Shown here piece by piece: positions 1 to 64,000 of a DNA stretch of 64,000 nt (position 1 is its first letter; each line of letters starts with the position of its first letter). The notes beneath the pieces were generated by a model. It did not search any database. It was not told the DNA's origin and worked only from the letters and a program-made list of their open reading frames with translations. The DNA is from Lentisphaeria bacterium (lineage in GTDB: Bacteria; Verrucomicrobiota; Lentisphaeria; Oligosphaerales; CAITYL01). Made by a program: the position numbers and the translations under genes. The DNA lies in assembly GCA_041651315.1 (NCBI GenBank), contig JBAZJM010000004.1:1223-65222 (forward strand), given 5' to 3'.

Positions 1-46
1 GCGTTACGCCGCCGAGTTTGCCGGGGCGAATGGAACGCTGCCGCCG

Positions 47-745
47 ATGCAGCAGCTCAAACTGGAGCACACCCGGCGGGTCGCCGCCGAGGCCCGCGGC
101 ATTGCCGCCGAAGCGGGCTGGGACGCCGGCGCGGTCGAGCTGGCCGCCGCCACCGGGCTGCTGCACGATGCGGGCCGCTTCTCCCAGTACGCCGAGTTCC
201 GCACCTTTGAGGACCGGCGCTCGGTCAATCATGCCGAACGCAGCCTGGCCGTGGTCGAGGCCGCCGGCATCCCGTCCTGGCTGGCCCCGGACGAGGCCGC
301 CATCCTGCGGGACGCCATCCGCCTCCACAACCGCCCCGCCCTTCCCGCCGACACCCCCGCCGCCAGCCGGCCCTTTGCCGAACTGCTGCGCGACGCCGAC
401 AAGCTCGACATTTTTTATGTTTTCGAGGACGCCCTGGCCAACGACCGCCTCAGCCTTTATCCGGAGATTGTCCTGCACGTGCGCCTGGAGGGACCGCCAA
501 GCCCCGCCGTGCTCGAGGCTTTTTTCAAGCGCGAGCCCGTGCACTACCCCGCCATCCAGGCGGTGAGCGATTTCCTCATCGTGCAACTGTTGTGGCTGGA
601 GGAGTTGCGCTTCCGCCCCGCCCTGCAGCGGGTCGCCGGCCGCGGCATCATCGACCGCCTGGCCCGCCACCTGCCGCCCTTCCCGGAACGAGATGCGGTG
701 ATCGCACTCTGCCGCCGCGGACTCGCCGAACGGCTCAGTTCCTGA
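47..745 (+). CDS. HD-domain metal-dependent phosphohydrolase. It may be 5'-truncated, because the frame stays open back to nt 2.
   Basis: ORF 47..745 carries the HD motif LLHDAGRF and a later DADKLD, typical of the HD superfamily. Confidence 0.6.
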   Translation: MQQLKLEHTRRVAAEARGIAAEAGWDAGAVELAAATGLLHDAGRFSQYAEFRTFEDRRSVNHAERSLAVVEAAGIPSWLAPDEAAILRDAIRLHNRPALPADTPAASRPFAELLRDADKLDIFYVFEDALANDRLSLYPEIVLHVRLEGPPSPAVLEAFFKREPVHYPAIQAVSDFLIVQLLWLEELRFRPALQRVAGRGIIDRLARHLPPFPERDAVIALCRRGLAERLSS

Positions 746-784
746 CCGTGGCGAACACCAGGCCGCCCCGGAACCGCTTCAGCC

Positions 785-1447
785 TCACTCCGGATCCGGC
801 CGGGACACGGCATCATGGAACAGCTGCAGGAACGAACAGATGATCTGGCGGTTTTTGACCACCACGGTGGGCGGGACGCGCAGCCGCACCCGGGTATAAT
901 TGAGGATGCCGCGCACGCCCCCGGCCACCAGGGCGTCGGAGACCTCCTGGGCGGCCGTCTTGGGCACCGTCAGCACGGCCAATTCCACCTGGTTGCGGAG
1001 GCAGAATTCCTGGATGTTGCGGGCATGCTGGACCCGCACCGGCCCGAGGCGGCTGCCGACCACCTGCGGCATGACGTCGAACGCCCCCACCAGCTCCATG
1101 CCGTAGTCGGCCATCGGCACATGCATCGCCAGCGTGCTGCCCAGGCGGCCGCACCCCACCAGCACCATCTTCTTTTGGGAATCAATGCCCAGCGTGGTGC
1201 GGATCATCCGCTCCAGTTCGCGCACCCGGTAGCCCTGCCCGACCCGGCCGGTGTGCCCCAGGCAGCACAAATCCTGGCGCACCTGGCTGGCGTTGTTGCC
1301 GTAGAGAACCGCCAGGCCGCGGCTCGACACCACGTCCCGGCCACCCTCCGCCAGCTCCTCCAGAATGATGAGATATTCGGACAGGCGTGAAATAGTGGGA
1401 GGCGCCAGCCGGCGGCTCTTGCTGCCGCGATCATCTGTTTCGCTCAC
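785..1447 (-). CDS. rex: Redox-sensing transcriptional repressor Rex
   Basis: 220 aa. N-terminal winged-helix region (ISRLSEYLIILEEL) followed by a Rossmann GxGxxG (VGCGRLGSTLA), with the typical Rex length and layout. Confidence 0.85.
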   Translation of the reverse strand: MSETDDRGSKSRRLAPPTISRLSEYLIILEELAEGGRDVVSSRGLAVLYGNNASQVRQDLCCLGHTGRVGQGYRVRELERMIRTTLGIDSQKKMVLVGCGRLGSTLAMHVPMADYGMELVGAFDVMPQVVGSRLGPVRVQHARNIQEFCLRNQVELAVLTVPKTAAQEVSDALVAGGVRGILNYTRVRLRVPPTVVVKNRQIICSFLQLFHDAVSRPDPE

Positions 1448-1645
1448 GTCACCCGCCTCAAAAAGGTTTCAGACTTGGGGAACCGTTTTCGGCCCGTAAC
1501 CTAACCGCCCGGCCGCATCCCGTCCACCGCCACCGAAATGCCGGCGCAAACTTGAACTCACCGCCGGTTGCGTCATGTTGCCAGTCGTTTGTCGTCGCCG
1601 TCATCCCCCACGCTCCCACACCACCGTTTTCCCTTGTCGCACGCC

Positions 1646-2827
1646 ATGAAAAATCCGTTTCGTTCCGTCACCCTCGCCTGCGCCCTCCTGGCCGTTGCCG
1701 CCGCCTCCGCCGAGGAAGTCAACGTCATCAAGACCGCCGCTTCCGGCAATCCCGGCCTGTGCCTGGTGGACTACCAGGGGCCGGCCGCCGGCCAGGCCCG
1801 GCTGCTCAAGGTGCTGACCCAGTCCGACTGGTTCACCGTGCTGCCGACCTCGGGCGGGGCCAAGTATCGCCTGAAGGCGCGCTACAGCCCCGGGGTGATC
1901 GATCTGGAACTGGCCGCCGGCGCCGGCATGCCGGTGCGGATCCGCCAGACCTCCAGCCGTCCCGAATGGGCGATCTACAAGGGCGTGGACGCCCTGATCG
2001 AAAAGGTGTTCCGCAATCCCGGCCCCTGCGCCTCGTCCATTGCCTTCGTCAACGGCACCGGCACCCGCAAGGAGATTTTCACCTGCCTGTTTGACGGCAC
2101 CGGCGCCCGCGCCGTCACCACCAACCAGAGCATCTCCACCGAACCCTCCTGGGGGCCGCGCGGCACCCTGGTCTACACGCTGTACCAAGGGTGCTTCACT
2201 GACGTGGTGCTGGCCGACCTGGTCAACCGGAGGCAGCGCCGCATCTCCGAGTTCCCCGGCCTCAACGCCAGTGCCGACCTGTCGCCGGACGGCTCCCAAG
2301 TGGCCATCTGTCTGAGCCGCGACCGCACGGTGGACCTGTACGTGATGGGCGTCCAAACCAAGGCCCTGCGCCGGCTAACCCGCGACGCCGCCGTCGAGGC
2401 CTCCCCCTGCTGGTCACCGGACGGCCGCACCATCTGCTTCGTCTCCGACCGCGCCGGCAAACCGGGACTATACCTGATCTCCGCCGGCGGCGGCACGGCA
2501 CGGCGCCTGCTGGGCAGCTCGGCGGAAACCGTGTCGCCCAGCTGGTCGCCGGTTTCCAACAAGATCTGCTTCGCCACCCGCGCCTTCACCGGCGAATACG
2601 GGATCGGCATGCTGGACATGGCCAAGGGCGGACGGACGCCGCAACCGGTGGCCACCAACGCGCGCTGGGAAGCCCCCTCCTGGGCGCCCGACGGCCGGCA
2701 CGTGGTCGCCGCCCGCAAGAACGGCGGCAGCCGCGACCTGTGCATCGTCGACACCCAGTTCGGCACCATCCTGCCGATCACCCGCGCCGGCCCCTACTCG
2801 CTGCCGTCCTGGTCGCCGGCCCAGTAA
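1646..2827 (+). CDS. tolB: TolB-like periplasmic beta-propeller protein
   Basis: The internal ATG at 1646 gives the signal peptide MKNPFRSVTLACALLAVAAASAEE. Repeated SPDG/WSPDG...LY propeller blades are typical of TolB. The ORF track start at 1568 adds a non-signal-like extension. Confidence 0.7.
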   Translation: MKNPFRSVTLACALLAVAAASAEEVNVIKTAASGNPGLCLVDYQGPAAGQARLLKVLTQSDWFTVLPTSGGAKYRLKARYSPGVIDLELAAGAGMPVRIRQTSSRPEWAIYKGVDALIEKVFRNPGPCASSIAFVNGTGTRKEIFTCLFDGTGARAVTTNQSISTEPSWGPRGTLVYTLYQGCFTDVVLADLVNRRQRRISEFPGLNASADLSPDGSQVAICLSRDRTVDLYVMGVQTKALRRLTRDAAVEASPCWSPDGRTICFVSDRAGKPGLYLISAGGGTARRLLGSSAETVSPSWSPVSNKICFATRAFTGEYGIGMLDMAKGGRTPQPVATNARWEAPSWAPDGRHVVAARKNGGSRDLCIVDTQFGTILPITRAGPYSLPSWSPAQ

Positions 2828-2846
2828 CGCCCCGACCCTTCCGGAT

Positions 2847-2914
2847 CCCGAGTCACGAATCCCGAGTCACGAATCACGAGTCACGGGTCACGGATTACGG
2901 GTCACGAGTCACCC
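2847..2914. repeat. About 4.9 tandem copies of a 14-nt unit (two heptads), consensus CACGAGTCACGNNT
   Basis: The units can be read directly: cccgagtcacgaat x2, cacgagtcacgggt, cacggattacgggt, cacgagtcaccc. The array lies between the convergent tolB-like and xseB genes, and its last unit overlaps the xseB stop codon. Confidence 0.9.
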
Positions 2915-3193
2915 CTCCGCGTCGCCGGACGGCCCGGCAAACGGCCCCCATTCCGGCGCGGCCGGATCCTTCTTCAGCAGGATCTCGACCTTTTTTTCCG
3001 CCTCCCCCAGTTTTTGGGCGCAATACGCCGCCAGCCCCATGCCTTCGCTGTATTTCTTCAGCGATTCCTCGAGGCTAACCCGGCCGCCTTCCAACTCGGC
3101 AACCACGGCTTCCAGCCGGGCCAGCGCCGGTTCAAACCCCGGCTCCGCCGGAACGGCTCCGCTTCCCTGGGCATCCTTGTTCTTGACTGGCAT
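2909..3193 (-). CDS. xseB: Exodeoxyribonuclease VII small subunit
   Basis: FEPALARLEAVVAELEGGRVSLEESLKKYSEGMGL matches the XseB helical hairpin. It lies immediately downstream of xseA. The start is taken at MPVKNK (3193); the ORF track start is 3217. Confidence 0.85.
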   Translation of the reverse strand: MPVKNKDAQGSGAVPAEPGFEPALARLEAVVAELEGGRVSLEESLKKYSEGMGLAAYCAQKLGEAEKKVEILLKKDPAAPEWGPFAGPSGDAEG

Positions 3194-3229
3194 GGCAAGG
3201 CTCCTTGTCCGTTGCACAACAACCGTTCG

Positions 3230-4567
3230 TTATGAGGCCGGATCCGCTTTGCGGTCCGGTGCTTCCGGCAAGCCGCCACGCCGGCCGGTGACCATCAGGT
3301 CCAGCTCCCCCTCCGCCAACACCCCGCGCAAGCGTTGCCCGAGGGGCACGGCGGCGGCGGTGGTGACCGCCTGCCCGTCGTCGGCCAGCAGGATGGCATA
3401 GCCGCGGCGCAACACCCGGCGTGGATCGAGTGCCGTCAGGCGGCCGTTGGCACGCTCCAGCCGCCCGCGGGCACGCTCCAGCCCCTGGGCCACCGCCCGG
3501 GCCAGGCGCGTCACCAGGTCGTCGACCCGCTGCTGGTACAGGCGAATCAGATGGGCCGGCTCGCGAAACACCGGATGTCCGGCGGCCCGCTGCAGCCGTT
3601 CGCGCAGCCGCGCCAGCTCCAAAGCCAGCGCCGCCGCCAGCCGCCGGCGCAACTGGGTGAGGCGCTCCAGGATTTCCGCCTGGCGGCCGATGACCAGTTC
3701 GGCCGCGGCGGTCGGCGTCGGGGCGCGCGCATCAGCCACAAAGTCGCAGATGGTGAAGTCCACCTCGTGCCCGACCGCGCTGACCACCGGAATGGCCGAG
3801 GCCGCCACCGCCCGAGCCAGCGCCTCGTCATTGAACGGCCACAGGTCTTCCAGGCTGCCGCCGCCGCGGGTCAGCACCAGCACGTCGCAGGCTTCGGCCG
3901 CATTGAAAAACTCGATGCCGCGCCGCAGTTCGGCGGCCGCGGCCTCCCCCTGCACTGCGGCCGGATAGATGCGGACATGGCAGTTGGCCGAACGCTGTCC
4001 GAGCAGCTTAAGAAAATCACGCACCGCCGCCCCTTGGGGGGAGGTGACCACGCCAATGACCCGCGGCAGCGCCGGCAGCGGCCGCTTGCGCTCGGGATCA
4101 AACAAGCCTTCCGCCTGCAGCCGGCGCTTCAGCTCTTCAAACCGCTGTTGCAGCGTGCCGACACCTTTGGCCCGCAGGCTGTCCGCCACCAGCTGATACT
4201 GGCCGCGCGGTTCATAGACGGTCAGCCGTCCATGCACCTCCACCGCCAGCCCGTCGCGCATACCAGCCTGACGGGCCGCCGCCGCGCCACGAAAAAAGAC
4301 CACCGCAACCTGGCTGCGCGCATCCTTGAGGGTGAAATACACGTGCCCGGAACTGTGGAGGACCAGGTTGCTGATCTCGCCGGCCACCCACAGCGGCGCC
4401 AGGCTGGCCTCCAGCAACTCACGGAGCATCCGGTTCAGGTCCGACACCTTCCAGATCTGGGCGGCGCCGTCTTCCGTGTTCATGCCGTCAGCTCCGGGGG
4501 GAGGATAAGGGCTGGCCGGCAACCCCTGCCGCAAAACAGCATGGATCGCCGGCCACAGGTCAATCAA
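3230..4567 (-). CDS. xseA: Exodeoxyribonuclease VII large subunit
   Basis: 445 aa. The OB-fold N-terminus WVAGEISNLVLHSSGHVYFTLKD is followed by the catalytic region PVVSAVGHEVDFTI. Confidence 0.9.
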   Translation of the reverse strand: MIDLWPAIHAVLRQGLPASPYPPPGADGMNTEDGAAQIWKVSDLNRMLRELLEASLAPLWVAGEISNLVLHSSGHVYFTLKDARSQVAVVFFRGAAAARQAGMRDGLAVEVHGRLTVYEPRGQYQLVADSLRAKGVGTLQQRFEELKRRLQAEGLFDPERKRPLPALPRVIGVVTSPQGAAVRDFLKLLGQRSANCHVRIYPAAVQGEAAAAELRRGIEFFNAAEACDVLVLTRGGGSLEDLWPFNDEALARAVAASAIPVVSAVGHEVDFTICDFVADARAPTPTAAAELVIGRQAEILERLTQLRRRLAAALALELARLRERLQRAAGHPVFREPAHLIRLYQQRVDDLVTRLARAVAQGLERARGRLERANGRLTALDPRRVLRRGYAILLADDGQAVTTAAAVPLGQRLRGVLAEGELDLMVTGRRGGLPEAPDRKADPAS

Positions 4568-4594
4568 TCAACCGGTTCGGCGCGCGGGCGCCGG

Positions 4595-5101
4595 TCACTT
4601 CGCCGGGGCGGCCGGCGGGGCCGGAATGGCCGCCGGTTTGGCCGGGACGGGCGGACGCCGCATGGCCGGCATCGGGGGCCGCATTTTTTCCGCCTGGTCC
4701 CGCAGCGTCTTCATCTTGTCGTAAAGGGCCTTCAGCTCAGGATCCCGGTCGGCCAGCACGCTCTGCCGCTTCTGCTGCAGGGACACCTCCTTGGCGTGGG
4801 TTTCATCACGGAACGCCTTGAGCTCCTTCTCTACCGCCTGGTACGCCTCCTTGGCAACGGCATCCTTGGCCAGCAACGCCCGCTCCTTCACGGTGATGCT
4901 GGTCCGGACATCCCGGATTTCCTGGAGCAGGGCGGGCATCTTTTGGGCGGCCGGCGCCACGGCCTTGACTTCGGCGGCCGGGGCCGCCACGACAGGAGCG
5001 GCAGGAGCGGCGGCCTTGTCTTCGGCAGCCGCGCCCAAAGCCAGCCCCGCTCCCAGTCCGAGCCCAAGGGTCACCATTTTCATCGCATGCTTCATGTCCA
5101 T
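4595..5101 (-). CDS. Secreted Ala/Pro-rich coiled-coil protein of unknown function
   Basis: Signal-peptide-like N-terminus (MKMVTLGLGLGAGLALGAAA), a central charged helical region and a Pro/Ala-rich tail. No family recognised. Confidence 0.5.
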   Translation of the reverse strand: MDMKHAMKMVTLGLGLGAGLALGAAAEDKAAAPAAPVVAAPAAEVKAVAPAAQKMPALLQEIRDVRTSITVKERALLAKDAVAKEAYQAVEKELKAFRDETHAKEVSLQQKRQSVLADRDPELKALYDKMKTLRDQAEKMRPPMPAMRRPPVPAKPAAIPAPPAAPAK

Positions 5102-5228
5102 TTTCTCCTTGATGTTTTTTTCACCGGCTCTGCCGGCGATGGCTTGTGCGCGCCAATATAGACGGTAGCCAACAAATCAACAAGACACCGAATCCGCCGC
5201 CAAGTTCCCCGGCCGCGCAACCCGTGGG

Positions 5229-6755
5229 TCAGGGGTGGGGCGCCGAAGCGGCGGCCGGCGCCGGCACCGCCGCCGGGCCGCCCCACCGGAAGAACCACAG
5301 GGCCCGGCCGGTCCCCTGGCCGCCCTGCCGGCCCCAGCCGGCCAGGCCGGTCAGCAGTTGCAGCTCGTAGCCGCCGGGGTCGGCACGGTAACTGAACAGG
5401 GGAAACAGGGAACATTTCCGGGTGCGTTCCGGGTCGCCACGATACTGGGCCAGCCCCCACAACAGGTCGTGGCCGGCCACGCCATCCCGCCGGTCCCAGT
5501 TGTACACGGTCCACAACGGCGCCCAGTTCCGGTAAACCACCGCCGGCCCGCCCGCCGGCCACAGCGCCAGCACGCGCAGCCGCTGCGCCTCCGGGCCGTG
5601 TTCATAACGCCACAGCGGCCAGACCTGGTGATGCCAGGCCACCGGCGCGCCGGTTTCCGTACGGACGGTCTCCTTCCAAAAGAACGGCATGACCCCGGTG
5701 TAATGCCGCTGCTGTTTTTTCTCCGGAACCTGCCACCAATGGATCACCGGCCACAGGGCGTAGTTCACCTCGCGGCCGGGGCTTTGCATGCTCCCATAAA
5801 ACGGCCACACATGAAACGAGCGTTCCCGGCCGAAACTCGTGTCGGCGTCAGCGGTCCGGTAGAACGGCCAGGGACAGCGGAAATAGTGCACTTTTTCCGC
5901 ATCGCCGCCACTGAAGAACGGCCACAGCACCGTCCAGGAATGGCTGACTTCCCGGCCGGTTTTGTCATATTGATGGTCGGCACCACACAGCGGGAACAGC
6001 ATCCAGCTCTCCCCCCGGCGGCCGGTGCGCGGGTCAGGAAACCGCTCCGCCTGATGCCAGAACGGCCACACGACATGGGTCTGCTTCTGCCGGGCATCCT
6101 GGGATCGCACGTAAAACGGGAACACCCGCCACCGGTCCACTTGGTTGCCCCCCTGGCTCTGGCCGAAGATCGGCCACAACCAGCAGGACGATTTCACCCC
6201 GCCCTTGTCGGTGGCAACATAGACCGGGAACAGCCAGAACGTCACATGGTCGAACCCCAGCCAGTCGCCGATGGTGCCGCCAACGGGAAACAACGCCCAG
6301 TACGGCTGGCCGGCACTGTCGCGGCCGTTGAACCACAAGGGCAGCAGCCACCAGCGTTCGCGGCTGGCCGGATCGGCGTCGTTGAGGCGGGTATGCAGAA
6401 AGGGGGTCACCCACTGGTAGCTCCCCGCGTCCTGATGGCGGCCAAAGGCGAACGGCCAAACCACCTCCCAGCCCCGGGCCCCGAAATCATCCGCTTCGCC
6501 CGTGTAAGAAGTGTACAGGGGACGGAAAAACGCCGTTTCCCGCACCGGCCCCGGAGCGGGCTCCGGCAACTCCTGCAGGAACGGCCCAAAGGCGCGCCAG
6601 CCGGCGCCGGCCGGCACATCCGGCCCCGTTTCCAGGAGTGGTGCCGCCTCAAAACCATGGGCGGCGGCCGCCACCAGCAGCAATCCGGCTGCCAGCACCG
6701 CCATTTTCCCGCCGGTTTCATCCTGCATCCGCATCTTCTGGCCCCCAGCTTGCAA
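5229..6755 (-). CDS. Secreted aromatic/Pro repeat protein (about 17 copies of an aromatic-x-aromatic-P-aromatic motif) of unknown function
   Basis: Signal peptide MAVLAAGLLLVAAAAHG. Recurring motifs include VVWPFAFG, WLWPIFG, VVWPFWH, VLWPFFSG, CPWPFYR, HVWPFYG, ALWPVIHW, QVWPLWRY and SLFPLFSY. The true start may be an internal Met (6734, 6728 or 6704). Confidence 0.6.
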   Translation of the reverse strand: MQAGGQKMRMQDETGGKMAVLAAGLLLVAAAAHGFEAAPLLETGPDVPAGAGWRAFGPFLQELPEPAPGPVRETAFFRPLYTSYTGEADDFGARGWEVVWPFAFGRHQDAGSYQWVTPFLHTRLNDADPASRERWWLLPLWFNGRDSAGQPYWALFPVGGTIGDWLGFDHVTFWLFPVYVATDKGGVKSSCWLWPIFGQSQGGNQVDRWRVFPFYVRSQDARQKQTHVVWPFWHQAERFPDPRTGRRGESWMLFPLCGADHQYDKTGREVSHSWTVLWPFFSGGDAEKVHYFRCPWPFYRTADADTSFGRERSFHVWPFYGSMQSPGREVNYALWPVIHWWQVPEKKQQRHYTGVMPFFWKETVRTETGAPVAWHHQVWPLWRYEHGPEAQRLRVLALWPAGGPAVVYRNWAPLWTVYNWDRRDGVAGHDLLWGLAQYRGDPERTRKCSLFPLFSYRADPGGYELQLLTGLAGWGRQGGQGTGRALWFFRWGGPAAVPAPAAASAPHP

Positions 6756-6838
6756 CTGCCCGGAAAACTCGCGCTAGATTACGCTTCCAAACATATCCGG
6801 CTCCCCAACCGCACGCAACTTCTGGCCCCCCAGGACGG

Positions 6839-9541
6839 ATGAAGACCTCCATGCGCTTCTTCGACGCTCTTTTTGCCGGTCAGGACGAGCCCCTGTCCTT
6901 CAGCCAGTCCCTGACCGCCACCCTGATCTTGGTGGCGGCCGCGGCGGCCACGCTCCTGCCGGGACTGAACGCCCCCCTGCCACAGGACGCCCTCCCCGCC
7001 GTGACCGCCGCCTGGCAGTTGCCGGCCGCCGGCCCCTACCAGCCGCTGGCCGCTCTGCTGCTGCAGTTCGGGGGGGCCGTGTTCCATCACCAGTTGTGGG
7101 GATTCCGCCTGCTGGCGTTTCTGGGACATGCCCTCGCCGCCACGCTGGTCTGGCGGACCGGGCGGCAGCTCCGCCTGCCCGGCGCCTGGCTGGCCGGACT
7201 GCTGGTGGCCATCCATCCCCTGGCAACCCTTCCCTTCTGGTGGCCCGCCAAAAGCGCCGCGGCGTGGGCGCTGGCCGCCATGCTGGGCACCCTGCTGTGC
7301 TACCGGCAACATCTGCGCGCCGAAGACCGCATCCGTTTCCCCTACGTGGCCGCCGTGATCCTGTTCCTCGCCGCCACCCTCCTGCACCCCGCCGCCGCGG
7401 CCCTGCTGCCAGTTCTCTGGATGCTGGGCTGGGCTCCGGCCCCACGCTCAACCCCCGGCCGCAGCACGCGCTCCCGCCGCCACTCCGAATCCGCCTCATC
7501 CTCCCGGACGCCAACCGCCAAACCGGTGGCCATCGCCGCCCAGCCGGCCGCGCCCCCCCCGGCCCCGCAACCAATCCCGGCCGCCATGTCCCTGCCTGAA
7601 CCGCGCCGGCCGACGGCCGCGCCCCCCCAAGCCGACGGTGCCCGTCACCACCACCATCACGGCCATCCTTCCCGGCACCGGCGGGAAGATGACCGGTCCT
7701 GGTGGCGCCGCCTCCTGCACTGGCGCCCCGCCAAAGCGCCGACGCCGGCCATGAGCCGCATCCCCCTCCCCAACCTGGACTTCAACAAAATCCGGCAGCC
7801 GGCCCTCCGCGACCTGGTCCGCCTGAGCCCGTTCCTGCTCCTGGCGCTGACCACCCTGGCCGTCAACCTGCTCCAACACCTCCGCGTCCTCCGTCTGACC
7901 CCGTCCTTCCAGCTGGCGCCTCCCGGCATTTCCGGCCTGGCCGCCACCGGCTGGGGGCTGATGCTGAGCCTGTTTCAAGCCCTGGTTCCGCTGCCCGGCA
8001 TGATTCTCCGCAATCCCTGGGCCCCCTCCCCGGCCGGCGTGACGGCATGGCTGTGCCTGGGGTTGCCGCTGGCCGTTGCGGTGGCAGCCGGGTTTTACCG
8101 GAACCGCTGGGGCCGCCTGTGGCTGCCGTTGCTGACCGGCCAGTTGCTGCTGGCCATGGTCTTCATCATCCTGCTGGCCCCCGTCAGCCTGACCGAACGC
8201 CTGGGCGTGTTTTCCGGGGCCTACCTGTTGCTGCCCGGATGGAGCCTGGCTCTGACCGCCGCCGCCGGTACCCTGCTGGCCGGCCTGCCGCCGTCGGGCC
8301 GCCGGGCCGCCGCCCTGACCCTGTCCGTGCTGGCGCTGGCCGGCATCGGCAGCGCCACCCTGGCCAGCCGGACCGTCTTGGGATCAGCTGACCGCTTTTG
8401 GGAAAAACTGGCCCAGTTCAGTCCCGACTCCCCCGTGGTCCAAACCCGGCTTGCCAAACGCCTGGCCGCCACGGGAGAATACACAAAAGCCCAAGCCGGT
8501 TTCGAAAAAGTGCTCGCCAGCCATCCCGACCATGTTCCGGCCCTGGAAGGGCTCGCCCAATGCCTGCAGGTCGAGGGTAACAGTTATCTGGCGGTGGCCA
8601 AACTGGAGAAGGCAGTCAGCCTCGATGCGGAAAATCCGTGGCTCCGCTTCCGCCTGGCCACCGCGCTCATGGATTGGAACATGGACGCCCGAGCCGCCGA
8701 CGAACTCCGCCAGGCGGCAATCCTCAAGGGCGACTTCCCCGAAGCCACCCTGCTCATGGCCGCCGCCATCGCCCGCAACCAGCGCACCTCGGAAGCCGGA
8801 GCCATCCTGGAAAAACAGCTCCAGCAACACCCGACCTACGCTCCCGCCCAGGCCCTGCTCGGCTTTCTGATGTCCGGACGCAGTGACGACCAGGCGGCCA
8901 ACCGGTGCTTTGAGCAGGCGGCCAAACTGGACCCGGACCGCCCCCTGTTCCGCCTCTGCCGCGCTTGGCATCGTTATGTCCGCAACCAGAATGGCCAGGC
9001 CAGGGCCGACCTCGAGGTCGTCCTCCAGCACACCCCCGGCTCCCCCCTTGCCAACCTGCTGATGGCCGCCGCCACCGCCGATGCCGGCCAGGCCGAGGCG
9101 GCACACCGCCACCTGGAGAGCGCCATCACCGCCGCACCGCGCGACCCCGCCGTTCTTACCATGGCCGCCGCCATCTACGGCACCCATCCCCTGACCGCCG
9201 TGCGCAACCCCTCCCGGGCCGTGGAACTCGCCAAAGCCGCCTGCAGCATCTCGGAAAACCGCAGTTTGGACAGCCTGATTGTCCTGGCTTTCGCCTACGC
9301 CAACGCCGGCGACCCCCTGCACGCGGAACGAACCGTCCAGCGCGCCCTGCCGCTGAGCAACGACAGCCGTCAACGCCGGCAGACCGATCTGCTGCAAGTC
9401 TTCCTCGGCGCCCTCAATGAACCGTCGGGCGCCCAACTGAAAGCCTTTCTGCGGACGCAGATCCAGGTCACCGATTTCGCCGACGCCCTCAAGGTCATCC
9501 CCAACGAAGTCAAGACCCTCGAGCAACCACACCTCCCTTGA
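6839..9541 (+). CDS. Polytopic membrane protein with C-terminal TPR repeats (GT-C/O-antigen-ligase-like N-terminal region is possible)
   Basis: The start is taken at ATG 6839 (MKTSMRFFDALF). It has multiple hydrophobic segments, a basic/Pro/His-rich insert, and then about 450 aa of TPR-like repeats (AxxxLxxAxxLDPxxP patterns). Confidence 0.7.
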   Translation: MKTSMRFFDALFAGQDEPLSFSQSLTATLILVAAAAATLLPGLNAPLPQDALPAVTAAWQLPAAGPYQPLAALLLQFGGAVFHHQLWGFRLLAFLGHALAATLVWRTGRQLRLPGAWLAGLLVAIHPLATLPFWWPAKSAAAWALAAMLGTLLCYRQHLRAEDRIRFPYVAAVILFLAATLLHPAAAALLPVLWMLGWAPAPRSTPGRSTRSRRHSESASSSRTPTAKPVAIAAQPAAPPPAPQPIPAAMSLPEPRRPTAAPPQADGARHHHHHGHPSRHRREDDRSWWRRLLHWRPAKAPTPAMSRIPLPNLDFNKIRQPALRDLVRLSPFLLLALTTLAVNLLQHLRVLRLTPSFQLAPPGISGLAATGWGLMLSLFQALVPLPGMILRNPWAPSPAGVTAWLCLGLPLAVAVAAGFYRNRWGRLWLPLLTGQLLLAMVFIILLAPVSLTERLGVFSGAYLLLPGWSLALTAAAGTLLAGLPPSGRRAAALTLSVLALAGIGSATLASRTVLGSADRFWEKLAQFSPDSPVVQTRLAKRLAATGEYTKAQAGFEKVLASHPDHVPALEGLAQCLQVEGNSYLAVAKLEKAVSLDAENPWLRFRLATALMDWNMDARAADELRQAAILKGDFPEATLLMAAAIARNQRTSEAGAILEKQLQQHPTYAPAQALLGFLMSGRSDDQAANRCFEQAAKLDPDRPLFRLCRAWHRYVRNQNGQARADLEVVLQHTPGSPLANLLMAAATADAGQAEAAHRHLESAITAAPRDPAVLTMAAAIYGTHPLTAVRNPSRAVELAKAACSISENRSLDSLIVLAFAYANAGDPLHAERTVQRALPLSNDSRQRRQTDLLQVFLGALNEPSGAQLKAFLRTQIQVTDFADALKVIPNEVKTLEQPHLP

Positions 9542-9598
9542 CAGCCGACCCTTCCTCCTGTACCTTATGCCATAAGGTGGGACTGCGGGGAGGCTGAC

Positions 9599-12589
9599 AT
9601 GTGGCAAACCAGTGTGTTGCTCAGCCAACTGGATTTCGTCTACTTGACGTATGGGTTGGTTTTTTTGGTCCTGGCCACCGAATGCCTGTCCCGCCTCCGC
9701 TTGGAAGGCGCCTCCCTGCCCTGGGGCTGGCTGGGACTGTTCGGCCTGGTGCACGGCCTGCACGAATGGTTGGACGGCAACCTGATCTATCTCCCCGATT
9801 CCCTGCCGTTCCACCTGCTCCGCCTCCTTTTCCTTGCCGGGTCCTTCCTGTTGTTGGCTGAATTCGTCCGCCGCGGTTTCCTCCGCCACTTTCCAAACCG
9901 CGTTCCCGGCCCGTGGATTCTCGCCCTGCCCGTGCTGCTGACCGCCGCCGCCTTCCTGGCCACCCACAGCCTCAACACCTCCGTCGTCCGGCTGTGCCTG
10001 GGCGCACCGGTCGTGACCCTGGCGGCGCTGGTCTTCTTCCTGACCGCCCACCGCTTGAAGGAACAGCCCAAGGAACGTGTTCCCTTCCGCCTGGCCGGCC
10101 TGATGCTGCTGGGGTATGCGCTGGCGGTGTCCGTCCCCCAACCGTCCCCGCAAGAGGCGCTGGCCGGTTCTCTCCCAGACAACCAGGTCGCGTTCTGCAT
10201 CGGCATGCCGCTGGTGCGCGCCCTCTTGATTGCCATTTTGGCCATGCTGATCCGCGTCCATTTTTATAGCAGCCTGGTCTCCAACCGCGGCCTCACGGAT
10301 GCCTTGAGTTGGTCCCGCCGCTGGCCATGGTACATCCTCCTGGCTTTCATCCTCGCCCAAGGCTTCTATTTCACCAACCGTGCTTCCGCCGACCGCGACC
10401 AGGAAAAGCGTCACGACCGCATCCGTGAAACCTGTTTCATGGCCGCCAGCCTGGACACCGCCCACATCGCCGCGCTCACCGGCCGCCCGGCTGACGCGGG
10501 CACTCCGGCCTTCACCGCCGTCCGCAACCAGCTGCGCCAGTTTATCAGCGTCGATCCCCAAATCCGCTTCCTTTACCTGATGGCCCCCCAAAACAACCGC
10601 CTGGTCTTCCTGGTCGATGCCGAGCCGGAAACTTCGCCCGACTATTCGCCGCCCGGCCAGCCCTACACCAACGGCGACGAGAAGTATTGGCAGGTCCTGC
10701 GCCGGAATGAACCGCAGGCCTTCGGACCCTATGCCGACCCGTGGGGGCGCTGGGTCACCGCCTGCGTTCCCATTCGGACGGCCCCCGACAGCAAGGCTGT
10801 CGCCCTGCTGGGCATGGACATCGCGGCCAGCGACTGGGCCGGCGATATTGCCATGGTGCGCCGCCCCCGCCTCTACCTGACCATGGCGCTCGTCCTGGTG
10901 CCGCTGTCCGGCTTCCTCTTCGCCCACCGCCAGCGCGCCACCACCCGGATGCTGGACACCGAAATCCGGCGCTTCCAGACGGTGTTCGATGCCGTCAACG
11001 ACGCCATTACCATCCACGATTTCGATACCGGCGACATCCTTCAGGCCAACCGCCGGGCCTATGAGATGGCCGGCTACCAGCCGGGCGAAACCGCCGGCTT
11101 GGGCGCCCTGCCCTTCAGCGCCCAGCCGGAAGCCCCGTTCGACACCCAGGCCGCCGCCCAGCGCCTCAGCCAAGCCGCCGCCGGCCAGCCCCAACTGTTC
11201 GAATGGCGGGCCCGGCACCGCGACGGCCATGCCTTCTGGATCGAAGTCAGCCTGCAGCGCGTCACCTTCGGCCTCCGCCCCCGCCTCATGGCCGTGGTGC
11301 GTGACATCGATGCCCGCAAGCGCGCCGAAAGCGAACTGCGCAGGTCCCACGCCGAACTCGAAAGCCGGATTCAGGAACGCACCCTCGAACTGGCCCGTGC
11401 CAACGCCAGCCTTCAGGAGGACATCAACGGCCGCAAACGCGCCGAAAGCGCCCTCCGCGAAAGCGAATCGCGCTTCCGCGCCCTGGCCGAAGTCGACAGC
11501 TCCGCCATCATCATTTATCAGGACGACCGCTTCATCTACGCCAACCCTGGCGCGGAAAAGATCACCGGCTACTCCAGCAAAGAGCTGCTGGGCATGAACT
11601 GGTGGAGCATCGTCCATCCCGAGCACCGGGACATCGTGCGCCAGCGCGGCCAGGACCGGTTGTCCGGCAAAGTGCCGCAAAGCCATTACCCGGTCAAAAT
11701 CACCACCCGCTCGGGCGAGGAGCGCTGGCTCTTTGCCGGCGCCTGCCCGATCACCGCCGGCGGCCGCTCCGCCGTCGTCGTCACCTGCCTGGACATCACC
11801 GAGCTCCGCCGCCTGGAAACGGAGCGCGAACAGCTCAACGAACGGCTGGCCACCCACCGGCGCCTGGAAAGCCTCGGCGCCATGGCCGGCGGCATCGCCC
11901 ATGACTTCAACAACCTGCTGCTGGCCGTGCTGGGCAACGCCGAACTGGTGCAACGGGCACTCCCCCCGGGATCCCCCTTGCTGCGCCAGGTGCAGGACAT
12001 CCATACCGCCGGCCGCCGCGCCGCGGAAATCTCCGGGCGCATGCTCATCTACGCCGGCGGCGAGCTCTTCAACGGCCAAACCGTCGATCTCAGCGTCTTC
12101 CTCCGCGACACCCTGCCCGGCCTCGCCGCCAACGCCGGCACCGCCAATGAGTTCCGCCGTGAAATCCCCTCCCGGCTCCCCCCCATTTTGGGCGATCCGT
12201 CGATGATCCGCCAGATGCTCGTCAGCCTGCTGACCAACGCCGGCGAAGCCTTGGGCGACACCCCGGGCGAGGTCATCGTCCGCGCCGGCCATCTCACGCT
12301 TACCGAACAGGACGTCAACAGCCTGATGATCGGCAGCCAGTTCGCCCCGGGCCACGCCGTCTTCGTGCAGGTCGCCGATTCCGGCCCCGGCATGACCCCC
12401 GAGGTCCGCTCCCACCTGTTCGACCCCTTCTTCTCCACCAAATTTATCGGCCGCGGCCTCGGCCTGCCGGCCGTCTTCGGCATGATGCGCGCCCACCATG
12501 GCGCCATTCGCGTCGAAAGCGCCCCCGGCCAGGGCGCCACCGTCACCCTTTACTTCCCCTGCCAGGAACCGGCGCCGGCCACCGCCTGA
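9599..12589 (+). CDS. Membrane-bound PAS-domain sensor histidine kinase, with no adjacent response regulator
   Basis: 996 aa. N-terminal multi-TM region, two PAS-like segments, a coiled coil, an H-box (IAHDFNNLLLAVLGNAEL) and a HATPase_c domain (DSGPGM...GRGLGL). Confidence 0.85.
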   Translation: MWQTSVLLSQLDFVYLTYGLVFLVLATECLSRLRLEGASLPWGWLGLFGLVHGLHEWLDGNLIYLPDSLPFHLLRLLFLAGSFLLLAEFVRRGFLRHFPNRVPGPWILALPVLLTAAAFLATHSLNTSVVRLCLGAPVVTLAALVFFLTAHRLKEQPKERVPFRLAGLMLLGYALAVSVPQPSPQEALAGSLPDNQVAFCIGMPLVRALLIAILAMLIRVHFYSSLVSNRGLTDALSWSRRWPWYILLAFILAQGFYFTNRASADRDQEKRHDRIRETCFMAASLDTAHIAALTGRPADAGTPAFTAVRNQLRQFISVDPQIRFLYLMAPQNNRLVFLVDAEPETSPDYSPPGQPYTNGDEKYWQVLRRNEPQAFGPYADPWGRWVTACVPIRTAPDSKAVALLGMDIAASDWAGDIAMVRRPRLYLTMALVLVPLSGFLFAHRQRATTRMLDTEIRRFQTVFDAVNDAITIHDFDTGDILQANRRAYEMAGYQPGETAGLGALPFSAQPEAPFDTQAAAQRLSQAAAGQPQLFEWRARHRDGHAFWIEVSLQRVTFGLRPRLMAVVRDIDARKRAESELRRSHAELESRIQERTLELARANASLQEDINGRKRAESALRESESRFRALAEVDSSAIIIYQDDRFIYANPGAEKITGYSSKELLGMNWWSIVHPEHRDIVRQRGQDRLSGKVPQSHYPVKITTRSGEERWLFAGACPITAGGRSAVVVTCLDITELRRLETEREQLNERLATHRRLESLGAMAGGIAHDFNNLLLAVLGNAELVQRALPPGSPLLRQVQDIHTAGRRAAEISGRMLIYAGGELFNGQTVDLSVFLRDTLPGLAANAGTANEFRREIPSRLPPILGDPSMIRQMLVSLLTNAGEALGDTPGEVIVRAGHLTLTEQDVNSLMIGSQFAPGHAVFVQVADSGPGMTPEVRSHLFDPFFSTKFIGRGLGLPAVFGMMRAHHGAIRVESAPGQGATVTLYFPCQEPAPATA

Positions 12590-12609
12590 GAAGGCGCTAT
12601 GTTTCCAGC

Positions 12610-13524
12610 ATGCCTACGAATGGGAAACCGGTGGCGATGACGCCCAGCCTGTTCCGCTCCCTGGCGGCGGATCCGTTTTGGAACCTGGCGGTGGAGGCTT
12701 GGCTGCTGCAGCAGCTGCCGGCGGACACGGCCCGCCTCTTCCTGTATGTCAATGCCCCGACGGTTGTCTTGGGCTGCAACCAGAATCCGTGGCGGGAGAG
12801 CGATCCGGCCCGGCTGGCCCGCCACAACATCCACCTGGCCCGCCGCGCTTCCGGCGGCGGCGCCGTTTACCACGACCCCGGCAACCTCAATGTCAGCCTG
12901 CTCGTGCCGCGGTCCCGGCACCAGCCGGCCGTGCTGGAGGCGCTGCTGACCGACGCCCTGGCCGACCTCGGCCTGGCCGCCGCCGCCAACCCCCGCCACG
13001 GCCTTGAATGCGGGGGCCGCAAGGTCAGCGGCGGCGCCTTTCAGTTGACCCGGGATGCCGCGCTGCACCACGCCACCCTGCTGGTCGCCACCGATCTGGC
13101 GGCGCTGCAAGCCGCCCTGCAGCCGGCCGGCGTGGCCGCCCGCACCACCGGCCAGGCCGTGGCCTCCGTACGGGCCACCGTCGCCAACCTGGCCGCTTTT
13201 CGCCCCGGACTCACCCCCGCCGACGCCGCCGAGGCCATCATCCGCCGCTGGACCGGCGGCCCGGCCGGCGACGCCGAACCGCTCGCCCCCGGCCGGCCCT
13301 GGCCGCCCCCGGACGAGCTGGAGGCACGCCGGGCGGAGTTCGCTTCATGGGAATGGCGCTTCGGCCGCACCCCCGATTTCACGGTGCACGACTGGCAACC
13401 GGAAGCCGGCCGGCCACCGCTTACCGTGCGGGTGCACCAGGGGCGGATAACCGCGCCGCCCCCTCTGTCGGACTCCGTCCCCCCCCCGCCGGCAGACTGG
13501 CTCGGCCAGCCGTTCCCGGCGTAG
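12610..13524 (+). CDS. lplA: Lipoate-protein ligase A family protein
   Basis: RRASGGGAVYHDPGNLNVSL and GRKVSGGAF motifs of the BPL/LPL catalytic domain. Confidence 0.75.
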   Translation: MPTNGKPVAMTPSLFRSLAADPFWNLAVEAWLLQQLPADTARLFLYVNAPTVVLGCNQNPWRESDPARLARHNIHLARRASGGGAVYHDPGNLNVSLLVPRSRHQPAVLEALLTDALADLGLAAAANPRHGLECGGRKVSGGAFQLTRDAALHHATLLVATDLAALQAALQPAGVAARTTGQAVASVRATVANLAAFRPGLTPADAAEAIIRRWTGGPAGDAEPLAPGRPWPPPDELEARRAEFASWEWRFGRTPDFTVHDWQPEAGRPPLTVRVHQGRITAPPPLSDSVPPPPADWLGQPFPA

Positions 13525-13675
13525 CTCGTAGCTCGTAACTCGTGACCCGTGATTCGTGAAGCGGAAACGGTATCGACTGCGGCCTCACGAGTCACGCATC
13601 ACGAGTCACGCATCACGAGTCACGCATCACGAGTCACGCCTCACGAGTCACGCATCACGTTTCACGCATCACGTT
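13521..13675. repeat. Imperfect palindrome whose arms are heptad tandem repeats: left arm 6 x GTNNNTC, right arm 13 x TCACGNN (equivalent to 6.5 x 14 nt CACGAGTCACGCAT)
   Basis: Read directly from the sequence. The left arm is 13521-13561, the loop 13562-13584 and the right arm 13585-13675. It lies between the convergent lplA-like and alaA genes, and the first heptad contains the lplA stop codon. Confidence 0.9.
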
Positions 13676-13693
13676 CCCCCCGTCACCCCGGCC

Positions 13694-14911
13694 TCAGACC
13701 TGCTTGTAGGTCTTCAGGAAACGGGCCAGCCGCTTGAGCGCTTCGGTCAGCTCGTCCACCCGCGGCAGATAGACCACCCGGAAATGGTCCGGAGCCGGCC
13801 AGTTGAAGCCGGTGCCCTGGACCAGCAGCATTTTCTCCGCCTTGAGCAGGTCAAACACAAACTTCTGGTCGTCCTTGATCCGGAAATGCTTGGCGTCAAT
13901 CTTGGGGAACATGTAGAACGCCCCCTTCGGCTTGACGAACGACAGGTGCGGAATCTTCGACAGCAGGTCGCAGCAGACCTTGCGCTGCTCGTACAGCCGG
14001 CCGCCCGGCGCCACCAGGTCGTTGATGCTCTGGTAGCCGCCCAGGGCCGTCTGGATGATCGACTGGGCCGGCACGTTGCTGCACAACCGCATCGACGCCA
14101 GCAGGGTCAGCCCCTCAATGAAATCCTTGGCCTCGCTCTTGTCGCCGCTGACCACCATCCAGCCGGCGCGGAAGCCGGCCACCCGGTAGCTCTTGGACAG
14201 GCCGTTGAAGGTGATGAACAGCACGTCGTCCGCCAGCGAAGCCAGCGAGGTGTGGGTCACCCCGTCATAGACGATCTTGTCGTAAATCTCATCCGCCAGA
14301 ATGATCAGCTTGTGCTTGCGGGCGATCTCGATGATCTGCTCCAGCACCGCGACCGGATAGACCGCGCCGGTGGGGTTGTTGGGGTTGATCACCACGATGG
14401 CCCGCGTGTTGCCGGTGATCTTGCGTTCCATGTCCTTGAGGTCCGGCTGCCAGTCCGCCTGCTCGTCGCACAGGTAATGCACCGGCTTGCCGCCGGACAG
14501 GTTGACCGCCGCCGTCCACAACGGATAGTCCGGCGCCGGCACCAGCACCTCCACCCCGCTGTCGCACAGGCATTGCATCGACATCACAATCAGTTCGCTG
14601 ACCCCGTTGCCGGTGTAAATGTCGTCGATCCCCACCCCGGCAATGCGCTTCTGCTGGCAATACTGCATGATGGCCTTGCGCGCCGAGAACAACCCACGGG
14701 AATCGCTGTACCCCTGGGTGTTGGCCAGGTTCAGGATCATGTCATGGATGATCTCTTCCGGCGCAAACAGCCCGAACGGGGCCGGATTGCCGATGTTCAG
14801 CTTGATCACCGACAGTCCCTGGTCCTCCAGAGACTTGGCGTGTTCCAGCACCGGACCGCGGATGTCGTAAAGCACGTTGTCGAGCTTGCTGGATTTCTTG
14901 TAGCGGTTCAT
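13694..14911 (-). CDS. alaA: Alanine (glutamate-pyruvate) aminotransferase, AlaA type
   Basis: From MNRYKKSSKLDNVLYDIRGPVLEHAKSLEDQG to the end, the sequence aligns closely by eye with E. coli AlaA. It includes IGNPAPFG, PDYPLWTAAV, NPNNPTGAVY and the SKSYRVAGFR PLP-lysine motif. The ORF track start at 15094 is probably too far upstream. Confidence 0.9.
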   Translation of the reverse strand: MNRYKKSSKLDNVLYDIRGPVLEHAKSLEDQGLSVIKLNIGNPAPFGLFAPEEIIHDMILNLANTQGYSDSRGLFSARKAIMQYCQQKRIAGVGIDDIYTGNGVSELIVMSMQCLCDSGVEVLVPAPDYPLWTAAVNLSGGKPVHYLCDEQADWQPDLKDMERKITGNTRAIVVINPNNPTGAVYPVAVLEQIIEIARKHKLIILADEIYDKIVYDGVTHTSLASLADDVLFITFNGLSKSYRVAGFRAGWMVVSGDKSEAKDFIEGLTLLASMRLCSNVPAQSIIQTALGGYQSINDLVAPGGRLYEQRKVCCDLLSKIPHLSFVKPKGAFYMFPKIDAKHFRIKDDQKFVFDLLKAEKMLLVQGTGFNWPAPDHFRVVYLPRVDELTEALKRLARFLKTYKQV

Positions 14912-15022
14912 GGCGCCGGGCCCCCAAAAAGGTTGCGGACTCCGCACGCGCAGGCGTGCCGGAGCCGCGCATAATATAGTCAGCATCCGGTTTTTCCGAA
15001 CCGGGAACGCCGTGACGGACCG

Positions 15023-15387
15023 CCTGGAGTTTGGCAGAAACCATGCGCGCCAGCCGGTACCAGACTCCGAAGACAGCCGAAAGGCTGGACTCAAACACAG
15101 AGCGCCGGTCGTTTGAGTTCACGCTTTAGCGTGTCTGAACTGGGCGTAAGTACGGGGGGGGAGCTGCTTCGTCCCGTAGGGACTGAATGAAAATAGGCAG
15201 GGGCTTCAGCCCCTGTTCCGAAAAAATGAAACGATGGCGTGCCGTAGGTACGCCGCGATTCGCCGCGTACCTGACGGCACGCGAAATGGGATGGGTAACA
15301 ATACAGGGGCTGAAGCCCCTGCCTATTCCCGCCCCGTCCCGCTTGGGACGGGAAAACCGCAACCGTGAAGTTGTGCCAAACTCCAGG
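15023..15387. mobile_element. MITE-like nested palindromic element, copy 1 (365 bp, perfect 14-bp terminal inverted repeats CCTGGAGTTTGGCA / TGCCAAACTCCAGG)
   Basis: The TIRs are at 15023-15036 and 15374-15387. The core of about 210 bp is near-identical to 48600-48810. The internal hairpins CAGGGGCTTCAGCCCCTG and CAGGGGCTGAAGCCCCTG flank a 15-bp-stem hairpin (gtgccgtaggtacgc...gcgtacctgacggcac). Confidence 0.7.
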
Positions 15388-15435
15388 GGCGGCGCCAACG
15401 CCGCCGGCACTCCACCGGTACAGAACCGGCGGCGC

Positions 15436-15777
15436 TCAGCCGATGGCGGCGTTGCCGTCTTCGCCGGTGCGGATGCGGATGGTCCGTTCCAGGTCCAGCA
15501 CAAAGATCTTGCCGTCGCCGATGTTGCCGGTGCGGGCGCCGACGGTCACCGCCTCGATGGCCGCCTCCAGGAAATCATCGTTGACCGCGATCTCCAGCTT
15601 GATCTTCTTCAGCAGGCCGCCGCCTTCGCGGAAGCTCCGGTAGACCTCGGAAACCCCTTTCTGCCGGCCGTGCCCCACCACGTTGGACACGGTCACCAGA
15701 TGGATCTCCTTTTCCGTCAACCGCTCCAGAACGCTGTCCAGGCGGTCCGGCTGGATGATGGCAATGATGTATTTCAT
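15436..15777 (-). CDS. glnK: Nitrogen regulatory protein P-II
   Basis: 113 aa. MKYIIAIIQP..., T-loop GRQKGVSEVYR, immediately downstream of amtB. Confidence 0.9.
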   Translation of the reverse strand: MKYIIAIIQPDRLDSVLERLTEKEIHLVTVSNVVGHGRQKGVSEVYRSFREGGGLLKKIKLEIAVNDDFLEAAIEAVTVGARTGNIGDGKIFVLDLERTIRIRTGEDGNAAIG

Positions 15778-15794
15778 GGGCGCTCCTCAGGATT

Positions 15795-17162
15795 TCAATC
15801 GATGACAGTATAGCCTGCTTCCCGATGTTGTGTCAGGTCGAGGCCGATGCGCTCGTCCTGGGCGGACACCCGCAAGGTGAGGACAAAGTCAACGATCCGG
15901 AACAACAGGTAGGACATGACGAAGGAGTAGGCCATGGTGATGCCGACCGCCTTGACCTGGGCCAGCAACTGGGCCGGATTGCCGTGCAGCAGGCCGTTGA
16001 CGCCGTTGGGATTGACCGCCTGGGTGGCCCAGATGCCCACGGCCAGGGTGCCCCAGATGCCACCCACGCCATGAACGCCAAAGGCGTCGAGCGAGTCGTC
16101 ATACTGGTAGCGCGCCTTGAGCGCGGTCACCGAAAACCAGCAGATCAGCCCGGAACCGAGGCCGATCCAGGTGGCGCCGCCGACATCCACAAAACCGGCG
16201 CCCGGCGTGACGGCGGCCAGCCCGGCCACCGCGCCGGTGATCATGCCCAGGGTGGTGGGCTTGCCGAACTTGATCCAGTCGAGTGCCGACCACACCAGGC
16301 CGGCGACCGCGCCCGCCACATGGGTGACCAGGAAGGCATTCACCGCCACCCCGTCGCAGGCCAGCGCGCTGCCGGCATTGAAGCCGTACCAGCCGAACCA
16401 CAGCAGGCCGGCGCCCAGCACCGCCAGCGGCAGGTTGTGCGGCGGCGAGATGTTGTTGGGAAATCCCTGGCGTTTGCCCAGCACCAGCACCGCCGCCAGC
16501 GCCGCCATGCCGGCGTTGATGTGCACCACCGCGCCGCCGGCAAAGTCCACCGCGCCGAAACCGCCCTGCGTGCACAGGAAGCCGCCCGCCCCCCACAGCC
16601 AGTGGCAGACCGGGTTGTAGACCAGCAGCGCCCACAGCACGCTGAAGGCGCAGAAGGCGGCGAAGCGCATCCGCTCGGCGAAGGCGCCGATGATCAGCCC
16701 GGGGGTGATCACCGCGAACATCATCTGGAACAGCATGAACGCCTGGTGCGGCACCTTGGGCGCATAGGGGGCGGGGGTCATGCCGACCCCGTTGAGCCCC
16801 ACCCAGCCCAGGCCGCCGATCAGCCCCAGGCCGAAATCCGGGCTGAAGGCCAGGCTGTAGCCGCAGTAGACCCATTCCAGGCTGACCAGGCACAGGACGG
16901 CAAAACACTGCATCAGAATGGACAGGATGTTTTTCTTGCGCACCAGGCCGCCATAGAACAGGGCCAGCCCCGGCATCATCAGCATGACCAGCGCCGCCGA
17001 CAGCAGCACCCAGACCGTGTCGCCGGCAGTCACCGTGGAGGCGGCAGCCACCGGCTCCCCGCCCGCGACGGCGCCCGGCACCGCCAAAGCCGCCAGCCCC
17101 AAACCAAGCCAAGCCACCGGAGCGCCGCCGCGGCGGCGCCGGAAATCAGTGCTGCAGTCCAT
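15795..17162 (-). CDS. amtB: Ammonium transporter
   Basis: Amt signature VDFAGGAVVHINAGMAALAAVLVLGKR and multiple TM segments. The start is taken at ATG 17162 (MDCSTDF...); the ORF track start is 17303. Confidence 0.9.
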   Translation of the reverse strand: MDCSTDFRRRRGGAPVAWLGLGLAALAVPGAVAGGEPVAAASTVTAGDTVWVLLSAALVMLMMPGLALFYGGLVRKKNILSILMQCFAVLCLVSLEWVYCGYSLAFSPDFGLGLIGGLGWVGLNGVGMTPAPYAPKVPHQAFMLFQMMFAVITPGLIIGAFAERMRFAAFCAFSVLWALLVYNPVCHWLWGAGGFLCTQGGFGAVDFAGGAVVHINAGMAALAAVLVLGKRQGFPNNISPPHNLPLAVLGAGLLWFGWYGFNAGSALACDGVAVNAFLVTHVAGAVAGLVWSALDWIKFGKPTTLGMITGAVAGLAAVTPGAGFVDVGGATWIGLGSGLICWFSVTALKARYQYDDSLDAFGVHGVGGIWGTLAVGIWATQAVNPNGVNGLLHGNPAQLLAQVKAVGITMAYSFVMSYLLFRIVDFVLTLRVSAQDERIGLDLTQHREAGYTVID

Positions 17163-17419
17163 GTCTGTGCCGACCCTCTCGCCGGCCGGCACGCCGCCCG
17201 TTGCCGCAGCCACCCGCCGCGGCCCGCGAAGCATGCACCGGCCGCCTCGGCTGTAAACAAACCCCGGGCCAAGGTCGTCGACAAAAGGCACTACCCAATG
17301 CAATCAAAATGGATCCACAGAAAAACGCGGGCCGGCTCGGCGGCCCGCCAACGGTTCAAAAATGTGCCAGCCGCGCCGAAACCGGCGTCCGGACGGCAAC
17401 AAAAATGCACCGGCGCCCC

Positions 17420-19096
<1,677 letters not shown>

Positions 19097-19231
19097 GGCG
19101 CGTTTTTCCTCAAACAGCAGTGTCGGCCGCCAGGCACGGCGGCCGGAAGTCTCGGGTTCCCATTCGGCCCGGTACTATAAAGCGGCGTCCCGAAAGCGCC
19201 GGCCGCCCTGGCACGGCAGCGCCCGGGCAGG

Positions 19232-19256
19232 CCGGAAACACGCCGTTTCCGGTTTT
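19232..19256 (+). terminator. Intrinsic-terminator-like hairpin on the + strand with no annotated + strand gene upstream
   Basis: CCGGAAAC-acgcc-GTTTCCGG followed by TTTT (8-bp perfect stem, 5-nt loop). Confidence 0.35.
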
Positions 19257-19332
19257 GACACCCGCCCCCTCCCCCTCGCAAGGCAAACCTTTTACCGGTC
19301 AAAGCTCCAAATGCGCGCCGCCGCGGCGGGAA

Positions 19333-19507
19333 AATGGGACGTATGGGACACATGGAACCTATGGGATCCGTGGGGCGCAGAGGACCGGCGGCGCGGACAC
19401 CAACCCCTGACCTTCGGTACCCTATACCTTTCCTGTGTGCATTTGCGGAAGTCGGACCTTCGGTACCCGTCCCTATGCGCTTCCCTATGCGCTCGTCCCT
19501 ATGCGCT
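19333..19507. repeat. Composite intergenic repeat: 5 degenerate 9-mers (TATGGGACN), a 14-bp direct repeat gaccttcggtaccc x2, and 3 x (G)TCCCTATGCGC
   Basis: Read directly. The left array is 19333-19377, the direct repeats are at 19409-19422 and 19455-19468, and the right array is 19467-19507. Confidence 0.8.
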
Positions 19508-19683
19508 CCGGGGCCGGGCGGCTCGTGCGCCAGTGGGCGCACTCATGCAAGGATGATTTCCGGGGGGCGGTGGACGATTGCCTCGCCCTTTGCCGGAAAG
19601 TCGGCAAGCACCCCGACAAGCCGTTCAGCGGCACCTTTAATGCCCGCGTCGGCCCCGAACTGCACGCCGCATGAAGGCGCCGG

Positions 19684-20922
19684 TCATTTCATCTGCACGG
19701 CAGGCTTGAAAACCACGGCCATCAGAACCATCAATACGACTGAAATGACGAATGCGATCAAGTACGGCTGCCCCCAATGGTGACGGACGGCTTGGGTGGC
19801 GGCATCGGTGACGGTGTTGTGCCCGAGAATGAGGTCGAACACAAAATTCGAAAGCAGCGTGCCCAAACCGAACAAGATCAGTCCGATCAGTCCCTGGGCC
19901 TGGCCGCGCAATTCGGCGGGCGCCACCGCATCAACGTACATCTGGCTGCCGACAACCAGCAGGCCGAAGATCAGGCCATGCACCAAAATGCCGCCGAAAT
20001 CGCCGGCAACCAGATTCTGTGACGCTCCCCAATAGAATGCGCCATAACGGATGGCTAGTGCGCCGAGACCGATGACCATCGCCCACTTGTAGCCGACCTT
20101 CCTCAGAATGAACGGGATCGTCAGCATGAAAATCAGTTCGAACACCTGCCCGAGGTTCATCGTCACGGTCAGATAGTTAACGCCCTTCTCGGCAAGATAC
20201 TGGCCACAATACACGTTGTACCACTGAAAGGGGATCATCGCGAGCAGGATCAGGATCGCAAACACCGCCATGTCAGTCCGTTTGAAGAGCACCAATGCAC
20301 GTAGTCCCAGCGCATCGACCAACGACATCGGCCGGTCTTTGGCTTTTGGCAATGTCGGCGGCAGGAAAAAAGCCAAGATGCCGCCCGACATGGCGGCAAT
20401 GGCTCCGGCCATGAAAATGCAGGGGGTGCTGTCGAAATTCTCGATGCCGAGCCACTTCGTGCCCACGATGCTGAAGACGGCGGATGCAACCCAGCCGAGC
20501 GAACCAAACAGGCGAATTTGGGGGAAAGCCGCGGCCGGGCTGTTCGCCATCGCAATGGTGGCCGTCAGCGACCATGTCGGCATGTAAAAGAGCATCACCA
20601 GCACCAGCGTGACAAACAGGACGGCGGGATCTTTGACCGTATAGGCGCAGGCCAACAGCGCCGCGGAAACAAAGTTGCAGAACGCCAGTACGTTCTCGCC
20701 GTTCATGAAGCGATCTGCGAACATGCCGAAGAACGGGAAGGAAAACGTACCGAACGCCATGATCAGGCCACAGCGATACGGCCACGGACTGCCCGCGGGA
20801 GAGAGTTTGGTCACATAGGCGAGCATGGGGACAAACCACACTGGCAGCATCATGAACTGTAAAAACATCATCGCGCTGAGTTTGGCGCGCGTCCCTATCG
20901 GCATCGTGCTCGACATCAACAT
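19684..20922 (-). CDS. MFS transporter, nucleoside:H+ symporter-like family
   Basis: 412 aa, 12 TM-like segments, N-terminus LSAMMFLQFMMLPVWFVPMLAY resembling the Nuc_H_symport family. G+C is visibly lower than in the neighbours. Confidence 0.6.
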   Translation of the reverse strand: MLMSSTMPIGTRAKLSAMMFLQFMMLPVWFVPMLAYVTKLSPAGSPWPYRCGLIMAFGTFSFPFFGMFADRFMNGENVLAFCNFVSAALLACAYTVKDPAVLFVTLVLVMLFYMPTWSLTATIAMANSPAAAFPQIRLFGSLGWVASAVFSIVGTKWLGIENFDSTPCIFMAGAIAAMSGGILAFFLPPTLPKAKDRPMSLVDALGLRALVLFKRTDMAVFAILILLAMIPFQWYNVYCGQYLAEKGVNYLTVTMNLGQVFELIFMLTIPFILRKVGYKWAMVIGLGALAIRYGAFYWGASQNLVAGDFGGILVHGLIFGLLVVGSQMYVDAVAPAELRGQAQGLIGLILFGLGTLLSNFVFDLILGHNTVTDAATQAVRHHWGQPYLIAFVISVVLMVLMAVVFKPAVQMK

Positions 20923-20963
20923 TCCTCTTTACGGTACCGCGGAAGTTTCGCCGGCCGGCCCGT

Positions 20964-21149
20964 TCATTCGGCCGGTGCCGCGAGGGTGAACACGGTGCCC
21001 TCGGCGGCGGCGACGTAAAGGGTGTCGCCGGCCGGGTTGCCGGCGGTGGCGGCTGCCGGCAACCACCACAGCCCGCCCCGCAGCGGAATGGCAAGGGCCA
21101 AGCGGCCTGCCCTGGCGGCCTGGATGATGATCTTGGCGGACGTGTCCAT
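20964..21149 (-). CDS. Small hypothetical ORF (61 aa); coding status uncertain
   Basis: It fills the gap between two co-directional genes with 9-nt and 41-nt spacers. No motif recognised. Confidence 0.25.
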   Translation of the reverse strand: MDTSAKIIIQAARAGRLALAIPLRGGLWWLPAAATAGNPAGDTLYVAAAEGTVFTLAAPAE

Positions 21150-21158
21150 GGCGAGCCC

Positions 21159-23033
21159 CTAAACTCTATGGCGCGCCAGCTTGGCTTTGTATTCTCTGGC
21201 CTGCCAGCCATTGATGTTCCGGTTGTACCAGCCCTCCTCGGGCAGGCCGAAGGCGAGGGCTTTCTCGTGTGCCACGGACAAGGCTTCCAGGGTCCGCTCC
21301 ATGCCGCAAACGCCCTGGCGTTCCGCATGTTTGTCATCCGTGGCAAAGAAGCGTCCCAGATGGTTCATGGCGCTTTGCTGGTGGTGCATGACCAACAGTT
21401 CGGAACTCTCGAAGAGGGCGCGGCGGACTTCCGTGTCGGCCAGCACCGCCGCCCGGCCGGGCATGTCGTTTTTCCGGGCGGCCAAGTCGGCGGCGGCCTG
21501 GGCCAGGTCGCGTGAGGCCGTGGCATAGGCGCGCGCCATCTCCTTGCCGAACGGGGTGTCCGTTTCCGGCAGCCAGCGGTAATCGAGGGAGTTGCCGGTG
21601 GCGTGGTCGCAGAATCGCATCGCTTCGGCGAAAACGGCGGCCCGCCGGCACAGATATTGCTGCCACGGGGCGGGGTTCTCGGGGCAGAGTTTCGGCGCCA
21701 GCCAGCCGATGAAGTTTTCGGACGTCAGTTCCTCGTGCCACAGCGCCCGCGCGAAGAGCAGCATGTTGAATTCCGGGGCGATGGCCGGGCCCGCGACTTG
21801 CAGCGAAAAATGCGTGCCGATGCCGTGCGACTGGTAGACGCGCAGGTCGCCCAGAATGACTCCGGGCAGGAACGGATACATGCCCCGGCATAGGACTTGG
21901 TCGAAGTAGTACTCGAAGGTGTGCGCGTCGCCAATGCCATTAAACGCGGTTTGCCAGGCCTCCAATGCTTTAAGGTAGAATGCGTTGCGCGGGCAACTGG
22001 CATCGTCGAGGGCATGGGCGTAGCAGCGTTCGCGCGGGGCGAAAAGCAGGAAGCATTCCGGCGTGGGGCGGATGTTTCTGCCTGGATACATCGTATCGTG
22101 GTACGCAATCACGGGGATCCGGCGTCCGGCGGCACCCTCTTCGCGGAGCGTTTCCGCCAGGAGCCGCATCGCCAGCATGGCCTGGTCGGAGGGAGAAAAG
22201 GCGCGGCAGGAAGGACAGTTGCACCACCCGCCCGCCGGCAGGTCGTCGGCCCAGGCATGCACGGCATAAGCGCCGGCATTCTGGCGTAGCGTCTCCCGGT
22301 AGTTCCTCTTCACGATCTGGCGGGCCTTGGGGTTGGTGACGCAAAAATTCGAATCGTTTGTCCGGCGGCCGTTGAAGTCTTCCGGCTGGAACATGCGAAA
22401 GAGTTCGGGCTCCTGCTCAAACCGCGCCCTGGGAAGCAATGCCGAGAGGCCATGCTCGCCGACTTCGAGGCGCAATCCCAGTTCCTCGGCCAGGCCGCGA
22501 TCCTCGATCCGATGGGCCACCGCATTGAACCGCAGTTTGGCGTAGAACCGCAACCACTCTTCCACGGAGAAATCCCTGGCTGTTTCCAGGCTGGCGAAAA
22601 CGCCCTGGCGGGCAAAACGGGGACGCATGGTCTCCTCGCCCAAGGGCAGGGGCTGCGCCCGGGCCGGTGCCCACTCCCCCTTCTCTCCCGGCAGCAGAAA
22701 GAGGAAACCCAGCCGTTCGGCCAGTTCGTATACCCCGTTTAGCACGCCTTTGGCCGAGCGCGCCGCAACCGTCACGCCATGGGCATCGACGGACAACCGG
22801 AAACCATCCCCGCCCCTGCCGTCCGCCGGGGCGTCCGCGGCAGAAGCATGCCGGGATTTTCGGGGGGCGATCCGCACAGAAAACCGGCCAGGCGTGGCCG
22901 GTCCGGCTTGGATCTCCGTTGCCACCCCGATTCGCCCCAGCAGCCGGGAAAGTTCCGCCACGGCATACCGATAACAGCGTTCGGCGCTCTGCTGATCCGC
23001 CATCACCACAACCTGACCGGTTAATTCAAGCAT
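21159..23033 (-). CDS. DUF4838-like glycoside-hydrolase-like protein with no signal peptide
   Basis: N-terminal GH20b/GH67N-like segment (KGVLNGVYELAERLGF) and the Cys motif GGWCNCPSCRAF, shared with the 841-aa paralogue-like protein at 26015..28540. Confidence 0.5.
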   Translation of the reverse strand: MLELTGQVVVMADQQSAERCYRYAVAELSRLLGRIGVATEIQAGPATPGRFSVRIAPRKSRHASAADAPADGRGGDGFRLSVDAHGVTVAARSAKGVLNGVYELAERLGFLFLLPGEKGEWAPARAQPLPLGEETMRPRFARQGVFASLETARDFSVEEWLRFYAKLRFNAVAHRIEDRGLAEELGLRLEVGEHGLSALLPRARFEQEPELFRMFQPEDFNGRRTNDSNFCVTNPKARQIVKRNYRETLRQNAGAYAVHAWADDLPAGGWCNCPSCRAFSPSDQAMLAMRLLAETLREEGAAGRRIPVIAYHDTMYPGRNIRPTPECFLLFAPRERCYAHALDDASCPRNAFYLKALEAWQTAFNGIGDAHTFEYYFDQVLCRGMYPFLPGVILGDLRVYQSHGIGTHFSLQVAGPAIAPEFNMLLFARALWHEELTSENFIGWLAPKLCPENPAPWQQYLCRRAAVFAEAMRFCDHATGNSLDYRWLPETDTPFGKEMARAYATASRDLAQAAADLAARKNDMPGRAAVLADTEVRRALFESSELLVMHHQQSAMNHLGRFFATDDKHAERQGVCGMERTLEALSVAHEKALAFGLPEEGWYNRNINGWQAREYKAKLARHRV

Positions 23034-23042
23034 GTTACGCCT

Positions 23043-25181
23043 CTACGCTTCCGGGTAACGTATCCGGATGATTTCGTGTAAGGCCAGCTTGCCGACATCG
23101 ATGACGGAATGGTTCCCTTTCCGCCTGACACGGAGCGGGCCGGGCGCTTCGACCAGCCGCGTCGCCTGCAACGGGGCGTCACCCTTGGCCTCGATGCGGA
23201 TGTCCGTCACCGGGATGACATCGCGGGGGATGATCGGCATGTAATAGTCGCCGGCTTCGTGCCCTTGGTGGTGGGTGGTGACGGGGCAGTTGTGCAGGTG
23301 GAGGATGCAGGCGCCATCCTTCTCGTGCCGCCAGGCGACGGTCACGCAGGGCGGGGCCTGGACGCGCAACGGGAAATCGGCGGTGTCCCCAAGGACCGAC
23401 ATCAGCATCCGGCGCAACGGTGAACTGGGGGCATAATAGAACGAAGCGCCCCAATCCCCGGCCAGGTCAATGACAAACCCGCGGCCATAGTTCCGCCGTG
23501 TCACGCCCGCCAGCGTATCGCGGCCGGTTTTCCCCGTTGCCGGATACATCAAATCCAAGCCGTCGTCCTCCCGCCCGATGCCGTCACATGTCATGAGGAC
23601 GGCGGAACCTTTTCGGGGAGTCTGCCTCGCCAGCATCGTATGCATCGCGAAACCGTGGAGATCCGGGAGCGCGGGCAGATGTTTGGTGAAATACAGCGAG
23701 TTTCGCCGGAACGCATTGGCCTCTGGCGCCGCCGCCTCGTTCACCGCGCGCAGCTTGCCCAAGGGCGGATGCGCGGTGGTTTCGCCGTCCTCATCCAGGC
23801 TGCCGGCCCACGGTCCGAGCACCAAAACCCCGCCGGCGGACACATACTCCCGCAACGCCCGCGCCTGTGCCGCGGAGAGCGCCAGTGACAACGGCAGGAC
23901 AACGGCCTTGTAGCGCGCCAGCCGTCCGGCGGTCAAATGGCGGTCGAACACGATGTCCGTTCCCAGGCCGGTTTCATTGAGCAACTGGTCCCAGCCGAAA
24001 AGGCTTTCCCAATACCAGCCGAAGCCCTTGTGGTCGGCGGTTCGGCGGCCAAAGTAAAAGGTCTCGGTTTGCTGCGAGAGGTGCAGGGCCACCGGATTGG
24101 CGCTGGGCAGTTCGGCATAGCGGGCGCGCTGGCGCAGGAACTCGGCCATGGGGCGCAGAAAGGACTGGACGCTGGCGGGCACCGATCCCTTGGGAACATC
24201 CGTTTCATAGCCGAAGGATGGAATGGCACCGAAAGACAGGCAGCATGCCGCATGGTGCAGGAGCGCCTTGGGCTCGTGGATCTGCCATTGGGATCCCATG
24301 CGCCAACGCGCGACCGGCGTCCAAATGTCCGCTTTCCGGCCATAGGCGACGGCTATTTTCGCGGACATGGAGGTGTGATCCATGTGCATCATCGCCTCGC
24401 TGGCCGTGACAATGGAGCAGTCATAGGTGTCCAAGGGGCAGGCCGTATGCCATGCATGGGGGGAATAGCGGTGGTAATGGTTGATGACGATGGTCTTGTC
24501 CGGATAATGCGCATGGAGGGTGTCCACCATCTTCTTCAGATAGGCGGCATACATGGTGAAACGCCAATGCACCCAGGCGCGAAAGGTCCGGCTCCCAAAA
24601 TCCACGGACGTTGGCAAGGGGAGGCCAGTTTCGGCGGCGAATTTTTTCCGGCAATGCGTGCAAACGCACGGCGGCGACGGCCGCAAGGCGGCGCCGAAAT
24701 TGGCGCCGTCGAAGAAGAGGCCGTCGAGCCCGAAATTGGCAAAGAACTCGAGCATCATGCCGATCAGTGCGTCGCCATAGGGCGAATTGATGCAACACGC
24801 CGCCTTTGGCCCGGGATCACGCCGGTCCATGTAGACGATGCGCCAGGACCGGTGCGCCTTCCAGGCCGACTCGCAGTACGGCGAGCACCACGTGATGGCG
24901 GCCATGCCGCCCGCATGGATGAGGGCGATTTGGCGCTTCAGCTTGGCGGTGAGATCGCCGGGGACGCGCGAAGAGATGGGGATGAAGGCGGACCGGAACC
25001 GCGGGCCCCCATGGTCATAGACCCCCACCCAGCGCGATTCCACGCCGTTCCTGGCCAGGGTCTGTTCGAATCTGGCGCGGGACAGGCCGCCGACATCGGC
25101 GTCGGGCATGAGATAATTCTCGGAAACCCGGAATAGGGTCTGGTCGTATGGCAGTATGGTTTTCATCGGCCGCGGGTTCAT
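23043..25181 (-). CDS. Putative glycoside-hydrolase-like TIM-barrel protein (GH42/GHL-like, with a trimerisation-like middle domain)
   Basis: GLDGLFFDGANFG, the Cys cluster PPCVCTHCRKKF and a later VLVLGPWAG segment. The assignment is by resemblance only. Confidence 0.45.
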   Translation of the reverse strand: MNPRPMKTILPYDQTLFRVSENYLMPDADVGGLSRARFEQTLARNGVESRWVGVYDHGGPRFRSAFIPISSRVPGDLTAKLKRQIALIHAGGMAAITWCSPYCESAWKAHRSWRIVYMDRRDPGPKAACCINSPYGDALIGMMLEFFANFGLDGLFFDGANFGAALRPSPPCVCTHCRKKFAAETGLPLPTSVDFGSRTFRAWVHWRFTMYAAYLKKMVDTLHAHYPDKTIVINHYHRYSPHAWHTACPLDTYDCSIVTASEAMMHMDHTSMSAKIAVAYGRKADIWTPVARWRMGSQWQIHEPKALLHHAACCLSFGAIPSFGYETDVPKGSVPASVQSFLRPMAEFLRQRARYAELPSANPVALHLSQQTETFYFGRRTADHKGFGWYWESLFGWDQLLNETGLGTDIVFDRHLTAGRLARYKAVVLPLSLALSAAQARALREYVSAGGVLVLGPWAGSLDEDGETTAHPPLGKLRAVNEAAAPEANAFRRNSLYFTKHLPALPDLHGFAMHTMLARQTPRKGSAVLMTCDGIGREDDGLDLMYPATGKTGRDTLAGVTRRNYGRGFVIDLAGDWGASFYYAPSSPLRRMLMSVLGDTADFPLRVQAPPCVTVAWRHEKDGACILHLHNCPVTTHHQGHEAGDYYMPIIPRDVIPVTDIRIEAKGDAPLQATRLVEAPGPLRVRRKGNHSVIDVGKLALHEIIRIRYPEA

Positions 25182-25185
25182 GCTT

Positions 25186-25917
25186 TCACCGCTGCTTGCG
25201 GTTGCGGCGGGCGGGCCACAGCAGAGAGCCGCCTAGCCCCAGCAGGCAGAGCAAGCCAGGCTCGGGTACCACCGCCGTGTACACAGCGGACACGTCATCC
25301 AGGGCTATCTGCCGGGTAATGCCATGCGGATCTTGAAATTCCACGTATAGGTCGTGACCGGCGGCCGCCGTACCGGCGGTGTAGGAGCAGGTGCGCAGAT
25401 CCCAGCCATTGACCGTTGCGTTGCCGAAGGTGGCGGTGGTAAGCAAGGTGCCGGAGCCGACCGCGTCCGCCCAAAGCCGGATATTCAGAATCTGGTCCCC
25501 GGCAGGGCTGGGATACATGGTGACCATGTCCGGCCGCAATCCCTGATAGACCGTGACGGTGATTTGATCCCCGGCATTGACATGCAGGTTGGAGCCGCCG
25601 ACCTTCAAAATCTGGCTTAGGCTTGCAGGAATGACGCTAACCGGATCGAGAAATCCCCAATAGGTGCCCGTATGCGGGGCCAGGCCGCCAGTCGTTGGCG
25701 CGCGCCCCCCGCCCCCGGAAGTCGCCGTCCAGCCGGAAACGACATAGGTTGAAGGGCCGGCCTCAAAGCCTGGGTTGATGATGTCGATTATGGCGGCAGA
25801 CATGGTTCCAGCGGTGATGAGCATTCCCACTAGCACGGCCAATGCCATGGCAAAAACGGACGGGTATCCTGCTTTCGCGGTCTGGATCGGACGGGGGGAA
25901 CAGATTGCTTCTTTCAT
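25186..25917 (-). CDS. PEP-CTERM-anchored secreted protein with a CBM-like domain
   Basis: The C-terminus VPEPGLLCLLGLGGSLLWPARRNRKQR is a canonical PEP-CTERM motif. There is an N-terminal TM/signal, and IINPGFE opens a CBM4/9-like domain. The start is taken at ATG 25917. Confidence 0.8.
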   Translation of the reverse strand: MKEAICSPRPIQTAKAGYPSVFAMALAVLVGMLITAGTMSAAIIDIINPGFEAGPSTYVVSGWTATSGGGGRAPTTGGLAPHTGTYWGFLDPVSVIPASLSQILKVGGSNLHVNAGDQITVTVYQGLRPDMVTMYPSPAGDQILNIRLWADAVGSGTLLTTATFGNATVNGWDLRTCSYTAGTAAAGHDLYVEFQDPHGITRQIALDDVSAVYTAVVPEPGLLCLLGLGGSLLWPARRNRKQR

Positions 25918-26014
25918 GACGGCTTCTCCTGTGGGCGTTGACGCCGGGTGGTTATTCCGCGCGGCTGGCGACGTCTCCAGCCGCGATTTTCGCCGTGACA
26001 TATGGGCACGGGGG

Positions 26015-28540
26015 TCACGGTGCGAGCATGACCTGCGCGAGCCGGTCAACGTCACCGAGTTTGCTGTAGGCAACCCAGGTGTCGACCCCGAAGGCGCCAC
26101 CCGTCAGTTGCGGCGAGGTGACCCGTGCCAAATTCAAGTAGAACGGGTTGCCCGCCGCCACTCCCGCCGGGGTCAGACTGGCGAACGGCAATACCGCCCG
26201 GGTGACCCAACGGTCAGGCGCGGAGGCATCCGAAATCACCCGGATGCCGTGATCCATGATCGGCACGTTCATCCGGAAATTGACCTCGCCATTCGTGGTG
26301 GCGGCAAGCAGGCCGTGCGGGTTGATGGCGAACTGCCGATACGGCAACGCCCGGTCCTTGGCCACGAAAATTTCCCAATCATCGTACGGGAAGACGGTGG
26401 CTGACGTCTGCAATTTCATTGTGGGACAAGGATCGGTCAATTCGAGATATAGGAACTGCCCGTCATGCAGTGCCCGGGCGGAAAGCGCGCGCACCGCAGG
26501 GGCATTTTGGCTCGCGGCATGCCAGGATCCCAGAACGGCCGCCTTGGACCAGTCGATCTTGGCGGAGTCACCGTGGGCCGCCGCCACCCGCGGCACGGTG
26601 ATGGACGGGATGGATGCCGCCGATCGCTCGACATACTGCTGGCGCCCGGCCACCATGTAACTCCAAACGCTCAATTCGAAAAGCTCCACCCGTTTCTTTT
26701 GGAGGTCGGTCGCGGCAAGCGCCTTGGCCTGCCGCATATGCTCGCCCAGTTGCGCCATCCGCTCGGGGGTGCCGAGTTTGCCCCAGGCAATGGGCATGGT
26801 TTGGTGGCGGTCGGCCGGGTCATAATTGCGCGGGTCACAGTAGGTTTCTTCAACCAACCGATAGAAAGCGCGCATCGGCGGCCCGGCCGGGCCGTACAGC
26901 CGGCTGAAATAGTCATCCATCAGCGTGTTGACGTCGAGTGACACGTCATCCATCAGCTTGTAACTCAGATAAGCCTCCAAGTCCTGGCCGTAGCCGCAAT
27001 AGAAGAAACCGCGCACCCCGAGTTGATGGAACAGCTTCATCTGCTGGTCGAGGGTATGCGCAAAGAAGCCGGGCCAGCAATGGAACTTGACGGCGTCGGC
27101 GACTTCCTTGGGAAACGTGTCGTACAGCCACAGGTAGAGCGGGCGTTGCTGTTTGGCCCACTGTTTAAGCAGGCCGATTTCGTGTGCATATTCTTCCTGA
27201 TAGGGGCCACGATTCCAGGCAAAGCAGAAATGCACCGCGACATTCTTCGCCAGCGGAAAGCTTGGTGGTGCCGCATGGCTCCCGTAGGCCAGGGTGACGA
27301 GTTCGTCCTGGGGGTTGGTCTGAATAACGTCCTGGGCGACCGCGTTGACGAAACGGAAAAAGTAATCGCTATACTGGCCGTTCGAGAAGTACGAGCACTC
27401 AGGGCGGGCCTTGGCCAGCAGCGCTTGGCAGCGGGCGCATTTGCAGAACGATCCGTTGTCCATCGGTTCGATCGGAAACGGATTGGGCGGCCGCGGTTGC
27501 CAGAAGATGCCCAATTGCCCGCCGGTTTTCTTGCCGTCCAGGTATGCGCGGGCGTCCTCGGTCAGTTGCCGGATCAGCCCATCGCTGGCATAACACATCT
27601 GCGGCGGCCTTCCCTGGTATCCTTGCGCGAACCAGTCCGGCTTCTTTTCGACGAACAGGCTGGGAGCCGCTGGATTTTTCTCCCAAAACCGGTCGTAATA
27701 GCCGTACAGCGAGTGATTGCAGCGGGCGATGACGCCCCCCTCACGGTGGCGGAGCTGGAACAAGCGTACCGCCACCCGTTTGGCGAGGCAATAACCTTGG
27801 GGGTTGGACATCCTGGCATGCATTTGGGGGTAGGCCGCCGCCTCCCAGGCGTTGAACCCGGCCGACCCGGCCGGCCAAAGCTGCGACAGTTCATCATACC
27901 GATCTCCCACGCTGCCCAGCCCGCCCAGCGCGTCACGGTAGCGGAACGTTGGCTGGCGGCGAATCATGCGGCTGGCCACCGTCAAGGTCGCGGCATGTGG
28001 GCAGTCGGTGCCGAATTCAGTCGCGTTAAACCAACGCACCTGGCAGAAGGTTTCGAGAAATTCATAACAAGCGTCCAATGAGCCGCGTTCATCCCAAATG
28101 TCGGGCCACGAGTGAAACATGCGGACAGGGTCGGCCGTGGTCGGATTATAGATGACCGGCCCGGTGTCCGGCTTGTCCCGCCCGATCAGCACCAGCGTGT
28201 CAGGGAAAAACCGGATCATGTATTCCTGGCTCTTAAAACTGTCCGCCCGGATGCCCAGTGCCCGGGTTTGGGCGCTGTCGCCAATGAGGATTCGGGGGCC
28301 GGTGGGCGTGACGGTGTCATTGACGATTTGCAGGGTGGCTCCGGTGATGTCCCGGACATGCGCCTGCAACTCGAACGCCCCCAATTGCGCCGCGCGTGTC
28401 GCCTGCTGGGCGATGACGATGGTGGCGGCCGGCTGGCGGTCTTTGACCAGTGTAAAAGACGGAATAGCCTCCGCGCTGGAACGCGCGGCCATGAGCACAA
28501 GCGGCAAAAAGGCACCGTGGAACATTTTTTTGAAAATCAT
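26015..28540 (-). CDS. Secreted DUF4838-like protein with a C-terminal CBM9/DOMON-like domain
   Basis: Signal peptide MIFKKMFHGAFLPLVLMAARSSAEA, the Cys motif GSFCKCARCQALL, and a C-terminal segment DGQFLYLELTD...FVAKD...FAINP. Confidence 0.6.
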   Translation of the reverse strand: MIFKKMFHGAFLPLVLMAARSSAEAIPSFTLVKDRQPAATIVIAQQATRAAQLGAFELQAHVRDITGATLQIVNDTVTPTGPRILIGDSAQTRALGIRADSFKSQEYMIRFFPDTLVLIGRDKPDTGPVIYNPTTADPVRMFHSWPDIWDERGSLDACYEFLETFCQVRWFNATEFGTDCPHAATLTVASRMIRRQPTFRYRDALGGLGSVGDRYDELSQLWPAGSAGFNAWEAAAYPQMHARMSNPQGYCLAKRVAVRLFQLRHREGGVIARCNHSLYGYYDRFWEKNPAAPSLFVEKKPDWFAQGYQGRPPQMCYASDGLIRQLTEDARAYLDGKKTGGQLGIFWQPRPPNPFPIEPMDNGSFCKCARCQALLAKARPECSYFSNGQYSDYFFRFVNAVAQDVIQTNPQDELVTLAYGSHAAPPSFPLAKNVAVHFCFAWNRGPYQEEYAHEIGLLKQWAKQQRPLYLWLYDTFPKEVADAVKFHCWPGFFAHTLDQQMKLFHQLGVRGFFYCGYGQDLEAYLSYKLMDDVSLDVNTLMDDYFSRLYGPAGPPMRAFYRLVEETYCDPRNYDPADRHQTMPIAWGKLGTPERMAQLGEHMRQAKALAATDLQKKRVELFELSVWSYMVAGRQQYVERSAASIPSITVPRVAAAHGDSAKIDWSKAAVLGSWHAASQNAPAVRALSARALHDGQFLYLELTDPCPTMKLQTSATVFPYDDWEIFVAKDRALPYRQFAINPHGLLAATTNGEVNFRMNVPIMDHGIRVISDASAPDRWVTRAVLPFASLTPAGVAAGNPFYLNLARVTSPQLTGGAFGVDTWVAYSKLGDVDRLAQVMLAP

Positions 28541-28606
28541 GTTTTTCCTCTATGGTTCATGGTGGTAAAACGGTGGATTGGGGCATGACGGCGCCCAACC
28601 CGCTAA

Positions 28607-30415
28607 CTAATTCGGCTGCATCGCCGTGTCGTGCGGGCCGCCATCCGGGAGCGGATAGGCGGTGCCGCTCGGATAACCGAAATAAAACCGGGCGCGGGGG
28701 ATCCATTTCGCATGGCCGTCGCAATACACGGCATTGATGCCGTCCAGGAGCCCCCCAGGCTGCAAATGGGCCGAGTTATGGTTGGACATGCCTTCGCCTT
28801 CCCGAAACAACATGTCGGCGAACAGCGGCATGCCTGCGGTGACGTTGGCCGTCAATTGATAGTGCTGATTGGCGGGCACAAACGGCGGTGACCACCAATA
28901 ACCGGGATGCATCGCCACGGTATAGATGTAGCCGGCCTCGTAGTAGGGCTCGGCCATGGCCTGATCCTTGGTCAATATCCCGTAGACGTCATACCTGGCG
29001 CTCGGACAAAACAAGAACCGGTGCAAATTTTGCGTGTCGACGTAATGACTCAGGAACGAGGGGAACCCTTCATTCTGCCAGATGTACCCCCATTTCATGA
29101 TGGCCAAGTCGCCCGGGGTGTTGATCCACGGCCCGGGGAATTGATCCGCGTAATCACTTGCGTACAACTGCGCCAGCACGCCCAGACTCCGCAGGTTGCC
29201 CACACAGACGATGCGCTTGCCCCGTTCCCGCGCGTTGCCCAGCGTCGGCAATAACAACCCCGCCAGCAAGGCAATGATAGCGATAACCACCAGCAATTCG
29301 ACGAGCGTGAACCGCGTCGCCTTGGCTCGGGTTTTTCGGGGGGCAATGGTGGTGCCGTCTACATATGTGGGGGGAAAGACGACGTTGTGAGGCGTCTCCC
29401 CTTTCATCATGTCCAGGCACAGGGTGGCGGCGGCGCGGCCCATTTCTCGCAGCGGATAGGTGAAGGTGGCCAGCCGGTCGGAACCGACCCACATTTCCCG
29501 GATGCTGTCGCAACCGATGACCGACAGATCTTCGGGAACTCTGATCCGGTGTTTCGCGCAGGCCTCCAGCAGGCCCCAGGCCTGGTAATCGTTATAAGGC
29601 ACGATGGCCGTCGGCGCATCGGGATGGTGCAGGATGACGTCGGCGTCGGCCAGGACGGCGTCATGGAACTGACGGTCGCCCTCCTTGAGTGGAGCGTGGG
29701 CGTAGACTCGCGGCTCCAGGCCGGCTTCGCGCATGGCCCGCTCATACCCCTCGCAACGTTGTTTGGCGTCGATGTGGAACCCTTTGATACGGTCATCGTC
29801 ATAACCCGTGAAGGTCAGATGGAGAATACGGCGGTGGCCGATCTCCAGTAGGCGGCGGGTGGCCAAATAACCGATCGCTTCGTGGTCCCGGACTACCGCC
29901 GGTATACCGGGAACGAGGGAGTTGAACAGTTGCACTACCGGCAGGCCGTCGGCGCGCAACGCCTGCAAGCGGGCGAAGTTGTTGGCGCCGTCCCGATCCA
30001 GGGCGGGCATGACGATCAGGCCGTCCACCCGACGGTCCTGGCTGAACTTCAGGTGCCGCCGCTCGTCCGCCGCCGAATTGCCGTGGGCATAGGTGATGAC
30101 GGAATAGTCGTGATCCAGGCAGATGTCCTGAATGCCGCGCAGCAGCGGCATGGAGAAGTCTTCGAAGGTCTCCCGCATCAGCAGCCCCAGCAGGAAGGAG
30201 CAGTTGTTGGTGAAGCTGCGGGCGAGGATGTCCGGCTTGTAATGGAGCCTGGCGGCCACGGCCAGGATTTTCTGCCGTGCCTCCTCGCTGACGCCGATGG
30301 TGGTGGCGGCGGCATCGCTCTTGCGGAACGCCGCCCATACCGCCGAGGAAGACACGCCCGCCTGCCGCGCCACTTCGCGCATGCTGGACGACCTCGGCTT
30401 GGCGGGAGTGGTCAT
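28607..30415 (-). CDS. In-frame fusion of a LacI-family regulator (HTH plus periplasmic-binding-fold ligand domain) to a prepilin-type N-terminal methylation motif and a DUF1559-like pseudopilin domain
   Basis: HTH MREVARQAGVSSSAVWAAFRK...ARLHYKPDILARSF, a LacI-type sugar-binding fold to about residue 395, the basic linker PRKTRAKATR, then [22 protein letters not shown] and the C-terminal NAVYCDGHAKWIP. The frame is continuous, with no in-frame ATG, GTG or TTG in the linker. The start is taken at ATG 30415. Confidence 0.75.
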   Translation of the reverse strand: MTTPAKPRSSSMREVARQAGVSSSAVWAAFRKSDAAATTIGVSEEARQKILAVAARLHYKPDILARSFTNNCSFLLGLLMRETFEDFSMPLLRGIQDICLDHDYSVITYAHGNSAADERRHLKFSQDRRVDGLIVMPALDRDGANNFARLQALRADGLPVVQLFNSLVPGIPAVVRDHEAIGYLATRRLLEIGHRRILHLTFTGYDDDRIKGFHIDAKQRCEGYERAMREAGLEPRVYAHAPLKEGDRQFHDAVLADADVILHHPDAPTAIVPYNDYQAWGLLEACAKHRIRVPEDLSVIGCDSIREMWVGSDRLATFTYPLREMGRAAATLCLDMMKGETPHNVVFPPTYVDGTTIAPRKTRAKATRFTLVELLVVIAIIALLAGLLLPTLGNARERGKRIVCVGNLRSLGVLAQLYASDYADQFPGPWINTPGDLAIMKWGYIWQNEGFPSFLSHYVDTQNLHRFLFCPSARYDVYGILTKDQAMAEPYYEAGYIYTVAMHPGYWWSPPFVPANQHYQLTANVTAGMPLFADMLFREGEGMSNHNSAHLQPGGLLDGINAVYCDGHAKWIPRARFYFGYPSGTAYPLPDGGPHDTAMQPN

Positions 30416-30436
30416 TTTTTTCTGATTTATTTTCGA

Positions 30437-30452
30437 TATAAACATGTTTATA
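30437..30452 (-). promoter_or_regulatory. Perfect 16-bp palindrome TATAAACATGTTTATA, a candidate LacI-type operator
   Basis: It lies 22 nt upstream of the fusion-gene start codon, in a locally AT-rich stretch, just downstream of a -10-like hexamer. Confidence 0.55.
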
Positions 30453-30457
30453 ATGAC

Positions 30458-30485
30458 AATATACACATGTCTATGTTTTATGCAA
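30458..30485 (-). promoter_or_regulatory. Sigma70-like promoter TTGCAT-N16-TATATT for the LacI-pseudopilin fusion gene
   Basis: On the minus strand, TTGCAT is at 30485-30480, followed by a 16-nt spacer and TATATT at 30463-30458. Confidence 0.5.
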
Positions 30486-30581
30486 ATGCCGCCAGCCGGG
30501 TGGGGGTGACAAGAATGTTGGTTGGGACCACCCTTTTGAGGAAAAGCGGTTCCCACCCCCTCCATCAAACCTTTTTGTGCC

Positions 30582-30950
30582 TTAACGCGGAGGGGCGCTT
30601 TCGCCACAAACGTTCTTCTGCTTCCTCATGATCGCGACCAAGACGTAGACGCAAATGGCAATCCAAAGCTGTGCCTGAACGGCGTTCATCGAATTTCCGT
30701 AGAACGCCTTGATGCGCAGATTTTACTTGATCCACCGGAAGAACAACTCCACCTGCCAGCGGTACTTGTAGAGCCGGGCGATGCTGAGCGCATCGGCGTC
30801 GCGAAGGTTCGTGAGGAACACCAGATCCAGTTCGGACACCGGATCGAAGAACTGCACTTTGCGGATCGATTCGGGATACGATTTCCTCGGGTAAAATCCG
30901 CGCAACCGTCCAATCTGGTCGGATCGCCCCCTCTCATCGGGATTGGGATG
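30582..30950 (-). pseudogene. IS4-family (DDE_Tnp_1) transposase remnant covering the C-terminal third only, with an in-frame TAA
   Basis: RSDQIGRLRGFYPRKSYPESIRKVQFFDPVSELDLVFLTNLRDADALSIARLYKYRWQVELFFRWIK-stop-NLRIKAFYGNSMNAVQAQLWIAICVYVLVAI matches the conserved IS4 C-terminus. TAA at 30723-30725 replaces the usual Gln (WIKQ). The N-terminal two-thirds of the protein is absent. Confidence 0.75.
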
Positions 30951-31083
30951 GGGCGTTTGGCGGCCCGGCGACTTGCAACTGGGTTTAACTGGGTTAAACT
31001 ATGCGAAAGATGGCTTTGATGGGTTATGAAAGGTCGCCCAAAACTTCCCGATCATGACAATCACCACGAAAACATCCCGCGTG
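30941..31083 (+). repeat. Copy A of an approximately 140-bp duplicated promoter/operator/5'-CDS module
   Basis: It aligns with 39766-39908. Shared sequence: gccggcgacttgcaactgggtttaactgggttaaactatgc, and later catg(a/g)caatcacca(c/a)gaaaa(c/g)atcccgcgt. Confidence 0.85.
30973..31000 (+). promoter_or_regulatory. Sigma70-like promoter TTGCAA-N16-TAAACT overlapping the inverted repeat GTTTAAC-tgg-GTTAAAC (30983-30999)
   Basis: Read directly. It lies 54 nt upstream of ATG 31054. Confidence 0.5.
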
Positions 31084-32280
31084 TTGTGCATCAAGGGGGT
31101 TCACCCGCAGCACGAACAGGTCCGGAAAACTCTCAAGGAACACCTTGCCACCCTTGAGATCGGTGACCGTTTGGCTTCGGACCGCCAGTTGTCGGCGATG
31201 TTCAACGTGGATCGGACAACGATCCGGCGGGCCATGTCGGACTTGGCGCAAGAGGGGTATGTGCAGCGCCGGCAGGGATGTGGCACCGTCGTTGCGATGA
31301 CCGTCCACTTGGGTGCCCCGTCCGTGTCATCCAAGCTGATCGGGATGACGGTTCCCGACGTCGAAATCCCCTCCTTTGCCTGCTTGCTCAAGGGCGTGGA
31401 CGAGGAAGCGCAGGCGCACGGGTACAGCGTCCTGGTCCGCAATAGCAACCAGGACACCCGGCGCGAGCGGAACATCTTGGAGGAACTCCGCCATCAAAAG
31501 CTGGCAGGCATCATCGTCAACCCATTCCATGAGGATGCGTTTGACCGCGACTATCACCGCCTGTTGAATGAGATCCATCAGGGCGGCACGCGGATCGTCA
31601 TGGTGGACCAATATCTTCCCGGTTTGGAAGAACTGCCCACCGTTTACACCGACAAGGTACAGATTGGCTACCGGGCCACCGAGCATCTGATCATGCTCGG
31701 GCACCGGCGGATCTGCTACCTGACTACCGGCCATTACGACACCACGGGACAAGGCTGCCTTAAGGGGCATCGGCTGGCCCTGAATGAGTACGGCATCGAC
31801 TATGATCCGGCGCTGACGGCGGAAATCCCCAACCCGAATTGCGCGGAGCCCGCTCATGACTTCGTGCTGCGGCTGCTGCGGGCCAATCCCAATGCCTTCA
31901 CGGCCGTTGCCACCCAGCAGTTCTCCATGACTTATGGCATCCTCAATGCCCTGCAGGAGTTGTCGTTGCGCGTTCCAGAGGAGATAGCTGTGGTGGGCGG
32001 TGACGCCTTTGAGAACCCGCGGTTGTCTCATGTCACCCACACTCTGCAACCATTTCAGGAGATGGGGCGCGCCGCGGTCCGACTGGTACTGGGACGCAAC
32101 GGTACCGGCGGCGAAGCCGCCAAGCGGCACGTCCTGCTGCAACCCAGGCTCGTCATTGGCGACACCTGCGGCATGCGGCCGGCCCGGCGTCCTGCAACAT
32201 CGGATGATAGCGCATTGCCCGTGGCTGGCCGGCCCGCGGAAACCGCGGCCGAAAATCGCCCCCCCGGAAAAAAACGATGA
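31054..32280 (+). CDS. Hybrid regulator with a GntR-type winged HTH and a LacI-type (periplasmic-binding-fold) ligand domain
   Basis: RLASDRQLSAMFNVDRTTIRRAMSDLAQEGYVQRRQGCGTVV (GntR HTH), then LIGMTVPDVEIPSFACLLKGVDEEAQAHGYSVLV...KLAGIIV (PBP1 fold). Confidence 0.8.
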   Translation: MTITTKTSRVLCIKGVHPQHEQVRKTLKEHLATLEIGDRLASDRQLSAMFNVDRTTIRRAMSDLAQEGYVQRRQGCGTVVAMTVHLGAPSVSSKLIGMTVPDVEIPSFACLLKGVDEEAQAHGYSVLVRNSNQDTRRERNILEELRHQKLAGIIVNPFHEDAFDRDYHRLLNEIHQGGTRIVMVDQYLPGLEELPTVYTDKVQIGYRATEHLIMLGHRRICYLTTGHYDTTGQGCLKGHRLALNEYGIDYDPALTAEIPNPNCAEPAHDFVLRLLRANPNAFTAVATQQFSMTYGILNALQELSLRVPEEIAVVGGDAFENPRLSHVTHTLQPFQEMGRAAVRLVLGRNGTGGEAAKRHVLLQPRLVIGDTCGMRPARRPATSDDSALPVAGRPAETAAENRPPGKKR

Positions 32281-32301
32281 CGGGACCGGAAAGGTGAACC
32301 C

Positions 32302-32955
32302 ATGCGCCACAAGACAACGCGAGGCTTCACGTTAATCGAACTGTTGGTGGTCATCGCCATCATTGCCATCCTGGCGTCCATGGTATTGCCGGCGTTGCAA
32401 GGGGCCAAGGACAAGGCCAAGGCCATCAAGTGCGTCAGCAACCTCCGGCAGGTGGGCGTGGCCTTCTCCCTGTATAGCGGTGATTATAATGACTGGATAC
32501 TGGTCAATGACCAATACGGGAGCGGCATCTGGGTGCGCGCTTTGTTCAATCATGGCTACATCGCCCAACGGGACATCCTGGTCTGCCCCGGATTCACGCC
32601 TTGTACGTTTGCCCGGCCGATTGATGAATACAGTTACTGGAACACCTATGGGATAAAATTGGCCATTTATTACTCGGGGGCTCCGGCCGGGGATGGCTAT
32701 CAGCACGTATTCTTGCGGGCATCCAGGCTCAATGACGCCTTCTTGGGCGACACCGTGGGCACCAATCGCCACCAGCAGATTGCCTATTTTGTGACAACGT
32801 ACTTTCCTGAAGGCGGTGTCCATGCCAGGCATTCAGAACGGGCGAACATGTTGTTTCCTGACGGACATGTGGCGTCATTGTCCGGCGCGGAATTGCTGAG
32901 CGATGCAAAAACCGGTTATGTGAATGCGCAGGGCATGGACATCCCTTTGCCCTAG
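32302..32955 (+). CDS. Pseudopilin-like protein with a prepilin N-terminal cleavage/methylation motif and the H-X9-DG motif (DUF1559-like)
   Basis: MRHKTTRG|[24 protein letters not shown] has Gly(-1) and Glu(+5). The C-terminal [14 protein letters not shown] is H-X9-DG. Confidence 0.8.
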
Positions 32956-32979
32956 ATGCTTGAAACCTGGAGATAACCG

Positions 32980-35220
32980 ATGAAACGAACGAGTGCGTTG
33001 TTTGGGCTGGCCATGAGCTTGGTGATGCCGCTTTGGGCCGGCGATGATGCGGTTGCCGGAAAAGCGCCAGGAGGGACCATGCGCTTCACTGCCTCTCCCT
33101 GCGATTGGGTGTATGCGCCGGGGGAGCCGGTCCTCGTCACGCTGGCCAGGGACGATGTCTCACGGCCGGCCGAACTGCGGGTGTCGGCCGTCGATTTTTG
33201 GGGGCAGGCCGCCTGCTCGCGAAAAGAGGTCTGGGAAAAGGGCGCGGCCGTGAAAAAGGTCAGCCTGGACTTCGACCGCCTTGGTTATTTCGTGGTCACG
33301 GCGTCTCTGGCCGTCACCGGTGGAAAACCGGATCCGTTTGTGGTGTCACAACCACTGGTTGTCATTCCACCCGCCCCGCCGATACCCAACGACCGGAATC
33401 CGTTCGGCGCCAATTTCCATCTTACCTGGTTCTCCGACGCTGCCGCGGAAAAGGAGCTCCGCCTGGCCCGACGCATCGGTTTTGGCTGGGGACGAGGGCT
33501 GCTTTTTGACTGGGTGCAGTTCGCGGCTCCCCCCAACCTGAACGATCCCAAGTTCTGCGCCCAATGGGATAGATTCATTGCCCTGATTGAAAAATCCGGC
33601 ATCGCTTGCCTGGGAGCCGTTTATTATGTTCCTAAGTGGGCTTCCGGCGCACCGGACAGCAGTGAATTCGGGGTCTGGTCCAGAACCATGCCAGACGACC
33701 TGACGCCCTTGACAAATTACTGCGAAGCCATGGCCAAGCGGTTCCCGTCCGTCCGCTATTGGGAAGTGGGCAACGAATCTGACGCCGTGCTTTTTTGGCA
33801 TGGGCGGAAGAACAGTTATGCGTCCGCTGATGACCAAAAGATCATCGAAGATTACGTTGATTTCCTTGCGGCGGCCGCCAAGGGATTCCGCCGGGGAAAC
33901 CCGGCGGCCCGCATTTTGTTCTCGGGCATTACTGACGCACGGGAGGATGGCGCCGACTATCGGCCCTTTGTCAAGCATGCGTTCAGCCGCGGAGCGGGAC
34001 GCTATGCCGATGTCATGAACGTCCATTATGTGAAGGACATTCCCGCTGTACGCCGGCTGCTGAAGGCGACGGGCGACGATTCAAAGCCCGTATGGGTTAC
34101 GGAGATTGGCGGCTGGACCACCGGCGAGGATGGCGACCCCCGCCCCCAGATCATCCGCGATATCACCCAGTCGGTCATCCAACTGTCGTCCGGTGCGGAA
34201 CGGGTTTTTAAGTTCGGCATCCGCAATGACGTCATTGATCCCGCGGGCTTTGACTACAAGTTCGGGCTGGTGCGGAACGATTTCGTCCCACAACCAGCCT
34301 ACGTCGCCTATGCCACCCTGATCCGGCTCATGGCGGACGCGACGTTCAAGAAGGAGTTGAACGTCACCGCGCAAGCCTCGCCCGGCTGGCTTCGGGGTTA
34401 TGAATACTCCTCCCCCCAAGCCGCGTTCTTAAATTGCCTCTGGCTGAATGAGGCGTCCAAGGCGGCGGTCGTTTTGCAGACAGCCGCTCCAACACTCACC
34501 CTGATCGACGTCATGGGAAACGCTCGCGAACTCAAGGCCCATGACGGGATCGTCCGTTTTGAGGCGGACGCCTTGCCGTTCTTCATCGTCGGACCGATTT
34601 CCGACCGTCAAGGGGAGATCAAGTATCCAGCGGATGAGTTTGTCCGAACCATTCCCATCCCGTTGGCCAATCCCGGTTTTGAAGCGGAACCGGCGGGCGG
34701 TTTTCCATTCCCTGGATGGATCTCCACCTTTGCCCCCAATTGCACGCTCAGCAGGAACCTGGCGCCGCCCTCCGTCCATGGCGGAAAGGCCTCTGCCGCC
34801 ATACACGTGCCGGCGCCAGTCAAAATTGCGGGGAAGACAACGCCATGGCCCCCCTGGCCGGACATTCACCAGCGCCTGGACTGGGCCTCACTCCGTCCGC
34901 AATTAACTGCCAATGAATATTTAAAAGTTCGCCTCGAAGCCTGGGTGAAATGTACAGGGGTCACCGGTCCCGGGGTTTGTGTTGGCTGTTTCTTAACCGA
35001 CAAGAACGGGGCACGAGTCCGAAGATGGGTGGAGACGGCACCACGTCCCTGGGGAAATGCGTCCGGCTGGGAGCGTCTTGAATTGGCCGGGACCATCCCC
35101 GTTCCAGACGAAAACGGGAAGCTGAGTGTCGAGCTGCATATGGCTCCCGGCACGTGCGGGACGGTTGAGTGGGATGACTTGTCCCTGTCGATTGAGGTAT
35201 GGCGAAAGCAGATTAAATGA
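32980..35220 (+). CDS. Secreted clan GH-A glycoside hydrolase (family unassigned) with a C-terminal beta-sandwich/CBM-like region
   Basis: Signal peptide MKRTSALFGLAMSLVMPLWA, the acid/base-like YWEVGNESD and the nucleophile-like VWVTEIGGW. Confidence 0.6.
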   Translation: MKRTSALFGLAMSLVMPLWAGDDAVAGKAPGGTMRFTASPCDWVYAPGEPVLVTLARDDVSRPAELRVSAVDFWGQAACSRKEVWEKGAAVKKVSLDFDRLGYFVVTASLAVTGGKPDPFVVSQPLVVIPPAPPIPNDRNPFGANFHLTWFSDAAAEKELRLARRIGFGWGRGLLFDWVQFAAPPNLNDPKFCAQWDRFIALIEKSGIACLGAVYYVPKWASGAPDSSEFGVWSRTMPDDLTPLTNYCEAMAKRFPSVRYWEVGNESDAVLFWHGRKNSYASADDQKIIEDYVDFLAAAAKGFRRGNPAARILFSGITDAREDGADYRPFVKHAFSRGAGRYADVMNVHYVKDIPAVRRLLKATGDDSKPVWVTEIGGWTTGEDGDPRPQIIRDITQSVIQLSSGAERVFKFGIRNDVIDPAGFDYKFGLVRNDFVPQPAYVAYATLIRLMADATFKKELNVTAQASPGWLRGYEYSSPQAAFLNCLWLNEASKAAVVLQTAAPTLTLIDVMGNARELKAHDGIVRFEADALPFFIVGPISDRQGEIKYPADEFVRTIPIPLANPGFEAEPAGGFPFPGWISTFAPNCTLSRNLAPPSVHGGKASAAIHVPAPVKIAGKTTPWPPWPDIHQRLDWASLRPQLTANEYLKVRLEAWVKCTGVTGPGVCVGCFLTDKNGARVRRWVETAPRPWGNASGWERLELAGTIPVPDENGKLSVELHMAPGTCGTVEWDDLSLSIEVWRKQIK

Positions 35221-35296
35221 CCGGCTTCGTGATGGTGTGGGTTAAACGGGCTAACCGTGTTGATGGGGAAAACCAAGAGGTCAAGGAGTTGTTGTC

Positions 35297-36790
35297 ATGC
35301 CCTTCCGCATTTATGAAGTGCCTTCCGCAGAGAAATGCAACGAGGAATGGCAATTTCTACTGGAGGGCCGGCCAGTCCCGCTTCGCGAGGCGCGGGTCTC
35401 CGCGGTGCCGTTCAACCGGCGCTGGCCGGGGCACCAACGCGGCCTTGAGCAGACCGAGCTTGTCCCCTTTGCCGCTTTTGAACTGGATGGACCGGTGCAG
35501 GTTACGGTAAAACCGCCGGGAACGTTTCAACACGCTATCGTGCGCCCTCTCTCAAAAGGGGTTGTCCCGCAAACCGACGGCCGTCATATTACCTTTGCGC
35601 TCCGGGAGGCCGGTGCCTACACGCTTGAGCTTGACGGACACCATCATGCCCTGCACATTTTTGCCGACCCTCCGAAAGATTATGGCATCACGTGCCGACA
35701 CGACAATACGCTCTATTTTGGCAAAGGCCTGCACGAGGCCGGGATGATCACGCTGAAAAGCGGGCAGACGGTCTTGATTGACGAAGGCGCGGTAGTCTAT
35801 GCCTGCATTCACGCGAAAAACGCCGACAATATAAAAATTTTGGGGAAAGGCATTCTCGACAACAGCAAAAATCAGGAGCAGATCCTTTTTGAACTAAAAA
35901 AAACGGGGGATGGCAGTGTGGATAGCGGCAACGCCAAGCGCATTCATACCGTGCAGCTTGAATATTGCAACAATATAGAAATCGACGGCATCACCATCCG
36001 GGACTCGCTGGTTTACAATATACGGCCGGTCTGTTGCAATGGTTTGTCAATCAATAATGTTAAACTCATTGGCAATTGGCGTTTCAATAGTGACGGGATC
36101 GATTTGCACAACTGTATTCACACCACCATCCGCAATTGTTTTTTGCGTACCTATGACGATGCCATTTGTGTCAAGGGCTTTGACTATCGGCATCGCGAAT
36201 CGGACCGGAATGGCGGGCGGAACGATTATTCGTCGATGGATGACGTCCTCATTGAGAAATGTGTCATCTGGTGCGATTGGGGGCGGGCGCTGGAGATCGG
36301 AGCCGAAACACGCGCCGAAGAGATAAAAAACATCACGTTCCGTGACTGTGATATCATTCGCAGCACGCATGTTGCCATGGACGTGCAAAATGTCGATTAC
36401 GCCGACGTGCATGACATCGTTTTTGAAAATATCCGGGTCGAGTATGACCCGGTCTGCCAGGCGCCCGCCATACAGGGAACCGACCAGGAGGCCTTCGTTG
36501 AGGATACCAACAGCAGATATCTGCCGGCCTTAATGAGTTCAAGCATCCTCAAACACCATGAGTATTCCGCGGGCGGCGCCCGCCGCGGCAAAAACCATGA
36601 TATCCTCTTTAAGGACATACAGGTTACGGCGACGCGGATGCCGCCGTCTTCTTTCGGCGGTTATGATGAAGCACACCAGACAGCGCGGGTAAAAATAGAA
36701 AATCTCCGCCTGAACGGAAAAAAGCTGACCACACTCACTGAAGCCATGATTGCCCTCCGGCCATTTGCCAACGACATCACGATTCAGTGA
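35297..36790 (+). CDS. Glycoside hydrolase family 28-like (polygalacturonase-type parallel beta-helix) with no signal peptide
   Basis: NSDGIDLHNCIHTTIRNCFLRTYDDAICVKG matches the GH28 catalytic Asp motifs. G+C is lower than in the flanks. Confidence 0.75.
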   Translation: MPFRIYEVPSAEKCNEEWQFLLEGRPVPLREARVSAVPFNRRWPGHQRGLEQTELVPFAAFELDGPVQVTVKPPGTFQHAIVRPLSKGVVPQTDGRHITFALREAGAYTLELDGHHHALHIFADPPKDYGITCRHDNTLYFGKGLHEAGMITLKSGQTVLIDEGAVVYACIHAKNADNIKILGKGILDNSKNQEQILFELKKTGDGSVDSGNAKRIHTVQLEYCNNIEIDGITIRDSLVYNIRPVCCNGLSINNVKLIGNWRFNSDGIDLHNCIHTTIRNCFLRTYDDAICVKGFDYRHRESDRNGGRNDYSSMDDVLIEKCVIWCDWGRALEIGAETRAEEIKNITFRDCDIIRSTHVAMDVQNVDYADVHDIVFENIRVEYDPVCQAPAIQGTDQEAFVEDTNSRYLPALMSSSILKHHEYSAGGARRGKNHDILFKDIQVTATRMPPSSFGGYDEAHQTARVKIENLRLNGKKLTTLTEAMIALRPFANDITIQ

Positions 36791-38066
36791 AGTCCGGGCA
36801 TTTGATGACCGACGGCACCAGGCCGAGGGTCACGACCAAAAGGGTCACCATGATTGAACAGCAGAGAATCAAGGTGTCGTACTGGCCCATTTGATGTCCG
36901 GCAAAAGTCCAATGGTCGTTTAGCAGTCCGAACTTTATTGCCTGGGAACTAAAAAGGCCTGACAACGCAACGCCCGCACTGCAAAGAGCTTGATTGATCG
37001 CGGTGGCCACTGGCTTGTTGTCCGCGGGCGTGAGGCGGATCATCTCGGAAGTCAACGCGATTCCCGATGACGCTTGGACACAGCCGAAAACCGCGCCCAA
37101 CGCCCCGACAAATAAAAGCGCAAAAGGAGCCGGTACAAACCCCCTGAAAAGATAAACCAGAAGAATCGCGCCAAATGAAAAGTGGCAAATCAAAAACATT
37201 ATTTTTGTCCCAAGCCGGTCAACCATTTTTCCGCCCAAGTAAAAACCGCCCATCGAACCAAGCATAAGCAAATTCCCCGTCAGGATCACTTCATCGTCGC
37301 CCAAGCCCAACGGTCCCTTCGCTAAAAGGGCGAACAGGCTCGCGCAGCAACCGGTCGCCAGCATCAGTAAAAAGGTGTACGCGCAAAAGGGCATAAACCC
37401 CGGTGCCACAATTGCCTTCCAAATGGACTCGCGTAACGACGGGCGTGGACCGGACTCAACCTGGTTTGCGGGAAGGCGTGAAAGGTAGATGATCCCGGCG
37501 ATTTTGCCGACCAGCGCTAGGCACATGAAAAGCTGGAACACCTTTAGGCTGGAGTCGCGTTTTAAAACCGCGATCACCGCCAACGCAAACAGGATTGACA
37601 CCGCCTGAAAAAAAAACCGCATCGTCCCGAAAAAACGCCCGCGTTCATTGTCCGGCACAAACGTCGACGTCAACGGAAACCAGGACGCCACATACAACGA
37701 CATGCCGACGCCGTTGGCGAGCATCCCGGTCCAGATGAATAACCAGTCCTTGCCAAACGGTTTAAAAAACGGCGCGCCGATAAGTAAAATAAACCCCGCC
37801 GCGCTTACGCATTGCCCGGTCATGCCATTCCTCACATAAGGGGAACGTCCCGAGTAATGAGCCGCCGGAACCATGGTAAACATGTAAACCAAAGGGGACA
37901 GCGCCAAATAGACCAGTATCATGTCGCTGGGCACGCCTAGCGCGGCAAGGTACATCAGCATAAAGCTGTTGTAGTACAAATTGTCAACAACCCCATAAAG
38001 ACAGGTGGCCTTTATGGCGGTGGACATCGCCTTCTTTTGCTCAGGCGAGGCGGAACGGGTCATCAT
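36777..38066 (-). CDS. MFS transporter
   Basis: 429 aa with about 12 hydrophobic segments and low G+C. Its 3' end overlaps the convergent GH28 gene by 14 nt. Confidence 0.7.
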   Translation of the reverse strand: MMTRSASPEQKKAMSTAIKATCLYGVVDNLYYNSFMLMYLAALGVPSDMILVYLALSPLVYMFTMVPAAHYSGRSPYVRNGMTGQCVSAAGFILLIGAPFFKPFGKDWLFIWTGMLANGVGMSLYVASWFPLTSTFVPDNERGRFFGTMRFFFQAVSILFALAVIAVLKRDSSLKVFQLFMCLALVGKIAGIIYLSRLPANQVESGPRPSLRESIWKAIVAPGFMPFCAYTFLLMLATGCCASLFALLAKGPLGLGDDEVILTGNLLMLGSMGGFYLGGKMVDRLGTKIMFLICHFSFGAILLVYLFRGFVPAPFALLFVGALGAVFGCVQASSGIALTSEMIRLTPADNKPVATAINQALCSAGVALSGLFSSQAIKFGLLNDHWTFAGHQMGQYDTLILCCSIMVTLLVVTLGLVPSVIKCPDFTES

Positions 38067-38087
38067 CTTGCCCCCGCAGGGAACCGC

Positions 38088-38654
38088 CTATTTCCGGCGC
38101 CGGCGCAGAACGGCCAAGCTACCGAGGGCCAGCAAGGCCATGCTGGCGGGTTCAGGCACGACCGAAATATGGTCGATGGCGATGACCACCGTGTTGTCCG
38201 CCGGTTGGCCGGGCCGAAGTGAGCAATTTAGAAAGGTATATTCAAAAACACCGGTAGCGTTAGCGGTAAAACTGTAGGTGTAGGTACGCCATTCAGTGGA
38301 AACGGCCGTGTAACTAGTGTAGACCCCGCCCAATGCATTAAGTAAATAGGGATTGGTGCCGGACGTGTTGGACACCATTTTGGCCATGAACGAGACCCAA
38401 TAGGTCGTCCCCGCCTCCACATGCAGATAATCCGCCGTGACCAGGCCAAACCACGTATTATTGGTTAACTGCACATTGGCGCCGTACGGCGACCCGTTCG
38501 TATTGGTCGAATCCCACAGCGCCTTCCCTGAGGTATGATCAGTCCATCCAGTTGTACCGTTGGTGAAATCAGGATTGGCGATCATGTTGGCCATTCCCGT
38601 TTGGGCGATAGCCAGCAGCGACACGATCAGTAAACAAGACAGGGCGTTTTTCAT
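38088..38654 (-). CDS. PEP-CTERM-anchored secreted protein with a CBM-like domain
   Basis: Signal peptide MKNALSCLLIVSLLAIAQTGMA, IANPDFTNGTTGWT opening a CBM4/9-like domain, and the C-terminus VPEPASMALLALGSLAVLRRRRK. The start is taken at ATG 38654. Confidence 0.8.
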   Translation of the reverse strand: MKNALSCLLIVSLLAIAQTGMANMIANPDFTNGTTGWTDHTSGKALWDSTNTNGSPYGANVQLTNNTWFGLVTADYLHVEAGTTYWVSFMAKMVSNTSGTNPYLLNALGGVYTSYTAVSTEWRTYTYSFTANATGVFEYTFLNCSLRPGQPADNTVVIAIDHISVVPEPASMALLALGSLAVLRRRRK

Positions 38655-38874
38655 GATCGGCTCCTTGTTCGGTTTGTTTCCCATCTGCCGCCCGGCCGCC
38701 ACGTTAGGTGCGACCCGCCATTCAGGACGGAATGATACATACTTCATAAACATAGCGGTGCCGGCGCCTGCCGACCATGGATGTTTCTGTCAAAAACATA
38801 TACAGTATGGTATATTCGCTTTGCCGGACTAGACTATGGCCCAGCCATAACCCGTATTTATTATTGCAGAGGCC

Positions 38875-39753
38875 ATGATGAAAGGATCCTGGATCATTGG
38901 TCATGTTTTTTCCGGCGGAACCTTGACCGGAATTAATCCGCGGCTTATCTCCGCCATTGCCAAGCGTCGGATCACGAAGATGCTGAGTCCTGGCTATATC
39001 GTGGCCGCCTGGGTACTTGACTATGCGGTGGATGATTCCGGCCTTTGCCGGGTGCGGATGGCAAACGGCGCCTGGTACGCCCGTGAACCGGGAACCGCCC
39101 ACCTTTACGCGCCAGGAACCCGGGTGTGGGAAGATAGCCGCATGACCACCGGCGGTTTTGAATCCCGGTATGTTGTCTTCACCGGCGGCCAGTTGGCGGG
39201 ATTGGATGAATTTGTCCAGAACAGCCGGGGATTTGGGCGGTTCCAGGACCCGGCCGGACTGCTGGGGGAACGGTTGCGGCAGATCGCCCTGGCGGTTCAG
39301 GACGGCGGTGCCGGGGCGTTCTGGCACGCGCAAGGCCAGCTTGCCGACCTTTTTGCCCTGCTGTTGCGGCAGACGCACCCGGTGGCGGGCAGCAATTTTG
39401 TCCGCGTCATTGCCGAGGCCCCCACCGACGGCATCATGGGAGTGGTGGAACAGGCAGAGCAGTGGCTGTCCGTCCATTATCGGGATGCCTTTTCGCTGGC
39501 GGCCCTAGCCGCTCGCCTGAAGGTGAGTCCCACCACGCTGACGCACCGGTACAAGCGTCTCACCGGCGAAAGTCCGGTGCAGGCGCTGCTCGCCATCCGG
39601 GTCAGCCATGCCAAGGAACTGCTGTTGCGCGGCCACAGTTTGAAACAAATCGCCGCGGAAACCGGCTTTTACGACCCGTTCCACCTGTCCAGGGTATTCA
39701 AGAAGAAGACGGGACTGTCCCCCCGTCAATATCTGAAACGGCATGGTGCCTGA
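38875..39753 (+). CDS. AraC-family transcriptional regulator, paralogue of 57507..58380
   Basis: C-terminal double HTH (LSLAALAARLKVSPTTLTHRYKRLTGESP...IAAETGFYDPFHLSRVFKKKTG). By eye it matches 57507..58380 at roughly two-thirds of positions along its full length. Confidence 0.85.
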   Translation: MMKGSWIIGHVFSGGTLTGINPRLISAIAKRRITKMLSPGYIVAAWVLDYAVDDSGLCRVRMANGAWYAREPGTAHLYAPGTRVWEDSRMTTGGFESRYVVFTGGQLAGLDEFVQNSRGFGRFQDPAGLLGERLRQIALAVQDGGAGAFWHAQGQLADLFALLLRQTHPVAGSNFVRVIAEAPTDGIMGVVEQAEQWLSVHYRDAFSLAALAARLKVSPTTLTHRYKRLTGESPVQALLAIRVSHAKELLLRGHSLKQIAAETGFYDPFHLSRVFKKKTGLSPRQYLKRHGA

Positions 39754-39765
39754 AACGAGTTATCC

Positions 39766-39908
39766 GATTGGATAGGGGGGGCCGGCGACTTGCAACTGGG
39801 TTTAACTGGGTTAAACTATGCAAGAGATGGTTTTAATGGGCTATTTGCAAGTCGTTCAGAATTTCCCTTCTTCCCTTCATGGCAATCACCAAGAAAAGAT
39901 CCCGCGTC
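39766..39908 (+). repeat. Copy B of the approximately 140-bp duplicated promoter/operator/5'-CDS module
   Basis: It aligns with 30941-31083 in the same orientation. Confidence 0.85.
39790..39817 (+). promoter_or_regulatory. Second copy of the TTGCAA-N16-TAAACT promoter with the inverted repeat GTTTAAC-tgg-GTTAAAC (39800-39816)
   Basis: Read directly. It lies 62 nt upstream of ATG 39879. Confidence 0.5.
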
Positions 39909-40220
39909 GGGAGGACGGTTCACGACGTCGAAATTCCCTATCTGGACCGCCTTCCCGACCGGGCCTGGGAAATCGCCGGCCTGATCTCTGGGCTGTTCAG
40001 TTCGTTCTACATCGTGCTCCAGATCGTTTCCGAGATTCACGCCACAGGGCCTTCCACACTCTCTTTGGGGTTCGTGGTCGGCAATCTCGTCAACATCGCC
40101 TTCTGGCTCCTGTACGGAGTACGGTTCCGGCGCTGGGCCGTCTGGGTGGTCAATTTGGCGGCCTTGCTCGCCCAATCCACGCTTCTGGCCGTGGTGGTCC
40201 TGTCCCACGGACATCCATAA
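39879..40220 (+). CDS. Small 3-TM membrane protein, SemiSWEET/PQ-loop-like
   Basis: 113 aa. SSFYIVLQIVSEIHATGPSTLSLGFVVGNLVNIAFWLLYGV fits the PQ-loop pattern (xQIxxxxxTxxxxxLS...WxxYG), with Leu in place of Pro, and there are three hydrophobic helices. The overlapping alternative frame 39818..40225 was rejected. Confidence 0.5.
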   Translation: MAITKKRSRVGRTVHDVEIPYLDRLPDRAWEIAGLISGLFSSFYIVLQIVSEIHATGPSTLSLGFVVGNLVNIAFWLLYGVRFRRWAVWVVNLAALLAQSTLLAVVVLSHGHP

Positions 40221-40240
40221 ACTGATAGAGGATTCCCTAC

Positions 40241-41323
40241 ATGGATGACATCATCAAGCCACGCGGCCCACTGGCCCGGTTCAAACAGGCGATTCAGTCG
40301 GGCAAGGTGCGGGTCGGATTCATCGGCGGCTCGATCACGGAAGCCCACCGCGAATCCAACTGGCCCTATTTCATCCGGGCCTGGTTCGTCAAAAAGTTCC
40401 CCGGCGTCCGGGCGGCCTGGGAAAACGCCGCCATCGGCGGCACGGGCAGCCTGAGCGGCGTCATGCGCGCCCAGCGAGACCTGCTTGACACCCGCTGCGA
40501 CATCGTGTTCGTCGAATACGCCGTGAACGACGGCCCGGGCGAAGCGACCATGCGGACCCGCGAAGGGCTGATCAGGAAGCTGCTGGAGGAGGAGCGTGAC
40601 GTGATCCTGGTCTACACCTACTGCCAAGACATGTACGCGGCGATGTCCGCCGGCCAAATGCCTGCCTCCATCGTCGAGCTGGAGATATTGGCGGAACACT
40701 ACTGCCTCCCCTCCGTCTGGATGGGGCTCCATGCCTATAACGAGATGAAGGCGGGCCGGATGACCTGGGAAGGCTGGCTGCCCGACGGGCTGCACCCCGA
40801 TTATCTGGGCAGCAGCATCTACGCCGAGCCGGTGATCGCCTTCCTGGAGGCGGAACTGGCGGGGCCGGCCCGGCCGTCCATCCCCAGTGGGGCGCTGCTT
40901 CCCGCCCCCCACACTCCCAACCATTTTCAAGACATCCGCGAGATCCCCCTCGACGACGCCGAGCTACGCGGGCCGTGGACCGAGATGCGGGAGGTGATCC
41001 TGCCGTGGTACCGCACGGCGCTCTGCACGGCGGCGGACGGGGCGGAACTGAGCCTCCACTTCACCGGGCGCGCCCTCTGCGCGATGCTCAATTTCGGCAA
41101 GACGTCGGGCGTCCTCAAGTACCGCTTCGATGGCGGCGAATGGCGGGAATTCACGGGGGAGCGCTGCTGGTGGGTGCCTGACAAGAACTGGTGCCAACCG
41201 GTGCTGCTCGCCGACGACTTGAGCGACGGAGCACACCGCTTCGACCTCCGGGTGGTGCACGGCAACCGCGAGGAGTGCAAAGGCACCACCTGCAAGATCT
41301 TCACCTTCATGGCGGTGCAATGA
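40241..41323 (+). CDS. SGNH/GDSL-family hydrolase (putative carbohydrate esterase) with a C-terminal beta-sandwich
   Basis: Block I GFIGGSITE, block III EYAVNDG and block V DGLHPD. Confidence 0.7.
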   Translation: MDDIIKPRGPLARFKQAIQSGKVRVGFIGGSITEAHRESNWPYFIRAWFVKKFPGVRAAWENAAIGGTGSLSGVMRAQRDLLDTRCDIVFVEYAVNDGPGEATMRTREGLIRKLLEEERDVILVYTYCQDMYAAMSAGQMPASIVELEILAEHYCLPSVWMGLHAYNEMKAGRMTWEGWLPDGLHPDYLGSSIYAEPVIAFLEAELAGPARPSIPSGALLPAPHTPNHFQDIREIPLDDAELRGPWTEMREVILPWYRTALCTAADGAELSLHFTGRALCAMLNFGKTSGVLKYRFDGGEWREFTGERCWWVPDKNWCQPVLLADDLSDGAHRFDLRVVHGNREECKGTTCKIFTFMAVQ

Positions 41324-41433
41324 TGAAACGGGCAACCTTCATCACCAAACTTGCTGTAAACTCAAATTCAGACTACTGAAAACACCTCGCCCATCCGTAA
41401 TTCCGGGCGGCACCACGCCGCCGGACCGTCCGG

Positions 41434-42948
41434 TCACGCCCCGAGGCGCCACCGGCGGCCGTCAACCACCGGCAGTTGGGCGGCGGCGGCCGGCCCCCAG
41501 GAGCCGGCCGGATAGGGGTGCAACGGGCAGTTGCCCCCGCTCCCGGCGGCGGCCCAGGCGTCCAGCACCGGTTGCCAGAACTGCCAGGAGCGCCGCACCA
41601 GGTCGCCGGAGAGGAACAGGGCCTGGTCGCCGAGCAGGGCGTCGAGCAGCAGCCGCTGGTAGGCGTCGGGCGGATCGGCCTGGAAGGCCTGGCGGTAGGA
41701 GACGTCCAGGTCCATGGTGCTCATGCACAGCTTGGGGCCGGGACGCTTGGCCTGCACGGTGAGCTCCAGCCCCTCGTCCGGCTGCACCCGCATGACCAGC
41801 ACGTTGGGCGCCAAGTCCTCGGGCCGGAGCGAGGCGAAGATGGAATGCGGCACCGGTTTCAGGGTCAGGGCGATCTCGCTGACCCGGCGGGCCAGCCGTT
41901 TGCCGGTGCGCAGATAGAACGGCACCCCGGCCCAGCGCCAGTCGTCCAGGAACAGGCGGGCGGCGAGATAGGTTTCGGTGCCGGAGTCCGCACGCACGCC
42001 GGGCTCGCCGCGATAGCCGGGGCCGGCAGGGCCGGCGGCGTACTGGCCGCGCACCAGGTCGGCGGCGATCCGCTCCGGGGTCCACGGCCGCAGCGTGCCG
42101 AGCAGGCGCGTCTTCTCCGCCTCCAGCGCGGCGGCGTCAAAGCGGGGGGGCTCGCCCATGGCCACCAGGGCCAGCAGTTGCAGCAGATGGTTCTGGCACA
42201 TGTCGCGCAGCGCGCCGGCGGCCTCGAAGTAGCCAGCCCGGTGTCCCACGCCGGCCTCCTCGGCAACGGTGATCTGGACATGGTCGATGTGGTCGCGGTT
42301 CCACACCGGGCCGAACACCCGGTTGGCAAAACGCAGCATGAGGATGTTCTGGACGGTGTCCTTGCCCAGATAATGGTCGATCCGGTACAGCTGTTCCGGG
42401 CGCAGGACACGGGACAGGCGCTGCTCCAGCTCATCGGCGGTGGGGAGATCGTGGCCGAACGGTTTCTCGATGACCACCCGGCGCCACGGTGCGCGGCCGG
42501 GCGTCACCAGCCCGCCGGCGGCCAGCTGCTCGCACACCGGCGCGTACACCTCCGGCGGCAGGGCCAGGTAAAAGAGGCGGTTGCCGCCGGTGCCGAAACG
42601 GGCCTCCAGCTCCGCCAGGCGCCCCGCCAGGGCGGCGTACCCGGCCGCGTCATCATAGCCGCCGGCCTGGTAGAAGCAGCGTCCGGCCAAGGCCTGGCCG
42701 CCCGGTCCGGGGCAGATCTCCGCCACCGTTTGGGCGAAGGCCGCGTCGTCCAGCGGGGTGCGGCCGTACCCGAGCAGGAAGAACTGCGCCGGCAGCAGGC
42801 GGCGGTCCCCGGCCAGGGCCCCCAGGGCGGGCAACAGCTTGCGCCGGACCAGATCGCCGGAGGCGCCGAACAGCACCAGGCCAGCCGGCTCCGGGGTACG
42901 CTCCATGCACAAGTGGTCGGTGATGGTAATCCGCGGCACCACATTCAT
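41434..42948 (-). CDS. zwf: Glucose-6-phosphate 1-dehydrogenase
   Basis: LVLFGASGDLVRRKL NADP site and the RIDHYLGKDTVQNILMLRFAN signature. The start may be the internal MERTPEP at 42906. Confidence 0.9.
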   Translation of the reverse strand: MNVVPRITITDHLCMERTPEPAGLVLFGASGDLVRRKLLPALGALAGDRRLLPAQFFLLGYGRTPLDDAAFAQTVAEICPGPGGQALAGRCFYQAGGYDDAAGYAALAGRLAELEARFGTGGNRLFYLALPPEVYAPVCEQLAAGGLVTPGRAPWRRVVIEKPFGHDLPTADELEQRLSRVLRPEQLYRIDHYLGKDTVQNILMLRFANRVFGPVWNRDHIDHVQITVAEEAGVGHRAGYFEAAGALRDMCQNHLLQLLALVAMGEPPRFDAAALEAEKTRLLGTLRPWTPERIAADLVRGQYAAGPAGPGYRGEPGVRADSGTETYLAARLFLDDWRWAGVPFYLRTGKRLARRVSEIALTLKPVPHSIFASLRPEDLAPNVLVMRVQPDEGLELTVQAKRPGPKLCMSTMDLDVSYRQAFQADPPDAYQRLLLDALLGDQALFLSGDLVRRSWQFWQPVLDAWAAAGSGGNCPLHPYPAGSWGPAAAAQLPVVDGRRWRLGA

Positions 42949-43000
42949 TTCTGCGCCCTCCCGGAAAAACTGCTGCCGCCACTATAGCATGGGGGCCAGC

Positions 43001-43096
43001 CACACGGACGCACACCGACGGACACGGACCCGCACGGACCAGGCAAAAGCAACACCGGTCCGGGCCAGTCCGTGAAGGTCCGTGTTCGTCCGTGCC
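43001..43096. repeat. Palindrome with arms of 10-nt tandem repeats: 4 x (NNCACGGACN), a loop, then 4 x (GTCCGTGNNN)
   Basis: cacacggacg cacaccgacg gacacggacc cgcacggacc | aggcaaaagcaacacc | ggtccgggcca gtccgtgaag gtccgtgttc gtccgtgcc. It lies between the divergent zwf and symporter genes. Confidence 0.85.
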
Positions 43097-43160
43097 CCCG
43101 ACCGGTATGGAGTATATTCCGCTCTTCCGGCGGCATCGGCTCCGGACGGGGTGCCCATTG

Positions 43161-45134
43161 ATGAACATGACAATCTGGGATTGGGCGGTGGTGGCGCTGC
43201 CGCTGTTGCTGGTGCTGGGCATCGCCTGGCGGACGCAACGGCACACGCGCAGCGTGGCCGACTTCATGTCGGCCAGCCGCTGCGCCGGACGCTACCTGAT
43301 CTGCAACGCCCGCGGCGAGGCGGGCTATGGCGCGATCACCGCGGTGGCGATGTTCGAGATGATCTTTGTGGCCGGGTTCGTGATGGCCTGGTGGCAGAAC
43401 ATGCAGGCGCCGGTCGGCCTGTTCATCGCCCTCTCGGGCTATGTCATCTACCGCTACCGCGAAACCCGCGCCATGACCCTGGCGCAGTTCTTCGAAATCC
43501 GCTACAGCCGCCGTTTCCGCGTCTTTGCCGGGCTGGTGGCCTTCATCGCCGGCGTGGTCAATTACGGCATCTTTCCGGCGGTCAGCAGCCGGTTCTTCGT
43601 CTATTTCTGCGGTTTTCCGCCAACGGTGAGCGTCGGCGGCTTTCAGGTCGAGACCTATGTGCTGCTGATGGCGCTGTTCCTCAGCCTGGCCCTGACGCTG
43701 ACGCTGGGCGGCGGCCAGCTCACGATCATGGTGACCGACTGCGTGGCGGGGCTGGTGTCAGGGGTGTTTTACCTGATCGTGGCGTTCACCCTGCTGGCCA
43801 TCTTCAAGTGGGGGCAGATCGCCGACGCCATGACCCAGCTGCCGGCGGGCTTTTCGCGGATGAATCCCTTTGACGCCGACAAGGTGCGGGATTTCAATGT
43901 CTGGTACGTGCTGATCGCCATGGTGGGAGCGATTTACGGCTGCATGAGCTGGCAGGGCGGGCACGCCTTCAACGCCTCGGCCGCCAATCCGCACGAGGCC
44001 AAAATGGGGGTGATCCTCGGCCACTGGCGCGGCTTCACCCTGACCGTGATGATCACCCTGCTCGGGGTATGCGCCTACACCTACATGACCCATCCCGACT
44101 TTGCCCAGGGCGCGCGGGAGGTCAACGCGCTGGTGGCGCAGATCGACAACCCGCAGATCCAAAAACAGATGAAGGTGCCGCTGGCGCTGGCGCACCTGCT
44201 GCCGGTGGGTGTCAAGGGCGTCCTGTGCGCCATCATGATGTTCGCCATGCTGGCCGTGGACGGTTCGTACCTGCATTCCTGGGGCAGCATTTTCATCCAG
44301 GACGTGGTGCTGCCGTTCCGCAAAAAGCCGCTCACCCCGCGGCAGCATCTGATCCTGTTGCGGCTGGCGATCATTTGGGTGGCAATCTATGGGTTTATGT
44401 TCAGCTGGCTGTTCAAGCAGACCGATTACATCCTGATGTTCTTCGCCCTCACCGGTGCCATTTTCAGCGGCGCCGGCGCCGCCATTGTCGGCGGCCTGTA
44501 CTGGAAAAAGGGCACCACGGCGGCGGCCTGGACGGCGATGTGCCTCGGTTCCGGCACCGCGGTGGCGGGGATTGTCATCCGCCAGTTCAATCCCGACTTT
44601 TTCATCAACGGCCAGTGGTTCTACCTCATGGCCATGGGCGCGGCCGTGGTGGCCTATGTGACCGTGTCGCTGCTCACCTGCAAGGAGGATTTCAACATGG
44701 ATCGCATGCTGCACCGCGGGGCGTATGCGCCCGCCAGCGGCGACGGCAGCCGGCTCGACCCGACGCAGGCCGCCGCGCATCAGCGCTTTGCCTGGGGTAA
44801 GTTGCTGGGCTTTGACCAGGAATTCACCCGGGGCGACAAGTTCATTTCCGGCGGTCTGTTCTGCTGGAGCATGACCTGGTTCCTGGTCTTCGCCGCCGGC
44901 ACCGTCTGGAACTTGTTGAGCCCCTGGCCGACGGCCTGGTGGACCGCCTACTGGCGGATTCAGGGGGTGCTGCTGCCGCTGGTCATCGGCGTCATCACCA
45001 CCGCCTGGTTCACCTGGGGTGGCCTGCGCGACATGCGCCGGCTGTTCCGCGCCCTCAAAACCGTTCGCCGCGACGACCGCGACGACGGCTCCGTGGCGGC
45101 CCACCGCAACCGGGACGAGGCTCCACCGGTGTGA
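43161..45134 (+). CDS. Sodium:solute symporter (SSF) family transporter
   Basis: About 13-14 TM segments and an SSF-like N-terminus MNMTIWDWAVVALPLLLVLGIAWRTQRHTRSVADF. The start is taken at ATG 43161. Confidence 0.75.
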   Translation: MNMTIWDWAVVALPLLLVLGIAWRTQRHTRSVADFMSASRCAGRYLICNARGEAGYGAITAVAMFEMIFVAGFVMAWWQNMQAPVGLFIALSGYVIYRYRETRAMTLAQFFEIRYSRRFRVFAGLVAFIAGVVNYGIFPAVSSRFFVYFCGFPPTVSVGGFQVETYVLLMALFLSLALTLTLGGGQLTIMVTDCVAGLVSGVFYLIVAFTLLAIFKWGQIADAMTQLPAGFSRMNPFDADKVRDFNVWYVLIAMVGAIYGCMSWQGGHAFNASAANPHEAKMGVILGHWRGFTLTVMITLLGVCAYTYMTHPDFAQGAREVNALVAQIDNPQIQKQMKVPLALAHLLPVGVKGVLCAIMMFAMLAVDGSYLHSWGSIFIQDVVLPFRKKPLTPRQHLILLRLAIIWVAIYGFMFSWLFKQTDYILMFFALTGAIFSGAGAAIVGGLYWKKGTTAAAWTAMCLGSGTAVAGIVIRQFNPDFFINGQWFYLMAMGAAVVAYVTVSLLTCKEDFNMDRMLHRGAYAPASGDGSRLDPTQAAAHQRFAWGKLLGFDQEFTRGDKFISGGLFCWSMTWFLVFAAGTVWNLLSPWPTAWWTAYWRIQGVLLPLVIGVITTAWFTWGGLRDMRRLFRALKTVRRDDRDDGSVAAHRNRDEAPPV

Positions 45135-45215
45135 TTAGCTTACGAGTGAAATCTGTTGCAAGATGCGGTTTGCGGAAGGGCCAAATTTCCGGTTTTCTTC
45201 GGGATTTCGTGTGAG

Positions 45216-45377
45216 AGCTTATACCGCGTTAGGTTCACTTCTTGTCTTTTTCCCTGTAGGAACGTGGTTGCACCACGTTGTGCGACTCTGCCGTGAGGGC
45301 GCGTCACACGCGGGCGACACGCCCGTGCCTACAGGAATGCCATTAAATTAAAACGTTCACCCTAACGCTGTATAGCT
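45216..45377. repeat. Nested palindromic intergenic element of about 160 bp
   Basis: Outer imperfect inverted repeat agcttataccgcgttagg / cctaacgctgtatagct, inner cctgtagg / cctacagg, and internal hairpins AACGTGG-ttgca-CCACGTT and CGGGCG-aca-CGCCCG. Confidence 0.7.
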
Positions 45378-45412
45378 TGATTCTGGCGATGCCGGGTTGG
45401 GCGCTATCGCCT

Positions 45413-46438
45413 TCAGGCATCCGGGCCGGCCGGCGGCACGGCCAGGCAACGGTTCACCCCTTCGGCGCCGGAGACAATCGGGGCGTACCCGAAATCGGCC
45501 TGGGCGCGGGTGTGGCGGAAAAAGTGATCCATGCCGAGCTGGGCGGCGGTGAAACGGGTGAGCCACGGCTCGCCCAAGGCCGGCACCAGGCGATACACCC
45601 TTTCCAAAACGGCGCCGACCCGCATCGCCGTCCCCAGGGAAAGGTGGTGCCGCACCGGCGGCCGGTGCAGCCGTTTCAGCAGATTGCCAATCCAGTCCCA
45701 CAGACAAACCGGTTCGGCGTCGCCGATGAAATAGGCGCCACCGGCCGGCGGCGCACCGGGATCGGCCAGCGCCTCCAGGGCCAGCAGATGAGCCCAGGCG
45801 GCGTTGTCCACATAGGTGATGTCCACCCGGTTGACACCGGCGCCGATACGCCACAGCCGGCCGCGGCGGGACAGCTCCACGATGCGGGGCAGCAGATGCG
45901 GGTCGCCGGGACCGAAAATCAGGTGCGGGCGCAGGGCGCAGGTGGCCAGGCGCCGGCCGGGATGGGCGGCCATGGGCGTGCCGTTGGCGGCCAGGACGCA
46001 CTGTTCGGCCGCCGCCTTGGACATGGCATAGGGCGCCAGGTGCCGCCGGGGATAGGGCAGCGTTTCGTCGGCCCCGGCCAGGGGACGGCCGCCAAACACC
46101 ACGCTGGGCGAGCTGGTGAAGAGCAGCCGGGACACGCCCTGGCGGAGGCACGCACGGATGACCTCCTCCGTTCCCTGGACATTGGTCCGGTGGTAAAGCG
46201 CGTCCCGGCCCCAGACGCCGGCCAGGGCCGCGGCATGCACCACGGCGTCACGCCCGGCGCAGGCGGTGTCCAGGGCGGCCGGTTCGAGCAGGTCACCGGT
46301 CAGGCAGGCAAAGCCGGCCCGCTCCAAGTCGGGATAGGGGCGGCGGCCGAACACGGCAACGTCATGGCCGCGGCTGCGCAGCATCGCTGCCACGCGCCGC
46401 CCCAAAAACCCGCCTCCTCCGGTGATCAAAACGCGCAT
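45413..46438 (-). CDS. NAD-dependent epimerase/dehydratase (3-beta-HSD-like SDR)
   Basis: MRVLITGGGGFLGRRV Rossmann motif and the YAMSK catalytic YxxxK. The start at 46438 is one nt downstream of the leuA stop codon. Confidence 0.8.
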   Translation of the reverse strand: MRVLITGGGGFLGRRVAAMLRSRGHDVAVFGRRPYPDLERAGFACLTGDLLEPAALDTACAGRDAVVHAAALAGVWGRDALYHRTNVQGTEEVIRACLRQGVSRLLFTSSPSVVFGGRPLAGADETLPYPRRHLAPYAMSKAAAEQCVLAANGTPMAAHPGRRLATCALRPHLIFGPGDPHLLPRIVELSRRGRLWRIGAGVNRVDITYVDNAAWAHLLALEALADPGAPPAGGAYFIGDAEPVCLWDWIGNLLKRLHRPPVRHHLSLGTAMRVGAVLERVYRLVPALGEPWLTRFTAAQLGMDHFFRHTRAQADFGYAPIVSGAEGVNRCLAVPPAGPDA

Positions 46439-46439
46439 G

Positions 46440-48125
46440 TCAGCCGCCAGTCGTCTCCAGTAGCCCGTTGAGAGCCGAAACCACCGCCCGCACCGCCGCC
46501 TGGTCAATATTGCCGCCAAAGCCGATGCCCCGGCAGGAATGTCCCTGGTCGTCCTGCAGCCGGACAAAGGTCACCGCCTCGGCATCATCGCTTTGGCCGA
46601 TCGCGTCTTCCTCGTATTCCGTCAGCGTGAAATCAAAGGGCAGCGGCAACTGGCGGACCGCGCGGACAAAGGCGGCGATCGGGCCGTCCGCCTCGGCGGT
46701 CAGCAGATGCGGCTTGCCGTGGAATTCCAGGCGCACTTCACCGGCGATCCGGGTCGGATCGTCGGCATTGGGGCGCGGCCAGTACTTCTGCAGCTGGATG
46801 GCGCCGTCCGCCCGCAGATACTGCCGCCGCAACAGGTCCCAAATCTCGTCCCCGGACACCTCGCGCGCCACGGAGTCGGCATATTTTTGCACCATTCCGC
46901 TGAACTCCAGCAACAACGGCCGCGGCAACTGGATGCCGTGTTCCTTCTGCAGGATGAAGGCGATGCCGCCCTTGCCCGACTGACTGTTGATGCGGATGAA
47001 TTTCTCGAACTGCCGTCCAAGGTCGCTGGGATTGATGTGGAGATAGGGAATCTTCCAGCCCTTGAAGTGGCGGGACAATTCGTCGATTTCCGACAAGCCC
47101 TTGTGGATCGCGTCCTGGTGCGAACCGGAAAAGGCGGTGAACACCAGTTCGCCGGCGTAGGGATGGCGCGGATGCACCGGCATGGCGGTGAGTTCGGCCA
47201 GCTCGTCCCGCAACGTCTCGATCTGGGTGAACTGCAGGCCGGTGTCCACCCCGAGATACTGCAGGTTGAGCGCCAGGGTGATGAGGTCGACATTGCCGCA
47301 CCGCTCGCCATGGCCGAACAGGGTGCCCTCAACCCGCTCGCCGCCGGCCAGCAACGCCAACTCCGTGGCGGCCACCGCCGTGCCCATGTCGTTGTGGGCA
47401 TGCAGCGAGATGATGCTACGGGCCCCGTGACGCTGGCGGCGGCGGAACTCCTCGATCATGTCGGCGTACTCATTGGGCAGGCGGCGCTCCACGGTGGCGG
47501 GCAGGTTGAGAATGACCTTTTCCCCCGGCGCCGGATCCCAGGCCTCGACCACCGCGTCGCAAAGGGCGACGGTGAAGTCAAGGTCGCTGTCGGTGAACTC
47601 CTCGGGGGAGAACTCCAGCAACACCTGGCTGTCCGGAAGCTGTTCGCGGCAGAGCTGCCGCGTCAGCCGCACCGACTCCAGCACCATGGCCTGCGTTTCC
47701 GCCGGCGTCTTGCCAAAGACATAGCGCATGTGCAGTTCACTGGTCGCCGCATACAGATGGAAAATGGCCCGGCGCACGCCGACCAAGGATTCCACGGTGC
47801 GGCGGATCAGATGCTCGCGCGACTGGGTGAGCACCGAGATCGTCACATCCTCCGGGATGAGCCGGTCGGTGATCAGGGCCCGGCAAAAGTTGAAATCGTC
47901 AGCGGAGGCGGAGGGAAAGCCCACCTCGACCTCCTTGAAGCCGATCTGGCAGAGCAGCTCGAAATAACGGCGCTTGCGGGCCGGCGTCATCGGATCCGGC
48001 AGCGCCTGGTTGCCGTCACGCAGATCCACCGCGCACCAGTCCGGGCGGCGGGTAAGCGTCTTCCCCGGCCAGTCGCGCTGGCGGATGGTGATCGGGGACG
48101 GGGCGGCGTAGCGCGGGGCACTCAT
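46440..48125 (-). CDS. leuA: 2-isopropylmalate synthase (long form)
   Basis: WCAVDLRDGNQA, HAHNDMGTAVA and a C-terminal LeuA allosteric domain. The alternative start is 48140. Confidence 0.9.
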   Translation of the reverse strand: MSAPRYAAPSPITIRQRDWPGKTLTRRPDWCAVDLRDGNQALPDPMTPARKRRYFELLCQIGFKEVEVGFPSASADDFNFCRALITDRLIPEDVTISVLTQSREHLIRRTVESLVGVRRAIFHLYAATSELHMRYVFGKTPAETQAMVLESVRLTRQLCREQLPDSQVLLEFSPEEFTDSDLDFTVALCDAVVEAWDPAPGEKVILNLPATVERRLPNEYADMIEEFRRRQRHGARSIISLHAHNDMGTAVAATELALLAGGERVEGTLFGHGERCGNVDLITLALNLQYLGVDTGLQFTQIETLRDELAELTAMPVHPRHPYAGELVFTAFSGSHQDAIHKGLSEIDELSRHFKGWKIPYLHINPSDLGRQFEKFIRINSQSGKGGIAFILQKEHGIQLPRPLLLEFSGMVQKYADSVAREVSGDEIWDLLRRQYLRADGAIQLQKYWPRPNADDPTRIAGEVRLEFHGKPHLLTAEADGPIAAFVRAVRQLPLPFDFTLTEYEEDAIGQSDDAEAVTFVRLQDDQGHSCRGIGFGGNIDQAAVRAVVSALNGLLETTGG

Positions 48126-48280
48126 GCTGGGCTTCTCCAAGACCCCCGGACGCGGCAGCCGCGCCGGGGAAAATCACTGTTCACACCTTCAAAAACAAAA
48201 CAACCCGCAACCGGAGTGCGGCTGCAGGCTGGTTGACCGGAATGTCCGTCTGTCGTCACCGTTTCAGGCAACGCCGCCTG

Positions 48281-48352
48281 TCACCGCACGCCCTCCCGCA
48301 ACCGCGGGAGCAACGGCAGCCGCAACAGCAGCATGGCCTGTAAAATCCTCAT
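48281..48352 (-). promoter_or_regulatory. Candidate Leu-rich leader peptide ORF (23 codons, 8 Leu) upstream of leuA
   Basis: Hand translation gives MRILQAMLLLRLPLLPRLREGVR-stop. A U-rich tract (+ strand 48191-48203) and complementary segments lie downstream, before the leuA start. Confidence 0.35.
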
Positions 48353-48565
48353 CTGCAATCATCCCTGGGGCGTACCTGCAAAACCCAAAAATCACGACTA
48401 AATCCAAAGATTACTATAACGCGACCCCACCACCGCGCAAACACCCCCCGTCAGCGGGCGCATGTCCGCTTCCCTCTTCTGTAGCGGCGCCTGTGCCAGG
48501 CGCCCCCACATGACCACTCCCCACGCGGCTGGCACAGCCGCGGCTACAGCGGAACACCCCCGCTT

Positions 48566-48857
48566 CGCGGGGTTGCACCCCGCGCCTGGAGTTTGGCACA
48601 AGTACGGGTTTTGGAGGTAGCTTCGTCCCGGAGGGACTGAATGACAATAGGCAGGGGCTTCAGCCCCTGCTCCGGAAAATAAAAAGATGGCGTGCCGTAG
48701 GTACGCCGCGATTCGCCGCGTACCTGACGGCACGCGAAACGGGGGGGGCAAAACACAGGGGCTGAAGCCCCTGCCTATTCCCGCCCCGTCCCGCTGGGAC
48801 GGGAAAACCGCCCCCGTTGAGTTCTGCCAAACTCCAATCGCGGGGTTGCACCCCGCG
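48566..48857. mobile_element. MITE-like nested palindromic element, copy 2 (TIRs at 48585-48598 and 48825-48836), bracketed by two copies of the 19-bp palindrome CGCGGGGTTGCACCCCGCG
   Basis: The core is near-identical to copy 1 (15150-15360). The flanking palindromes are at 48566-48584 and 48839-48857. Confidence 0.7.
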
Positions 48858-49061
48858 GAGAGGCGTGGCCGGTCAGGGAGTTGCCAACCGGATCACCAAG
48901 AAATCCCGACGGAAGTGACAGGCGCCCCGCCGCCCAACGGGTATGGACAGAACCCGCCAGTGCCACTAGATTACAGCTTTAACGCCCGCGCCTGAAACAT
49001 CAGGACTGCAACCGGGCGGCCGTGGAAACCATCACCTGTTCGGGAGGCGCGTCACCCCATT

Positions 49062-50150
49062 ATGGACAAAAAAATCTTCAATTTCCACCCCGGCCCGGCC
49101 ATCCTGCCCCATGAAGTCATGGTCAAGGCCCAGGCCGAATTCGTCAATTTCCGCGGCCTCGGCTACGGCCTGATGGAGGAAAGCCATCGCAGCCCGGTGT
49201 TCATGGAAGTGGCCAAACAGGCCGAGGCCAACATCCGCGAGCTGATGGGCATTCCCGACACCCATGCCGTGCTGTTTTTGCAGGGCGGCGCCAGCCTCCA
49301 GTTCGCCATGGTCCCGATGAACCTCGGCATCCCCGGCAAGGCGATGCTCTACGCCGACACCGGCTACTGGGCCGGCCGCGCCATCAAGGAAGCCAAGCTG
49401 TTCGGCGAGGTCAAGCTCGTCTACGAGGGCAAGAAGAGCAACTACGCCCATATCGGCGACCCGCATGATTGGAGCTTTGACCAGGACGCCGCCTACGCCT
49501 ACATCTGCACCAACAACACCATCTACGGCTCCCAGTACCACTTTTTCCCCGAGACCGGCGCCCTGCCCCTGGTTGCCGACATGTCCAGCGACATCATGTC
49601 GCGCCCGGTTGACATGAGCAAGTTCGCCATCATCTTCGCCGGCGCCCAAAAGAACCTCGGCCCCTCGGGCGTCACCCTGGCCATTGTCCGCAAGGATCTG
49701 ATCGCCCGCTGCCCGGCGACCGTCCCGACCATGCTCAAGTACAGCACCCACATCGAAAACGACTCGATGTACAACACCCCGCCGACCTTCGGCATCTACA
49801 TCATCGGCCTGGTCACCGAGTGGATCAAGCAGCAGGGCGGCCTCGAAGGCATGGACCGGCTCAACACCGCCAAGTCCAGCGCCCTCTACCAGGCCATCGA
49901 CGCCTCCAACGGCTATTTCCGCGGCACGGTTGACGCCGGTGACCGCTCCAAGATGAACATCACCTTCCGCCTGCCCTCCGAGGAACTGGAAGGCAAGTTC
50001 TGCAAGGAAGCCACGGCCGCCGGCCTGATCGGCCTCAAGGGACACCGCGCCGTCGGCGGCGTCCGCGCCAGCATCTACAACGCCATGCCGCTCGAAGGCG
50101 TGGAGCGTCTGGTGGACTTCATGCACGCCTTCCAGGCGAAGAACGGCTGA
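49062..50150 (+). CDS. serC: Phosphoserine aminotransferase
   Basis: 362 aa. FNFHPGPAILPHEV, the PLP-Lys region FAGAQKNLGPSG and an overall SerC layout. Confidence 0.9.
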   Translation: MDKKIFNFHPGPAILPHEVMVKAQAEFVNFRGLGYGLMEESHRSPVFMEVAKQAEANIRELMGIPDTHAVLFLQGGASLQFAMVPMNLGIPGKAMLYADTGYWAGRAIKEAKLFGEVKLVYEGKKSNYAHIGDPHDWSFDQDAAYAYICTNNTIYGSQYHFFPETGALPLVADMSSDIMSRPVDMSKFAIIFAGAQKNLGPSGVTLAIVRKDLIARCPATVPTMLKYSTHIENDSMYNTPPTFGIYIIGLVTEWIKQQGGLEGMDRLNTAKSSALYQAIDASNGYFRGTVDAGDRSKMNITFRLPSEELEGKFCKEATAAGLIGLKGHRAVGGVRASIYNAMPLEGVERLVDFMHAFQAKNG

Positions 50151-50181
50151 TCCCGCCGTTCCGCAGACACCACCCGCAACT

Positions 50182-50226
50182 GGCGGGGTGCGTCACCGCA
50201 AACCGGTGACGGCCCCGCCGTTTTAT
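50182..50226 (+). terminator. Intrinsic terminator downstream of serC
   Basis: GGCGGGG-tg-CGTCACCG-caaac-CGGTGACG-g-CCCCGCC, 15 paired positions, followed by gTTTTATT. Confidence 0.7.
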
Positions 50227-51026
50227 TGCCCCCCGGAGAGGCGGGCCAGCTGGCGGTCAAAGAACGCCAGGGCGCGCCGATCCCACGCCGGCGAATCGTG
50301 GTCGCCGCCGGAGATTTCCACATATTCGAACGCCGGCCGGTCGGCCATGGCGGCGGCCAGTTGTCGCGCCTGTTCGACCGGGATCAGGGCGTCTGCGCCG
50401 CCGTGGGCGAAGAAGACCGGCATGGTCAGCCGGGCACACTGCCGGAGCGTCGAGTGCCGCTGGAACAGCTCCGGGGCGGCGGCCGGCGTGGCGCCATAGG
50501 CAGTGACGATGGCGTCGCCGATCTCGCGCTGGACCGAGCCGGCGGGGTGGGACTGGCACCAGGCATGGTAGCTGGCGAGGTCGGTGGCGGCGCCCAGGGC
50601 GACGCACGCCGCCACGTCCTCCGGGTGCAGGGCCGCGTACAGCAGGTTGCTGGTGCCGCCCATGGAACCGCTGAAGAGAATAAAGTGATGCGCGCCGTGC
50701 GAACTCCGCAGCCAGGCCAGCAGGGCGCACAGGTCCGTGGCGGCGGCCGGCGACATCCAGGCGTTGTCGCGCAGGTTCGGGGTGACGATGCCGGCGCCGC
50801 CGGCCAGCAACGTTGGCAGCCAGGCGTCGCGAATGTCGGCACGGGTGAACAATTGGTCGCCATGGCTGCCGTGGCCATGGATCATCACCACCCAAATCGG
50901 CAGCGTCCCCGGGCAGACCACCGCCCAGTCCGCGGTGCCGTCCACGGCGCTGCGATAATCCAGGCGGTACGCACCCGCCGGCGCTCCCGGCGGCACCGCC
51001 GCCGAGCGGTCGAGAATTTCAAGCAT
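50223..51026 (-). CDS. Alpha/beta-hydrolase fold protein (esterase/peptidase-like)
   Basis: Nucleophile elbow FSGSMGG and a late HGGAD...His region. The start is taken at MLEILDR (51026). Confidence 0.7.
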   Translation of the reverse strand: MLEILDRSAAVPPGAPAGAYRLDYRSAVDGTADWAVVCPGTLPIWVVMIHGHGSHGDQLFTRADIRDAWLPTLLAGGAGIVTPNLRDNAWMSPAAATDLCALLAWLRSSHGAHHFILFSGSMGGTSNLLYAALHPEDVAACVALGAATDLASYHAWCQSHPAGSVQREIGDAIVTAYGATPAAAPELFQRHSTLRQCARLTMPVFFAHGGADALIPVEQARQLAAAMADRPAFEYVEISGGDHDSPAWDRRALAFFDRQLARLSGGQ

Positions 51027-51117
51027 GGTAATTCCTTTGCCAGTTTTTAATCTCGGTGTGAGTCCCTCCATCAGACAGTATTTCCTTTCGTGTCGTCGTG
51101 TGAGTTAAATCATCGAC

Positions 51118-51396
51118 ATTCATGAACGGTTACGTTTTCTGCCTGCCTTGTCCCCAAGGGGGACTGACATGTCAGCCCAGGGGCGAATGACCCTGGGGAA
51201 ATCAGCATCAACCGCATTCGTCCCTGAAGGGGACGTACACGTTCACGTGTTGATGGGAGATGGTCGAATGAGGAAAAATACATCTTCATGTAGCACCCCT
51301 ACAGGGTGCAAATCGGGTTGGGATTTTTTTCATGCCCCAGGGTTGTCCAACCCTGGGCTGGACACGTGTGTCGCCGTTGGCGACAAAAGTTCATGA
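51118..51396. repeat. Array of at least 8 different short perfect hairpins, bounded by TTCATGAA palindromes
   Basis: GTCCCC-aag-GGGGAC, TGACATGTCA, CCCAGGG-n8-CCCTGGG, GTCCC-tgaag-GGGAC, ACACG-ttca-CGTGT, CACCC-ctaca-GGGTG, CCCAGGGTTG-tc-CAACCCTGGG and GTCGCC-gtt-GGCGAC. Confidence 0.7.
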
Positions 51397-51406
51397 ATAA
51401 CCCAGG

Positions 51407-53032
51407 TTACGGCGTCAGGCTGTAGGTGGCGAGGATGCGTTTCAGGTTGCCGCCGAGGATGAGCGCCTTGTCCGCCTCGCTGAGCCGGGCGAAGAGAATG
51501 GGCCCGAGCCCCCAGGCAATAGGCAGGTCCTGGAGGTCGGAGCCGAACAGCAGTTTGTCGGCGCCGATGGTTGCCACCAGCCGCTCGCAATGGCGCGGAC
51601 CGTCCCACAGCGGGCAGGAACAGATGAACAGGTTGTCCCGTTTTTTGACGACCTCGGCGTAATCCTCAAAGGTATGGCCGTTGATGAAGCAGGCGTTGGG
51701 GTACTGGGCGGTGAGCCGGTCAATGGGGCCGTTGCCGGGGCCCCAGGAATGGTTGAGAATGATCTGCCGGCGGTCATGGGCCCACTGACAGGCGACGTCG
51801 AGCAGGGGGCCGTCGGCCGGGTACCCCTGGTAGTGGGGGATAAGCTTGATGCCGCGCAGGCCGCGCCTGGCGCCGCGTTCGAGTTCGCGCAGCATGGCGT
51901 CGCGCCCGCGGTGGGGATTCACCAGGGTGAAGCCGACGAAACGGTCCGGGTACCGCTGCACGGCGTCGGCAATAATGTCGTTGCCGTGGGTTTCATCGCT
52001 GAACACGCCGGCAATGGTGAACACGCAGATCTTTTCCACCCCCTGCCGATCCATTTCTTTGACCGTGGCGTCCAGGCCGCCATCCACGACATGGTAATGG
52101 TTGCATTTGCCGCCAAGGTGGCCGTGGCAGTCCCAAAAGCGGAGGTCGGGCGGCACAGGAGCGCCGCGGCCGATGGCAACATAGCGGTCGGCCGGGGGCA
52201 TGGGCTTGACTTCCGGGTTGACCACCGGTGGCGACCACGACAGCAAATGCCGCAGGTTGTCGCCGGCAATGAGCTGCCGGTCGGTGTCGGCGATCTCCGC
52301 ACGGGCCAGGGTGGCCAGGGTCTGCCCCATGGGGTAATGCGGCCAGTTGGAGCCGTAGACCAAGCGGCGGGCGCCCCAGTGTTGGGTGATGAATTCGATG
52401 CCGCGGTGGAGGAAATATCCGCTCAATTCGACATGCAAGTTTTCGCAGGCCTCCAAAGCGCGGTAGACGAGCCGCTGGCTGCGGCGGATGCGGGTCTCGG
52501 TGACGATCACCGGCAAGGTCGGCCACCGCCGGCACAGGGCCACCACGGCCTCCCAATCGGTCTGGTCGGCGAGAAACTCGGCCGTTCCATCGTGCCCCAC
52601 GGGGGCCACGTCGTCGTTGCAGATGAAGACCGGCACCCGTGCGGCCGCCAGCGGTTCCAAGAGCGCGTCGATGCACCAGGCGCTGAGGTTGTACCGGTAG
52701 CGGGCCGGCAGCAGGTGGACGGCACCGACCCGGTTCCGCCGCAGCATGGCCAGCCATTCCTCCCCGGCCGGCTGCTCGTCCGGGGCGCCGGGGGGCAGCG
52801 CGGCCCAGGCGGCATGCAGGCGCGGGTGCGGTTTCACCGTTTCCAGGATGCGGGCGTTGCCGTCGGCCGGATGGTTTTCCCGGGACAGCGTGTCCAGGAC
52901 CAGCGCCTCCGCGACGCCGCAGTGGTCGAGGTCGGCGAGCAGGTCGGCGGCGGTGTGCGGATCGCCTTCCCGCAGCTTGAGGTGCCGGCCGGTGCAGCAG
53001 GTGGCGTCAAAAATATTGAGGAATGGCTTCAT
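51407..53032 (-). CDS. Amidohydrolase_2-type (TIM-barrel metal hydrolase) protein, apparently a tandem duplication of the domain
   Basis: The second half has FWDCHGHLGG...GIKLIPHYQG...LLFGSDLQDLP. The first half has a weaker copy (RLVYGSNWPHYP). Confidence 0.65.
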   Translation of the reverse strand: MKPFLNIFDATCCTGRHLKLREGDPHTAADLLADLDHCGVAEALVLDTLSRENHPADGNARILETVKPHPRLHAAWAALPPGAPDEQPAGEEWLAMLRRNRVGAVHLLPARYRYNLSAWCIDALLEPLAAARVPVFICNDDVAPVGHDGTAEFLADQTDWEAVVALCRRWPTLPVIVTETRIRRSQRLVYRALEACENLHVELSGYFLHRGIEFITQHWGARRLVYGSNWPHYPMGQTLATLARAEIADTDRQLIAGDNLRHLLSWSPPVVNPEVKPMPPADRYVAIGRGAPVPPDLRFWDCHGHLGGKCNHYHVVDGGLDATVKEMDRQGVEKICVFTIAGVFSDETHGNDIIADAVQRYPDRFVGFTLVNPHRGRDAMLRELERGARRGLRGIKLIPHYQGYPADGPLLDVACQWAHDRRQIILNHSWGPGNGPIDRLTAQYPNACFINGHTFEDYAEVVKKRDNLFICSCPLWDGPRHCERLVATIGADKLLFGSDLQDLPIAWGLGPILFARLSEADKALILGGNLKRILATYSLTP

Positions 53033-53042
53033 GACGGGCCTC

Positions 53043-54701
53043 TCATGATTGGCGGCACTCGGCGACCACGAGGCCGCCGGGAGCCAGGTTGAACGTCAGG
53101 GTGTTGCCGGCGAGGGTGGCGGCGGAACTGGTGCCATGGGCGTGAAGGATGCGGATCGCCTTCACGGTGAAGTGGTTCGGAACCACGCGCATGTGCCTGG
53201 CCTGGGCCGGGTCGAGGATGCTGCCCGTGTGATGAACGTCGCCGCGCCTGACCCCGTAGGGATTGTAGACGGCCAGGATCCAGGCGCCGTCGGTTTTTCG
53301 GTAATTGACCTGCATCGGCAAGTCGCCGTCCTTGGCAAACGGGGCGTGGGCCAGGATGGTTTCGATCACGGCTTCTGCCCGTGTGTGCTCATCTATCGTG
53401 AGGCAGGCCGCATATTGCCCCAGGAGTGTCGGCGGCGCATCATGGGGCACGATGTCGTAAACATCGGGCAGCCGGGTGGGCGCGGCACCGGCGGTTTCTT
53501 CCGGAGCGGGGGCGGTGGAGGCGAAAATGGCCGCGCGAACGGCGGCCCAGGCGCGGTCGATGGGCCGGGCCGGGTACCACCGGCGGACGGTCGCATCCAG
53601 GTTCTTCAGGTCGGTGGGCGGACAGAGGGCGGCATTGAGCAGCAAGGCGACCGGCGTGTGCGGCTGTCCGCAGTCGGGATTGGCTTCGACAAAGTCGAGA
53701 AATTCCCGGGTGACCCGCCCGTAAGAGCTCAGTTCCGCCTCATCCCAAGAGCGCAAGTTGCATTCGGCACCCCACTCCTCGTACAGGCAGTTGGCCCCGG
53801 CCAGGTAGGCATGGAAGAAGTGGTGCCGCTGGTTGGCGCTGGAGGGGCCGTGGTCGGGCGACGGCAGCCAGTTGGGGTCGGTGGTGAAATAGGCGGGCGG
53901 CGCGCACCAGCTGTTTTCCTCCAGCGGGATCATGGAGGTGCAGCCCTTGGGGCCCCACGGCGCGTAGAAGACACCCCACGGCTTGCCGTGGGCGCGGGCC
54001 GCCCCGCGCAGGGCCGCCGTTCCGAACTGGATGTCCGGGCCGGCCCAGGGGCCGACCTCAAACATGCACCAGCCGGCACCGTTCCGGTAAAAATGCGTCC
54101 AGGCCAGTTCGCCGTAACAGCTGCCTTCGCAGTAGACGCCGTGGTTCGCGGTCTCCGCGAGTTTGCGCTGGAAGAGCTGGTCGGTTTCCCGCCACATGGC
54201 CTCCAGGCTGTCCGGGAAACTCCGGCCCGCGTACCAGTCCCATTCATATTCCAGGGCGCCAAATGCCAGGGGGCGCGGGAATTTCGGGTGGTCGAGCACG
54301 GCGCGGTCAACCGGCCGGTGCCGGTATTCCGGTGAGAAGGTCAGGAACCGCTGCCAGTCGTTGTCGGTGTTGCAGGCGGTTTCGTGGATTTGGAATCCCA
54401 GGAAGCGCGGCCCGAGCAGCGCGGCGTACTCCGCCATGAGTCCCCGGTCATAGGTGTAACCGGCCAGGAACTGCGCGCCGCCGCACAAGCGGTCAATGAC
54501 CAGCGGGCGTTTCTCCCCGGCCAGCCGCCGGAACAGCGCGCCGTCTTGGGCCGCCGTGTGGTTGAAGCGGTGCGTGTCGTCGCCCCACATCGTGTTGACC
54601 AGCCGGATGCCGGTGAACGGCCGGACCAGCCCTGCCCGTTCAATGGCGTCATAATACCGGCCCGTCGTCTCGTAGGAATGGAGAAAAGAAAAGTGAGACA
54701 T
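53043..54701 (-). CDS. Hypothetical cytoplasmic protein (552 aa); no family recognised
   Basis: Long ORF co-directional with and tightly packed against its neighbours. Start at ATG 54701 (MSHFSFLHSYE), with an AAGGG stretch upstream. Confidence 0.5.
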   Translation of the reverse strand: MSHFSFLHSYETTGRYYDAIERAGLVRPFTGIRLVNTMWGDDTHRFNHTAAQDGALFRRLAGEKRPLVIDRLCGGAQFLAGYTYDRGLMAEYAALLGPRFLGFQIHETACNTDNDWQRFLTFSPEYRHRPVDRAVLDHPKFPRPLAFGALEYEWDWYAGRSFPDSLEAMWRETDQLFQRKLAETANHGVYCEGSCYGELAWTHFYRNGAGWCMFEVGPWAGPDIQFGTAALRGAARAHGKPWGVFYAPWGPKGCTSMIPLEENSWCAPPAYFTTDPNWLPSPDHGPSSANQRHHFFHAYLAGANCLYEEWGAECNLRSWDEAELSSYGRVTREFLDFVEANPDCGQPHTPVALLLNAALCPPTDLKNLDATVRRWYPARPIDRAWAAVRAAIFASTAPAPEETAGAAPTRLPDVYDIVPHDAPPTLLGQYAACLTIDEHTRAEAVIETILAHAPFAKDGDLPMQVNYRKTDGAWILAVYNPYGVRRGDVHHTGSILDPAQARHMRVVPNHFTVKAIRILHAHGTSSAATLAGNTLTFNLAPGGLVVAECRQS

Positions 54702-54732
54702 TCTGTGGCCGCCCTTTGTTGGGACATTAGCC

Positions 54733-57357
54733 TTAAAATTCCAGCCGCACGCGGGCATGGCCACGGCGGAGGACGACGCGGACGGTTTCGGCGGCCGGGT
54801 CATAGGTGCCGCCGGTGACTTTGGCCGGCTTTAAATGATGGGGATGCGGCAGGCGGATGAGCACGGTTTTCAAGCCGCGGGTGGCGGCGGTGGGACAGCT
54901 GATTTCCGCCTCGATCCGGCCGGCGCCGTGGCCGGAGGTGACCCGGAGGCTGAACGGACCGAAGTAGCTGGCGGCATCGGTGACGGCGATGGTTTTGCCG
55001 TCCTCAAGCCAGCACCGGGGAATGCCCGGCAGCAGTTTCAATGTGGCGCCCTCTTCCAAATACAGCATCCACCGGGTCTGCATCAGGAACCAGCCTTCCT
55101 CATGCGTCTTGTGGACGCTGACATGGTAGAAGTGTTCCCAGAAGGTGTAGGTCTGGCGGTCGGCCAGCCCGGACACCGTGTTGTAATAGGCCTTCAGGAA
55201 CGGTTTTACTTCGTTCCGTTTCAAGTGGAGGTAAGGATGGGGGCTGTAGTAGGGCTGGGAGAAGGCGGCGTTGCGGGTGCACATCAGGTCGGACTGGAAC
55301 TGCATCAGGAATTCCGCCGCGGGCTCCCTGGGATCAAGCACCTCCTGCAAGACCAGATACAACGGGCCGATGATGGCATCGCGGGCGGTAAAGGTGCCGT
55401 GGGAATACCATTTGCCGCCTTCCGCCATCAGGCACATCGGCCCCTGATATTCGACCCACGGCGCAGCGGTGGGAATCCAGGAACCGTCGCCCAACGGCAC
55501 GACGGGGCCGGCGGCCTGGGCCGCCAGGAACGCCGTCCGGATGTCCGCCAGCAGCGCCTGCGCCTCGGCCTGGATGCGTTTGGCCTGTTTGGGGTTGACG
55601 CCGGCCAGCATCTCCGCCACCCGCTTCATGCCGAGGTAGGAATAGCCGTTCAGCATGAAGATGTGGTAGGGATCCTCGGGATCGGCCACTTTGCCGTCCA
55701 TCAGGCCGTACCCCTTGCCGCGCAAATCGTCCCGCAGATTGCGTTCCCGCCAGGCGATCAGGTAATCGCAGGCCTTGATGAGATTCGGCGCCACGCGCCT
55801 AAGCCAACGGTCGTCACGGGTGTAGCGGTAGTGTTCGCCCATGGACCACAGCGCCGCGCCGGTCTCCAGCATGTAATTGTTGAAGTTCTGGATGAAGCCG
55901 TCCGCATGCTGCTTATCAAGGAAAAACTGCAGGCAACGCTCCGCCAGCGCATGCCGCCCCATGGAATCGGTGAACTGGATGATCGGCGAGCTTTCCGAAC
56001 CGATGGGGCTGTAGACGCCGATGGTGGGGGCCACGGTGCCCGCGGGTTCCCGGCCGTACATGACCAGGTCCAGGTGGAGCAGGCCGGCCTTGACCATCTC
56101 ATTGAGCCGTGGTTCCGGCAGGTCATAACGGGTGCCGGCCGCCAGTTTGGCCGTCCAAAACGCCTTGCATTCCGCCTGGCGCCGGTCGAAATCCTGGGCG
56201 GCCAGCTTGAGCGCCCGCTCGCGGCTGATCGGGGAGTGGGGCACGAAAAATTCCAACTCGGCCGTTTCACCGGGCTGCAGCAACACGGCCACTTCTTCCT
56301 GGGGCAGCGGCCGCCCATTCAGGCGCGACACGCAGAACACCCGGCCGCTGTTGTAACTGCTTAACCCCGTGGCCGCATCGTAATCGTATTTGGGCCTGAC
56401 CCACTGGTTGAAGGTCAGGGTTTGAAAAAAGGCGTAGCGGGGAACGTTCCCGGTGTTGCCGGCCCGGGCGCGGAAGTACAGCACCACTTCTTCGCCCGTG
56501 TGTTCCTCGGTCTTGAGCTTTTCCGCAAACGCTGCCTGCTGTTCCGGGGTGAACATGAAACCGCAGAGCCGGCCGTCGGCGCACAAGTAGTCGGTGCCCC
56601 GGACCGTGGCGGCGGTGAGCGGTTGTTTCTCCAGGGACGCGAAGGCGGTGCAGTCGTAACGGATGTCATCATCCGTGATCAACGCATGAAGAATGGGCAG
56701 CACGCCGTCGTCGAGCCGGCGGCTGACCGTGTTGGCGCAGCCGACGCCCCGGCCGAGAACAAACCGGAAATCCAACGGTTTGTTCTCCAGTTCTTCAGGG
56801 GTGGTGCCGCCGGGGCGCCACAGTGGCTTGAGAGTGTTTTCCGGCACCCCCTCACGCGGGAAGTTGATCTCGAACAGGCGGCTGTCCCGGCTGATCCCCA
56901 GCCAGGTCGGCACCCACATCTCGCGGGTGTGCCGGGCGGCCGCCTCGAACGATTCCTCCGCCTCGCCCTCCAGCGTCTGCAGCACCGTCCGCAGGTGGCG
57001 GCGGCGGATGGCGGCGGCGATCTCCGCATAGCTCCGCGGATCGTCCGCCGTGGTCACCGCCACCCCGTAGGCCGGAATAAAAATCGGCTGTTCCCGGGTG
57101 ACGTCCCGGAGGAAAAAGGTAAACGGATTGGCGCCCGTCTGGAGGCTGACCGTGGTGGCAAACGCCCCCGCCGCCAGCTGCACCTGGTCAACCGTCACTT
57201 CCAGGCGAATCGGGCCGCTGCCGGCACCGGCGAAGGCGGCGCCGGTGACAGTGCCCCGACCCTGCAGCAGTTTGGCCCCACGAAACCGCCCATGCCGGAC
57301 GGCAATGCCGCCTTTGACCGGTCCCTGGTCCCACGCAATCGTTACCTTGGTTGTCAT
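54733..57357 (-). CDS. Putative (alpha/alpha)6 six-hairpin glycosidase-like protein
   Basis: Central region LETGAALWSMGEHYRYTRDDRWL...ACDYLIAWR and C-terminal LKLLPGIPRCWLEDGK, resembling GH95/GH78-type barrels. GGAGA lies 7 nt before ATG 57357. No signal peptide. Confidence 0.45.
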   Translation of the reverse strand: MTTKVTIAWDQGPVKGGIAVRHGRFRGAKLLQGRGTVTGAAFAGAGSGPIRLEVTVDQVQLAAGAFATTVSLQTGANPFTFFLRDVTREQPIFIPAYGVAVTTADDPRSYAEIAAAIRRRHLRTVLQTLEGEAEESFEAAARHTREMWVPTWLGISRDSRLFEINFPREGVPENTLKPLWRPGGTTPEELENKPLDFRFVLGRGVGCANTVSRRLDDGVLPILHALITDDDIRYDCTAFASLEKQPLTAATVRGTDYLCADGRLCGFMFTPEQQAAFAEKLKTEEHTGEEVVLYFRARAGNTGNVPRYAFFQTLTFNQWVRPKYDYDAATGLSSYNSGRVFCVSRLNGRPLPQEEVAVLLQPGETAELEFFVPHSPISRERALKLAAQDFDRRQAECKAFWTAKLAAGTRYDLPEPRLNEMVKAGLLHLDLVMYGREPAGTVAPTIGVYSPIGSESSPIIQFTDSMGRHALAERCLQFFLDKQHADGFIQNFNNYMLETGAALWSMGEHYRYTRDDRWLRRVAPNLIKACDYLIAWRERNLRDDLRGKGYGLMDGKVADPEDPYHIFMLNGYSYLGMKRVAEMLAGVNPKQAKRIQAEAQALLADIRTAFLAAQAAGPVVPLGDGSWIPTAAPWVEYQGPMCLMAEGGKWYSHGTFTARDAIIGPLYLVLQEVLDPREPAAEFLMQFQSDLMCTRNAAFSQPYYSPHPYLHLKRNEVKPFLKAYYNTVSGLADRQTYTFWEHFYHVSVHKTHEEGWFLMQTRWMLYLEEGATLKLLPGIPRCWLEDGKTIAVTDAASYFGPFSLRVTSGHGAGRIEAEISCPTAATRGLKTVLIRLPHPHHLKPAKVTGGTYDPAAETVRVVLRRGHARVRLEF

Positions 57358-57506
57358 CCGGCTGTCTCCTGTCGGCATTCCGGCCTGCCGGTTTGGCCTC
57401 CGATGGCCGGCCGGTGGCGGGCGGAAATGATGTCGTTACCGCAGTCTAGCGTCATTTGGGCCGTCCGCCCATGGAGGTTTTTGTATAAAAGATGTATGTT
57501 ATGGCA

Positions 57507-58380
57507 AATGAAAACCCCGTGGCGCATCGGTCATTTGTTTGAGGGCGCGGCGTTTGCCGGGGTGGCGCCGCGGGTGGTGGCCGCGGTGGCCACGGCCCGA
57601 ACCGCCTGGGGGGTGAGCCAGGGCAACCGGCATGCCTTCTGGGTGCTCGACTATTCGGTGGATGACTGCGGCCTCTGCCGGGTGCAGGGGGCCGGCCCAA
57701 CCTGGTTTACCCGGGAACCGGGGATCGCCCATCTCTACGCGCCGGGCACCCGCTATTGGGAGGACAGCCGCCGGGTTGCCGGCTGTTTTGAGAGCCGGTA
57801 TGTCATCTTTGCCGGCGGCCAGCTGGCGGGGCTGAATGAGTTTGTACAAAACAGCAAGGGTTTTGGCCGTTTTCAGGATCCCGCCGGGGGGTTGGGCGAA
57901 CAGTTGCGGCGCCTGGCCCTGGCCGCCCAGGACGGGGACGGGGCCTTTTGGCGCGTGCAGGGGCTGCTCGCCGACCTGTTCGTCCTGCTGCGACAACCGT
58001 CACGCCCGGCGGCGGGCAGTGATTTTGTCCACATTCTTGCCGGGGCGGCGCCCGGTGTGGCCACGGGGCTGGCGGAGCGGTTGACCCAGTGGCTGGCCGG
58101 CCATTATTCAGAGCCGTTCTCCCTGGCGGCCCTGGCCCGTCGCCTGAACGTGAGCCCCTCCACGCTCACCCACAAATACAAGCAGCTCACCGGGGAAAGC
58201 CCGTTGCAGGCCCTGATTGCCATCCGGGTCAACCATGCCAAGGAAATGCTGCTGCGCGGCCGCAGCCTGAAAGAGATCGCCGCCGAGACCGGCTTCTATG
58301 ACCCGTTCCACCTGTCCAAGGTGTTCAAAAAGAAAACCGGTCTGACCCCGCGAGAATACTTGAAACGGCACCGTGCCTGA
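57507..58380 (+). CDS. AraC-family transcriptional regulator, paralogue of 38875..39753
   Basis: It aligns along its full length with the 38875 protein, including HLYAPGTRYWEDSR, FESRYVIFAGGQLAGLNEFVQNS and the C-terminal HTH. The ORF track merges it into a longer ORF, 56422..58380. Confidence 0.85.
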
Positions 58381-58396
58381 GGACAAGAGGCGCCTC

Positions 58397-58530
58397 AACG
58401 GACAGAACGGAAAACATGGCAGCGGCGCCGTGTCCGTTCTGTCCGTTCTGTCCGTTCTGTCCGTTCTGTCCGTTCTGTCCGTTCTGTCCGTTCTGTCCGT
58501 TCTATCCGTTTAGTCCGTTCCAGTCCGTGG
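58397..58530. repeat. Asymmetric palindrome: a short left arm (2 units), a loop, then 8 perfect plus 3 degenerate copies of the 9-mer GTCCGTTCT
   Basis: Read directly. The perfect copies span 58432-58503. The degenerate tail (58504-58530) supplies the last codons and the stop codon of the gene at 58510..59760. Confidence 0.9.
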
Positions 58531-59760
58531 CGCCCCCGGCACCGGCGCCAGCTGGCGCTGCACCGGCACGCCACGGACCAGAATGGCCTTGCCGGCGCGC
58601 ACGGCAGGGCACTGGTTCTGGCAGGCGCCGCAGCCGCGGCAACGCTCCGTGCGCACGACCGGGCGCGGTAGGCCCTTGGCGTCATGGTCGATGCCGATGG
58701 CGCGGTAGGGGCAGAATTCCTGGCAGACCATGCAGTGCTGGTCGTCAGCCCAGGCCAGGCAGGCGCTGCGGATAACCTCGGCGACCCCGATCTGGGTTTG
58801 GTGCTTGACCGCCTGCGTCAGCGGCCGGATGGCCCCGGCGGGACAGGCCTGGGTGCAGCGGTTGCAATATTCGTCACAGGTGGCGGCATCGGTGTCGAGA
58901 ACGGGCGTGAACCAGACGGCCATCGGCGTTCCCGCTTGCGGCCGGCCCGGGCGCAGGACTTGGGTTGGACAGACATGCACACAGGCATAGCAACGGGTGC
59001 AAAGGGCGGCAAACCGCGTGGGCGAATCGGCGCCCGGCGGCAGGACGGGCAGGGCCGCCGCCGGCCGGCCGGCGGCGGCTCCCAACCACTTGCCCAGGCC
59101 GCGCCGGGCCAGCAACGCCAAGGGCAACCCGATGGCGGCGCCGATCAGCAGATCGCGCCGGGTCTGGTTCAGGGTGGCGCGGGCCGTCTTGGACCGGGTC
59201 AGGAGCTGGGCGCGCTCGAGCAGATAACCCAAAGGGCAGAGTTTGGTACACCACAGCATGGGCTGGAAGATGCCCAGCAGCAGGACAGCGGGCAGGATCA
59301 GGCCGGGAATCCAGGCGATGCCGTCACGCCAGGCCGTGATGTTGACGGTCAGGCGGCTGAACTGGGCCAGGGGATCCAGGCCGGTGGCCAGCGGCAGGCC
59401 GACCACGCCACCGGCCAGGGCCGCCCAAAACAGGACGCCGTTGAGCCGGAACGGCCACACCGTTTTGCGGAGTCCGCAGGCGGTGACGCCAGCCACCAAG
59501 GTGCCGGTGGGACAGAGCCAGCGGCAGAACCAGCGGCCGCGCCAGATGGCCAGGGCCAACATCAGCACAGGCGGCCCCAGCCAGAACAGCGGCGCGTACC
59601 AGCTCCGGGCGGCCACCCCGTGGGCCAGGGCCACCAGCGGGCTCAAGGCGGGAAAAATCCGCCCGGCCCACACCGGCAACGGTCCGCCGAGAGCCAGTCC
59701 GGTGGCCAGAGCCAAGACCAGCAGGCGGACGCTCCAATTGAGGATGGCTTGTTTTTTCAT
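58510..59760 (-). CDS. Membrane-bound polyferredoxin (NapH/MauN-like 4Fe-4S protein)
   Basis: TM segments with CRWLCP and CTKLCP motifs, then four CxxCxxCxxxCP clusters (CTRCYACVHVCP, CNRCTQACP, CMVCQEFCP, CRGCGACQNQCP). The start is taken at MKKQAIL (59760). Confidence 0.8.
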   Translation of the reverse strand: MKKQAILNWSVRLLVLALATGLALGGPLPVWAGRIFPALSPLVALAHGVAARSWYAPLFWLGPPVLMLALAIWRGRWFCRWLCPTGTLVAGVTACGLRKTVWPFRLNGVLFWAALAGGVVGLPLATGLDPLAQFSRLTVNITAWRDGIAWIPGLILPAVLLLGIFQPMLWCTKLCPLGYLLERAQLLTRSKTARATLNQTRRDLLIGAAIGLPLALLARRGLGKWLGAAAGRPAAALPVLPPGADSPTRFAALCTRCYACVHVCPTQVLRPGRPQAGTPMAVWFTPVLDTDAATCDEYCNRCTQACPAGAIRPLTQAVKHQTQIGVAEVIRSACLAWADDQHCMVCQEFCPYRAIGIDHDAKGLPRPVVRTERCRGCGACQNQCPAVRAGKAILVRGVPVQRQLAPVPGAPRTGTD

Positions 59761-59838
59761 GGGAAACTGCCGACTGTTGAATTTTGAAGCCATTCGACAT
59801 TCAAAATTCAGGGTTCAAGATTCAACCTTGGCCTTGTT

Positions 59839-60798
59839 TTATGCTTCCACCGCGTGGATCTTCATGCGGGCCAAATCAACCACGCCCAGCCCCTGCTCCC
59901 CGGCCAGTTTCAGGTAGCCCACCTTGAGCGGGGAATCGTGGAACAGGGTGGCGGCATAGGCGTCGGCGGCGACCTGGTCGCGGGAGAGGATCAGCAGGTT
60001 GGGGGTCCTGACTTCGTCGGCCGGCCCCTGGGGGCCGGAATCCATCATGCAGCGCGTGGCGTCGACCAAGGTCCAGGTGGGCTTTAAAAAACCGCTGAAG
60101 TCGGCGATGCACTGGTGCAGGTCGTTGCGGTGCCAGAACCCGCGGTCCTTGACCGCGCCCATCCAGTTTTTCATGGCCATGGACAGGGTGGCGCCACCGT
60201 GGTGTTTGGCCACCGGGATGTTGACCACCGCGTCGGCTTCCAGGAAGTCCTTGGCCACCATGGCGTGCTGCAGCTGCTTGGCCTGGGGCAGCGACTGTTC
60301 AGTGTAGGCCTTTTTCGCCGCCGGCAGGCTGTAGAGGTCGGCGTGGTTTTTGCGGGCCGCCGCCAGCAGGCCGCTGCGGGTGAACGCCTCCTCCGCACGG
60401 GCGCAGGGGTTCTCGGGAAGCACCAGCTCCCGGACACCCGCCGCGCGGGCGCCGGCCAGGAAGGCGTCCAGCAATTCGGGATTGGTGTTGGCGCCGGTTT
60501 CGGGGGTACGCGCCCAGCCGGCATTGACCTTGACGGCCATCTTCCTCACATTGCGGCCGAAGCCGCCGTTGGCGTCGATGGTCGCCAGCGCCCGGGCCAT
60601 CAGCTTCCGGCGATGGGTGCCGTGGAACACCCAGACGTCCACCTGCGGGCCGCTGCTGCCGGCCGCTTTGGCGGCGCTCCCCGGCCCGGCGGCCCAACCG
60701 CTCCGCGACAGGCCCGGCAACGTCAACAGGGCCCCACCGCCCAACAGGGCCCGGCGCAGAAATTCGCGGCGGCTGATGCCGTTGTCGGATGGCTTCAT
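59839..60798 (-). CDS. Tat-signal DUF362-domain protein
   Basis: Twin-arginine motif ISRREFLRRALLGGGALL and the DUF362-like core VNIPVAKHHGGATLSMAMKNWMG. The start is taken at ATG 60798. Confidence 0.7.
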   Translation of the reverse strand: MKPSDNGISRREFLRRALLGGGALLTLPGLSRSGWAAGPGSAAKAAGSSGPQVDVWVFHGTHRRKLMARALATIDANGGFGRNVRKMAVKVNAGWARTPETGANTNPELLDAFLAGARAAGVRELVLPENPCARAEEAFTRSGLLAAARKNHADLYSLPAAKKAYTEQSLPQAKQLQHAMVAKDFLEADAVVNIPVAKHHGGATLSMAMKNWMGAVKDRGFWHRNDLHQCIADFSGFLKPTWTLVDATRCMMDSGPQGPADEVRTPNLLILSRDQVAADAYAATLFHDSPLKVGYLKLAGEQGLGVVDLARMKIHAVEA

Positions 60799-60936
60799 GG
60801 ATGCCGTTCCTGGTTGTCGAGGCACGTCAATAAATGAGGGTGACCACCGCCAGCGCACGTCCTCAGGAGGTAGAGACGAGGATTGCACCCCACGCCCCCA
60901 CGCCGCTCACTATAACGGGCGGCGCGCCCATAGCCA

Positions 60937-61725
60937 TCAAGTTCCACTGGCTTTGCAACCGGCCTGGCGGCGGAAGGCGGCGGGGCCGAGGCCGCGCAGC
61001 CGTTTGAACACGTGGGTGAAGTGATAGCGGTCATGGAAGCCGGCACGCCGGGCGATTTCCTCAATCTTCAGGCCGCTGTAATGCAGGTCGACGCAGGCCT
61101 GCTCCAAGCGCTTGCGGAGGTGGAACGCCTGCGGCGTCAGGCCGGTGCGGGCCCGGAACAGGCGGATGAAGGCGTTGGTGCTCAGCCCCGCCACCCGGGC
61201 CAGTTCCGGGTTGGACCGCATCCGCCCCGGCCGGCTCTGCAGGAACTCCACCACCCGCAAGATCCGCGGATCTTCCAGGGAGGGTTGCAGGTCGGCCTCC
61301 GGAATCTGCGCCAGGGCGGCATGCACCAGGGCCAGCGCCAGCAGCGAGCGTTCCCGCCAGGCCTCCGGGCTTTGCCGGATGGCCGCCAAACGCTGGACCT
61401 GGCGCAGCCCCCAGCCGTCGGCGGGGATGGTGTGGACGGACGGCCGGGTGGCCTCGTAGGGCGGCGCCGCCCGGAAATGGATGTACACGTGTTCCGGCGT
61501 TCCCGCAACCCGGCCGGCGAACGGCGTTTCCGGCGGGATCAGCACGAAGCGGTCCGCTTCCAGCGCGGTGGTCACGCCGCCCAGGGTCACCCGGGCGCCT
61601 GGCTGGGAGTTCCAGTACAGCCGCCAGTAGGGGGCGGCGTAGTTGGCGACGTTCCAGCGGGCGTCCAGCCGGGTCCGGTCACAGATCAGCAACTGGATGC
61701 CGGGGTTGAAAAACGCATTTTCCAT
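60937..61725 (-). CDS. AraC-family regulator with an N-terminal cupin-like domain
   Basis: C-terminal HTH pair (NAFIRLFRARTGLTPQAF...IARRAGFHDRYHFTHVFKR). It is divergent from the fucosidase gene. The start is taken at MENAFF (61725). Confidence 0.8.
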   Translation of the reverse strand: MENAFFNPGIQLLICDRTRLDARWNVANYAAPYWRLYWNSQPGARVTLGGVTTALEADRFVLIPPETPFAGRVAGTPEHVYIHFRAAPPYEATRPSVHTIPADGWGLRQVQRLAAIRQSPEAWRERSLLALALVHAALAQIPEADLQPSLEDPRILRVVEFLQSRPGRMRSNPELARVAGLSTNAFIRLFRARTGLTPQAFHLRKRLEQACVDLHYSGLKIEEIARRAGFHDRYHFTHVFKRLRGLGPAAFRRQAGCKASGT

Positions 61726-61963
61726 GATGTTGGGATGAGCCGTTGTTTTCTGGCCATCCCCCCGCTCATTCACCCACAAACAACGATAAAACCGTCAATT
61801 CATCCCGGCGGAGAAACCGGCCCCATTTTCCTCTTAGCATAGCAGGTTGGTTTATTTTTGCACAATTTCGGTGTTCCATGACATTTTCCCGGCCGCGGCA
61901 GCGGCTATACTGGAAGACATCACGGCGGATGATTCGGGCATTCAACAACGGAGGTTCGGCATC

Positions 61964-63262
61964 ATGGATCACCAAACGGCCAAAGGCGATTCGTCCTGGT
62001 TCACCCACGACCGGTTCGGCATGTTCATCCACTGGGGGCTCTACTCCCAGGGAGCGCGCCACGAATGGCTGATGCACAACGAGAAGATCACGGTCGAGGA
62101 ATACGAGCGGAAATACTTCAAGCACTTCGACCCGGATCTCTACGACCCGGAACGATGGGCCGCCGCCGCCGCCGCCGCCGGCATGAAGTACTTCGTCATC
62201 ACCACCAAGCACCATGAAGGCTTCTGCCTGTGGGACAGCAAGCTGACCGACTACAAGGCGCCCAACACCCCCGCCGGCCGCGACCTGCTGCGGCCGATGG
62301 TGGACGCCTTCCGCGGCCGCGGCCTGCGGACCGGCCTCTACCACTCCCTGATCGACTGGCATCACCCGGACTTCGTCCTGGACCCGCATATCGGCCCGTA
62401 CCGCGAACACCCCGACCGCCTCAAGCTCAACGCGGGGCGCAACCAGCAGCGCTACGCCGACTATTTGCACGGCCAGGTGCGCGAACTGCTCACCCAGTTC
62501 GGCAAAATCGACGTCATGTGGTTCGACTTCAGCTATCCCAAACCCGACGGCTCCGGCAAGAGCCACCTGGACTGGCGTTCCGACGAGCTGCTGAAAATGA
62601 TCCGCGACCTGCAGCCGCAGGTGCTGCTGGACGACCGCCTCGACCTGCCCTACGGCTGGGACATCAAGACCCCGGAACAGATCCAGCCGCGTTCCTGGTT
62701 CACCCATGAGGGGCAGCGCGTGGTCTGGGAAGCCTGCCAGACCTTCTCCGGCTCCTGGGGCTACCATCGTGACGAAGCCTCCTGGCGCGACACCGACGAG
62801 CTGATCCGCACCCTGATCGACAGCGTCAGCAAGGGTGGCAACCTGCTGCTCAATGTCGGGCCCACCGGCCGCGGCGAGTTTGACGCCCGCGCCCTGAGCC
62901 GCCTCCAGGGCATTGGCGACTGGATGCGCCGCCACAGCCGCGCCATCTACGGCTGCACCCAGGCGCCGGACGAGTTCAAGAAGCCGGAGAACGCCCTGTT
63001 GACCTACAACCCGGAGAAGAAACGGCTGTACGTCCACCTCCTGGCCTGGCCGTACAAGCAGTTCTTCCTCGACGGCAAGGCCTACCAGCAGCGCGTCGAG
63101 TACGCCCAACTGCTCAACGACGCCTCCGAAGTCGGCCTCAACAAGCACGAGGAATGGCAGGCCGGCTGGCTGCAAGGGGCCGAAAACGCCCTCTGCCTGA
63201 ACCTGCCGCAGACCAAGCCCGACGTCGCCGTGCCCGTGATCGAGCTGTTCCTGAAGGACTGA
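61964..63262 (+). CDS. Alpha-L-fucosidase, GH29
   Basis: FGMFIHWGLYS and KYFVITTKHHEGFCLWDS motifs. GGAGG lies 9 nt before ATG 61964. Confidence 0.85.
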   Translation: MDHQTAKGDSSWFTHDRFGMFIHWGLYSQGARHEWLMHNEKITVEEYERKYFKHFDPDLYDPERWAAAAAAAGMKYFVITTKHHEGFCLWDSKLTDYKAPNTPAGRDLLRPMVDAFRGRGLRTGLYHSLIDWHHPDFVLDPHIGPYREHPDRLKLNAGRNQQRYADYLHGQVRELLTQFGKIDVMWFDFSYPKPDGSGKSHLDWRSDELLKMIRDLQPQVLLDDRLDLPYGWDIKTPEQIQPRSWFTHEGQRVVWEACQTFSGSWGYHRDEASWRDTDELIRTLIDSVSKGGNLLLNVGPTGRGEFDARALSRLQGIGDWMRRHSRAIYGCTQAPDEFKKPENALLTYNPEKKRLYVHLLAWPYKQFFLDGKAYQQRVEYAQLLNDASEVGLNKHEEWQAGWLQGAENALCLNLPQTKPDVAVPVIELFLKD

Positions 63263-63378
63263 GTGCGGAGTCCGCACGGACGGACACGGACCCACACGGA
63301 CGGACACGGACCCGCCATGCAGAGGGGGGCAACACCCTGTCCGTGGCGGTCCGTGAAAGTCCGTGTGCGTCCGTGTCT
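63263..63378. repeat. Palindrome with arms of 10-nt tandem repeats (CACGGAC family), sister of 43001-43096
   Basis: The left arm has 4-5 x (NNCACGGACN), the loop is gccatgcagaggggggcaacaccct, and the right arm is gtccgtggcg gtccgtgaaa gtccgtgtgc gtccgtgtct. Confidence 0.85.
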
Positions 63379-63568
63379 CCGGTACCTGCTACTACTCCAA
63401 ACAACTTGCCCCATTACGGCAGTGGCAGCGCAGTGGCGGAGAAACAAACCGCCGCCCCGGCAGCCGCTGGCAACGGCCGCCGCTTGTCAAAATTGTTTTA
63501 TCAATATAGAGTGCCCCTATCATGAGTATCGTAAAATTGCCCGCGTCCCACGTGAAATGGGGTGACTT

Positions 63569-64000
63569 ATGAAACGACAAGCCCAGACCAGCCCATCCGG
63601 TTTTCGAGCCGCCCTGCTGTTGACGGTGACGGCACTGTTCGCAGGCCTACCGGGGCGCGCCGTGGTCATCGAGAATGTCGGCGTCTGGCAAGTTTCTTGG
63701 ATGCAGACCACGGACAGCACCAGTTACAGCAAAAACTTTACCGCGGCGGAACAGACCGCCATCAAAAACAGCCTGCTCACCTGGGACAACCTGATCGGCG
63801 ACACGCCGGTCCGCCAAGTGCAGCTACAACTGGGCTGGAGCGCGCTCGGGGCCGGGGTGCTCGGACAATCCTCCAACCCCCTTTTGGGCAATTACACCAC
63901 CGCCTATACCTTCACCGAGTTGACGTGGCGTGAAGCCTATTCTTTTTCCCCGTCATCGTACGGTTACAATTCGGACGCCGCAATCACCTTCGGCACCGGG
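63569..64000 (+). CDS. Secreted protein of unknown function, 3'-partial at the window edge
   Basis: Hand translation from ATG 63569 gives MKRQAQTSPSGFRAALLLTVTALFAGLPGRAVVIENVG... The frame stays open for 144 codons to the window end and has a signal-peptide-like N-terminus. Confidence 0.5.
   Translation, partial: MKRQAQTSPSGFRAALLLTVTALFAGLPGRAVVIENVGVWQVSWMQTTDSTSYSKNFTAAEQTAIKNSLLTWDNLIGDTPVRQVQLQLGWSALGAGVLGQSSNPLLGNYTTAYTFTELTWREAYSFSPSSYGYNSDAAITFGTG

Follow-up and report, generated by a model that had tools for sequence, protein, structure and literature searches.

Positions 19684–41323 of the window (the whole 64-kb stretch of DNA analyzed, from an uncultured, high-GC Lentisphaerota bacterium) hold two back-to-back CAZyme gene clusters, loci A and B, with housekeeping genes on both sides. 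We interpret these as two adjacent, independently regulated glycan-utilization operon sets of a lineage-typical plan, in which a cytoplasmic repressor would sense the sugar and a pseudopilin would serve as an operon-specific subunit of a type II secretion system (T2SS) or pilus-like apparatus; we put the probability of this reading at about one half. Every gene of the original prediction is present at its coordinates and on its strand, and profile matches to Pfam and NCBIfam with curated cut-offs upheld nearly all of its domain calls. The flanks and the spacer between the loci contain:

17420–19096, flanking ABC-F gene
41434–42948, flanking G6PD gene
30582–30905, minus strand, truncated DDE_Tnp_1 transposase, reduced to its C-terminal part and containing an in-frame TAA stop, in the spacer between loci A and B

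The gaps between the genes of locus A, recomputed from their coordinates (66, 97, 4, 9, 9, and 41 nt), agree with the predicted range of 4–97 nt:

28607–30415, minus strand, LacI-family repressor (HTH and type-I PBP) fused in frame, as a single ORF, to a DUF1559/H-X9-DG-like pseudopilin domain
26015–28540, minus strand, Sec-exported 841-aa DUF4838 protein (2.4e-26), putative depolymerase, signal peptide MIFKKMFHGAFLPLVLMAARSSAEA
25186–25917, minus strand, PEP-CTERM-tailed secreted protein A, 243 aa from MKEAI onward, ending in the tail VVPEPGLLCLLGLGGSLLWPARRNRKQR before the stop codon
23043–25181, minus strand, leaderless 712-aa GH42M/GHL6-like protein, candidate cytoplasmic glycosidase (GH42 trimerization domain, 3e-12)
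21159–23033, minus strand, leaderless 624-aa DUF4838 protein (1.8e-13) with a weak GH20b match (GH20 N-domain)
20964–21149, minus strand, putative 61-aa ORF with zero family matches
19684–20922, minus strand, MFS importer A of the Nuc_H_symport type (1.3e-67)

The 841-aa protein had been called secreted and DUF4838/CBM9-like; its DUF4838 domain and secretion stand, whereas the domain search detected no CBM9. Similarly, the GH42/GHL-like assignment of the 712-aa protein holds for the GH42 trimerization domain, GHL6 being matched below threshold only. The second DUF4838-like protein was recovered as predicted, and the domain search returned neither a family match nor other support for the 61-aa ORF. 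PEP-CTERM protein A matches NF038120 (1.2e-6), with a Pfam PEP-CTERM score below the cut-off, and its N-terminal IINPGFE motif resembles the beginning of the CBM4_9 domain.

The regulator part of the fusion has the N-terminal LacI HTH (PF00356, 27.2 bits; cut-off 27) and the type-I PBP-like effector domain (Peripla_BP_3, PF13377, 8.8e-28; PF00532, 9e-21) of the LacI/GalR family. Its pilin part scores 16.9 bits against the prepilin-type N-terminal domain TIGR02532 (cut-off 16.3) and 16 bits against PF07596 (cut-off 23.3), with the H-X9-DG motif interrupted. Class III prepilin signals combine a short basic leader and a hydrophobic helix with Gly/Ala at −1, Phe at +1, and Glu at +5; the fusion junction (AKATR/FTLVELL) has the helix along with Phe +1 and Glu +5, but −1 is Arg rather than Gly/Ala and the 'leader' is the 370-aa regulator, so that the fusion lacks the usual cleavage site. 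The ORF has no internal start codon, its pilin portion is stop-free with coding and codon bias kept, and an identical product occurs on three contigs (three assemblies), one of them from an independent run, confirming the fusion that had been predicted. The nearest orthologues of regulator A are stand-alone regulators, and close ones lack an adjoining pseudopilin. Judging from sequence, we take the fusion to be a real but young joining of two co-transcribed neighbor genes. Because of the Arg at −1 it probably stays uncleaved, and the repressor would therefore be membrane-tethered; the architecture of a ToxR-like membrane-tethered regulator is present but not conserved, and we do not assign the fusion to that class.

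Locus B comprises:

31054–32280, plus strand, AraR-like regulator B, GntR winged HTH (PF00392, 8.6e-15) and LacI-type PBP (Peripla_BP_3, PF13377, 8.6e-23)
32302–32955, plus strand, stand-alone 217-aa pseudopilin B (N_methyl, PF07963, 2.7e-9; TIGR02532, 34.5 bits)
32980–35220, plus strand, Sec-exported 746-aa GH39-like (clan GH-A) enzyme, matching PDB 5jvk (6e-10) and PslG (5e-6)
35297–36790, plus strand, leaderless GH28 (polygalacturonase-like) enzyme (GH28, 2.6e-12)
36777–38066, minus strand, MFS_1 transporter B (domain match)
38088–38753, minus strand, secreted CBM_4_9 protein B (2.3e-9) with a PEP-CTERM anchor (PF07589, 3.4e-7, 30.5 bits; cut-off 20.7)
38875–39753, plus strand, AraC-family regulator (domain match), divergent from the PEP-CTERM/MFS pair
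39879–40220, plus strand, 113-aa SemiSWEET-like membrane protein with three hydrophobic segments (MtN3_slv sub-threshold, E = 0.05); the start at 39879 is the most likely one
40241–41323, plus strand, leaderless SGNH/GDSL esterase (GDSL match)

Domain- and structure-database matches bear out the predicted regulator, clan GH-A, GH28-like, MFS, PEP-CTERM CBM, AraC, and SGNH genes; the clan GH-A, GH39-like assignment of the 746-aa protein is supported by its matches to 5jvk and PslG, and a locus orthologous to B also has a GH39-like gene. Regulator B, whose orthologues carry the JGI name 'GntR regulator of arabinose operon', joins a GntR winged HTH to a LacI-type sugar-binding domain and is hence an AraR-like GntR protein, with the same architecture as Bacillus subtilis AraR (GntR-HTH and LacI-type effector domain). 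The pseudopilin B gene begins 22 nt past that of the regulator, and its product has a class III prepilin signal with the leader MRHKTTRG and the cleavage site RG/FTLIELL. The N_methyl match sustains its designation as a stand-alone pseudopilin; its placement in the H-X9-DG/DUF1559 family is putative, the C-terminus fitting the H-X9-DG motif but TIGR04294 (16.6 bits; cut-off 19) and DUF1559 (PF07596, E = 0.0035) being sub-threshold.

The two loci had been proposed to share a module. Their parts lists are indeed analogous, but pairwise comparisons do not support duplicated copies: the regulators share 31% identity, similarity between the pseudopilins is confined to the N-terminal 88 aa, the PEP-CTERM proteins have only their tails in common, and the MFS proteins are unrelated. 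Each locus encodes a single Sec-exported enzyme (the 841-aa DUF4838 protein in A; the 746-aa GH39-like protein in B), one PEP-CTERM-tailed secreted protein (with CBM4_9 in B), both having the C-terminal PEP motif, transmembrane helix, and basic cluster of PEP-CTERM substrates, and one inner-membrane MFS importer, to which B adds the SemiSWEET-like protein. The finishing enzymes (GH42M/GHL6-like and GH20-like in A; GH28 and SGNH in B) are leaderless and therefore predicted to be cytoplasmic. Both loci qualify as dbCAN-style CGCs, i.e., a CAZyme with a transporter and/or transcription factor within a few genes, through the LacI, DUF4838/GH42M-like, and MFS proteins of A and the GntR-PBP regulator, AraC, GH39-like enzyme, GH28, MFS, and SemiSWEET-like protein of B. 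Conversely, no gene in 19684–41323 matched TonB_dep_Rec, Plug, SusD family, or ABC importer domains, in agreement with the predicted absence of SusC/SusD, TonB-dependent receptors, and ABC importers from both loci, and the region has no adjacent susC-like TonB-dependent transporter and susD-like genes of the kind that define a Bacteroidota-type PUL.

Upstream of the regulators we located the following candidate control sites, along with a further copy within locus B:

30438–30474, minus strand, candidate LacI operator pair of locus A, the palindrome ATAAACATGTTTAT (30438–30451) and a copy with two mismatches (30461–30474)
30973–31000, plus strand, locus B promoter 1, recognized by eye as TTGCAA-16-TAAACT (8/12 matches)
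30983–30999, plus strand, inverted repeat GTTTAACTGGGTTAAAC, candidate operator on locus B promoter 1
39800–39816, plus strand, second exact copy of the 17-mer GTTTAACTGGGTTAAAC, within a ~90-bp duplicate of promoter 1

The palindrome ATAAACATGTTTAT is perfect (three matches against 0.29 expected), and the predicted pair, which has the form of palindromic LacI/GalR operators, overlaps a promoter-like site, TTTGCA-17-TATATT (30486–30458). The 81% orthologues L091 and L093 preserve the GTTTAACTGGGTTAAAC motif, and its second copy in locus B heads the SemiSWEET-like/SGNH esterase operon. Each regulator is accordingly predicted to be autoregulated via the inverted-repeat site on its own promoter.

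The original prediction had called for a survey of LacI/GntR regulators followed by pseudopilins near CAZymes, and in Lentisphaerota this arrangement is strongly enriched: among 25 pseudopilin genes sampled there, 9 come immediately after a LacI/GntR PBP regulator against a background of 5.4% (p = 3.8e-6), compared with 1 of 48 in other phyla. Across 1.04 Mb of survey loci, 13 of 19 PBP regulators are followed by a same-strand prepilin motif no more than 250 bp away; conversely, Peripla_BP_3 (11) and GntR (8) are the commonest upstream neighbors of 75 pseudopilins, all other families reaching at most 3. These gene pairs are tight, with short gaps, and are followed mostly by genes for CAZyme-like proteins or sulfatases (GH78, sulfatase, DUF4838, GH123-like, beta-helix, and CBM4_9/CBM9 proteins); the product of the gene right after the pseudopilin has a signal peptide in 11 of 15 cases and none in 4. 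The pseudopilin N-termini find their best matches in GspG/GspH. The culturable Victivallis has the same regulator–pseudopilin–secreted-protein triads (L030), and a search of the accessible literature found no paper describing the pairing.

Of the regulator B orthologues, all five for which the downstream sequence extends to 2.8 kb or more have a pseudopilin in the operon. For 11 orthologues it extends to 400 bp or more, and in 4 of these it includes a PEP-CTERM protein, three directly after the regulator and one after the pseudopilin; neither neighbor occurs beside any of 50 distant regulators. In the orthologous loci, regulator, PEP-CTERM protein, pseudopilin, and glycoside hydrolases stay together in shuffled order, the first three forming a conserved head module. 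PEP-CTERM partners occur in none of the 26 Lentisphaerota survey loci and are specific to the freshwater clade of the window. Enrichment and conserved orthologous neighborhoods together substantiate the proposal of a recurrent, non-Sus, PUL-like organization. Regulator and pseudopilin have also fused independently at least five times (the window, P0011, P0287, P0305, and P0380), in three cases with no Met ahead of the leader; these fusions are shallow, forming singleton clusters, and one cluster mixes fused and split forms at ≥90% identity.

In the reading we favor, the polymer would be bound and nicked outside the cell, the oligosaccharides imported and then finished in the cytoplasm, and the product would release the repressor; the pseudopilin would be induced with its own operon and join a type II secretion/type IV pilus-like machine common to the operons. 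That machine is an assumption of the model, since the 64-kb window has no T2SS (GspD/E/F/O machinery), prepilin peptidase, or exosortase gene. As to the exact role of the pseudopilin (export, display, or capture), we lean slightly to the view that it helps to export or display the exported enzyme and PEP-CTERM protein encoded in the same operon and does not itself bind glycan. A precedent is the PulG-like pseudopilin in the alginate-induced operon of a verrucomicrobium with 67 paralogues (PMC13274419). The PEP-CTERM CBM proteins could plausibly capture glycan at the cell surface. Structure models of the pseudopilins were too weak to resolve a pilin-type globular domain or a binding site. A purely structural role gives no reason for the position of the pseudopilin beside the regulator and not elsewhere in the operon. 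The five independent fusions could reflect a physical or functional link between the two proteins.

Along the lines of the surface-capture role in the original prediction, the pseudopilins could instead be glycan-binding subunits of an extracellular fiber that, with the PEP-CTERM CBM proteins, would seize the polymer at the surface and replace SusD/SusE-type binders. Their C-terminal domains are strongly divergent among paralogues, they co-localize with CBM-bearing proteins, dextran binds pili-like fibers in related PVC bacteria (PMC5394234), and attachment of Akkermansiaceae to fucose-rich glycans has been proposed to occur through a type IV-like pilus (PMC13174399). We nonetheless consider such a capture role unlikely: searches of both window pseudopilins found no carbohydrate-binding fold or motif, the N-termini resemble those of T2SS pseudopilins, which are normally periplasmic, and some regulator–pseudopilin pairs precede leaderless cytoplasmic enzymes.

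Control of the LacI/GntR repressor by a pilin-like domain that senses a periplasmic glycan, or reports insertion, processing, or pseudopilus assembly, would suit the N-in, single-helix, C-out topology, the tight spacing of the gene pairs, and the repeated fusions, including those without a Met ahead of the leader; fused forms could act as ToxR/CadC-like tethered regulators or have the repressor freed by prepilin-peptidase cleavage. Were this true, the expanded H-X9-DG/DUF1559 family would amount to a set of glycan sensors. It is, however, distinctly improbable, and the sensing role first ascribed to the pseudopilin is unsupported: the regulators retain a complete cytoplasmic effector-binding PBP domain and a candidate own-promoter operator, stand-alone prepilins expose only a leader of ~8 residues to the cytoplasm, the fusions have little evolutionary depth (each is a singleton or, within one population, polymorphic with split genes), and the nearest orthologues of the fused window regulator stand alone. 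One could also suppose that the numerous PVC pseudopilin paralogues adjoin regulators and CAZymes by chance or hitchhiking and that the window fusion is a decaying accident, given the huge families (68 DUF1559 genes in Planctopirus, where no paralogue group is larger, PMC10632474; 67 in Verruconatronum, PMC13274419), the close regulator A orthologues without a pseudopilin, and the Arg at −1, which probably blocks processing. The adjacency enrichment (p = 3.8e-6), retention beside 5/5 regulator B orthologues versus 0/50 controls, a neighborhood conserved although its order is shuffled, and the stop-free, codon-biased pilin ORF make this highly improbable.

Like Bacteroidota Sus-like PULs, the loci are substrate-specific co-regulated clusters in which a sensor/regulator and an importer accompany putative surface glycan binders and glycosidases, some exported and some acting later; unlike them, they lack the SusC-like TonB-dependent transporter, SusD, hybrid two-component system, and ECF/anti-sigma pair, and have MFS/SemiSWEET-like uptake, PEP-CTERM-anchored binders, and an operon-specific pseudopilin. 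With generic CAZyme clusters ('Gram-positive PULs') they share a cytoplasmic LacI/AraR-like repressor, palindromic operator, transporter, and CAZymes in one operon, but the host is diderm, the pseudopilin gene comes right after the regulator, and there are PEP-CTERM CBM proteins and a repeated regulator–pseudopilin fusion. The alginate operon of Verruconatronum alginivorum is likewise a non-Sus PVC CAZyme operon that includes a PulG-like pseudopilin, one of a large family of 67 paralogues, and is upregulated on its substrate and linked by its authors' suggestion to T2SS export; it differs in phylum and substrate, with no regulator–pseudopilin adjacency, fusion, or PEP-CTERM partner reported (PMC13274419). 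The Akkermansia MUL2 type IV-like pilus and planctomycete crateriform fibers are also PVC pilus-like fibers implicated in complex-glycan binding or uptake (PMC13174399, PMC5394234), but these are single conserved machinery loci or observed fibers, whereas the window has per-operon pilin paralogues coupled to sugar repressors. The window's two PEP-CTERM proteins have the C-terminal PEP motif, hydrophobic helix, and basic tail of the PEP-CTERM/exosortase system, but are small CBM-type proteins in catabolic operons rather than EPS loci, with no exosortase in the window. ToxR and CadC are membrane-tethered one-component regulators, and RsgI/SigI are biomass sensors of Clostridium thermocellum; the fused proteins resemble all of these in their cytoplasmic DNA-binding module, single membrane helix, and extracytoplasmic domain, and differ in that the architecture is not conserved, the DNA-binding module already carries a ligand domain of its own, and the extracytoplasmic part is pilin-like.

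Bacteria of the PVC group (Planctomycetota, Verrucomicrobiota, Lentisphaerota) play a major part in the degradation of complex glycans; they do without the Sus paradigm and possess tens to hundreds of pilin-like paralogues with no assigned function. One branch of this family is now tied, in a statistically clear and lineage-specific manner, to sugar-responsive repressors and CAZyme operons. Pseudopilin function thereby becomes a testable question, with Victivallis as a culturable carrier of the triads, and the regulator–pseudopilin pairing can serve as a practical marker with which to locate and delimit glycan-utilization operons in Lentisphaerota genomes.

The interval 19684-41323 has a G+C content of 0.53-0.62 against ~0.67 in its flanks. 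All ORFs of the original prediction were recovered at the coordinates it gave, and we annotated the interval and its borders as follows:

17420-19096: ABC-F ATPase gene, border on one side
Locus A, 30415..28607, minus: fusion ORF with LacI HTH, LacI-type PBP (periplasmic-binding-protein) domain, prepilin-type hydrophobic segment and pilin-like tail (domain searches)
Locus A, minus: DUF4838 protein, 841 aa (domain searches)
Locus A, minus: PEP-CTERM-tailed protein (domain searches)
Locus A, minus: 712-aa protein with a GH42 trimerisation domain; GHL6 below threshold
Locus A, minus: second DUF4838 protein, 624 aa, with a weak GH20 N-domain
Locus A, minus: 61-aa ORF, without support
Locus A, minus: MFS transporter of the Nuc_H_symport type
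Locus B, 31054..32280: regulator B, GntR-HTH/LacI-PBP
Locus B, 32302..32955: stand-alone pseudopilin B (217 aa), starting 22 nt 3' of the regulator gene
Locus B: 746-aa protein, whose only sequence relatives with solved structure are 5jvk and PslG
Locus B: GH28 protein
Locus B, opposite strand: MFS transporter and CBM_4_9 protein with a PEP-CTERM tail
Locus B: AraC regulator
Locus B: 113-aa three-helix SemiSWEET-like protein (MtN3_slv only at E 0.05)
Locus B: GDSL esterase
41434-42948: glucose-6-phosphate dehydrogenase gene, border on the other side

In line with the original claim, domain searches of 19684-41323 turned up neither SusC/SusD nor domains of TonB-dependent receptors or ABC importers. 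The same searches returned no match for the CBM9 attributed to the 841-aa DUF4838 protein and no family for the 61-aa ORF; a PDB sequence search with the 841-aa protein was likewise without a match, and a CBM fold for the PEP-CTERM protein of locus A could not be confirmed and stands as a candidate. PslG, one of the two sequence relatives of the 746-aa protein, is a GH39 enzyme of clan GH-A. Judged from N-terminal sequences, signal peptides are present in the 841-aa DUF4838 protein, both PEP-CTERM proteins and the 746-aa GH39-like protein, and absent from the 712-aa, 624-aa, GH28 and GDSL proteins; this pattern implies that each locus codes for a single exported enzyme, an anchored protein of the binding type, an importer in the inner membrane, and finishing enzymes that stay in the cytoplasm.

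The two loci were predicted to share a module, and pairwise alignment upholds this insofar as both hold analogous parts; these parts are not duplicates. The regulators are 31% identical over the PBP domain, the pseudopilins 47% identical over just the 88 residues at their N-termini, the PEP-CTERM proteins alike in their tails only, and the MFS transporters unrelated. With only the regulators and the pilin N-terminal helices alignable, we rejected a recent duplication of one locus from the other. In the divergent spacer separating the loci, 30582-30905 (minus strand) is what remains of the C-terminus of a DDE_Tnp_1 transposase (IS4/IS5 type); it matches positions 127-200 of the 200-position profile and contains an in-frame TAA. 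This remnant and the G+C dip suggest that mobile-element activity brought the loci side by side or led to their acquisition. Within the window, G+C is lowest (0.526) at 36001-38000, a stretch with a strong AT skew (0.19) that spans the MFS and PEP-CTERM genes of locus B, a pair that may have a separate origin. As to named relatives, the best for regulator B comes from a Lentisphaeria bacterium (59% identity), and those for the 2-isopropylmalate synthase of the window are from Victivallales and Lentisphaeria MAGs (66-67%). Elsewhere in the window, three ORFs with coding-type codon bias lack a Pfam match (8384-12499, minus; 43092-45134, plus; 54733-57378, minus; 1371, 680 and 881 aa, respectively), and an unrelated putative redox operon (58510-61779, minus) has a second AraC-family regulator gene (60937-61779) upstream of those for a DUF362 protein and a protein with multiple 4Fe-4S domains.

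A first survey, centred on pseudopilins, covered 80 loci on genome contigs, 1.04 Mb in total, drawn from Verrucomicrobiota, Lentisphaerota and Planctomycetota. In these we identified 19 regulator ORFs with a LacI-PBP HMM of our own making, and 13 of them are followed within 250 bp by a prepilin motif on the same strand. A Pfam census of the same-strand upstream neighbours of 75 pseudopilins was headed by Peripla_BP_3 (11), GntR (8), Peripla_BP_1 (5) and N_methyl (3), every other family occurring at most twice. With the loci assigned to phyla by record title, the adjacency for which a survey had been proposed is enriched in Lentisphaerota, where a PBP regulator lies directly upstream of 9/25 pseudopilins against a conservative background of 5.4% (binomial p=3.8e-6); in the other surveyed phyla this holds for 1/48. 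Among the genes 3' of the regulator-pseudopilin pairs are those for GH78 rhamnosidase, sulfatase, DUF4838, GH123-like, beta-helix and CBM4_9/CBM9 proteins, and 11 of 15 downstream genes (survey and window combined) encode a signal peptide. In one Victivallales MAG locus (L018, 7750-10786), a PBP regulator precedes a tandem pair of pseudopilin genes, after which comes a DUF4838 protein whose signal peptide is lipoprotein-like. A CBM4_9-like start is seen in exported proteins 3' of pseudopilins in three loci (L005, NGNFELD; L032, NPDFNQ; and L044), and the PEP-CTERM proteins of the window begin with similar motifs (NPGFE, NPDFT). No PEP-CTERM protein was found near pseudopilins in the 26 Lentisphaerota loci of this survey; we accordingly rejected such a partner as a general Lentisphaerota trait and regard this element as clade-specific.

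A second, regulator-centred survey of metagenome contigs recovered regulator B orthologues at 42-81% identity. Five orthologue loci extend 2.8 kb or more downstream, and in all of them a pseudopilin lies within 3.5 kb on the same strand; two of the five (L094 and L104) may be one organism. A PEP-CTERM protein is encoded downstream of the regulator in 4/11 orthologue loci with at least 400 bp downstream, three times directly after the regulator and once after the pseudopilin (L092). Neither element was found downstream of any of 50 distant regulators (<35% identity). Individual contigs illustrate the arrangement: regulator, PEP-CTERM protein, DUF1559 pseudopilin, GH39, esterase and, farther along, GH127 (P0123); regulator, pseudopilin, 464-aa protein and GH42 (P0130); regulator, Pel9A-like protein and pseudopilin (P0127); and regulator and PEP-CTERM protein (L091). 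Regulator A, the LacI part of the locus A fusion, has its closest orthologues (74-84% identity) in stand-alone proteins of 372-418 aa; one orthologue locus encodes LacI, a PEP-CTERM LamG protein, SASA, GDSL, DUF4838, GHL6 and GH20, and another (L090) LacI followed by a PEP-CTERM protein and then a pseudopilin.

Predicted operators precede both regulator genes. The 14-bp sequence ATAAACATGTTTAT (30438-30451), a perfect palindrome, lies upstream of regulator A; together with a second copy that has 2 mismatches (30461-30474), it overlaps a promoter-like site, TTTGCA-17-TATATT; with up to 3 mismatches allowed, the motif has 3 matches against 0.29 expected. Regulator B is preceded by an inverted repeat, GTTTAACTGGGTTAAAC (30983-30999), that is flanked by TTGCAA and TAAACT hexamers; these hexamers were read by eye and fall under the scan tool's threshold. 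An identical 17-mer at 39800-39816, 5' of the SemiSWEET-like and esterase genes, sits within a ~90-bp promoter duplicate (30965-31060 vs 39782-39880; 83% mean column identity over a 134-column alignment) that takes in the first codons (M-T-I-T-T-K in one copy, M-A-I-T-K-K in the other). This second copy places 39879-41323 in the same predicted regulon, and the duplication probably puts two separate locus B operons under one regulator. Beyond copies of the window itself, the exact 17-mer was not found in other loci; close orthologues retain no more than related TGGGTT(T/A)AA repeats, e.g., the 81%-identical L091 and L093, where a -35 hexamer is followed by CTGGGTT(T/A)AACTGGGTT(T/A)A and TGGGTTAA is present in a third copy. 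A terminator scan gave counts no higher than chance.

For the fusion in locus A, we rejected an assembly or frameshift artefact: three contigs carry the identical 591-aa product, one of them from an independent Logan assembly (run SRR8542065) and another from an ENA assembly, and the pilin part shows coding bias (GC3 0.78, no stop codons; 2-17 stops in the other frames). The NCBI gene call is a 602-aa form, and no in-frame ATG, GTG or TTG lies shortly 5' of FTLVELL. Its -1 residue is Arg, where Gly, or Ala in this pseudopilin family, is usual; given what is established about prepilin processing, it is thus doubtful that prepilin peptidase cleaves the protein. A model of the fused pilin domain (pLDDT 67, pTM 0.65) combines a small sheet with a long helix at the N-terminus, and retrieved nothing below E = 1.5 in a Foldseek search against the PDB. 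Four further fusions are known. An exhaustive phmmer search over 1.84 billion representatives, followed by sequence inspection, yielded three of them, all singleton clusters: two of the LacI type (P0287, ...KHKGG/FTLIELL; P0305, ...TRTRGG/FTLVELL) and one of the GntR-HTH/PBP type (P0380, ...ARPARG/FTLVELL). The fourth (P0011) belongs to a 90%-identity cluster in which fused forms of 741-744 aa occur alongside split forms of 356-371 aa, named LacI regulator or prepilin-type protein by JGI, some on the same contigs; fused and split forms are here polymorphic within a single population. The split halves are separate adjacent genes (L003), from other samples than the fused forms. Fusion is hence recurrent yet shallow, as expected if co-transcribed neighbours occasionally join and the join is tolerated; with the nearest regulator A orthologues stand-alone as well, we rejected an ancient conserved fusion. 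The phmmer search also returned a tandem LacI-LacI fusion unrelated to pseudopilins (P0323, 662 aa), a complete regulator with a second PBP-type effector domain.

We favor the pseudopilin as a subunit particular to its operon, which would be produced alongside that operon and fit into a shared machine of the T2SS/T4P-like kind. This reading draws on its GspG/GspH-like N-terminus, its usual position preceding an exported protein, and a comparable published case, the alginate-induced operon of a verrucomicrobium (PMC13274419); an AlphaFold2 model of pseudopilin B (mean pLDDT 43.6) was left out of the analysis. A serious alternative is a glycan-capturing fibre, reminiscent of the planctomycete fibres that bind dextran (PMC5394234) and of the type IV-like pilus in Akkermansiaceae (PMC13174399). 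The regulator-pseudopilin fusions suggest instead a trans-envelope sensor coupled to the repressor; however, they are shallow, the regulators hold a complete cytoplasmic sensor domain, and stand-alone prepilins have a tiny cytoplasmic part. Since predicted operators are kept in regulator B orthologues, the cytoplasmic PBP domains are the economical choice of sensor. In the proposed flow, polymer capture and nicking would lead to import, cytoplasmic finishing and derepression.

Because the defining SusC/D pair is absent, loci A and B are not Sus-type PULs; both qualify as CAZyme gene clusters in the generic sense, and regulator B has the same architecture as AraR. We found no description of the regulator-pseudopilin pairing in the searchable literature, within which three elements are new: the recurrent regulator-pseudopilin fusions, the conserved regulator/PEP-CTERM/pseudopilin head module of this freshwater clade, and the phylum-level rule that private pseudopilins follow sugar repressors.

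Follow-up and report, generated by a model that had tools for sequence, protein, structure and literature searches.

A LacI-type repressor joined in frame to a type IV pilin-like segment at the head of a probable glycan-utilisation operon in a Lentisphaeria bacterium

Our analysis reports on a fusion gene on the minus strand of the window, the 64-kb stretch of Lentisphaeria DNA that was examined. The gene spans 28607..30415 (602 codons plus stop, with domains assigned by Pfam) within an uninterrupted minus-strand frame of 28607..30607; a conserved ATG at 30415 gives a protein of 602 amino acids, and the choice of Met12 as the start by some gene callers gives 591. Its N-terminal part carries a LacI-type helix-turn-helix (HTH; residues 11-62; 30230..30385, minus strand; PF00356, 27.4 bits with a cutoff of 27) and a sugar-binding core of the periplasmic-binding-protein type I (residues 76-356; 29348..30190, minus strand; PF13377, E 1.7e-27; PF00532, E 7.5e-21), for which AF2 returns pLDDT values mostly >90. 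PurR residues 3-331 of 340 align to fusion residues 12-358, and by these matches the LacI/PurR-type repressor part (residues 11-358) is complete; an N-terminal LacI HTH followed by a type I effector/dimerisation core places the protein in the LacI/GalR family on domain content.

The core is followed by a basic linker, ..APRKTRAKATR (residues 357-368; 29312..29347, minus strand), which aligns with the LacI tail of the unfused orthologue on contig L001. Its codons (CCC CGA AAA ACC CGA GCC AAG GCG ACG CGG TTC ACG) are as the original prediction had read them, and the 15 residues before Phe369 include five Lys or Arg and no Asp or Glu. The pilin segment starts at Phe369 with FTLVELLVV and shows the Phe+1, Glu+5 and hydrophobic stretch of type IV pilin-like proteins; this alpha1-N segment (29246..29311, minus strand) is the predicted single transmembrane anchor by hydropathy and by the NCBIfam model TIGR02532 (GFxxxE pilin), which the fusion passes with 18.3 against a cutoff of 16.3. 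The GspG model matches residues 369-418, Pfam N_methyl gives a weak match to residues 369-389, and Phe369 pairs with residue 1 of the mature PilA and GspG sequences in a search against the PDB. Pfam, TIGR02532 and the reading frame itself thus bear out the claim that LacI HTH, sugar core, basic linker and pilin segment are encoded in one uninterrupted frame. The remainder of the protein (residues 391-602; 28610..29245, minus strand) is a divergent pseudopilin globular part, HX9DG/DUF1559-like by sub-cutoff matches to SBP_bac_10 and TIGR04294. The DUF1559/SBP_bac_10 profile (PF07596) scores 15.8 bits, below its threshold of 23.3, in a match limited to profile positions 2-49, and the HX9DG model TIGR04294 scores 17.6 bits against a cutoff of 19, limited to model positions 8-22. 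At the motif ...NAVYCDGHAKWIP, at about 28697-28741, the DG half of HX9DG alone matches: DGH is present and Leu stands at the His position. The DUF1559-like globular domain that had been read into this region is therefore seen as weak matches, but remains below both thresholds.

The residue at -1 before Phe+1 is Arg368 (codon CGG) and not Gly, as had been noted from the sequence. Prepilin peptidases of the PilD/GspO type need Gly, or at most Ala, at -1. The fusion lacks both at this position and has 368 residues before Phe+1, which sets it apart from PilD/GspO substrates; with Arg at -1 it should therefore escape cleavage and N-methylation, and pseudopilus assembly. The suggested release of a transcription factor by prepilin-peptidase cleavage consequently cannot apply here, and could apply to those fusions elsewhere that keep Gly-1. 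Separate translation of the pilin part was considered and rejected: the closest in-frame ATG, GTG or TTG 5' of Phe369 is the Met-Met pair at 335/336, within the LacI core, and none lies between Met336 and Phe369, in agreement with the original reading that the pilin part has no start of its own. Residues 369-390 form the sole Kyte-Doolittle peak of the fusion protein (maximum 3.05), with an N-terminal flank charge of +5. In the full-length AF2 model a helix at 371-421 follows the confident LacI core, and pLDDT is <50 over residues 423-602 of the globular pilin part, which averages 40.6 when modelled as a domain alone; neither model gave a confident fold for the outer domain. Transmembrane and structure prediction, proposed as a check on the fusion, thus yields one hydrophobic segment and its helix but little of the domain beyond. 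An N-in/C-out topology, with the LacI part cytoplasmic and the C-terminal domain outside, is predicted and is compatible with hydropathy and flank charge, and the product is probably a membrane-tethered regulator. To this extent the ToxR/CadC-like topology that had been proposed agrees with the single segment and its charged flank, whereas sensing by the outer domain is possible but unsupported.

Upstream of the gene lies a promoter/operator block (30437..30486, minus strand), recognized by alignment with contigs L001 and L003, in which it is kept while the flanks diverge. A promoter scan finds a -35/-10-like site, TTTGCA-17-TATATT, overlapped by two related palindromes that are predicted operators: TATAAACATGTTTATA at 30437-30452 and ATACACATGTCTAT at 30461-30474. 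The palindrome has two matches in the window, both in the promoter block, against 0.07 expected. A remnant of an IS4-type transposase is located 300 bp upstream of the fusion. Downstream, co-oriented genes at 19684..28540 (minus strand) probably constitute the regulated operon, judging from Pfam domains and gene order: a DUF4838 protein (26015-28540), the first gene after the fusion, a 304-aa protein encoded between the DUF4838 and GH42M genes, a GH42M-domain protein (23043-25181), a second DUF4838 protein (21159-23033) and an MFS transporter of the Nuc_H_symport type (19684-20922), all on the minus strand. The 66-nt gap 3' of the fusion gene holds no terminator-like site. A neighbouring locus on the plus strand encodes an unfused regulator with a sugar-binding core (31054-32280; Pfam) and, 21 nt after it, an unfused pseudopilin (32302-32955) with the leader MRHKTTRG before FTLIELL. 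The separate genes, their spacing and the leader had been described correctly, but the HTH of this regulator is GntR-type, not LacI-type.

The fusion breakpoint falls at R368/F369 (29306..29314, minus strand), where homology to the unfused orthologues ends. DNA homology with the LacI tail of L001 runs up to the CGG codon of R368 and the blastn match between window and L001 stops at window position 29306; because of a short TCACG similarity, its position is exact only to within about 6 nt. The same 591-aa ORF is found on contigs L005 (ENA, a MEGAHIT-style k141 assembly) and L006 (a Logan assembly); their DNA identity with the window is 100%, over 7.8 kb and 5.0 kb, respectively, and they may share sample or reads with it. 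Judged by the continuous frame and its agreement across contigs, the join is real and not a frameshift between neighbouring genes.

Five orthologous LacI genes (74-84% identity, 372-418 aa) are LacI-only and unfused, and the closest of them have no adjoining pilin gene: on the P0002 contigs the gene after the LacI orthologue encodes a Laminin_G_3/PEP-CTERM protein, and at the L003 locus 4 kb separate the LacI gene from the nearest pilin gene, which lies downstream of it and is not orthologous. A scan of genome contigs returned a single unfused orthologue only, in a Lentisphaerae MAG, and scans of metagenome contigs with the window protein and with the fusion P0127 as queries returned no matches. 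On this distribution the fusion is derived, young and lineage-specific, and not a conserved family. The LacI moiety has dN/dS values of 0.13 and 0.19 against unfused orthologues, compared with 0.22 between two unfused orthologues, and by this measure is under purifying selection. Relative-rate tests with close outgroups count 25-26 unique substitutions on the window LacI branch against 10-13 on that of P0002 (chi-square 3.8-7.1), and tests with distant outgroups give no excess; mild relaxation of the LacI moiety may have followed the fusion. The parent gene of the pilin domain was not found, an uninformative protein query with the globular part (391-602) having failed to recover even itself, and we therefore infer the deletion mechanism rather than reconstruct it. 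Two candidate sources were set aside. The fused pilin domain is not an orthologue of the downstream pilin of L003 or of the neighbouring pilin in the window, to which similarity is limited to the N-terminal 54-88 residues; and no frameshifted pilin remnant follows LacI in the relatives, as read by eye in three frames of the L001 tail.

Joining of an HTH plus sugar-binding regulator to a pseudopilin has taken place elsewhere. Metagenomes contain at least four other such fusions (P0011, P0127, P0145 and P0220), all in the order HTH, sugar-binding core, basic linker, pilin helix and DUF1559-like domain, and in a similar operon context with PEP-CTERM proteins and glycoside hydrolases. Identity between them (P0011/P0066/P0075, P0127, P0145 and P0220) and the window protein is only 28-31%, and at this distance they are events independent of it; Gly-1 is kept in all four. 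P0127, P0145 and P0220 are each a singleton cluster at 90% identity, P0127 being identical on five contigs from five samples, and P0011 (741 aa) belongs to a cluster with fused and unfused members, in which the fused allele has a 65-nt deletion relative to the unfused that takes out the LacI stop codon. In P0011 and P0127 an ATG or GTG is retained in frame, from which translation would yield a normal prepilin leader. The other two have no possible internal start and are true fusions: P0145, with 616 aa from a TTG start, whose locus mirrors the window, and P0220, a GntR-type fusion. A profile built from five fusions retrieved no further ones and missed P0127, P0145 and P0220, owing to a word-index limit. 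Adjacency of regulator and pseudopilin genes also recurs, in the window, in L012, where the pair overlaps by 4 nt, and in the P0011 lineage; with a 21-nt gap or a 4-nt overlap between them, small deletions would fuse such genes easily. The repeated, independent fusions to LacI- and GntR-type regulators and the close gene order regulator-pseudopilin-glycosidase tie DUF1559 pseudopilins to individual glycan operons. The search for homologous fusions, put forward as a way to refute the prediction, thus succeeded in finding at least four, but the closest LacI orthologues are unfused and three of the fusions are singletons. Because of these two observations and the polymorphism of P0011, the Rosetta-stone argument that regulator and pseudopilin act together is weak: accidental fusion of packed neighbours fits the pattern equally well as physical partnership.

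The explanation that we favour, and hold to be fairly probable, is a recent deletion fusion that produced an N-in/C-out membrane-anchored repressor, uncleavable by prepilin peptidase and probably still working. By this deletion an autoregulated gene for a LacI-family repressor, putatively the first in a glycan-utilisation operon, would have been linked through its 3' tail to the Phe+1 codon of a DUF1559/HX9DG-type pseudopilin, with loss of the repressor stop codon and of the pilin start codon, leader and Gly-1. The product would be a bitopic inner-membrane protein with the whole repressor in the cytoplasm and the pilin globular domain outside; a basic tether of roughly 10 residues would lead into the pilin alpha1 helix, acting as an N-in/C-out signal anchor. 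The repressor would be permanently tethered, and would undergo neither cleavage nor N-methylation nor (pseudo)pilus assembly. LacI/PurR structures place the C-terminus at the end away from the DNA-binding headpiece; a dimer tethered there could therefore still reach its two promoter palindromes, much as ToxR and CadC bind DNA from the membrane, and the repressor probably still controls its own operon in a sugar-responsive way. Fusions would recur in PVC bacteria because regulator genes sit directly upstream of pseudopilin genes. In most of the others, which keep Gly-1, prepilin peptidase may split the product into two normal proteins, as it could not with the window version. If the Arg-1 fusion is indeed a membrane-tethered LacI, it would be the first transmembrane regulator of the LacI family, and a case in nature of a pilin signal anchor turned into a tether.

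We consider it unlikely that the fusion is instead a neutral or mildly harmful accident in decay, in which the pseudopilin has been inactivated, or the repressor disabled by tethering or misfolding so that the operon is constitutive. The event is confined to one population, Arg at -1 rules out normal pilin maturation, and the HX9DG motif is incomplete with sub-threshold DUF1559 scores; the IS4-type remnant points to local rearrangement, and the possible rate increase on the LacI branch is in keeping with decay. Yet the pilin part is open over all 234 codons, free of stops and frameshifts, its codon periodicity is native-like and its GC3 of 0.78 resembles that of native genes, the dN/dS of the LacI part is low, and operator and promoter are intact. 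P0145, too, is without the HX9DG His and otherwise looks intact. If the fusion is not functional, the lesson would be that compact operons make short-lived chimeric genes, and that not every fusion should be taken as a Rosetta stone.

Also unlikely is a broader proposal, in which HTH plus sugar-binding regulators work as partners of DUF1559/HX9DG pseudopilins in PVC glycan cassettes and the fused forms are functional: either polyproteins from which prepilin peptidase frees the transcription factor at the membrane (the Gly-1 forms P0145 and P0220) or permanently tethered transmembrane sugar sensors (the fusion in the window). Few protein expansions in Planctomycetes and other PVC bacteria are as large as that of the DUF1559/HX9DG pseudopilins; a partnership, if true, would offer a first way into the function of this hugely expanded family.

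A ToxR/CadC-like two-input sensor is in our estimation distinctly improbable. In such a protein the periplasmic DUF1559-like domain would detect an extracellular glycan or an envelope signal and the pilin helix would relay it to the LacI dimer; more generally, HTH plus sugar-binding regulators and DUF1559 pseudopilins would be paired for signalling in the glycan loci of PVC bacteria. The predicted topology would allow it, and adjacency or fusion is found in at least seven loci of different lineages with LacI- and GntR-type HTHs; the overlap in L012 suggests translational coupling, P0145 and P0220 are fused with no internal start, and P0127 is unchanged across its five samples. Against this, P0127, P0145 and P0220 are singletons, the window orthologues are not even next to a pilin gene, the P0011 lineage holds both alleles, and the Gly-1 fusions are probably cleaved apart, contrary to a need for covalent coupling. 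The cytoplasmic part of a pilin is moreover a short leader, normally removed, which leaves no obvious interface in unfused pairs, and the structural genes behind the regulator may simply happen to begin with the pseudopilin.

That two separate genes were joined by chimeric assembly or sequencing error is very improbable. In favour of an artefact are the metagenomic type of the source contig, the repetition in PVC genomes of the sequence motif that encodes the pilin N-terminus, and the 100% identity of the supporting contigs, which may have reads in common. Against it, all three contigs agree and they differ in length and in the assembler used, the join involves no change of frame, analogous fusions occur independently in many samples, the 64-kb window has only two pilin motifs, and the junction sits on the 5' border of the motif and not within it, so that a repeat-mediated misjoin would need the motif already attached to LacI.

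The original prediction knew of no regulator with this architecture, and our reading of the literature on DUF1559/HX9DG, LacI-prepilin fusions and PVC prepilins concurs, as no paper describing a LacI-pseudopilin architecture was found there. A comparison with T2SS pseudopilins and type IV pilins, including the PVC DUF1559 expansion, shows that the fusion shares the alpha1-N with Glu+5, the NLRxLG region and a C-terminal ..DGH..; it differs from PVC DUF1559 pilins in the absence of a short leader, the Arg in place of Gly-1, the 368 residues before Phe+1 and the sub-threshold globular part. The DUF1559 family is greatly expanded, each genome carrying dozens to about 100 copies, and is present in membrane fractions of Planctomycetes (PMC8567305). 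The LacI/GalR repressors PurR, RbsR and CcpA resemble the fusion in the near full-length PurR match, the promoter-overlapping palindromes and the position at the head of a sugar operon. Known members are soluble, whereas the fusion has a predicted C-terminal transmembrane segment and outer domain, for which we found no precedent in published descriptions of LacI-family members. ToxR, CadC and TcpP have their DNA-binding domain in the cytoplasm at the N-terminus, then a single transmembrane helix and, at the C-terminus, a periplasmic domain, the layout predicted for the fusion, and two papers on CadC describe DNA binding by a membrane-integrated regulator (PMC6320335, PMC7888679). Those proteins are activators with an OmpR-type winged helix; the fusion has a LacI HTH with a cytoplasmic sugar core, and its anchor and outer domain derive from a type IV pilin-like protein. 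On domain composition the resemblance is that of an analogue, not a homologue, and is architectural only. The Mlc-PtsG system offers a further parallel, a sugar-operon repressor whose membrane location could set its activity; sequestration there is reversible and non-covalent, whereas the tether predicted for the fusion would be covalent and permanent.

Our analysis indicates that the window protein is probably a recent deletion fusion, which would give a membrane-tethered and still functional repressor; a decaying accident is, in our view, an unlikely alternative. The gene lies in a single open frame on the minus strand, from 30607 to 28607. Its start at ATG 30415 (MTTPAKP...) agrees with the N-termini of orthologues and yields 602 residues; the alternative start Met12, used by some gene callers, yields the 591-aa database entry (P0001). 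Pfam assigns a LacI HTH to residues 11-62 (at threshold), the sugar-binding core Peripla_BP_3/Peripla_BP_1 to residues 76-356 and, as a weak match, N_methyl to residues 369-389. NCBIfam matches to the N-termini of GspG, GspH and PilA start at 366-369, and a scan limited to the C-terminal part takes the generic GFxxxE pilin model past its cutoff. Comparison to solved structures aligns residues 12-358 with PurR 3-331 of 340 and places F369 at residue 1 of mature PilA and GspG. The linker codons are identical to those listed in the original prediction, with Arg (codon CGG) at the -1 position of the prepilin cleavage site, and the pilin part cannot be made separately, since upstream of F369 the frame has no start codon other than Met335/336, within the LacI core. 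The pilin half has a native codon periodicity (GC3 0.78), no disruptions in its reading frame, Glu+5 and an NLRxLG region; its C-terminal domain, previously called DUF1559-like, scores under both the DUF1559 and HX9DG thresholds, although the C-terminal ..DGH.. motif is in place.

Sequence comparisons show that the fusion is derived and lineage-specific, given LacI-only orthologues, the point at which DNA homology ends and the gene order of relatives. The nearest proteins, with 74-84% identity, are LacI-only proteins of 372-418 aa, and in an exhaustive HMMER search the 50% cluster of the window protein is represented by an unfused orthologue, P0002. DNA homology to the P0002 locus (L001) extends through ...GCC AAG GCG ACG CGG and ends at TTC ACG (Phe-Thr); this places the breakpoint at Phe+1 and makes the basic linker the beginning of the variable tail that belongs to the LacI protein itself. 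On the P0002 contigs LacI is followed by Laminin_G_3/PEP-CTERM, SASA, GDSL lipase and DUF4838 genes, and the orthologous locus of a Lentisphaerae MAG (L003, CAITYL010000053.1) has the order LacI, PEP-CTERM protein, 1016-aa protein and pseudopilin. Comparison of this pseudopilin with the fused pilin domain led us to reject it as an orthologue. The parent pilin gene was not found. When the globular domain of the pilin (28607-29245, minus strand) served as query, the word-index protein search gave no matches and missed even the window's own protein, which was recovered with the full-length query, so this result does not equate to an absence of homologues. An IS4-type transposase remnant 300 bp upstream of the fusion gene indicates that the region has undergone rearrangement; it is a 60-aa C-terminal fragment of the DDE transposase (PF01609, E 7e-8) at 30723-30905 on the minus strand, or more widely at about 30620-30940. 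The remnant sits between the window's two regulator-pilin loci, and the Logan contig (L006) ends beside it.

DNA is available for two unfused orthologues; compared with these, the LacI half has a dN/dS of 0.13 and 0.19, and the two compared with each other give 0.22; a relative-rate test on this half had an ambiguous outcome. Approximately 60 nt 5' of the fusion gene are kept in three loci (window, L001 and L003), while the flanks diverge. A promoter scan places a candidate -35/-10-like pair in this conserved block (30437-30486), which also holds two candidate operators, the perfect palindrome TATAAACATGTTTATA at 30437-30452 and a related palindrome at 30461-30474. These are the only copies in the window, where 0.07 are expected, and both have a CATG centre; LacI-family operators are usually CG-centred. 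From its sequence, the upstream layout appears to be that of a classic autoregulated repressor heading its operon. Downstream lie genes for a DUF4838 protein, a GH42M-domain protein, a second DUF4838 protein and an MFS transporter, with no terminator-like site between these and the fusion gene. The window's two cassettes (19684-28540 and 32980-38066), each with an MFS transporter, resemble PUL-style loci that lack SusC/D. The transporters and putative glycan-active proteins that they encode are poorly characterised and include a GH42M-domain protein, two DUF4838 proteins, GH28 and a 746-aa protein without a Pfam match.

The predicted protein has exactly one hydrophobic segment (369-390), and the 15 residues preceding it include five K/R and no acidic residues. 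Prepilins insert N-in/C-out; by analogy, the LacI part should lie in the cytoplasm and the globular part in the periplasm. PilD/GspO substrates essentially require Gly-1 for cleavage, and Arg-1 should thus block cleavage, N-methylation and filament assembly. In the AF2 model, confidence is high for the LacI core and low for the linker, and residues 371-421 form a long helix. The C-terminus in the structures of LacI and PurR exits opposite the DNA-binding headpiece, where the LacI tetramerisation helix is located, so that a dimer tethered C-terminally by approximately ten residues would point its HTHs into the cytoplasm. CadC is a precedent for DNA binding by membrane-integrated regulators (PMC6320335, PMC7888679). 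That the outer domain truly senses something, as in ToxR, seems to us distinctly improbable. Its globular fold is without a confident model, with pLDDT <50 for residues 423-602 in the full-length prediction and an average of 40.6 for the domain alone.

An artefact is very improbable indeed: the identical ORF is found on a 61,117-nt ENA contig (k141-style names) and an 11,637-nt Logan contig (run SRR8542065), which show 100% identity to the window across 7.8 kb and 5.0 kb, respectively, although the three contigs may share reads; a frameshift between neighbouring genes was ruled out as the cause of the join. The join sits where the repeated pilin motif begins on its 5' side, a position that a repeat-mediated misjoin would not produce, and the 64-kb window has only two such motifs.

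The original prediction knew of no regulator of such architecture and left homologous fusions to be sought; the databases in fact hold at least four other regulator-pilin fusions. Three are among the best 150 matches of the exhaustive search, with domain combinations supported by Pfam hmmscan: P0127 (610 aa, LacI HTH, KKHKGG/FTLIELL, the slash marking the cleavage site; five contigs from five samples), P0145 (616 aa from a TTG start, LacI HTH, TRTRGG/FTLVELL; GCA_028277745.1 and two Logan runs) and P0220 (562 aa, GntR HTH, RPARG/FTLVELL; one ENA contig). The fourth, P0011 (with P0066 and P0075; 741-744 aa, LacI HTH, RTSAG/FTLVELL; nine contigs), came from the word-index search, and its domain combination is taken from precomputed database Pfam domains. 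All four retain Gly-1. P0011 also retains the pilin's ATG, and in the linker of P0127 (fusion at L007:682-2514) an in-frame GTG would yield a textbook prepilin leader, MKRKKHKGG/FTLIELL, so this pilin may still be translated separately; no internal start is possible in P0145 or P0220. The P0127 protein is identical in its five samples, and the downstream PEP-CTERM gene varies in length (408 vs 416 aa). In the P0011 lineage the fused and unfused alleles differ by a 65-nt deletion that includes the LacI stop codon (L004:2900-3130 vs L017:1100-1380) and coexist across samples, and the 90% identity cluster contains fused proteins together with separate LacI (369 aa) and pilin (356 aa) proteins.

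The P0145 locus (L012; GCA_028277745.1, JANQFR010000014.1, 3280-12709) mirrors the window. It has two divergent units: in one, the gene for a GntR-type regulator shares a 4-nt overlap with that for a pseudopilin, and GH16 comes next; in the other, the LacI-pilin fusion precedes a 276-aa protein and a second GH16. In the window, the neighbouring genes 31054..32280 and 32302..32955 are indeed 21 nt apart, with the pilin leader MRHKTTRG/FTLIELL; they had been assigned the same two functions as the fusion, and the sugar-binding core is the same, but the regulator's HTH is GntR-type rather than LacI. In PVC glycan loci a tightly packed cassette recurs that is made up of regulator, pseudopilin, and glycosidase or PEP-CTERM genes, and we propose that small deletions would repeatedly fuse its first two genes. 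Prepilin peptidase could split fusions with Gly-1, which may thus cost the host little; the window event would have removed both leader and Gly-1, and this fusion should therefore be permanent. The Rosetta-stone argument that regulator and pseudopilin act together is weakened on three counts: clustering at 90% identity leaves P0127, P0145 and P0220 as singletons, fused and unfused alleles coexist in one lineage, and the window's own orthologues lack a neighbouring pilin gene. Recurrence over LacI and GntR regulators keeps a functional link worth testing, and this repeated regulator-DUF1559 coupling is of more interest than the window protein itself.

Our literature search found no paper on transmembrane regulators of the LacI family or on fusions of LacI or GntR regulators to a pilin; where the fused proteins are named in source databases, they are 'LacI family transcriptional regulator'. 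The exhaustive search also returned P0163 (662 aa), an unusual LacI-family architecture in which a LacI-type HTH precedes two tandem sugar-binding cores. The window protein belongs to the LacI/GalR family. It shares a pilin-like alpha1 segment with the prepilins but lacks their Gly-1 and short N-terminal leader, and it resembles the ToxR-like regulators in its predicted architecture only.

Follow-up and report, generated by a model that had tools for sequence, protein, structure and literature searches.

The stretch of 64,000 nucleotides of Lentisphaeria bacterium DNA analysed here (the window) raises the question why two unrelated proteins, an AraR-type regulator and a SemiSWEET-like membrane protein encoded 8.8 kb further downstream, are preceded by the same promoter-like sequence and begin alike (MTITTKTSRV and MAITKKRSRV, both confirmed by translation). 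The initial annotation described the two sites as direct repeats of a promoter, operator and ten-codon module and left two explanations side by side: either a second gene received a copied promoter-operator unit, or the 8.7 kb in between form a cassette that was inserted or can be excised. The features that bear on this question are collected in Table 1.

Table 1. Features of the locus, with positions counted from the first nucleotide of the window.
Feature	Position	Strand	Basis or remark
IS4-family transposase 3' remnant, C-terminal part only	30582–30943	−	truncation point abuts left module
Left module copy: promoter, 5' leader, regulator codons 1–10	30940–31082	+	pairwise alignments; orthologue promoter layout
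40-nt core, left	30965–31004	+	−35-like TTGCAA 30973–30978, 16-nt spacer, −10-like TAAACT 30995–31000; hexamers read from sequence
Candidate operator: two direct TGGGT boxes 10 nt apart	30980–30999	+	TGGGTTTAAC TGGGTTAAAC, in promoter spacer
Additional leader boxes	31011–31027	+	TGGCTTTGA TGGGTTAT
AraR-type regulator, 408 aa	31054–32280	+	GntR winged helix aa 21–80; LacI-type sugar-binding domain aa 95–372
Regulator codons 97–106 (GMTVPDVEIP), start of sugar-binding domain	31342–31371	+	source of second homology block in right copy
Pseudopilin-like N_methyl protein	32302–32955	+	
PslG/GH39-like protein, 746 aa	32980–35220	+	
GH28	35297–36790	+	
MFS transporter	36777–38066	−	
CBM4_9/PEP-CTERM protein	38088–38753	−	
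AraC-family regulator	38875–39753	+	
Right module copy	39766–39907	+	alignments; starts 12 nt past AraC stop codon
40-nt core, right	39782–39821	+	−35-like 39790–39795, −10-like 39812–39817, TGGGT boxes at 39797 and 39807
Regulator-derived leader of transporter ORF	39879–39938	+	codons 1–10 = regulator codons 1–10; codons 11–20 = regulator codons 97–106
Chimeric SemiSWEET-like 3-helix membrane protein, 113 aa	39879–40220	+	native part from near codon 22 (39942)
GDSL/SGNH esterase	40241–41323	+	20 nt downstream of transporter gene; Pfam Lipase_GDSL_2; PDB 6hfz 'GDSL-like protein' 4.9e-26

The direct repeat is real and had been placed correctly to within 1–2 nt. A global alignment of the two module copies gives 118 identical positions in 152 columns (78%), and blastn recovers the pair with E-values of 1e-25 to 1e-26. 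Both copies contain the identical 40-nt core CCGGCGACTTGCAACTGGGTTTAACTGGGTTAAACTATGC. The overall identity does not account for the 40-nt run, because the remainder of the module is only 70% identical and an identical run of at least 40 nt arises in 0.02% of column shuffles of the module alignment (P ~2e-4). Further copies of the core with up to three mismatches are absent from the 64-kb window (chance expectation 0), in which the inverted repeat GTTTAAC-N3-GTTAAAC occurs solely at 30983–30999 and 39800–39816 (0.02 expected). The module has only two copies in the window and approximately two in the source landfill metagenome. The depth of the 40-nt unitig in the source run is 26.4, compared to 8.8–11.8 in its flanks, and the unitig is entered by two contigs and left by two, with none besides. 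The arrangement is identical in a k141 contig from ENA, a separate assembly record with a single mismatch in 21 kb that most likely originates from the same sample.

The shared protein starts noted in the initial annotation extend further than the first ten codons. While transporter codons 1–10 match regulator codons 1–10 at 26/30 nt, homology resumes past an in-frame gap of 258 nt (39907–39939 vs 31340–31372, 30/33 nt), and transporter codons 11–20 (GRTVHDVEIP) match regulator codons 97–106 at 27/30 nt, in a segment whose pattern IGxxxPDVExP is conserved across the regulator family. The 258 nt missing from the right copy correspond to 86 codons and comprise the whole DNA-binding domain, and the reading frame is kept. 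Since homology resumes in frame past codon 10, the right copy is a decayed duplicate of the regulator promoter together with the 5' end of its gene, and the two unrelated proteins begin alike because it was the regulator gene's own 5' end that was copied. The proposal of a copied promoter-operator unit in front of a second gene fits the evidence, with the amendment that the copied piece included the 5' gene end, of which codons 1–10 and 97–106 are left.

The transporter side of the junction leads to the same result. Both junctions are in frame, the transporter ORF is open and intact, and helix 1 is preceded by no canonical in-frame start other than ATG 39879. The homologues P0002 and P0003 (98–100 aa, 67–74% identity) lack the regulator-derived residues 1–21 and start with MT(V/K)SV... 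at their own methionine; their genes lie directly behind an MFS sugar-transporter gene and without the module. This unfused state is seen in these distant homologues only; the sequences of closer relatives from wastewater runs do not reach the 5' end. The assignment to the SemiSWEETs is qualified by its scores: NCBIfam SemiSWEET_2 matches aa 34–105 with E 1.2e-5 and 25.4 bits, compared to a curated cut-off of 80, Pfam MtN3_slv reaches 14–16.9 bits and stays under its curated cut-off of 23.7, and the best match of a PDB profile search is 4x5m at 0.007. An AlphaFold2 model places helices at residues 24–54, 60–83, and 86–110 (pLDDT 65), and the best 16 Foldseek matches in the PDB are all SemiSWEET/SWEET structures (probability up to 0.99, although E is ~0.1 and the model pLDDT only 65), with target-normalised TM-scores of 0.54–0.60 for SemiSWEET chains. 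Similar to SemiSWEETs of known structure (PDB 4x5m, 4rng, 4qnc), the protein has a length of ~100 aa, three transmembrane helices and the pattern W..YG......N in helices 2–3, the gene of its relatives adjoins a sugar MFS transporter gene, and the best matches by sequence and by fold are all SemiSWEETs. In contrast to them, it scores below the curated cut-offs, its PQ motif reads LQ, and its N-terminal 21 residues are relics of the regulator.

These internal gene fragments also bear on the second explanation, namely that the modules are the ends of a recombination-bracketed cassette of 8.7 kb, which either entered by homologous recombination of a circular intermediate or is open to excision or deletion between the direct repeats. 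We consider this very improbable. Several observations behind it hold: an IS4 remnant does lie at the left edge, its translation containing ...LYKYRWQVELFFRWIK and matching IS4-family transposases in tblastn with 50–56% identity (E 1e-15 to 1e-17), and part of the interval does have a lower G+C content (0.49–0.55 at 35.4–38.9 kb). Moreover, the right-hand neighbourhood is a lineage-specific mosaic; relatives share the esterase gene (~93% identity) or the 3' end of the transporter gene with different adjoining sequence. However, what is left of the IS4 element is truncated and falls outside the interval, and among the seven predicted interval genes there is no Pfam match to recombinase, integrase or transposase families. 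Direct repeats with a 40-nt identical core could in principle allow rare RecA-dependent deletion, but core flanks that are only ~70% identical are a poor recombination substrate. The contigs contain no joined form, which is a weak test since the sequence data consist of k=31 contigs from a single run, the sole one holding this genome, and such contigs are blind to junctions across the 40-nt identical core; the depth is flat, with 10.7–10.9 inside the interval compared to 10.8–11.8 outside. A search for syntenic relatives found none. The repeats were also considered as attachment sites or target duplications and rejected: they are ~143 nt long and 78% identical, with promoter, leader and regulator coding fragments inside, and the two colinear regulator fragments of the right repeat are predicted by a decayed gene copy but by neither of these. 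The left edge of the repeat falls where the IS4 relic breaks off, a second copy of the IS in the metagenome (~92% similar) departing from the window at 30943, so the original duplication may have reached further left.

The gene from which the module derives encodes a regulator with a Pfam GntR domain (PF00392, E 8.6e-15, 54.6 bits compared to a cut-off of 27) and an effector domain matching Peripla_BP_3 (8.6e-23) and Peripla_BP_1 (3.3e-18). Its PDB matches include the AraR effector domain 3tb6 (5.1e-17), and homologues are labelled 'GntR family regulator of arabinose operon' in the source records. Orthologous regulators from other metagenomes, with 81%, 61%, and 58% identity, allowed us to judge which parts of the core are conserved. 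The −35/−10-like pair of the initial annotation is present as TTGCAA and TAAACT with a 16-nt spacer, but the hexamers agree with the consensus at only 8/12 positions and fall under the threshold of a simple promoter scan. Likewise, the perfect inverted repeat is present in both copies, its arms GTTTAAC and GTTAAAC (30983–30989 and 30993–30999) falling within the TGGGT box pair; the palindrome is specific to this genome, whereas the direct TGGGT boxes are the conserved feature, being kept at the orthologous regulator loci L014, L015, L017, and L034. The orthologue promoters share the layout TTGnnn, two TGGGT boxes in a 16–17-nt spacer, TAnnnT, and a third TGGGT box 20–30 nt downstream, and the L014 promoter has 18/18 nt in common with the window, ACTGGGTTTAACTGGGTT. 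The arrangement TGGGT-N4-6-TGGGT is confined to these promoters, in the window as well as in the 10–20-kb orthologue loci, and a relaxed box scan yielded no extra promoter-like sites, its matches lying at or below chance level. Because the layout recurs upstream of orthologous regulators, the core is probably the autoregulated promoter/operator of the regulator.

Binding to direct repeats at helical spacing is more characteristic of AraC- or OmpR-type proteins than of GntR-family dimers. The boxes could be read by the AraC-family protein encoded upstream of the right copy, by the LacI-pseudopilin fusion protein encoded left of the left copy or by an alternative sigma factor, in which case the duplication would have spread another control input. 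The known AraR operator of Bacillus subtilis, a 16-bp palindrome with the consensus ATTTGTACGTACAAAT, points in the same direction (PMC1950556); it has no match with up to three mismatches in the 64-kb window. Nevertheless, we regard a different binder as improbable. Only the AraR-type regulator gene accompanies the boxes consistently, in the window as well as at the four orthologous loci, while the AraC gene is absent at the left copy and, where genes have been called, at L015 and L017, and the AraC paralogue at 57508–58380 has no module downstream. Every box, as GTTTAAC or GTCTAC, also still fits the signature GT-N-AC of GntR-type operators (PMC1950556 for the signature). The window's regulator is chimeric in the same way as B. 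subtilis AraR, a GntR-type winged helix at the N-terminus being followed by a LacI/GalR-type sugar-binding domain; AraR represses genes of glycan and sugar utilisation, one of its operators lies in its own promoter, and some promoters have multiple phased operators (PMC1950556). The present system differs in its putative operator of two to four direct TGGGT boxes within and after the promoter spacer, and in its uncultured host, whose best named relatives are Lentisphaerae/Lentisphaeria metagenome genomes. As a tentative suggestion, for which the odds are rather against than in favour, phased direct TGGGT boxes might represent an undescribed operator type of a large, uncharacterised AraR-like family in Lentisphaerae-like bacteria. 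In that case the duplicated module would be a natural record of how this lineage enlarges a glycan regulon, genes being recruited by setting before them a copy of the regulator's promoter with its operator and translation start.

How much of the core identity reflects function is a separate matter. The 40-nt identical run exceeds the stretch conserved in the closest orthologue, L014 (~23 nt), by 8 nt upstream and 9 nt downstream, so that gene conversion, and not selection, may account for part of the identity. An extension of this kind is consistent with a conversion tract and suits an account in which the right copy is the inert scar of a dead regulator paralogue, its core a recent gene-conversion patch, and the transporter gene silent or transcribed by read-through from the AraC gene, without shared regulation. 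The third box is degraded to TGGGC in the right copy, and between the AraC stop codon and the module the + strand has no predicted terminator-like site, both of which agree with such a scar. We nonetheless judge this account unlikely, as frame is kept at both junctions, an otherwise intact, conserved 3-helix protein has no usable start but the regulator-derived ATG, and orthologues show constraint on the arrangement of the boxes. Furthermore, three of the four substitutions in codons 1–10 (T2A, T5K, T7R) as well as M98R in the second homology block alter the residue, and three of these four replacements bring in K/R, as would be expected of the cytoplasmic tail of a membrane protein.

The account that we favour, and hold to be likely, is that the regulator's own promoter and 5' gene end were duplicated, decayed and were fused in frame to the transporter gene, which would place the transporter-esterase pair under the sugar signal of the regulator. 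The left module would be the native, ancestral promoter of the AraR-type sugar-responsive regulator. A segment with this promoter and the 5' part of the gene was duplicated in this lineage, the copy coming to lie 8.8 kb downstream; this may have happened through a large tandem duplication with later deletions or through a small dispersed copy. The second copy then lost the 86 codons of the DNA-binding domain and all sequence after codon 106, and the remainder was fused to the SemiSWEET-like gene in place of approximately its first ten codons. The SemiSWEET-like gene would now depend for its promoter, leader, and start codon on the relics of the regulator gene, as probably would the esterase gene, which is probably co-transcribed with it. 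Since the 40-nt core is identical in both copies, both modules are expected targets of the regulator whose gene lies at the left copy, and the pair would thereby share a sugar signal with the regulator operon. The duplication, the two in-frame junctions, the chimeric N-terminus and the conserved box layout of the orthologues are seen in the sequences themselves, whereas promoter activity, the identity of the box-binding protein and co-regulation are inferred. The single RNA-labelled run that matches the right-hand stretch leaves the module uncovered, and for the regulator stretch no RNA run was listed.

The locus is best read as an unusually clear case of natural promoter capture with a fusion gene, an ordinary event of a known kind, and very probably not as a mobile cassette. 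In the long-term evolution experiment, Cit+ E. coli reportedly gained its rnk-citT module through promoter capture by duplication. Tandem duplications have also been described to activate transferred genes (PMC11111574). These cases resemble the present one in that a duplicated promoter with a 5' gene piece is set before a gene without its own promoter. The present event differs from them in being old, natural and fixed, with ~20–30% divergence outside the core, in that the captured promoter is that of a regulator with a likely operator, and in that the capture extended to the start codon and 20 codons, which results in a translational fusion. In deletion-born fusion genes, a deletion joins distant gene fragments in frame so that the 5' end of the new ORF is foreign (PMC12803068). 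The chimeric ORF likewise derives its 5' end from another gene, but it contains two junctions (regulator codon 10 to 97, and 106 to approximately transporter codon 11), and because the donor fragment came from a duplicate copy, the donor gene itself is still intact at a distance of 8.8 kb.

As a side observation, regulators of this family recur beside pseudopilin-like (N_methyl/HX9DG) genes, and one LacI-type regulator in the window, encoded left of the left module copy, is itself fused to a pseudopilin-like domain.

The two copies of a promoter, leader and first-codon module, which the initial annotation had described as direct repeats, lie where it placed them; in a global alignment 118 of 152 columns are identical (78%), and blastn gives E-values of approximately 1e-25 to 1e-26 for left versus right copy. 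The encoded proteins also begin as it stated, MTITTKTSRV for the AraR-type regulator and MAITKKRSRV for the SemiSWEET-like transporter. Self-comparison of the window revealed a second colinear block further downstream (30/33 nt identical), in which transporter codons 11-20 (GRTVHDVEIP) correspond in frame to regulator codons 97-106 (GMTVPDVEIP) with 27/30 nt identical. Missing in the right copy are the intervening 258 nt (86 regulator codons), with which the GntR winged helix (aa 21-80) has been lost in full. All across the regulator family the motif IGxxxPDVExP is kept. The small membrane protein has only two homologues, and both lack this motif; they have 98-100 aa, start with MT(V/K)SV and can be aligned with the window protein only from approximately residue 22. 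On their contigs an MFS sugar-transporter gene immediately precedes the homologous gene, which lacks the upstream module. The colinear in-frame blocks and the lack of the motif in the homologues argue that the 113-aa ORF owes its first 20-21 codons to a copy of the regulator gene, of which they are relics joined in frame at two junctions. The sole canonical in-frame start codon before the first transmembrane helix is the ATG at 39879, inherited from the regulator. By tblastx, no further relics of the regulator operon were found downstream of the right copy.

Features of the window touched by the analysis, with positions and strand where assigned
Feature	Position	Strand	Remark
Left copy	30940-31082		
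Right copy	39766-39907		
Identical core CCGGCGACTTGCAACTGGGTTTAACTGGGTTAAACTATGC	30965-31004; 39782-39821		40 nt
Second colinear block	31340-31372; 39907-39939		
AraR-type regulator gene	31054-32280	+	408 aa; heads + strand run
Pseudopilin-like N_methyl protein		+	in run
PslG/GH39-like protein		+	746 aa; in run
GH28 enzyme		+	in run
MFS transporter		-	after run
CBM/PEP-CTERM protein		-	after run
AraC-family regulator	39009-39753		after CBM/PEP-CTERM protein
SemiSWEET-like transporter ORF	39879-40220	+	113 aa
GDSL/SGNH esterase gene	40241-41323	+	20 nt after transporter-like gene
LacI-type regulator	28607-30607	-	gene called 28607-30382
IS4 relic	30582-30943	-	contig depth ~970x over 30500-30830
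Prepilin N-terminal motif	32322-32386		contig depth ~455x
G6PD and neighbouring housekeeping genes	41400-43200; 45600-46500		G+C 0.70-0.73
GH28, MFS and CBM genes	35400-38900		G+C 0.49-0.55
AraC paralogue	57508-58380		
9-bp tandem array GTCCGTTCT, ~10 units	58422-58510		directly after AraC paralogue
MITE-like element	15023-15387; 48560-48863		~240-360 bp
~100-nt repeat	43002-43100; 63284-63381		

A segment carrying the regulator promoter and the 5' end of its gene would have been duplicated after the split from the lineage of L014, a locus from another metagenome, since the right copy is nearer to the left copy than to L014 in leader and codons. The duplicate would then have lost the DNA-binding domain and everything past codon 106, and would have come to supply the SemiSWEET-like gene with its promoter, leader and start, placing both promoters under the regulator whose gene lies at the left copy. 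Most substitutions in the captured codons replace the amino acid, and K or R is the usual new residue (T5K, T7R, M98R), which would suit the cytoplasmic tail of a membrane protein.

The initial annotation had offered such copying of a promoter-operator before a second gene alongside an inserted or excisable 8.7-kb cassette; the former is retained and the latter is not. The IS4 transposase relic that it reported does adjoin the left copy, and its lower G+C is borne out at 35.4-38.9 kb. However, the interval's seven predicted genes include no match to a recombinase family, and the repeats hold gene fragments rather than attachment-site-like sequence. The contigs contain no joints and depth is level over interval and flanks, although a recombinant across the 40-nt core makes no new 31-mers. 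A relative recognized by a G6PD of 83% identity is not syntenic with the window, and the 93-100% identical fragments from wastewater runs lie outside both modules. The repeat begins on the left (30940) at the point where another IS copy diverges (30943), which indicates that an IS-associated truncation erased the sequence upstream of the left promoter; the original duplication may have extended further left.

Outside the core the copies are 70% identical, and when alignment columns were shuffled an identical run of at least 40 arose in 0.02% of trials, so the core has been kept more alike than its surroundings. The identical run measures 40 nt versus approximately 23 nt conserved with L014; it may reflect either a lineage-specific constraint or a gene-conversion patch. 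The window contains no third match to the core, even with 3 mismatches allowed. The window derives from a metagenome-assembled genome of a landfill sample. In the k=31 contigs of the only public run that contains it, the core is a unitig of its own with a depth of 26.4 versus 8.8-11.8 in the flanking contigs (about 2x) and exactly two contigs in and two out. This indicates approximately two copies in the whole metagenome, and a generic genome-wide repeat is ruled out by these values together with the two copies in the window. An assembly artefact is likewise ruled out, as the identical part is only 40 nt and a second assembly record, in all likelihood of the same landfill sample, has the same arrangement with 1 mismatch in 21 kb. 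As a caution for assembly, k=31 contigs break exactly at the core. A scan of species-representative genomes for the module returned chance matches in unrelated taxa, a first scan of JGI metagenome contigs returned no matches, and a second returned nothing but soil contigs of unrelated context with 10-bp tandem arrays of AACTGGGTTT. These arrays (L018-L030, mostly soil) have 3-6 units, are intergenic and lie on unrelated contigs; their unit is the same as the boxes of the window, but without -35/-10 context.

The -35/-10-like pair of the module (TTGCAA, 16 nt, TAAACT) agrees with the consensus at 8/12 positions, but falls under the threshold of a simple promoter scan. DNA upstream of orthologous regulator genes was compared for L014 (81% identity), L015/L017 (61%) and L034 (58%). 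Common to all is a layout in which TTGnnn and TAnnnT enclose 16-17 nt of spacer, occupied by two direct TGGGT boxes at a distance of 9-10 nt; a further TGGGT box follows after 20-30 nt. L014 and the window share ACTGGGTTTAACTGGGTT exactly, and the remainder of the L014 upstream region is not alignable; L032, with a 50% orthologue, has three TGGT boxes at 9-nt spacing. The 7+3+7 inverted repeat noted initially is real and perfect in the window, where it occurs only at the two copies versus 0.02 expected, but it is not conserved (GTTTAAC..GTTTATG in L014, GTCTAC..GTGTAT in L015), so the conserved feature is the direct repeat. Each box is still compatible with the GntR signature GT-N-AC (PMC1950556). 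Conservation within a promoter spacer is unusual, which makes binding by a protein the likeliest explanation, and only the gene for the AraR-type regulator itself accompanies the boxes in every case. As the AraR gene has an operator in its promoter (PMC1950556), we infer by analogy that the module is an autoregulated promoter/operator. Neither the window nor the fetched loci contain TGGGT-N4-6-TGGGT outside these promoters, and a relaxed two-box scan of the window found no further regulon members above chance. The single RNA-labelled run matching the right-hand stretch lies outside the module. An RNA element in the leader was rejected, as Rfam finds nothing in the window and folding is no better than in shuffles (z +0.3 to +1.1). 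The leaders are thus unstructured and they lack a Shine-Dalgarno motif, so capture of the first codons along with the promoter may have been helpful for translation. An 8-bp tandem array of CCCAACCG fills the regulator leader up to the start codon in L015 (1510-1573), L017 and L034, and the L016 contig, starting 73 nt upstream of the gene, ends inside such an array.

The small membrane protein matches NCBIfam SemiSWEET_2 at 1.2e-5 over residues 34-105, its best PDB profile match is 4x5m, and its top fold matches are all SemiSWEETs. As every SemiSWEET score lies under its curated cut-off and the structure model is of modest confidence, it is labelled SemiSWEET-like rather than a member; for annotation, its first 21 residues are foreign to the transporter family. 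The arrangement points to a common regulon for the SemiSWEET-like/esterase pair and the GH28/GH39-like operon. The wastewater runs contain an esterase gene of approximately 93% identity whose ATG is preceded by unlike sequence, and an identical transporter 3' end whose stop is followed by unlike sequence (window spacer 40221-40240). These unlike flanks indicate that the transporter-esterase adjacency is specific to this lineage, and that the right-hand region is a mosaic of rearrangements.

Like AraR, the regulator would be autoregulated; unlike AraR, it would do so without an ara box, the classic AraR box being absent from the window. Cit+ E. coli is reportedly a parallel case of promoter capture by duplication. 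Two reports describe similar events, promoter capture by duplication (PMC11111574) and deletion-born fusion genes (PMC12803068). The present locus is a well-preserved new natural case of these known kinds, with no new system type and no new mechanism: a clean regulatory rewiring with intermediate relics still legible, in which the regulator's promoter, probable operator, leader, start codon and 20 codons were taken over by a transporter gene, whose expression they would now drive and start. Its main value lies in a candidate operator and a regulon hypothesis that are open to testing, for a group of sugar regulators that has received no study, from uncultured bacteria that degrade glycans.

The regulator combines a GntR winged helix with a LacI-type sugar-binding domain; among its PDB matches is the AraR effector domain from B. 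subtilis, and its relatives are named 'GntR family regulator of arabinose operon' in public sources. For both the G6PD and the regulator genes, the best relatives that carry a name are found in metagenome-assembled Lentisphaerae/Lentisphaeria genomes. By composition, the glycan genes appear foreign to the core genome. The LacI-type regulator (LacI helix-turn-helix and sugar-binding domain) carries a C-terminal fusion to a prepilin-type N-terminal methylation helix with an HX9DG-like tail. As adjacent separate genes, regulator and pseudopilin-like protein occur at 31054-32955 and beside orthologous regulators in L014, L015, L031, L032 and L034; fusion and recurrent adjacency suggest a functional link between such regulators and pseudopilin-like proteins. 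The very high contig depths of the IS4 relic and the prepilin motif in the metagenome indicate many related copies of both across the community.

The AraC paralogue shares 75.7% DNA identity with the AraC gene of the interval; the module is absent behind it, and only the 9-bp tandem array is found there. The two copies of the MITE-like element, with nested long inverted repeats, are 89.6% identical. Those of the ~100-nt repeat are 77% identical and also match in reverse orientation, so this repeat is partly palindromic.
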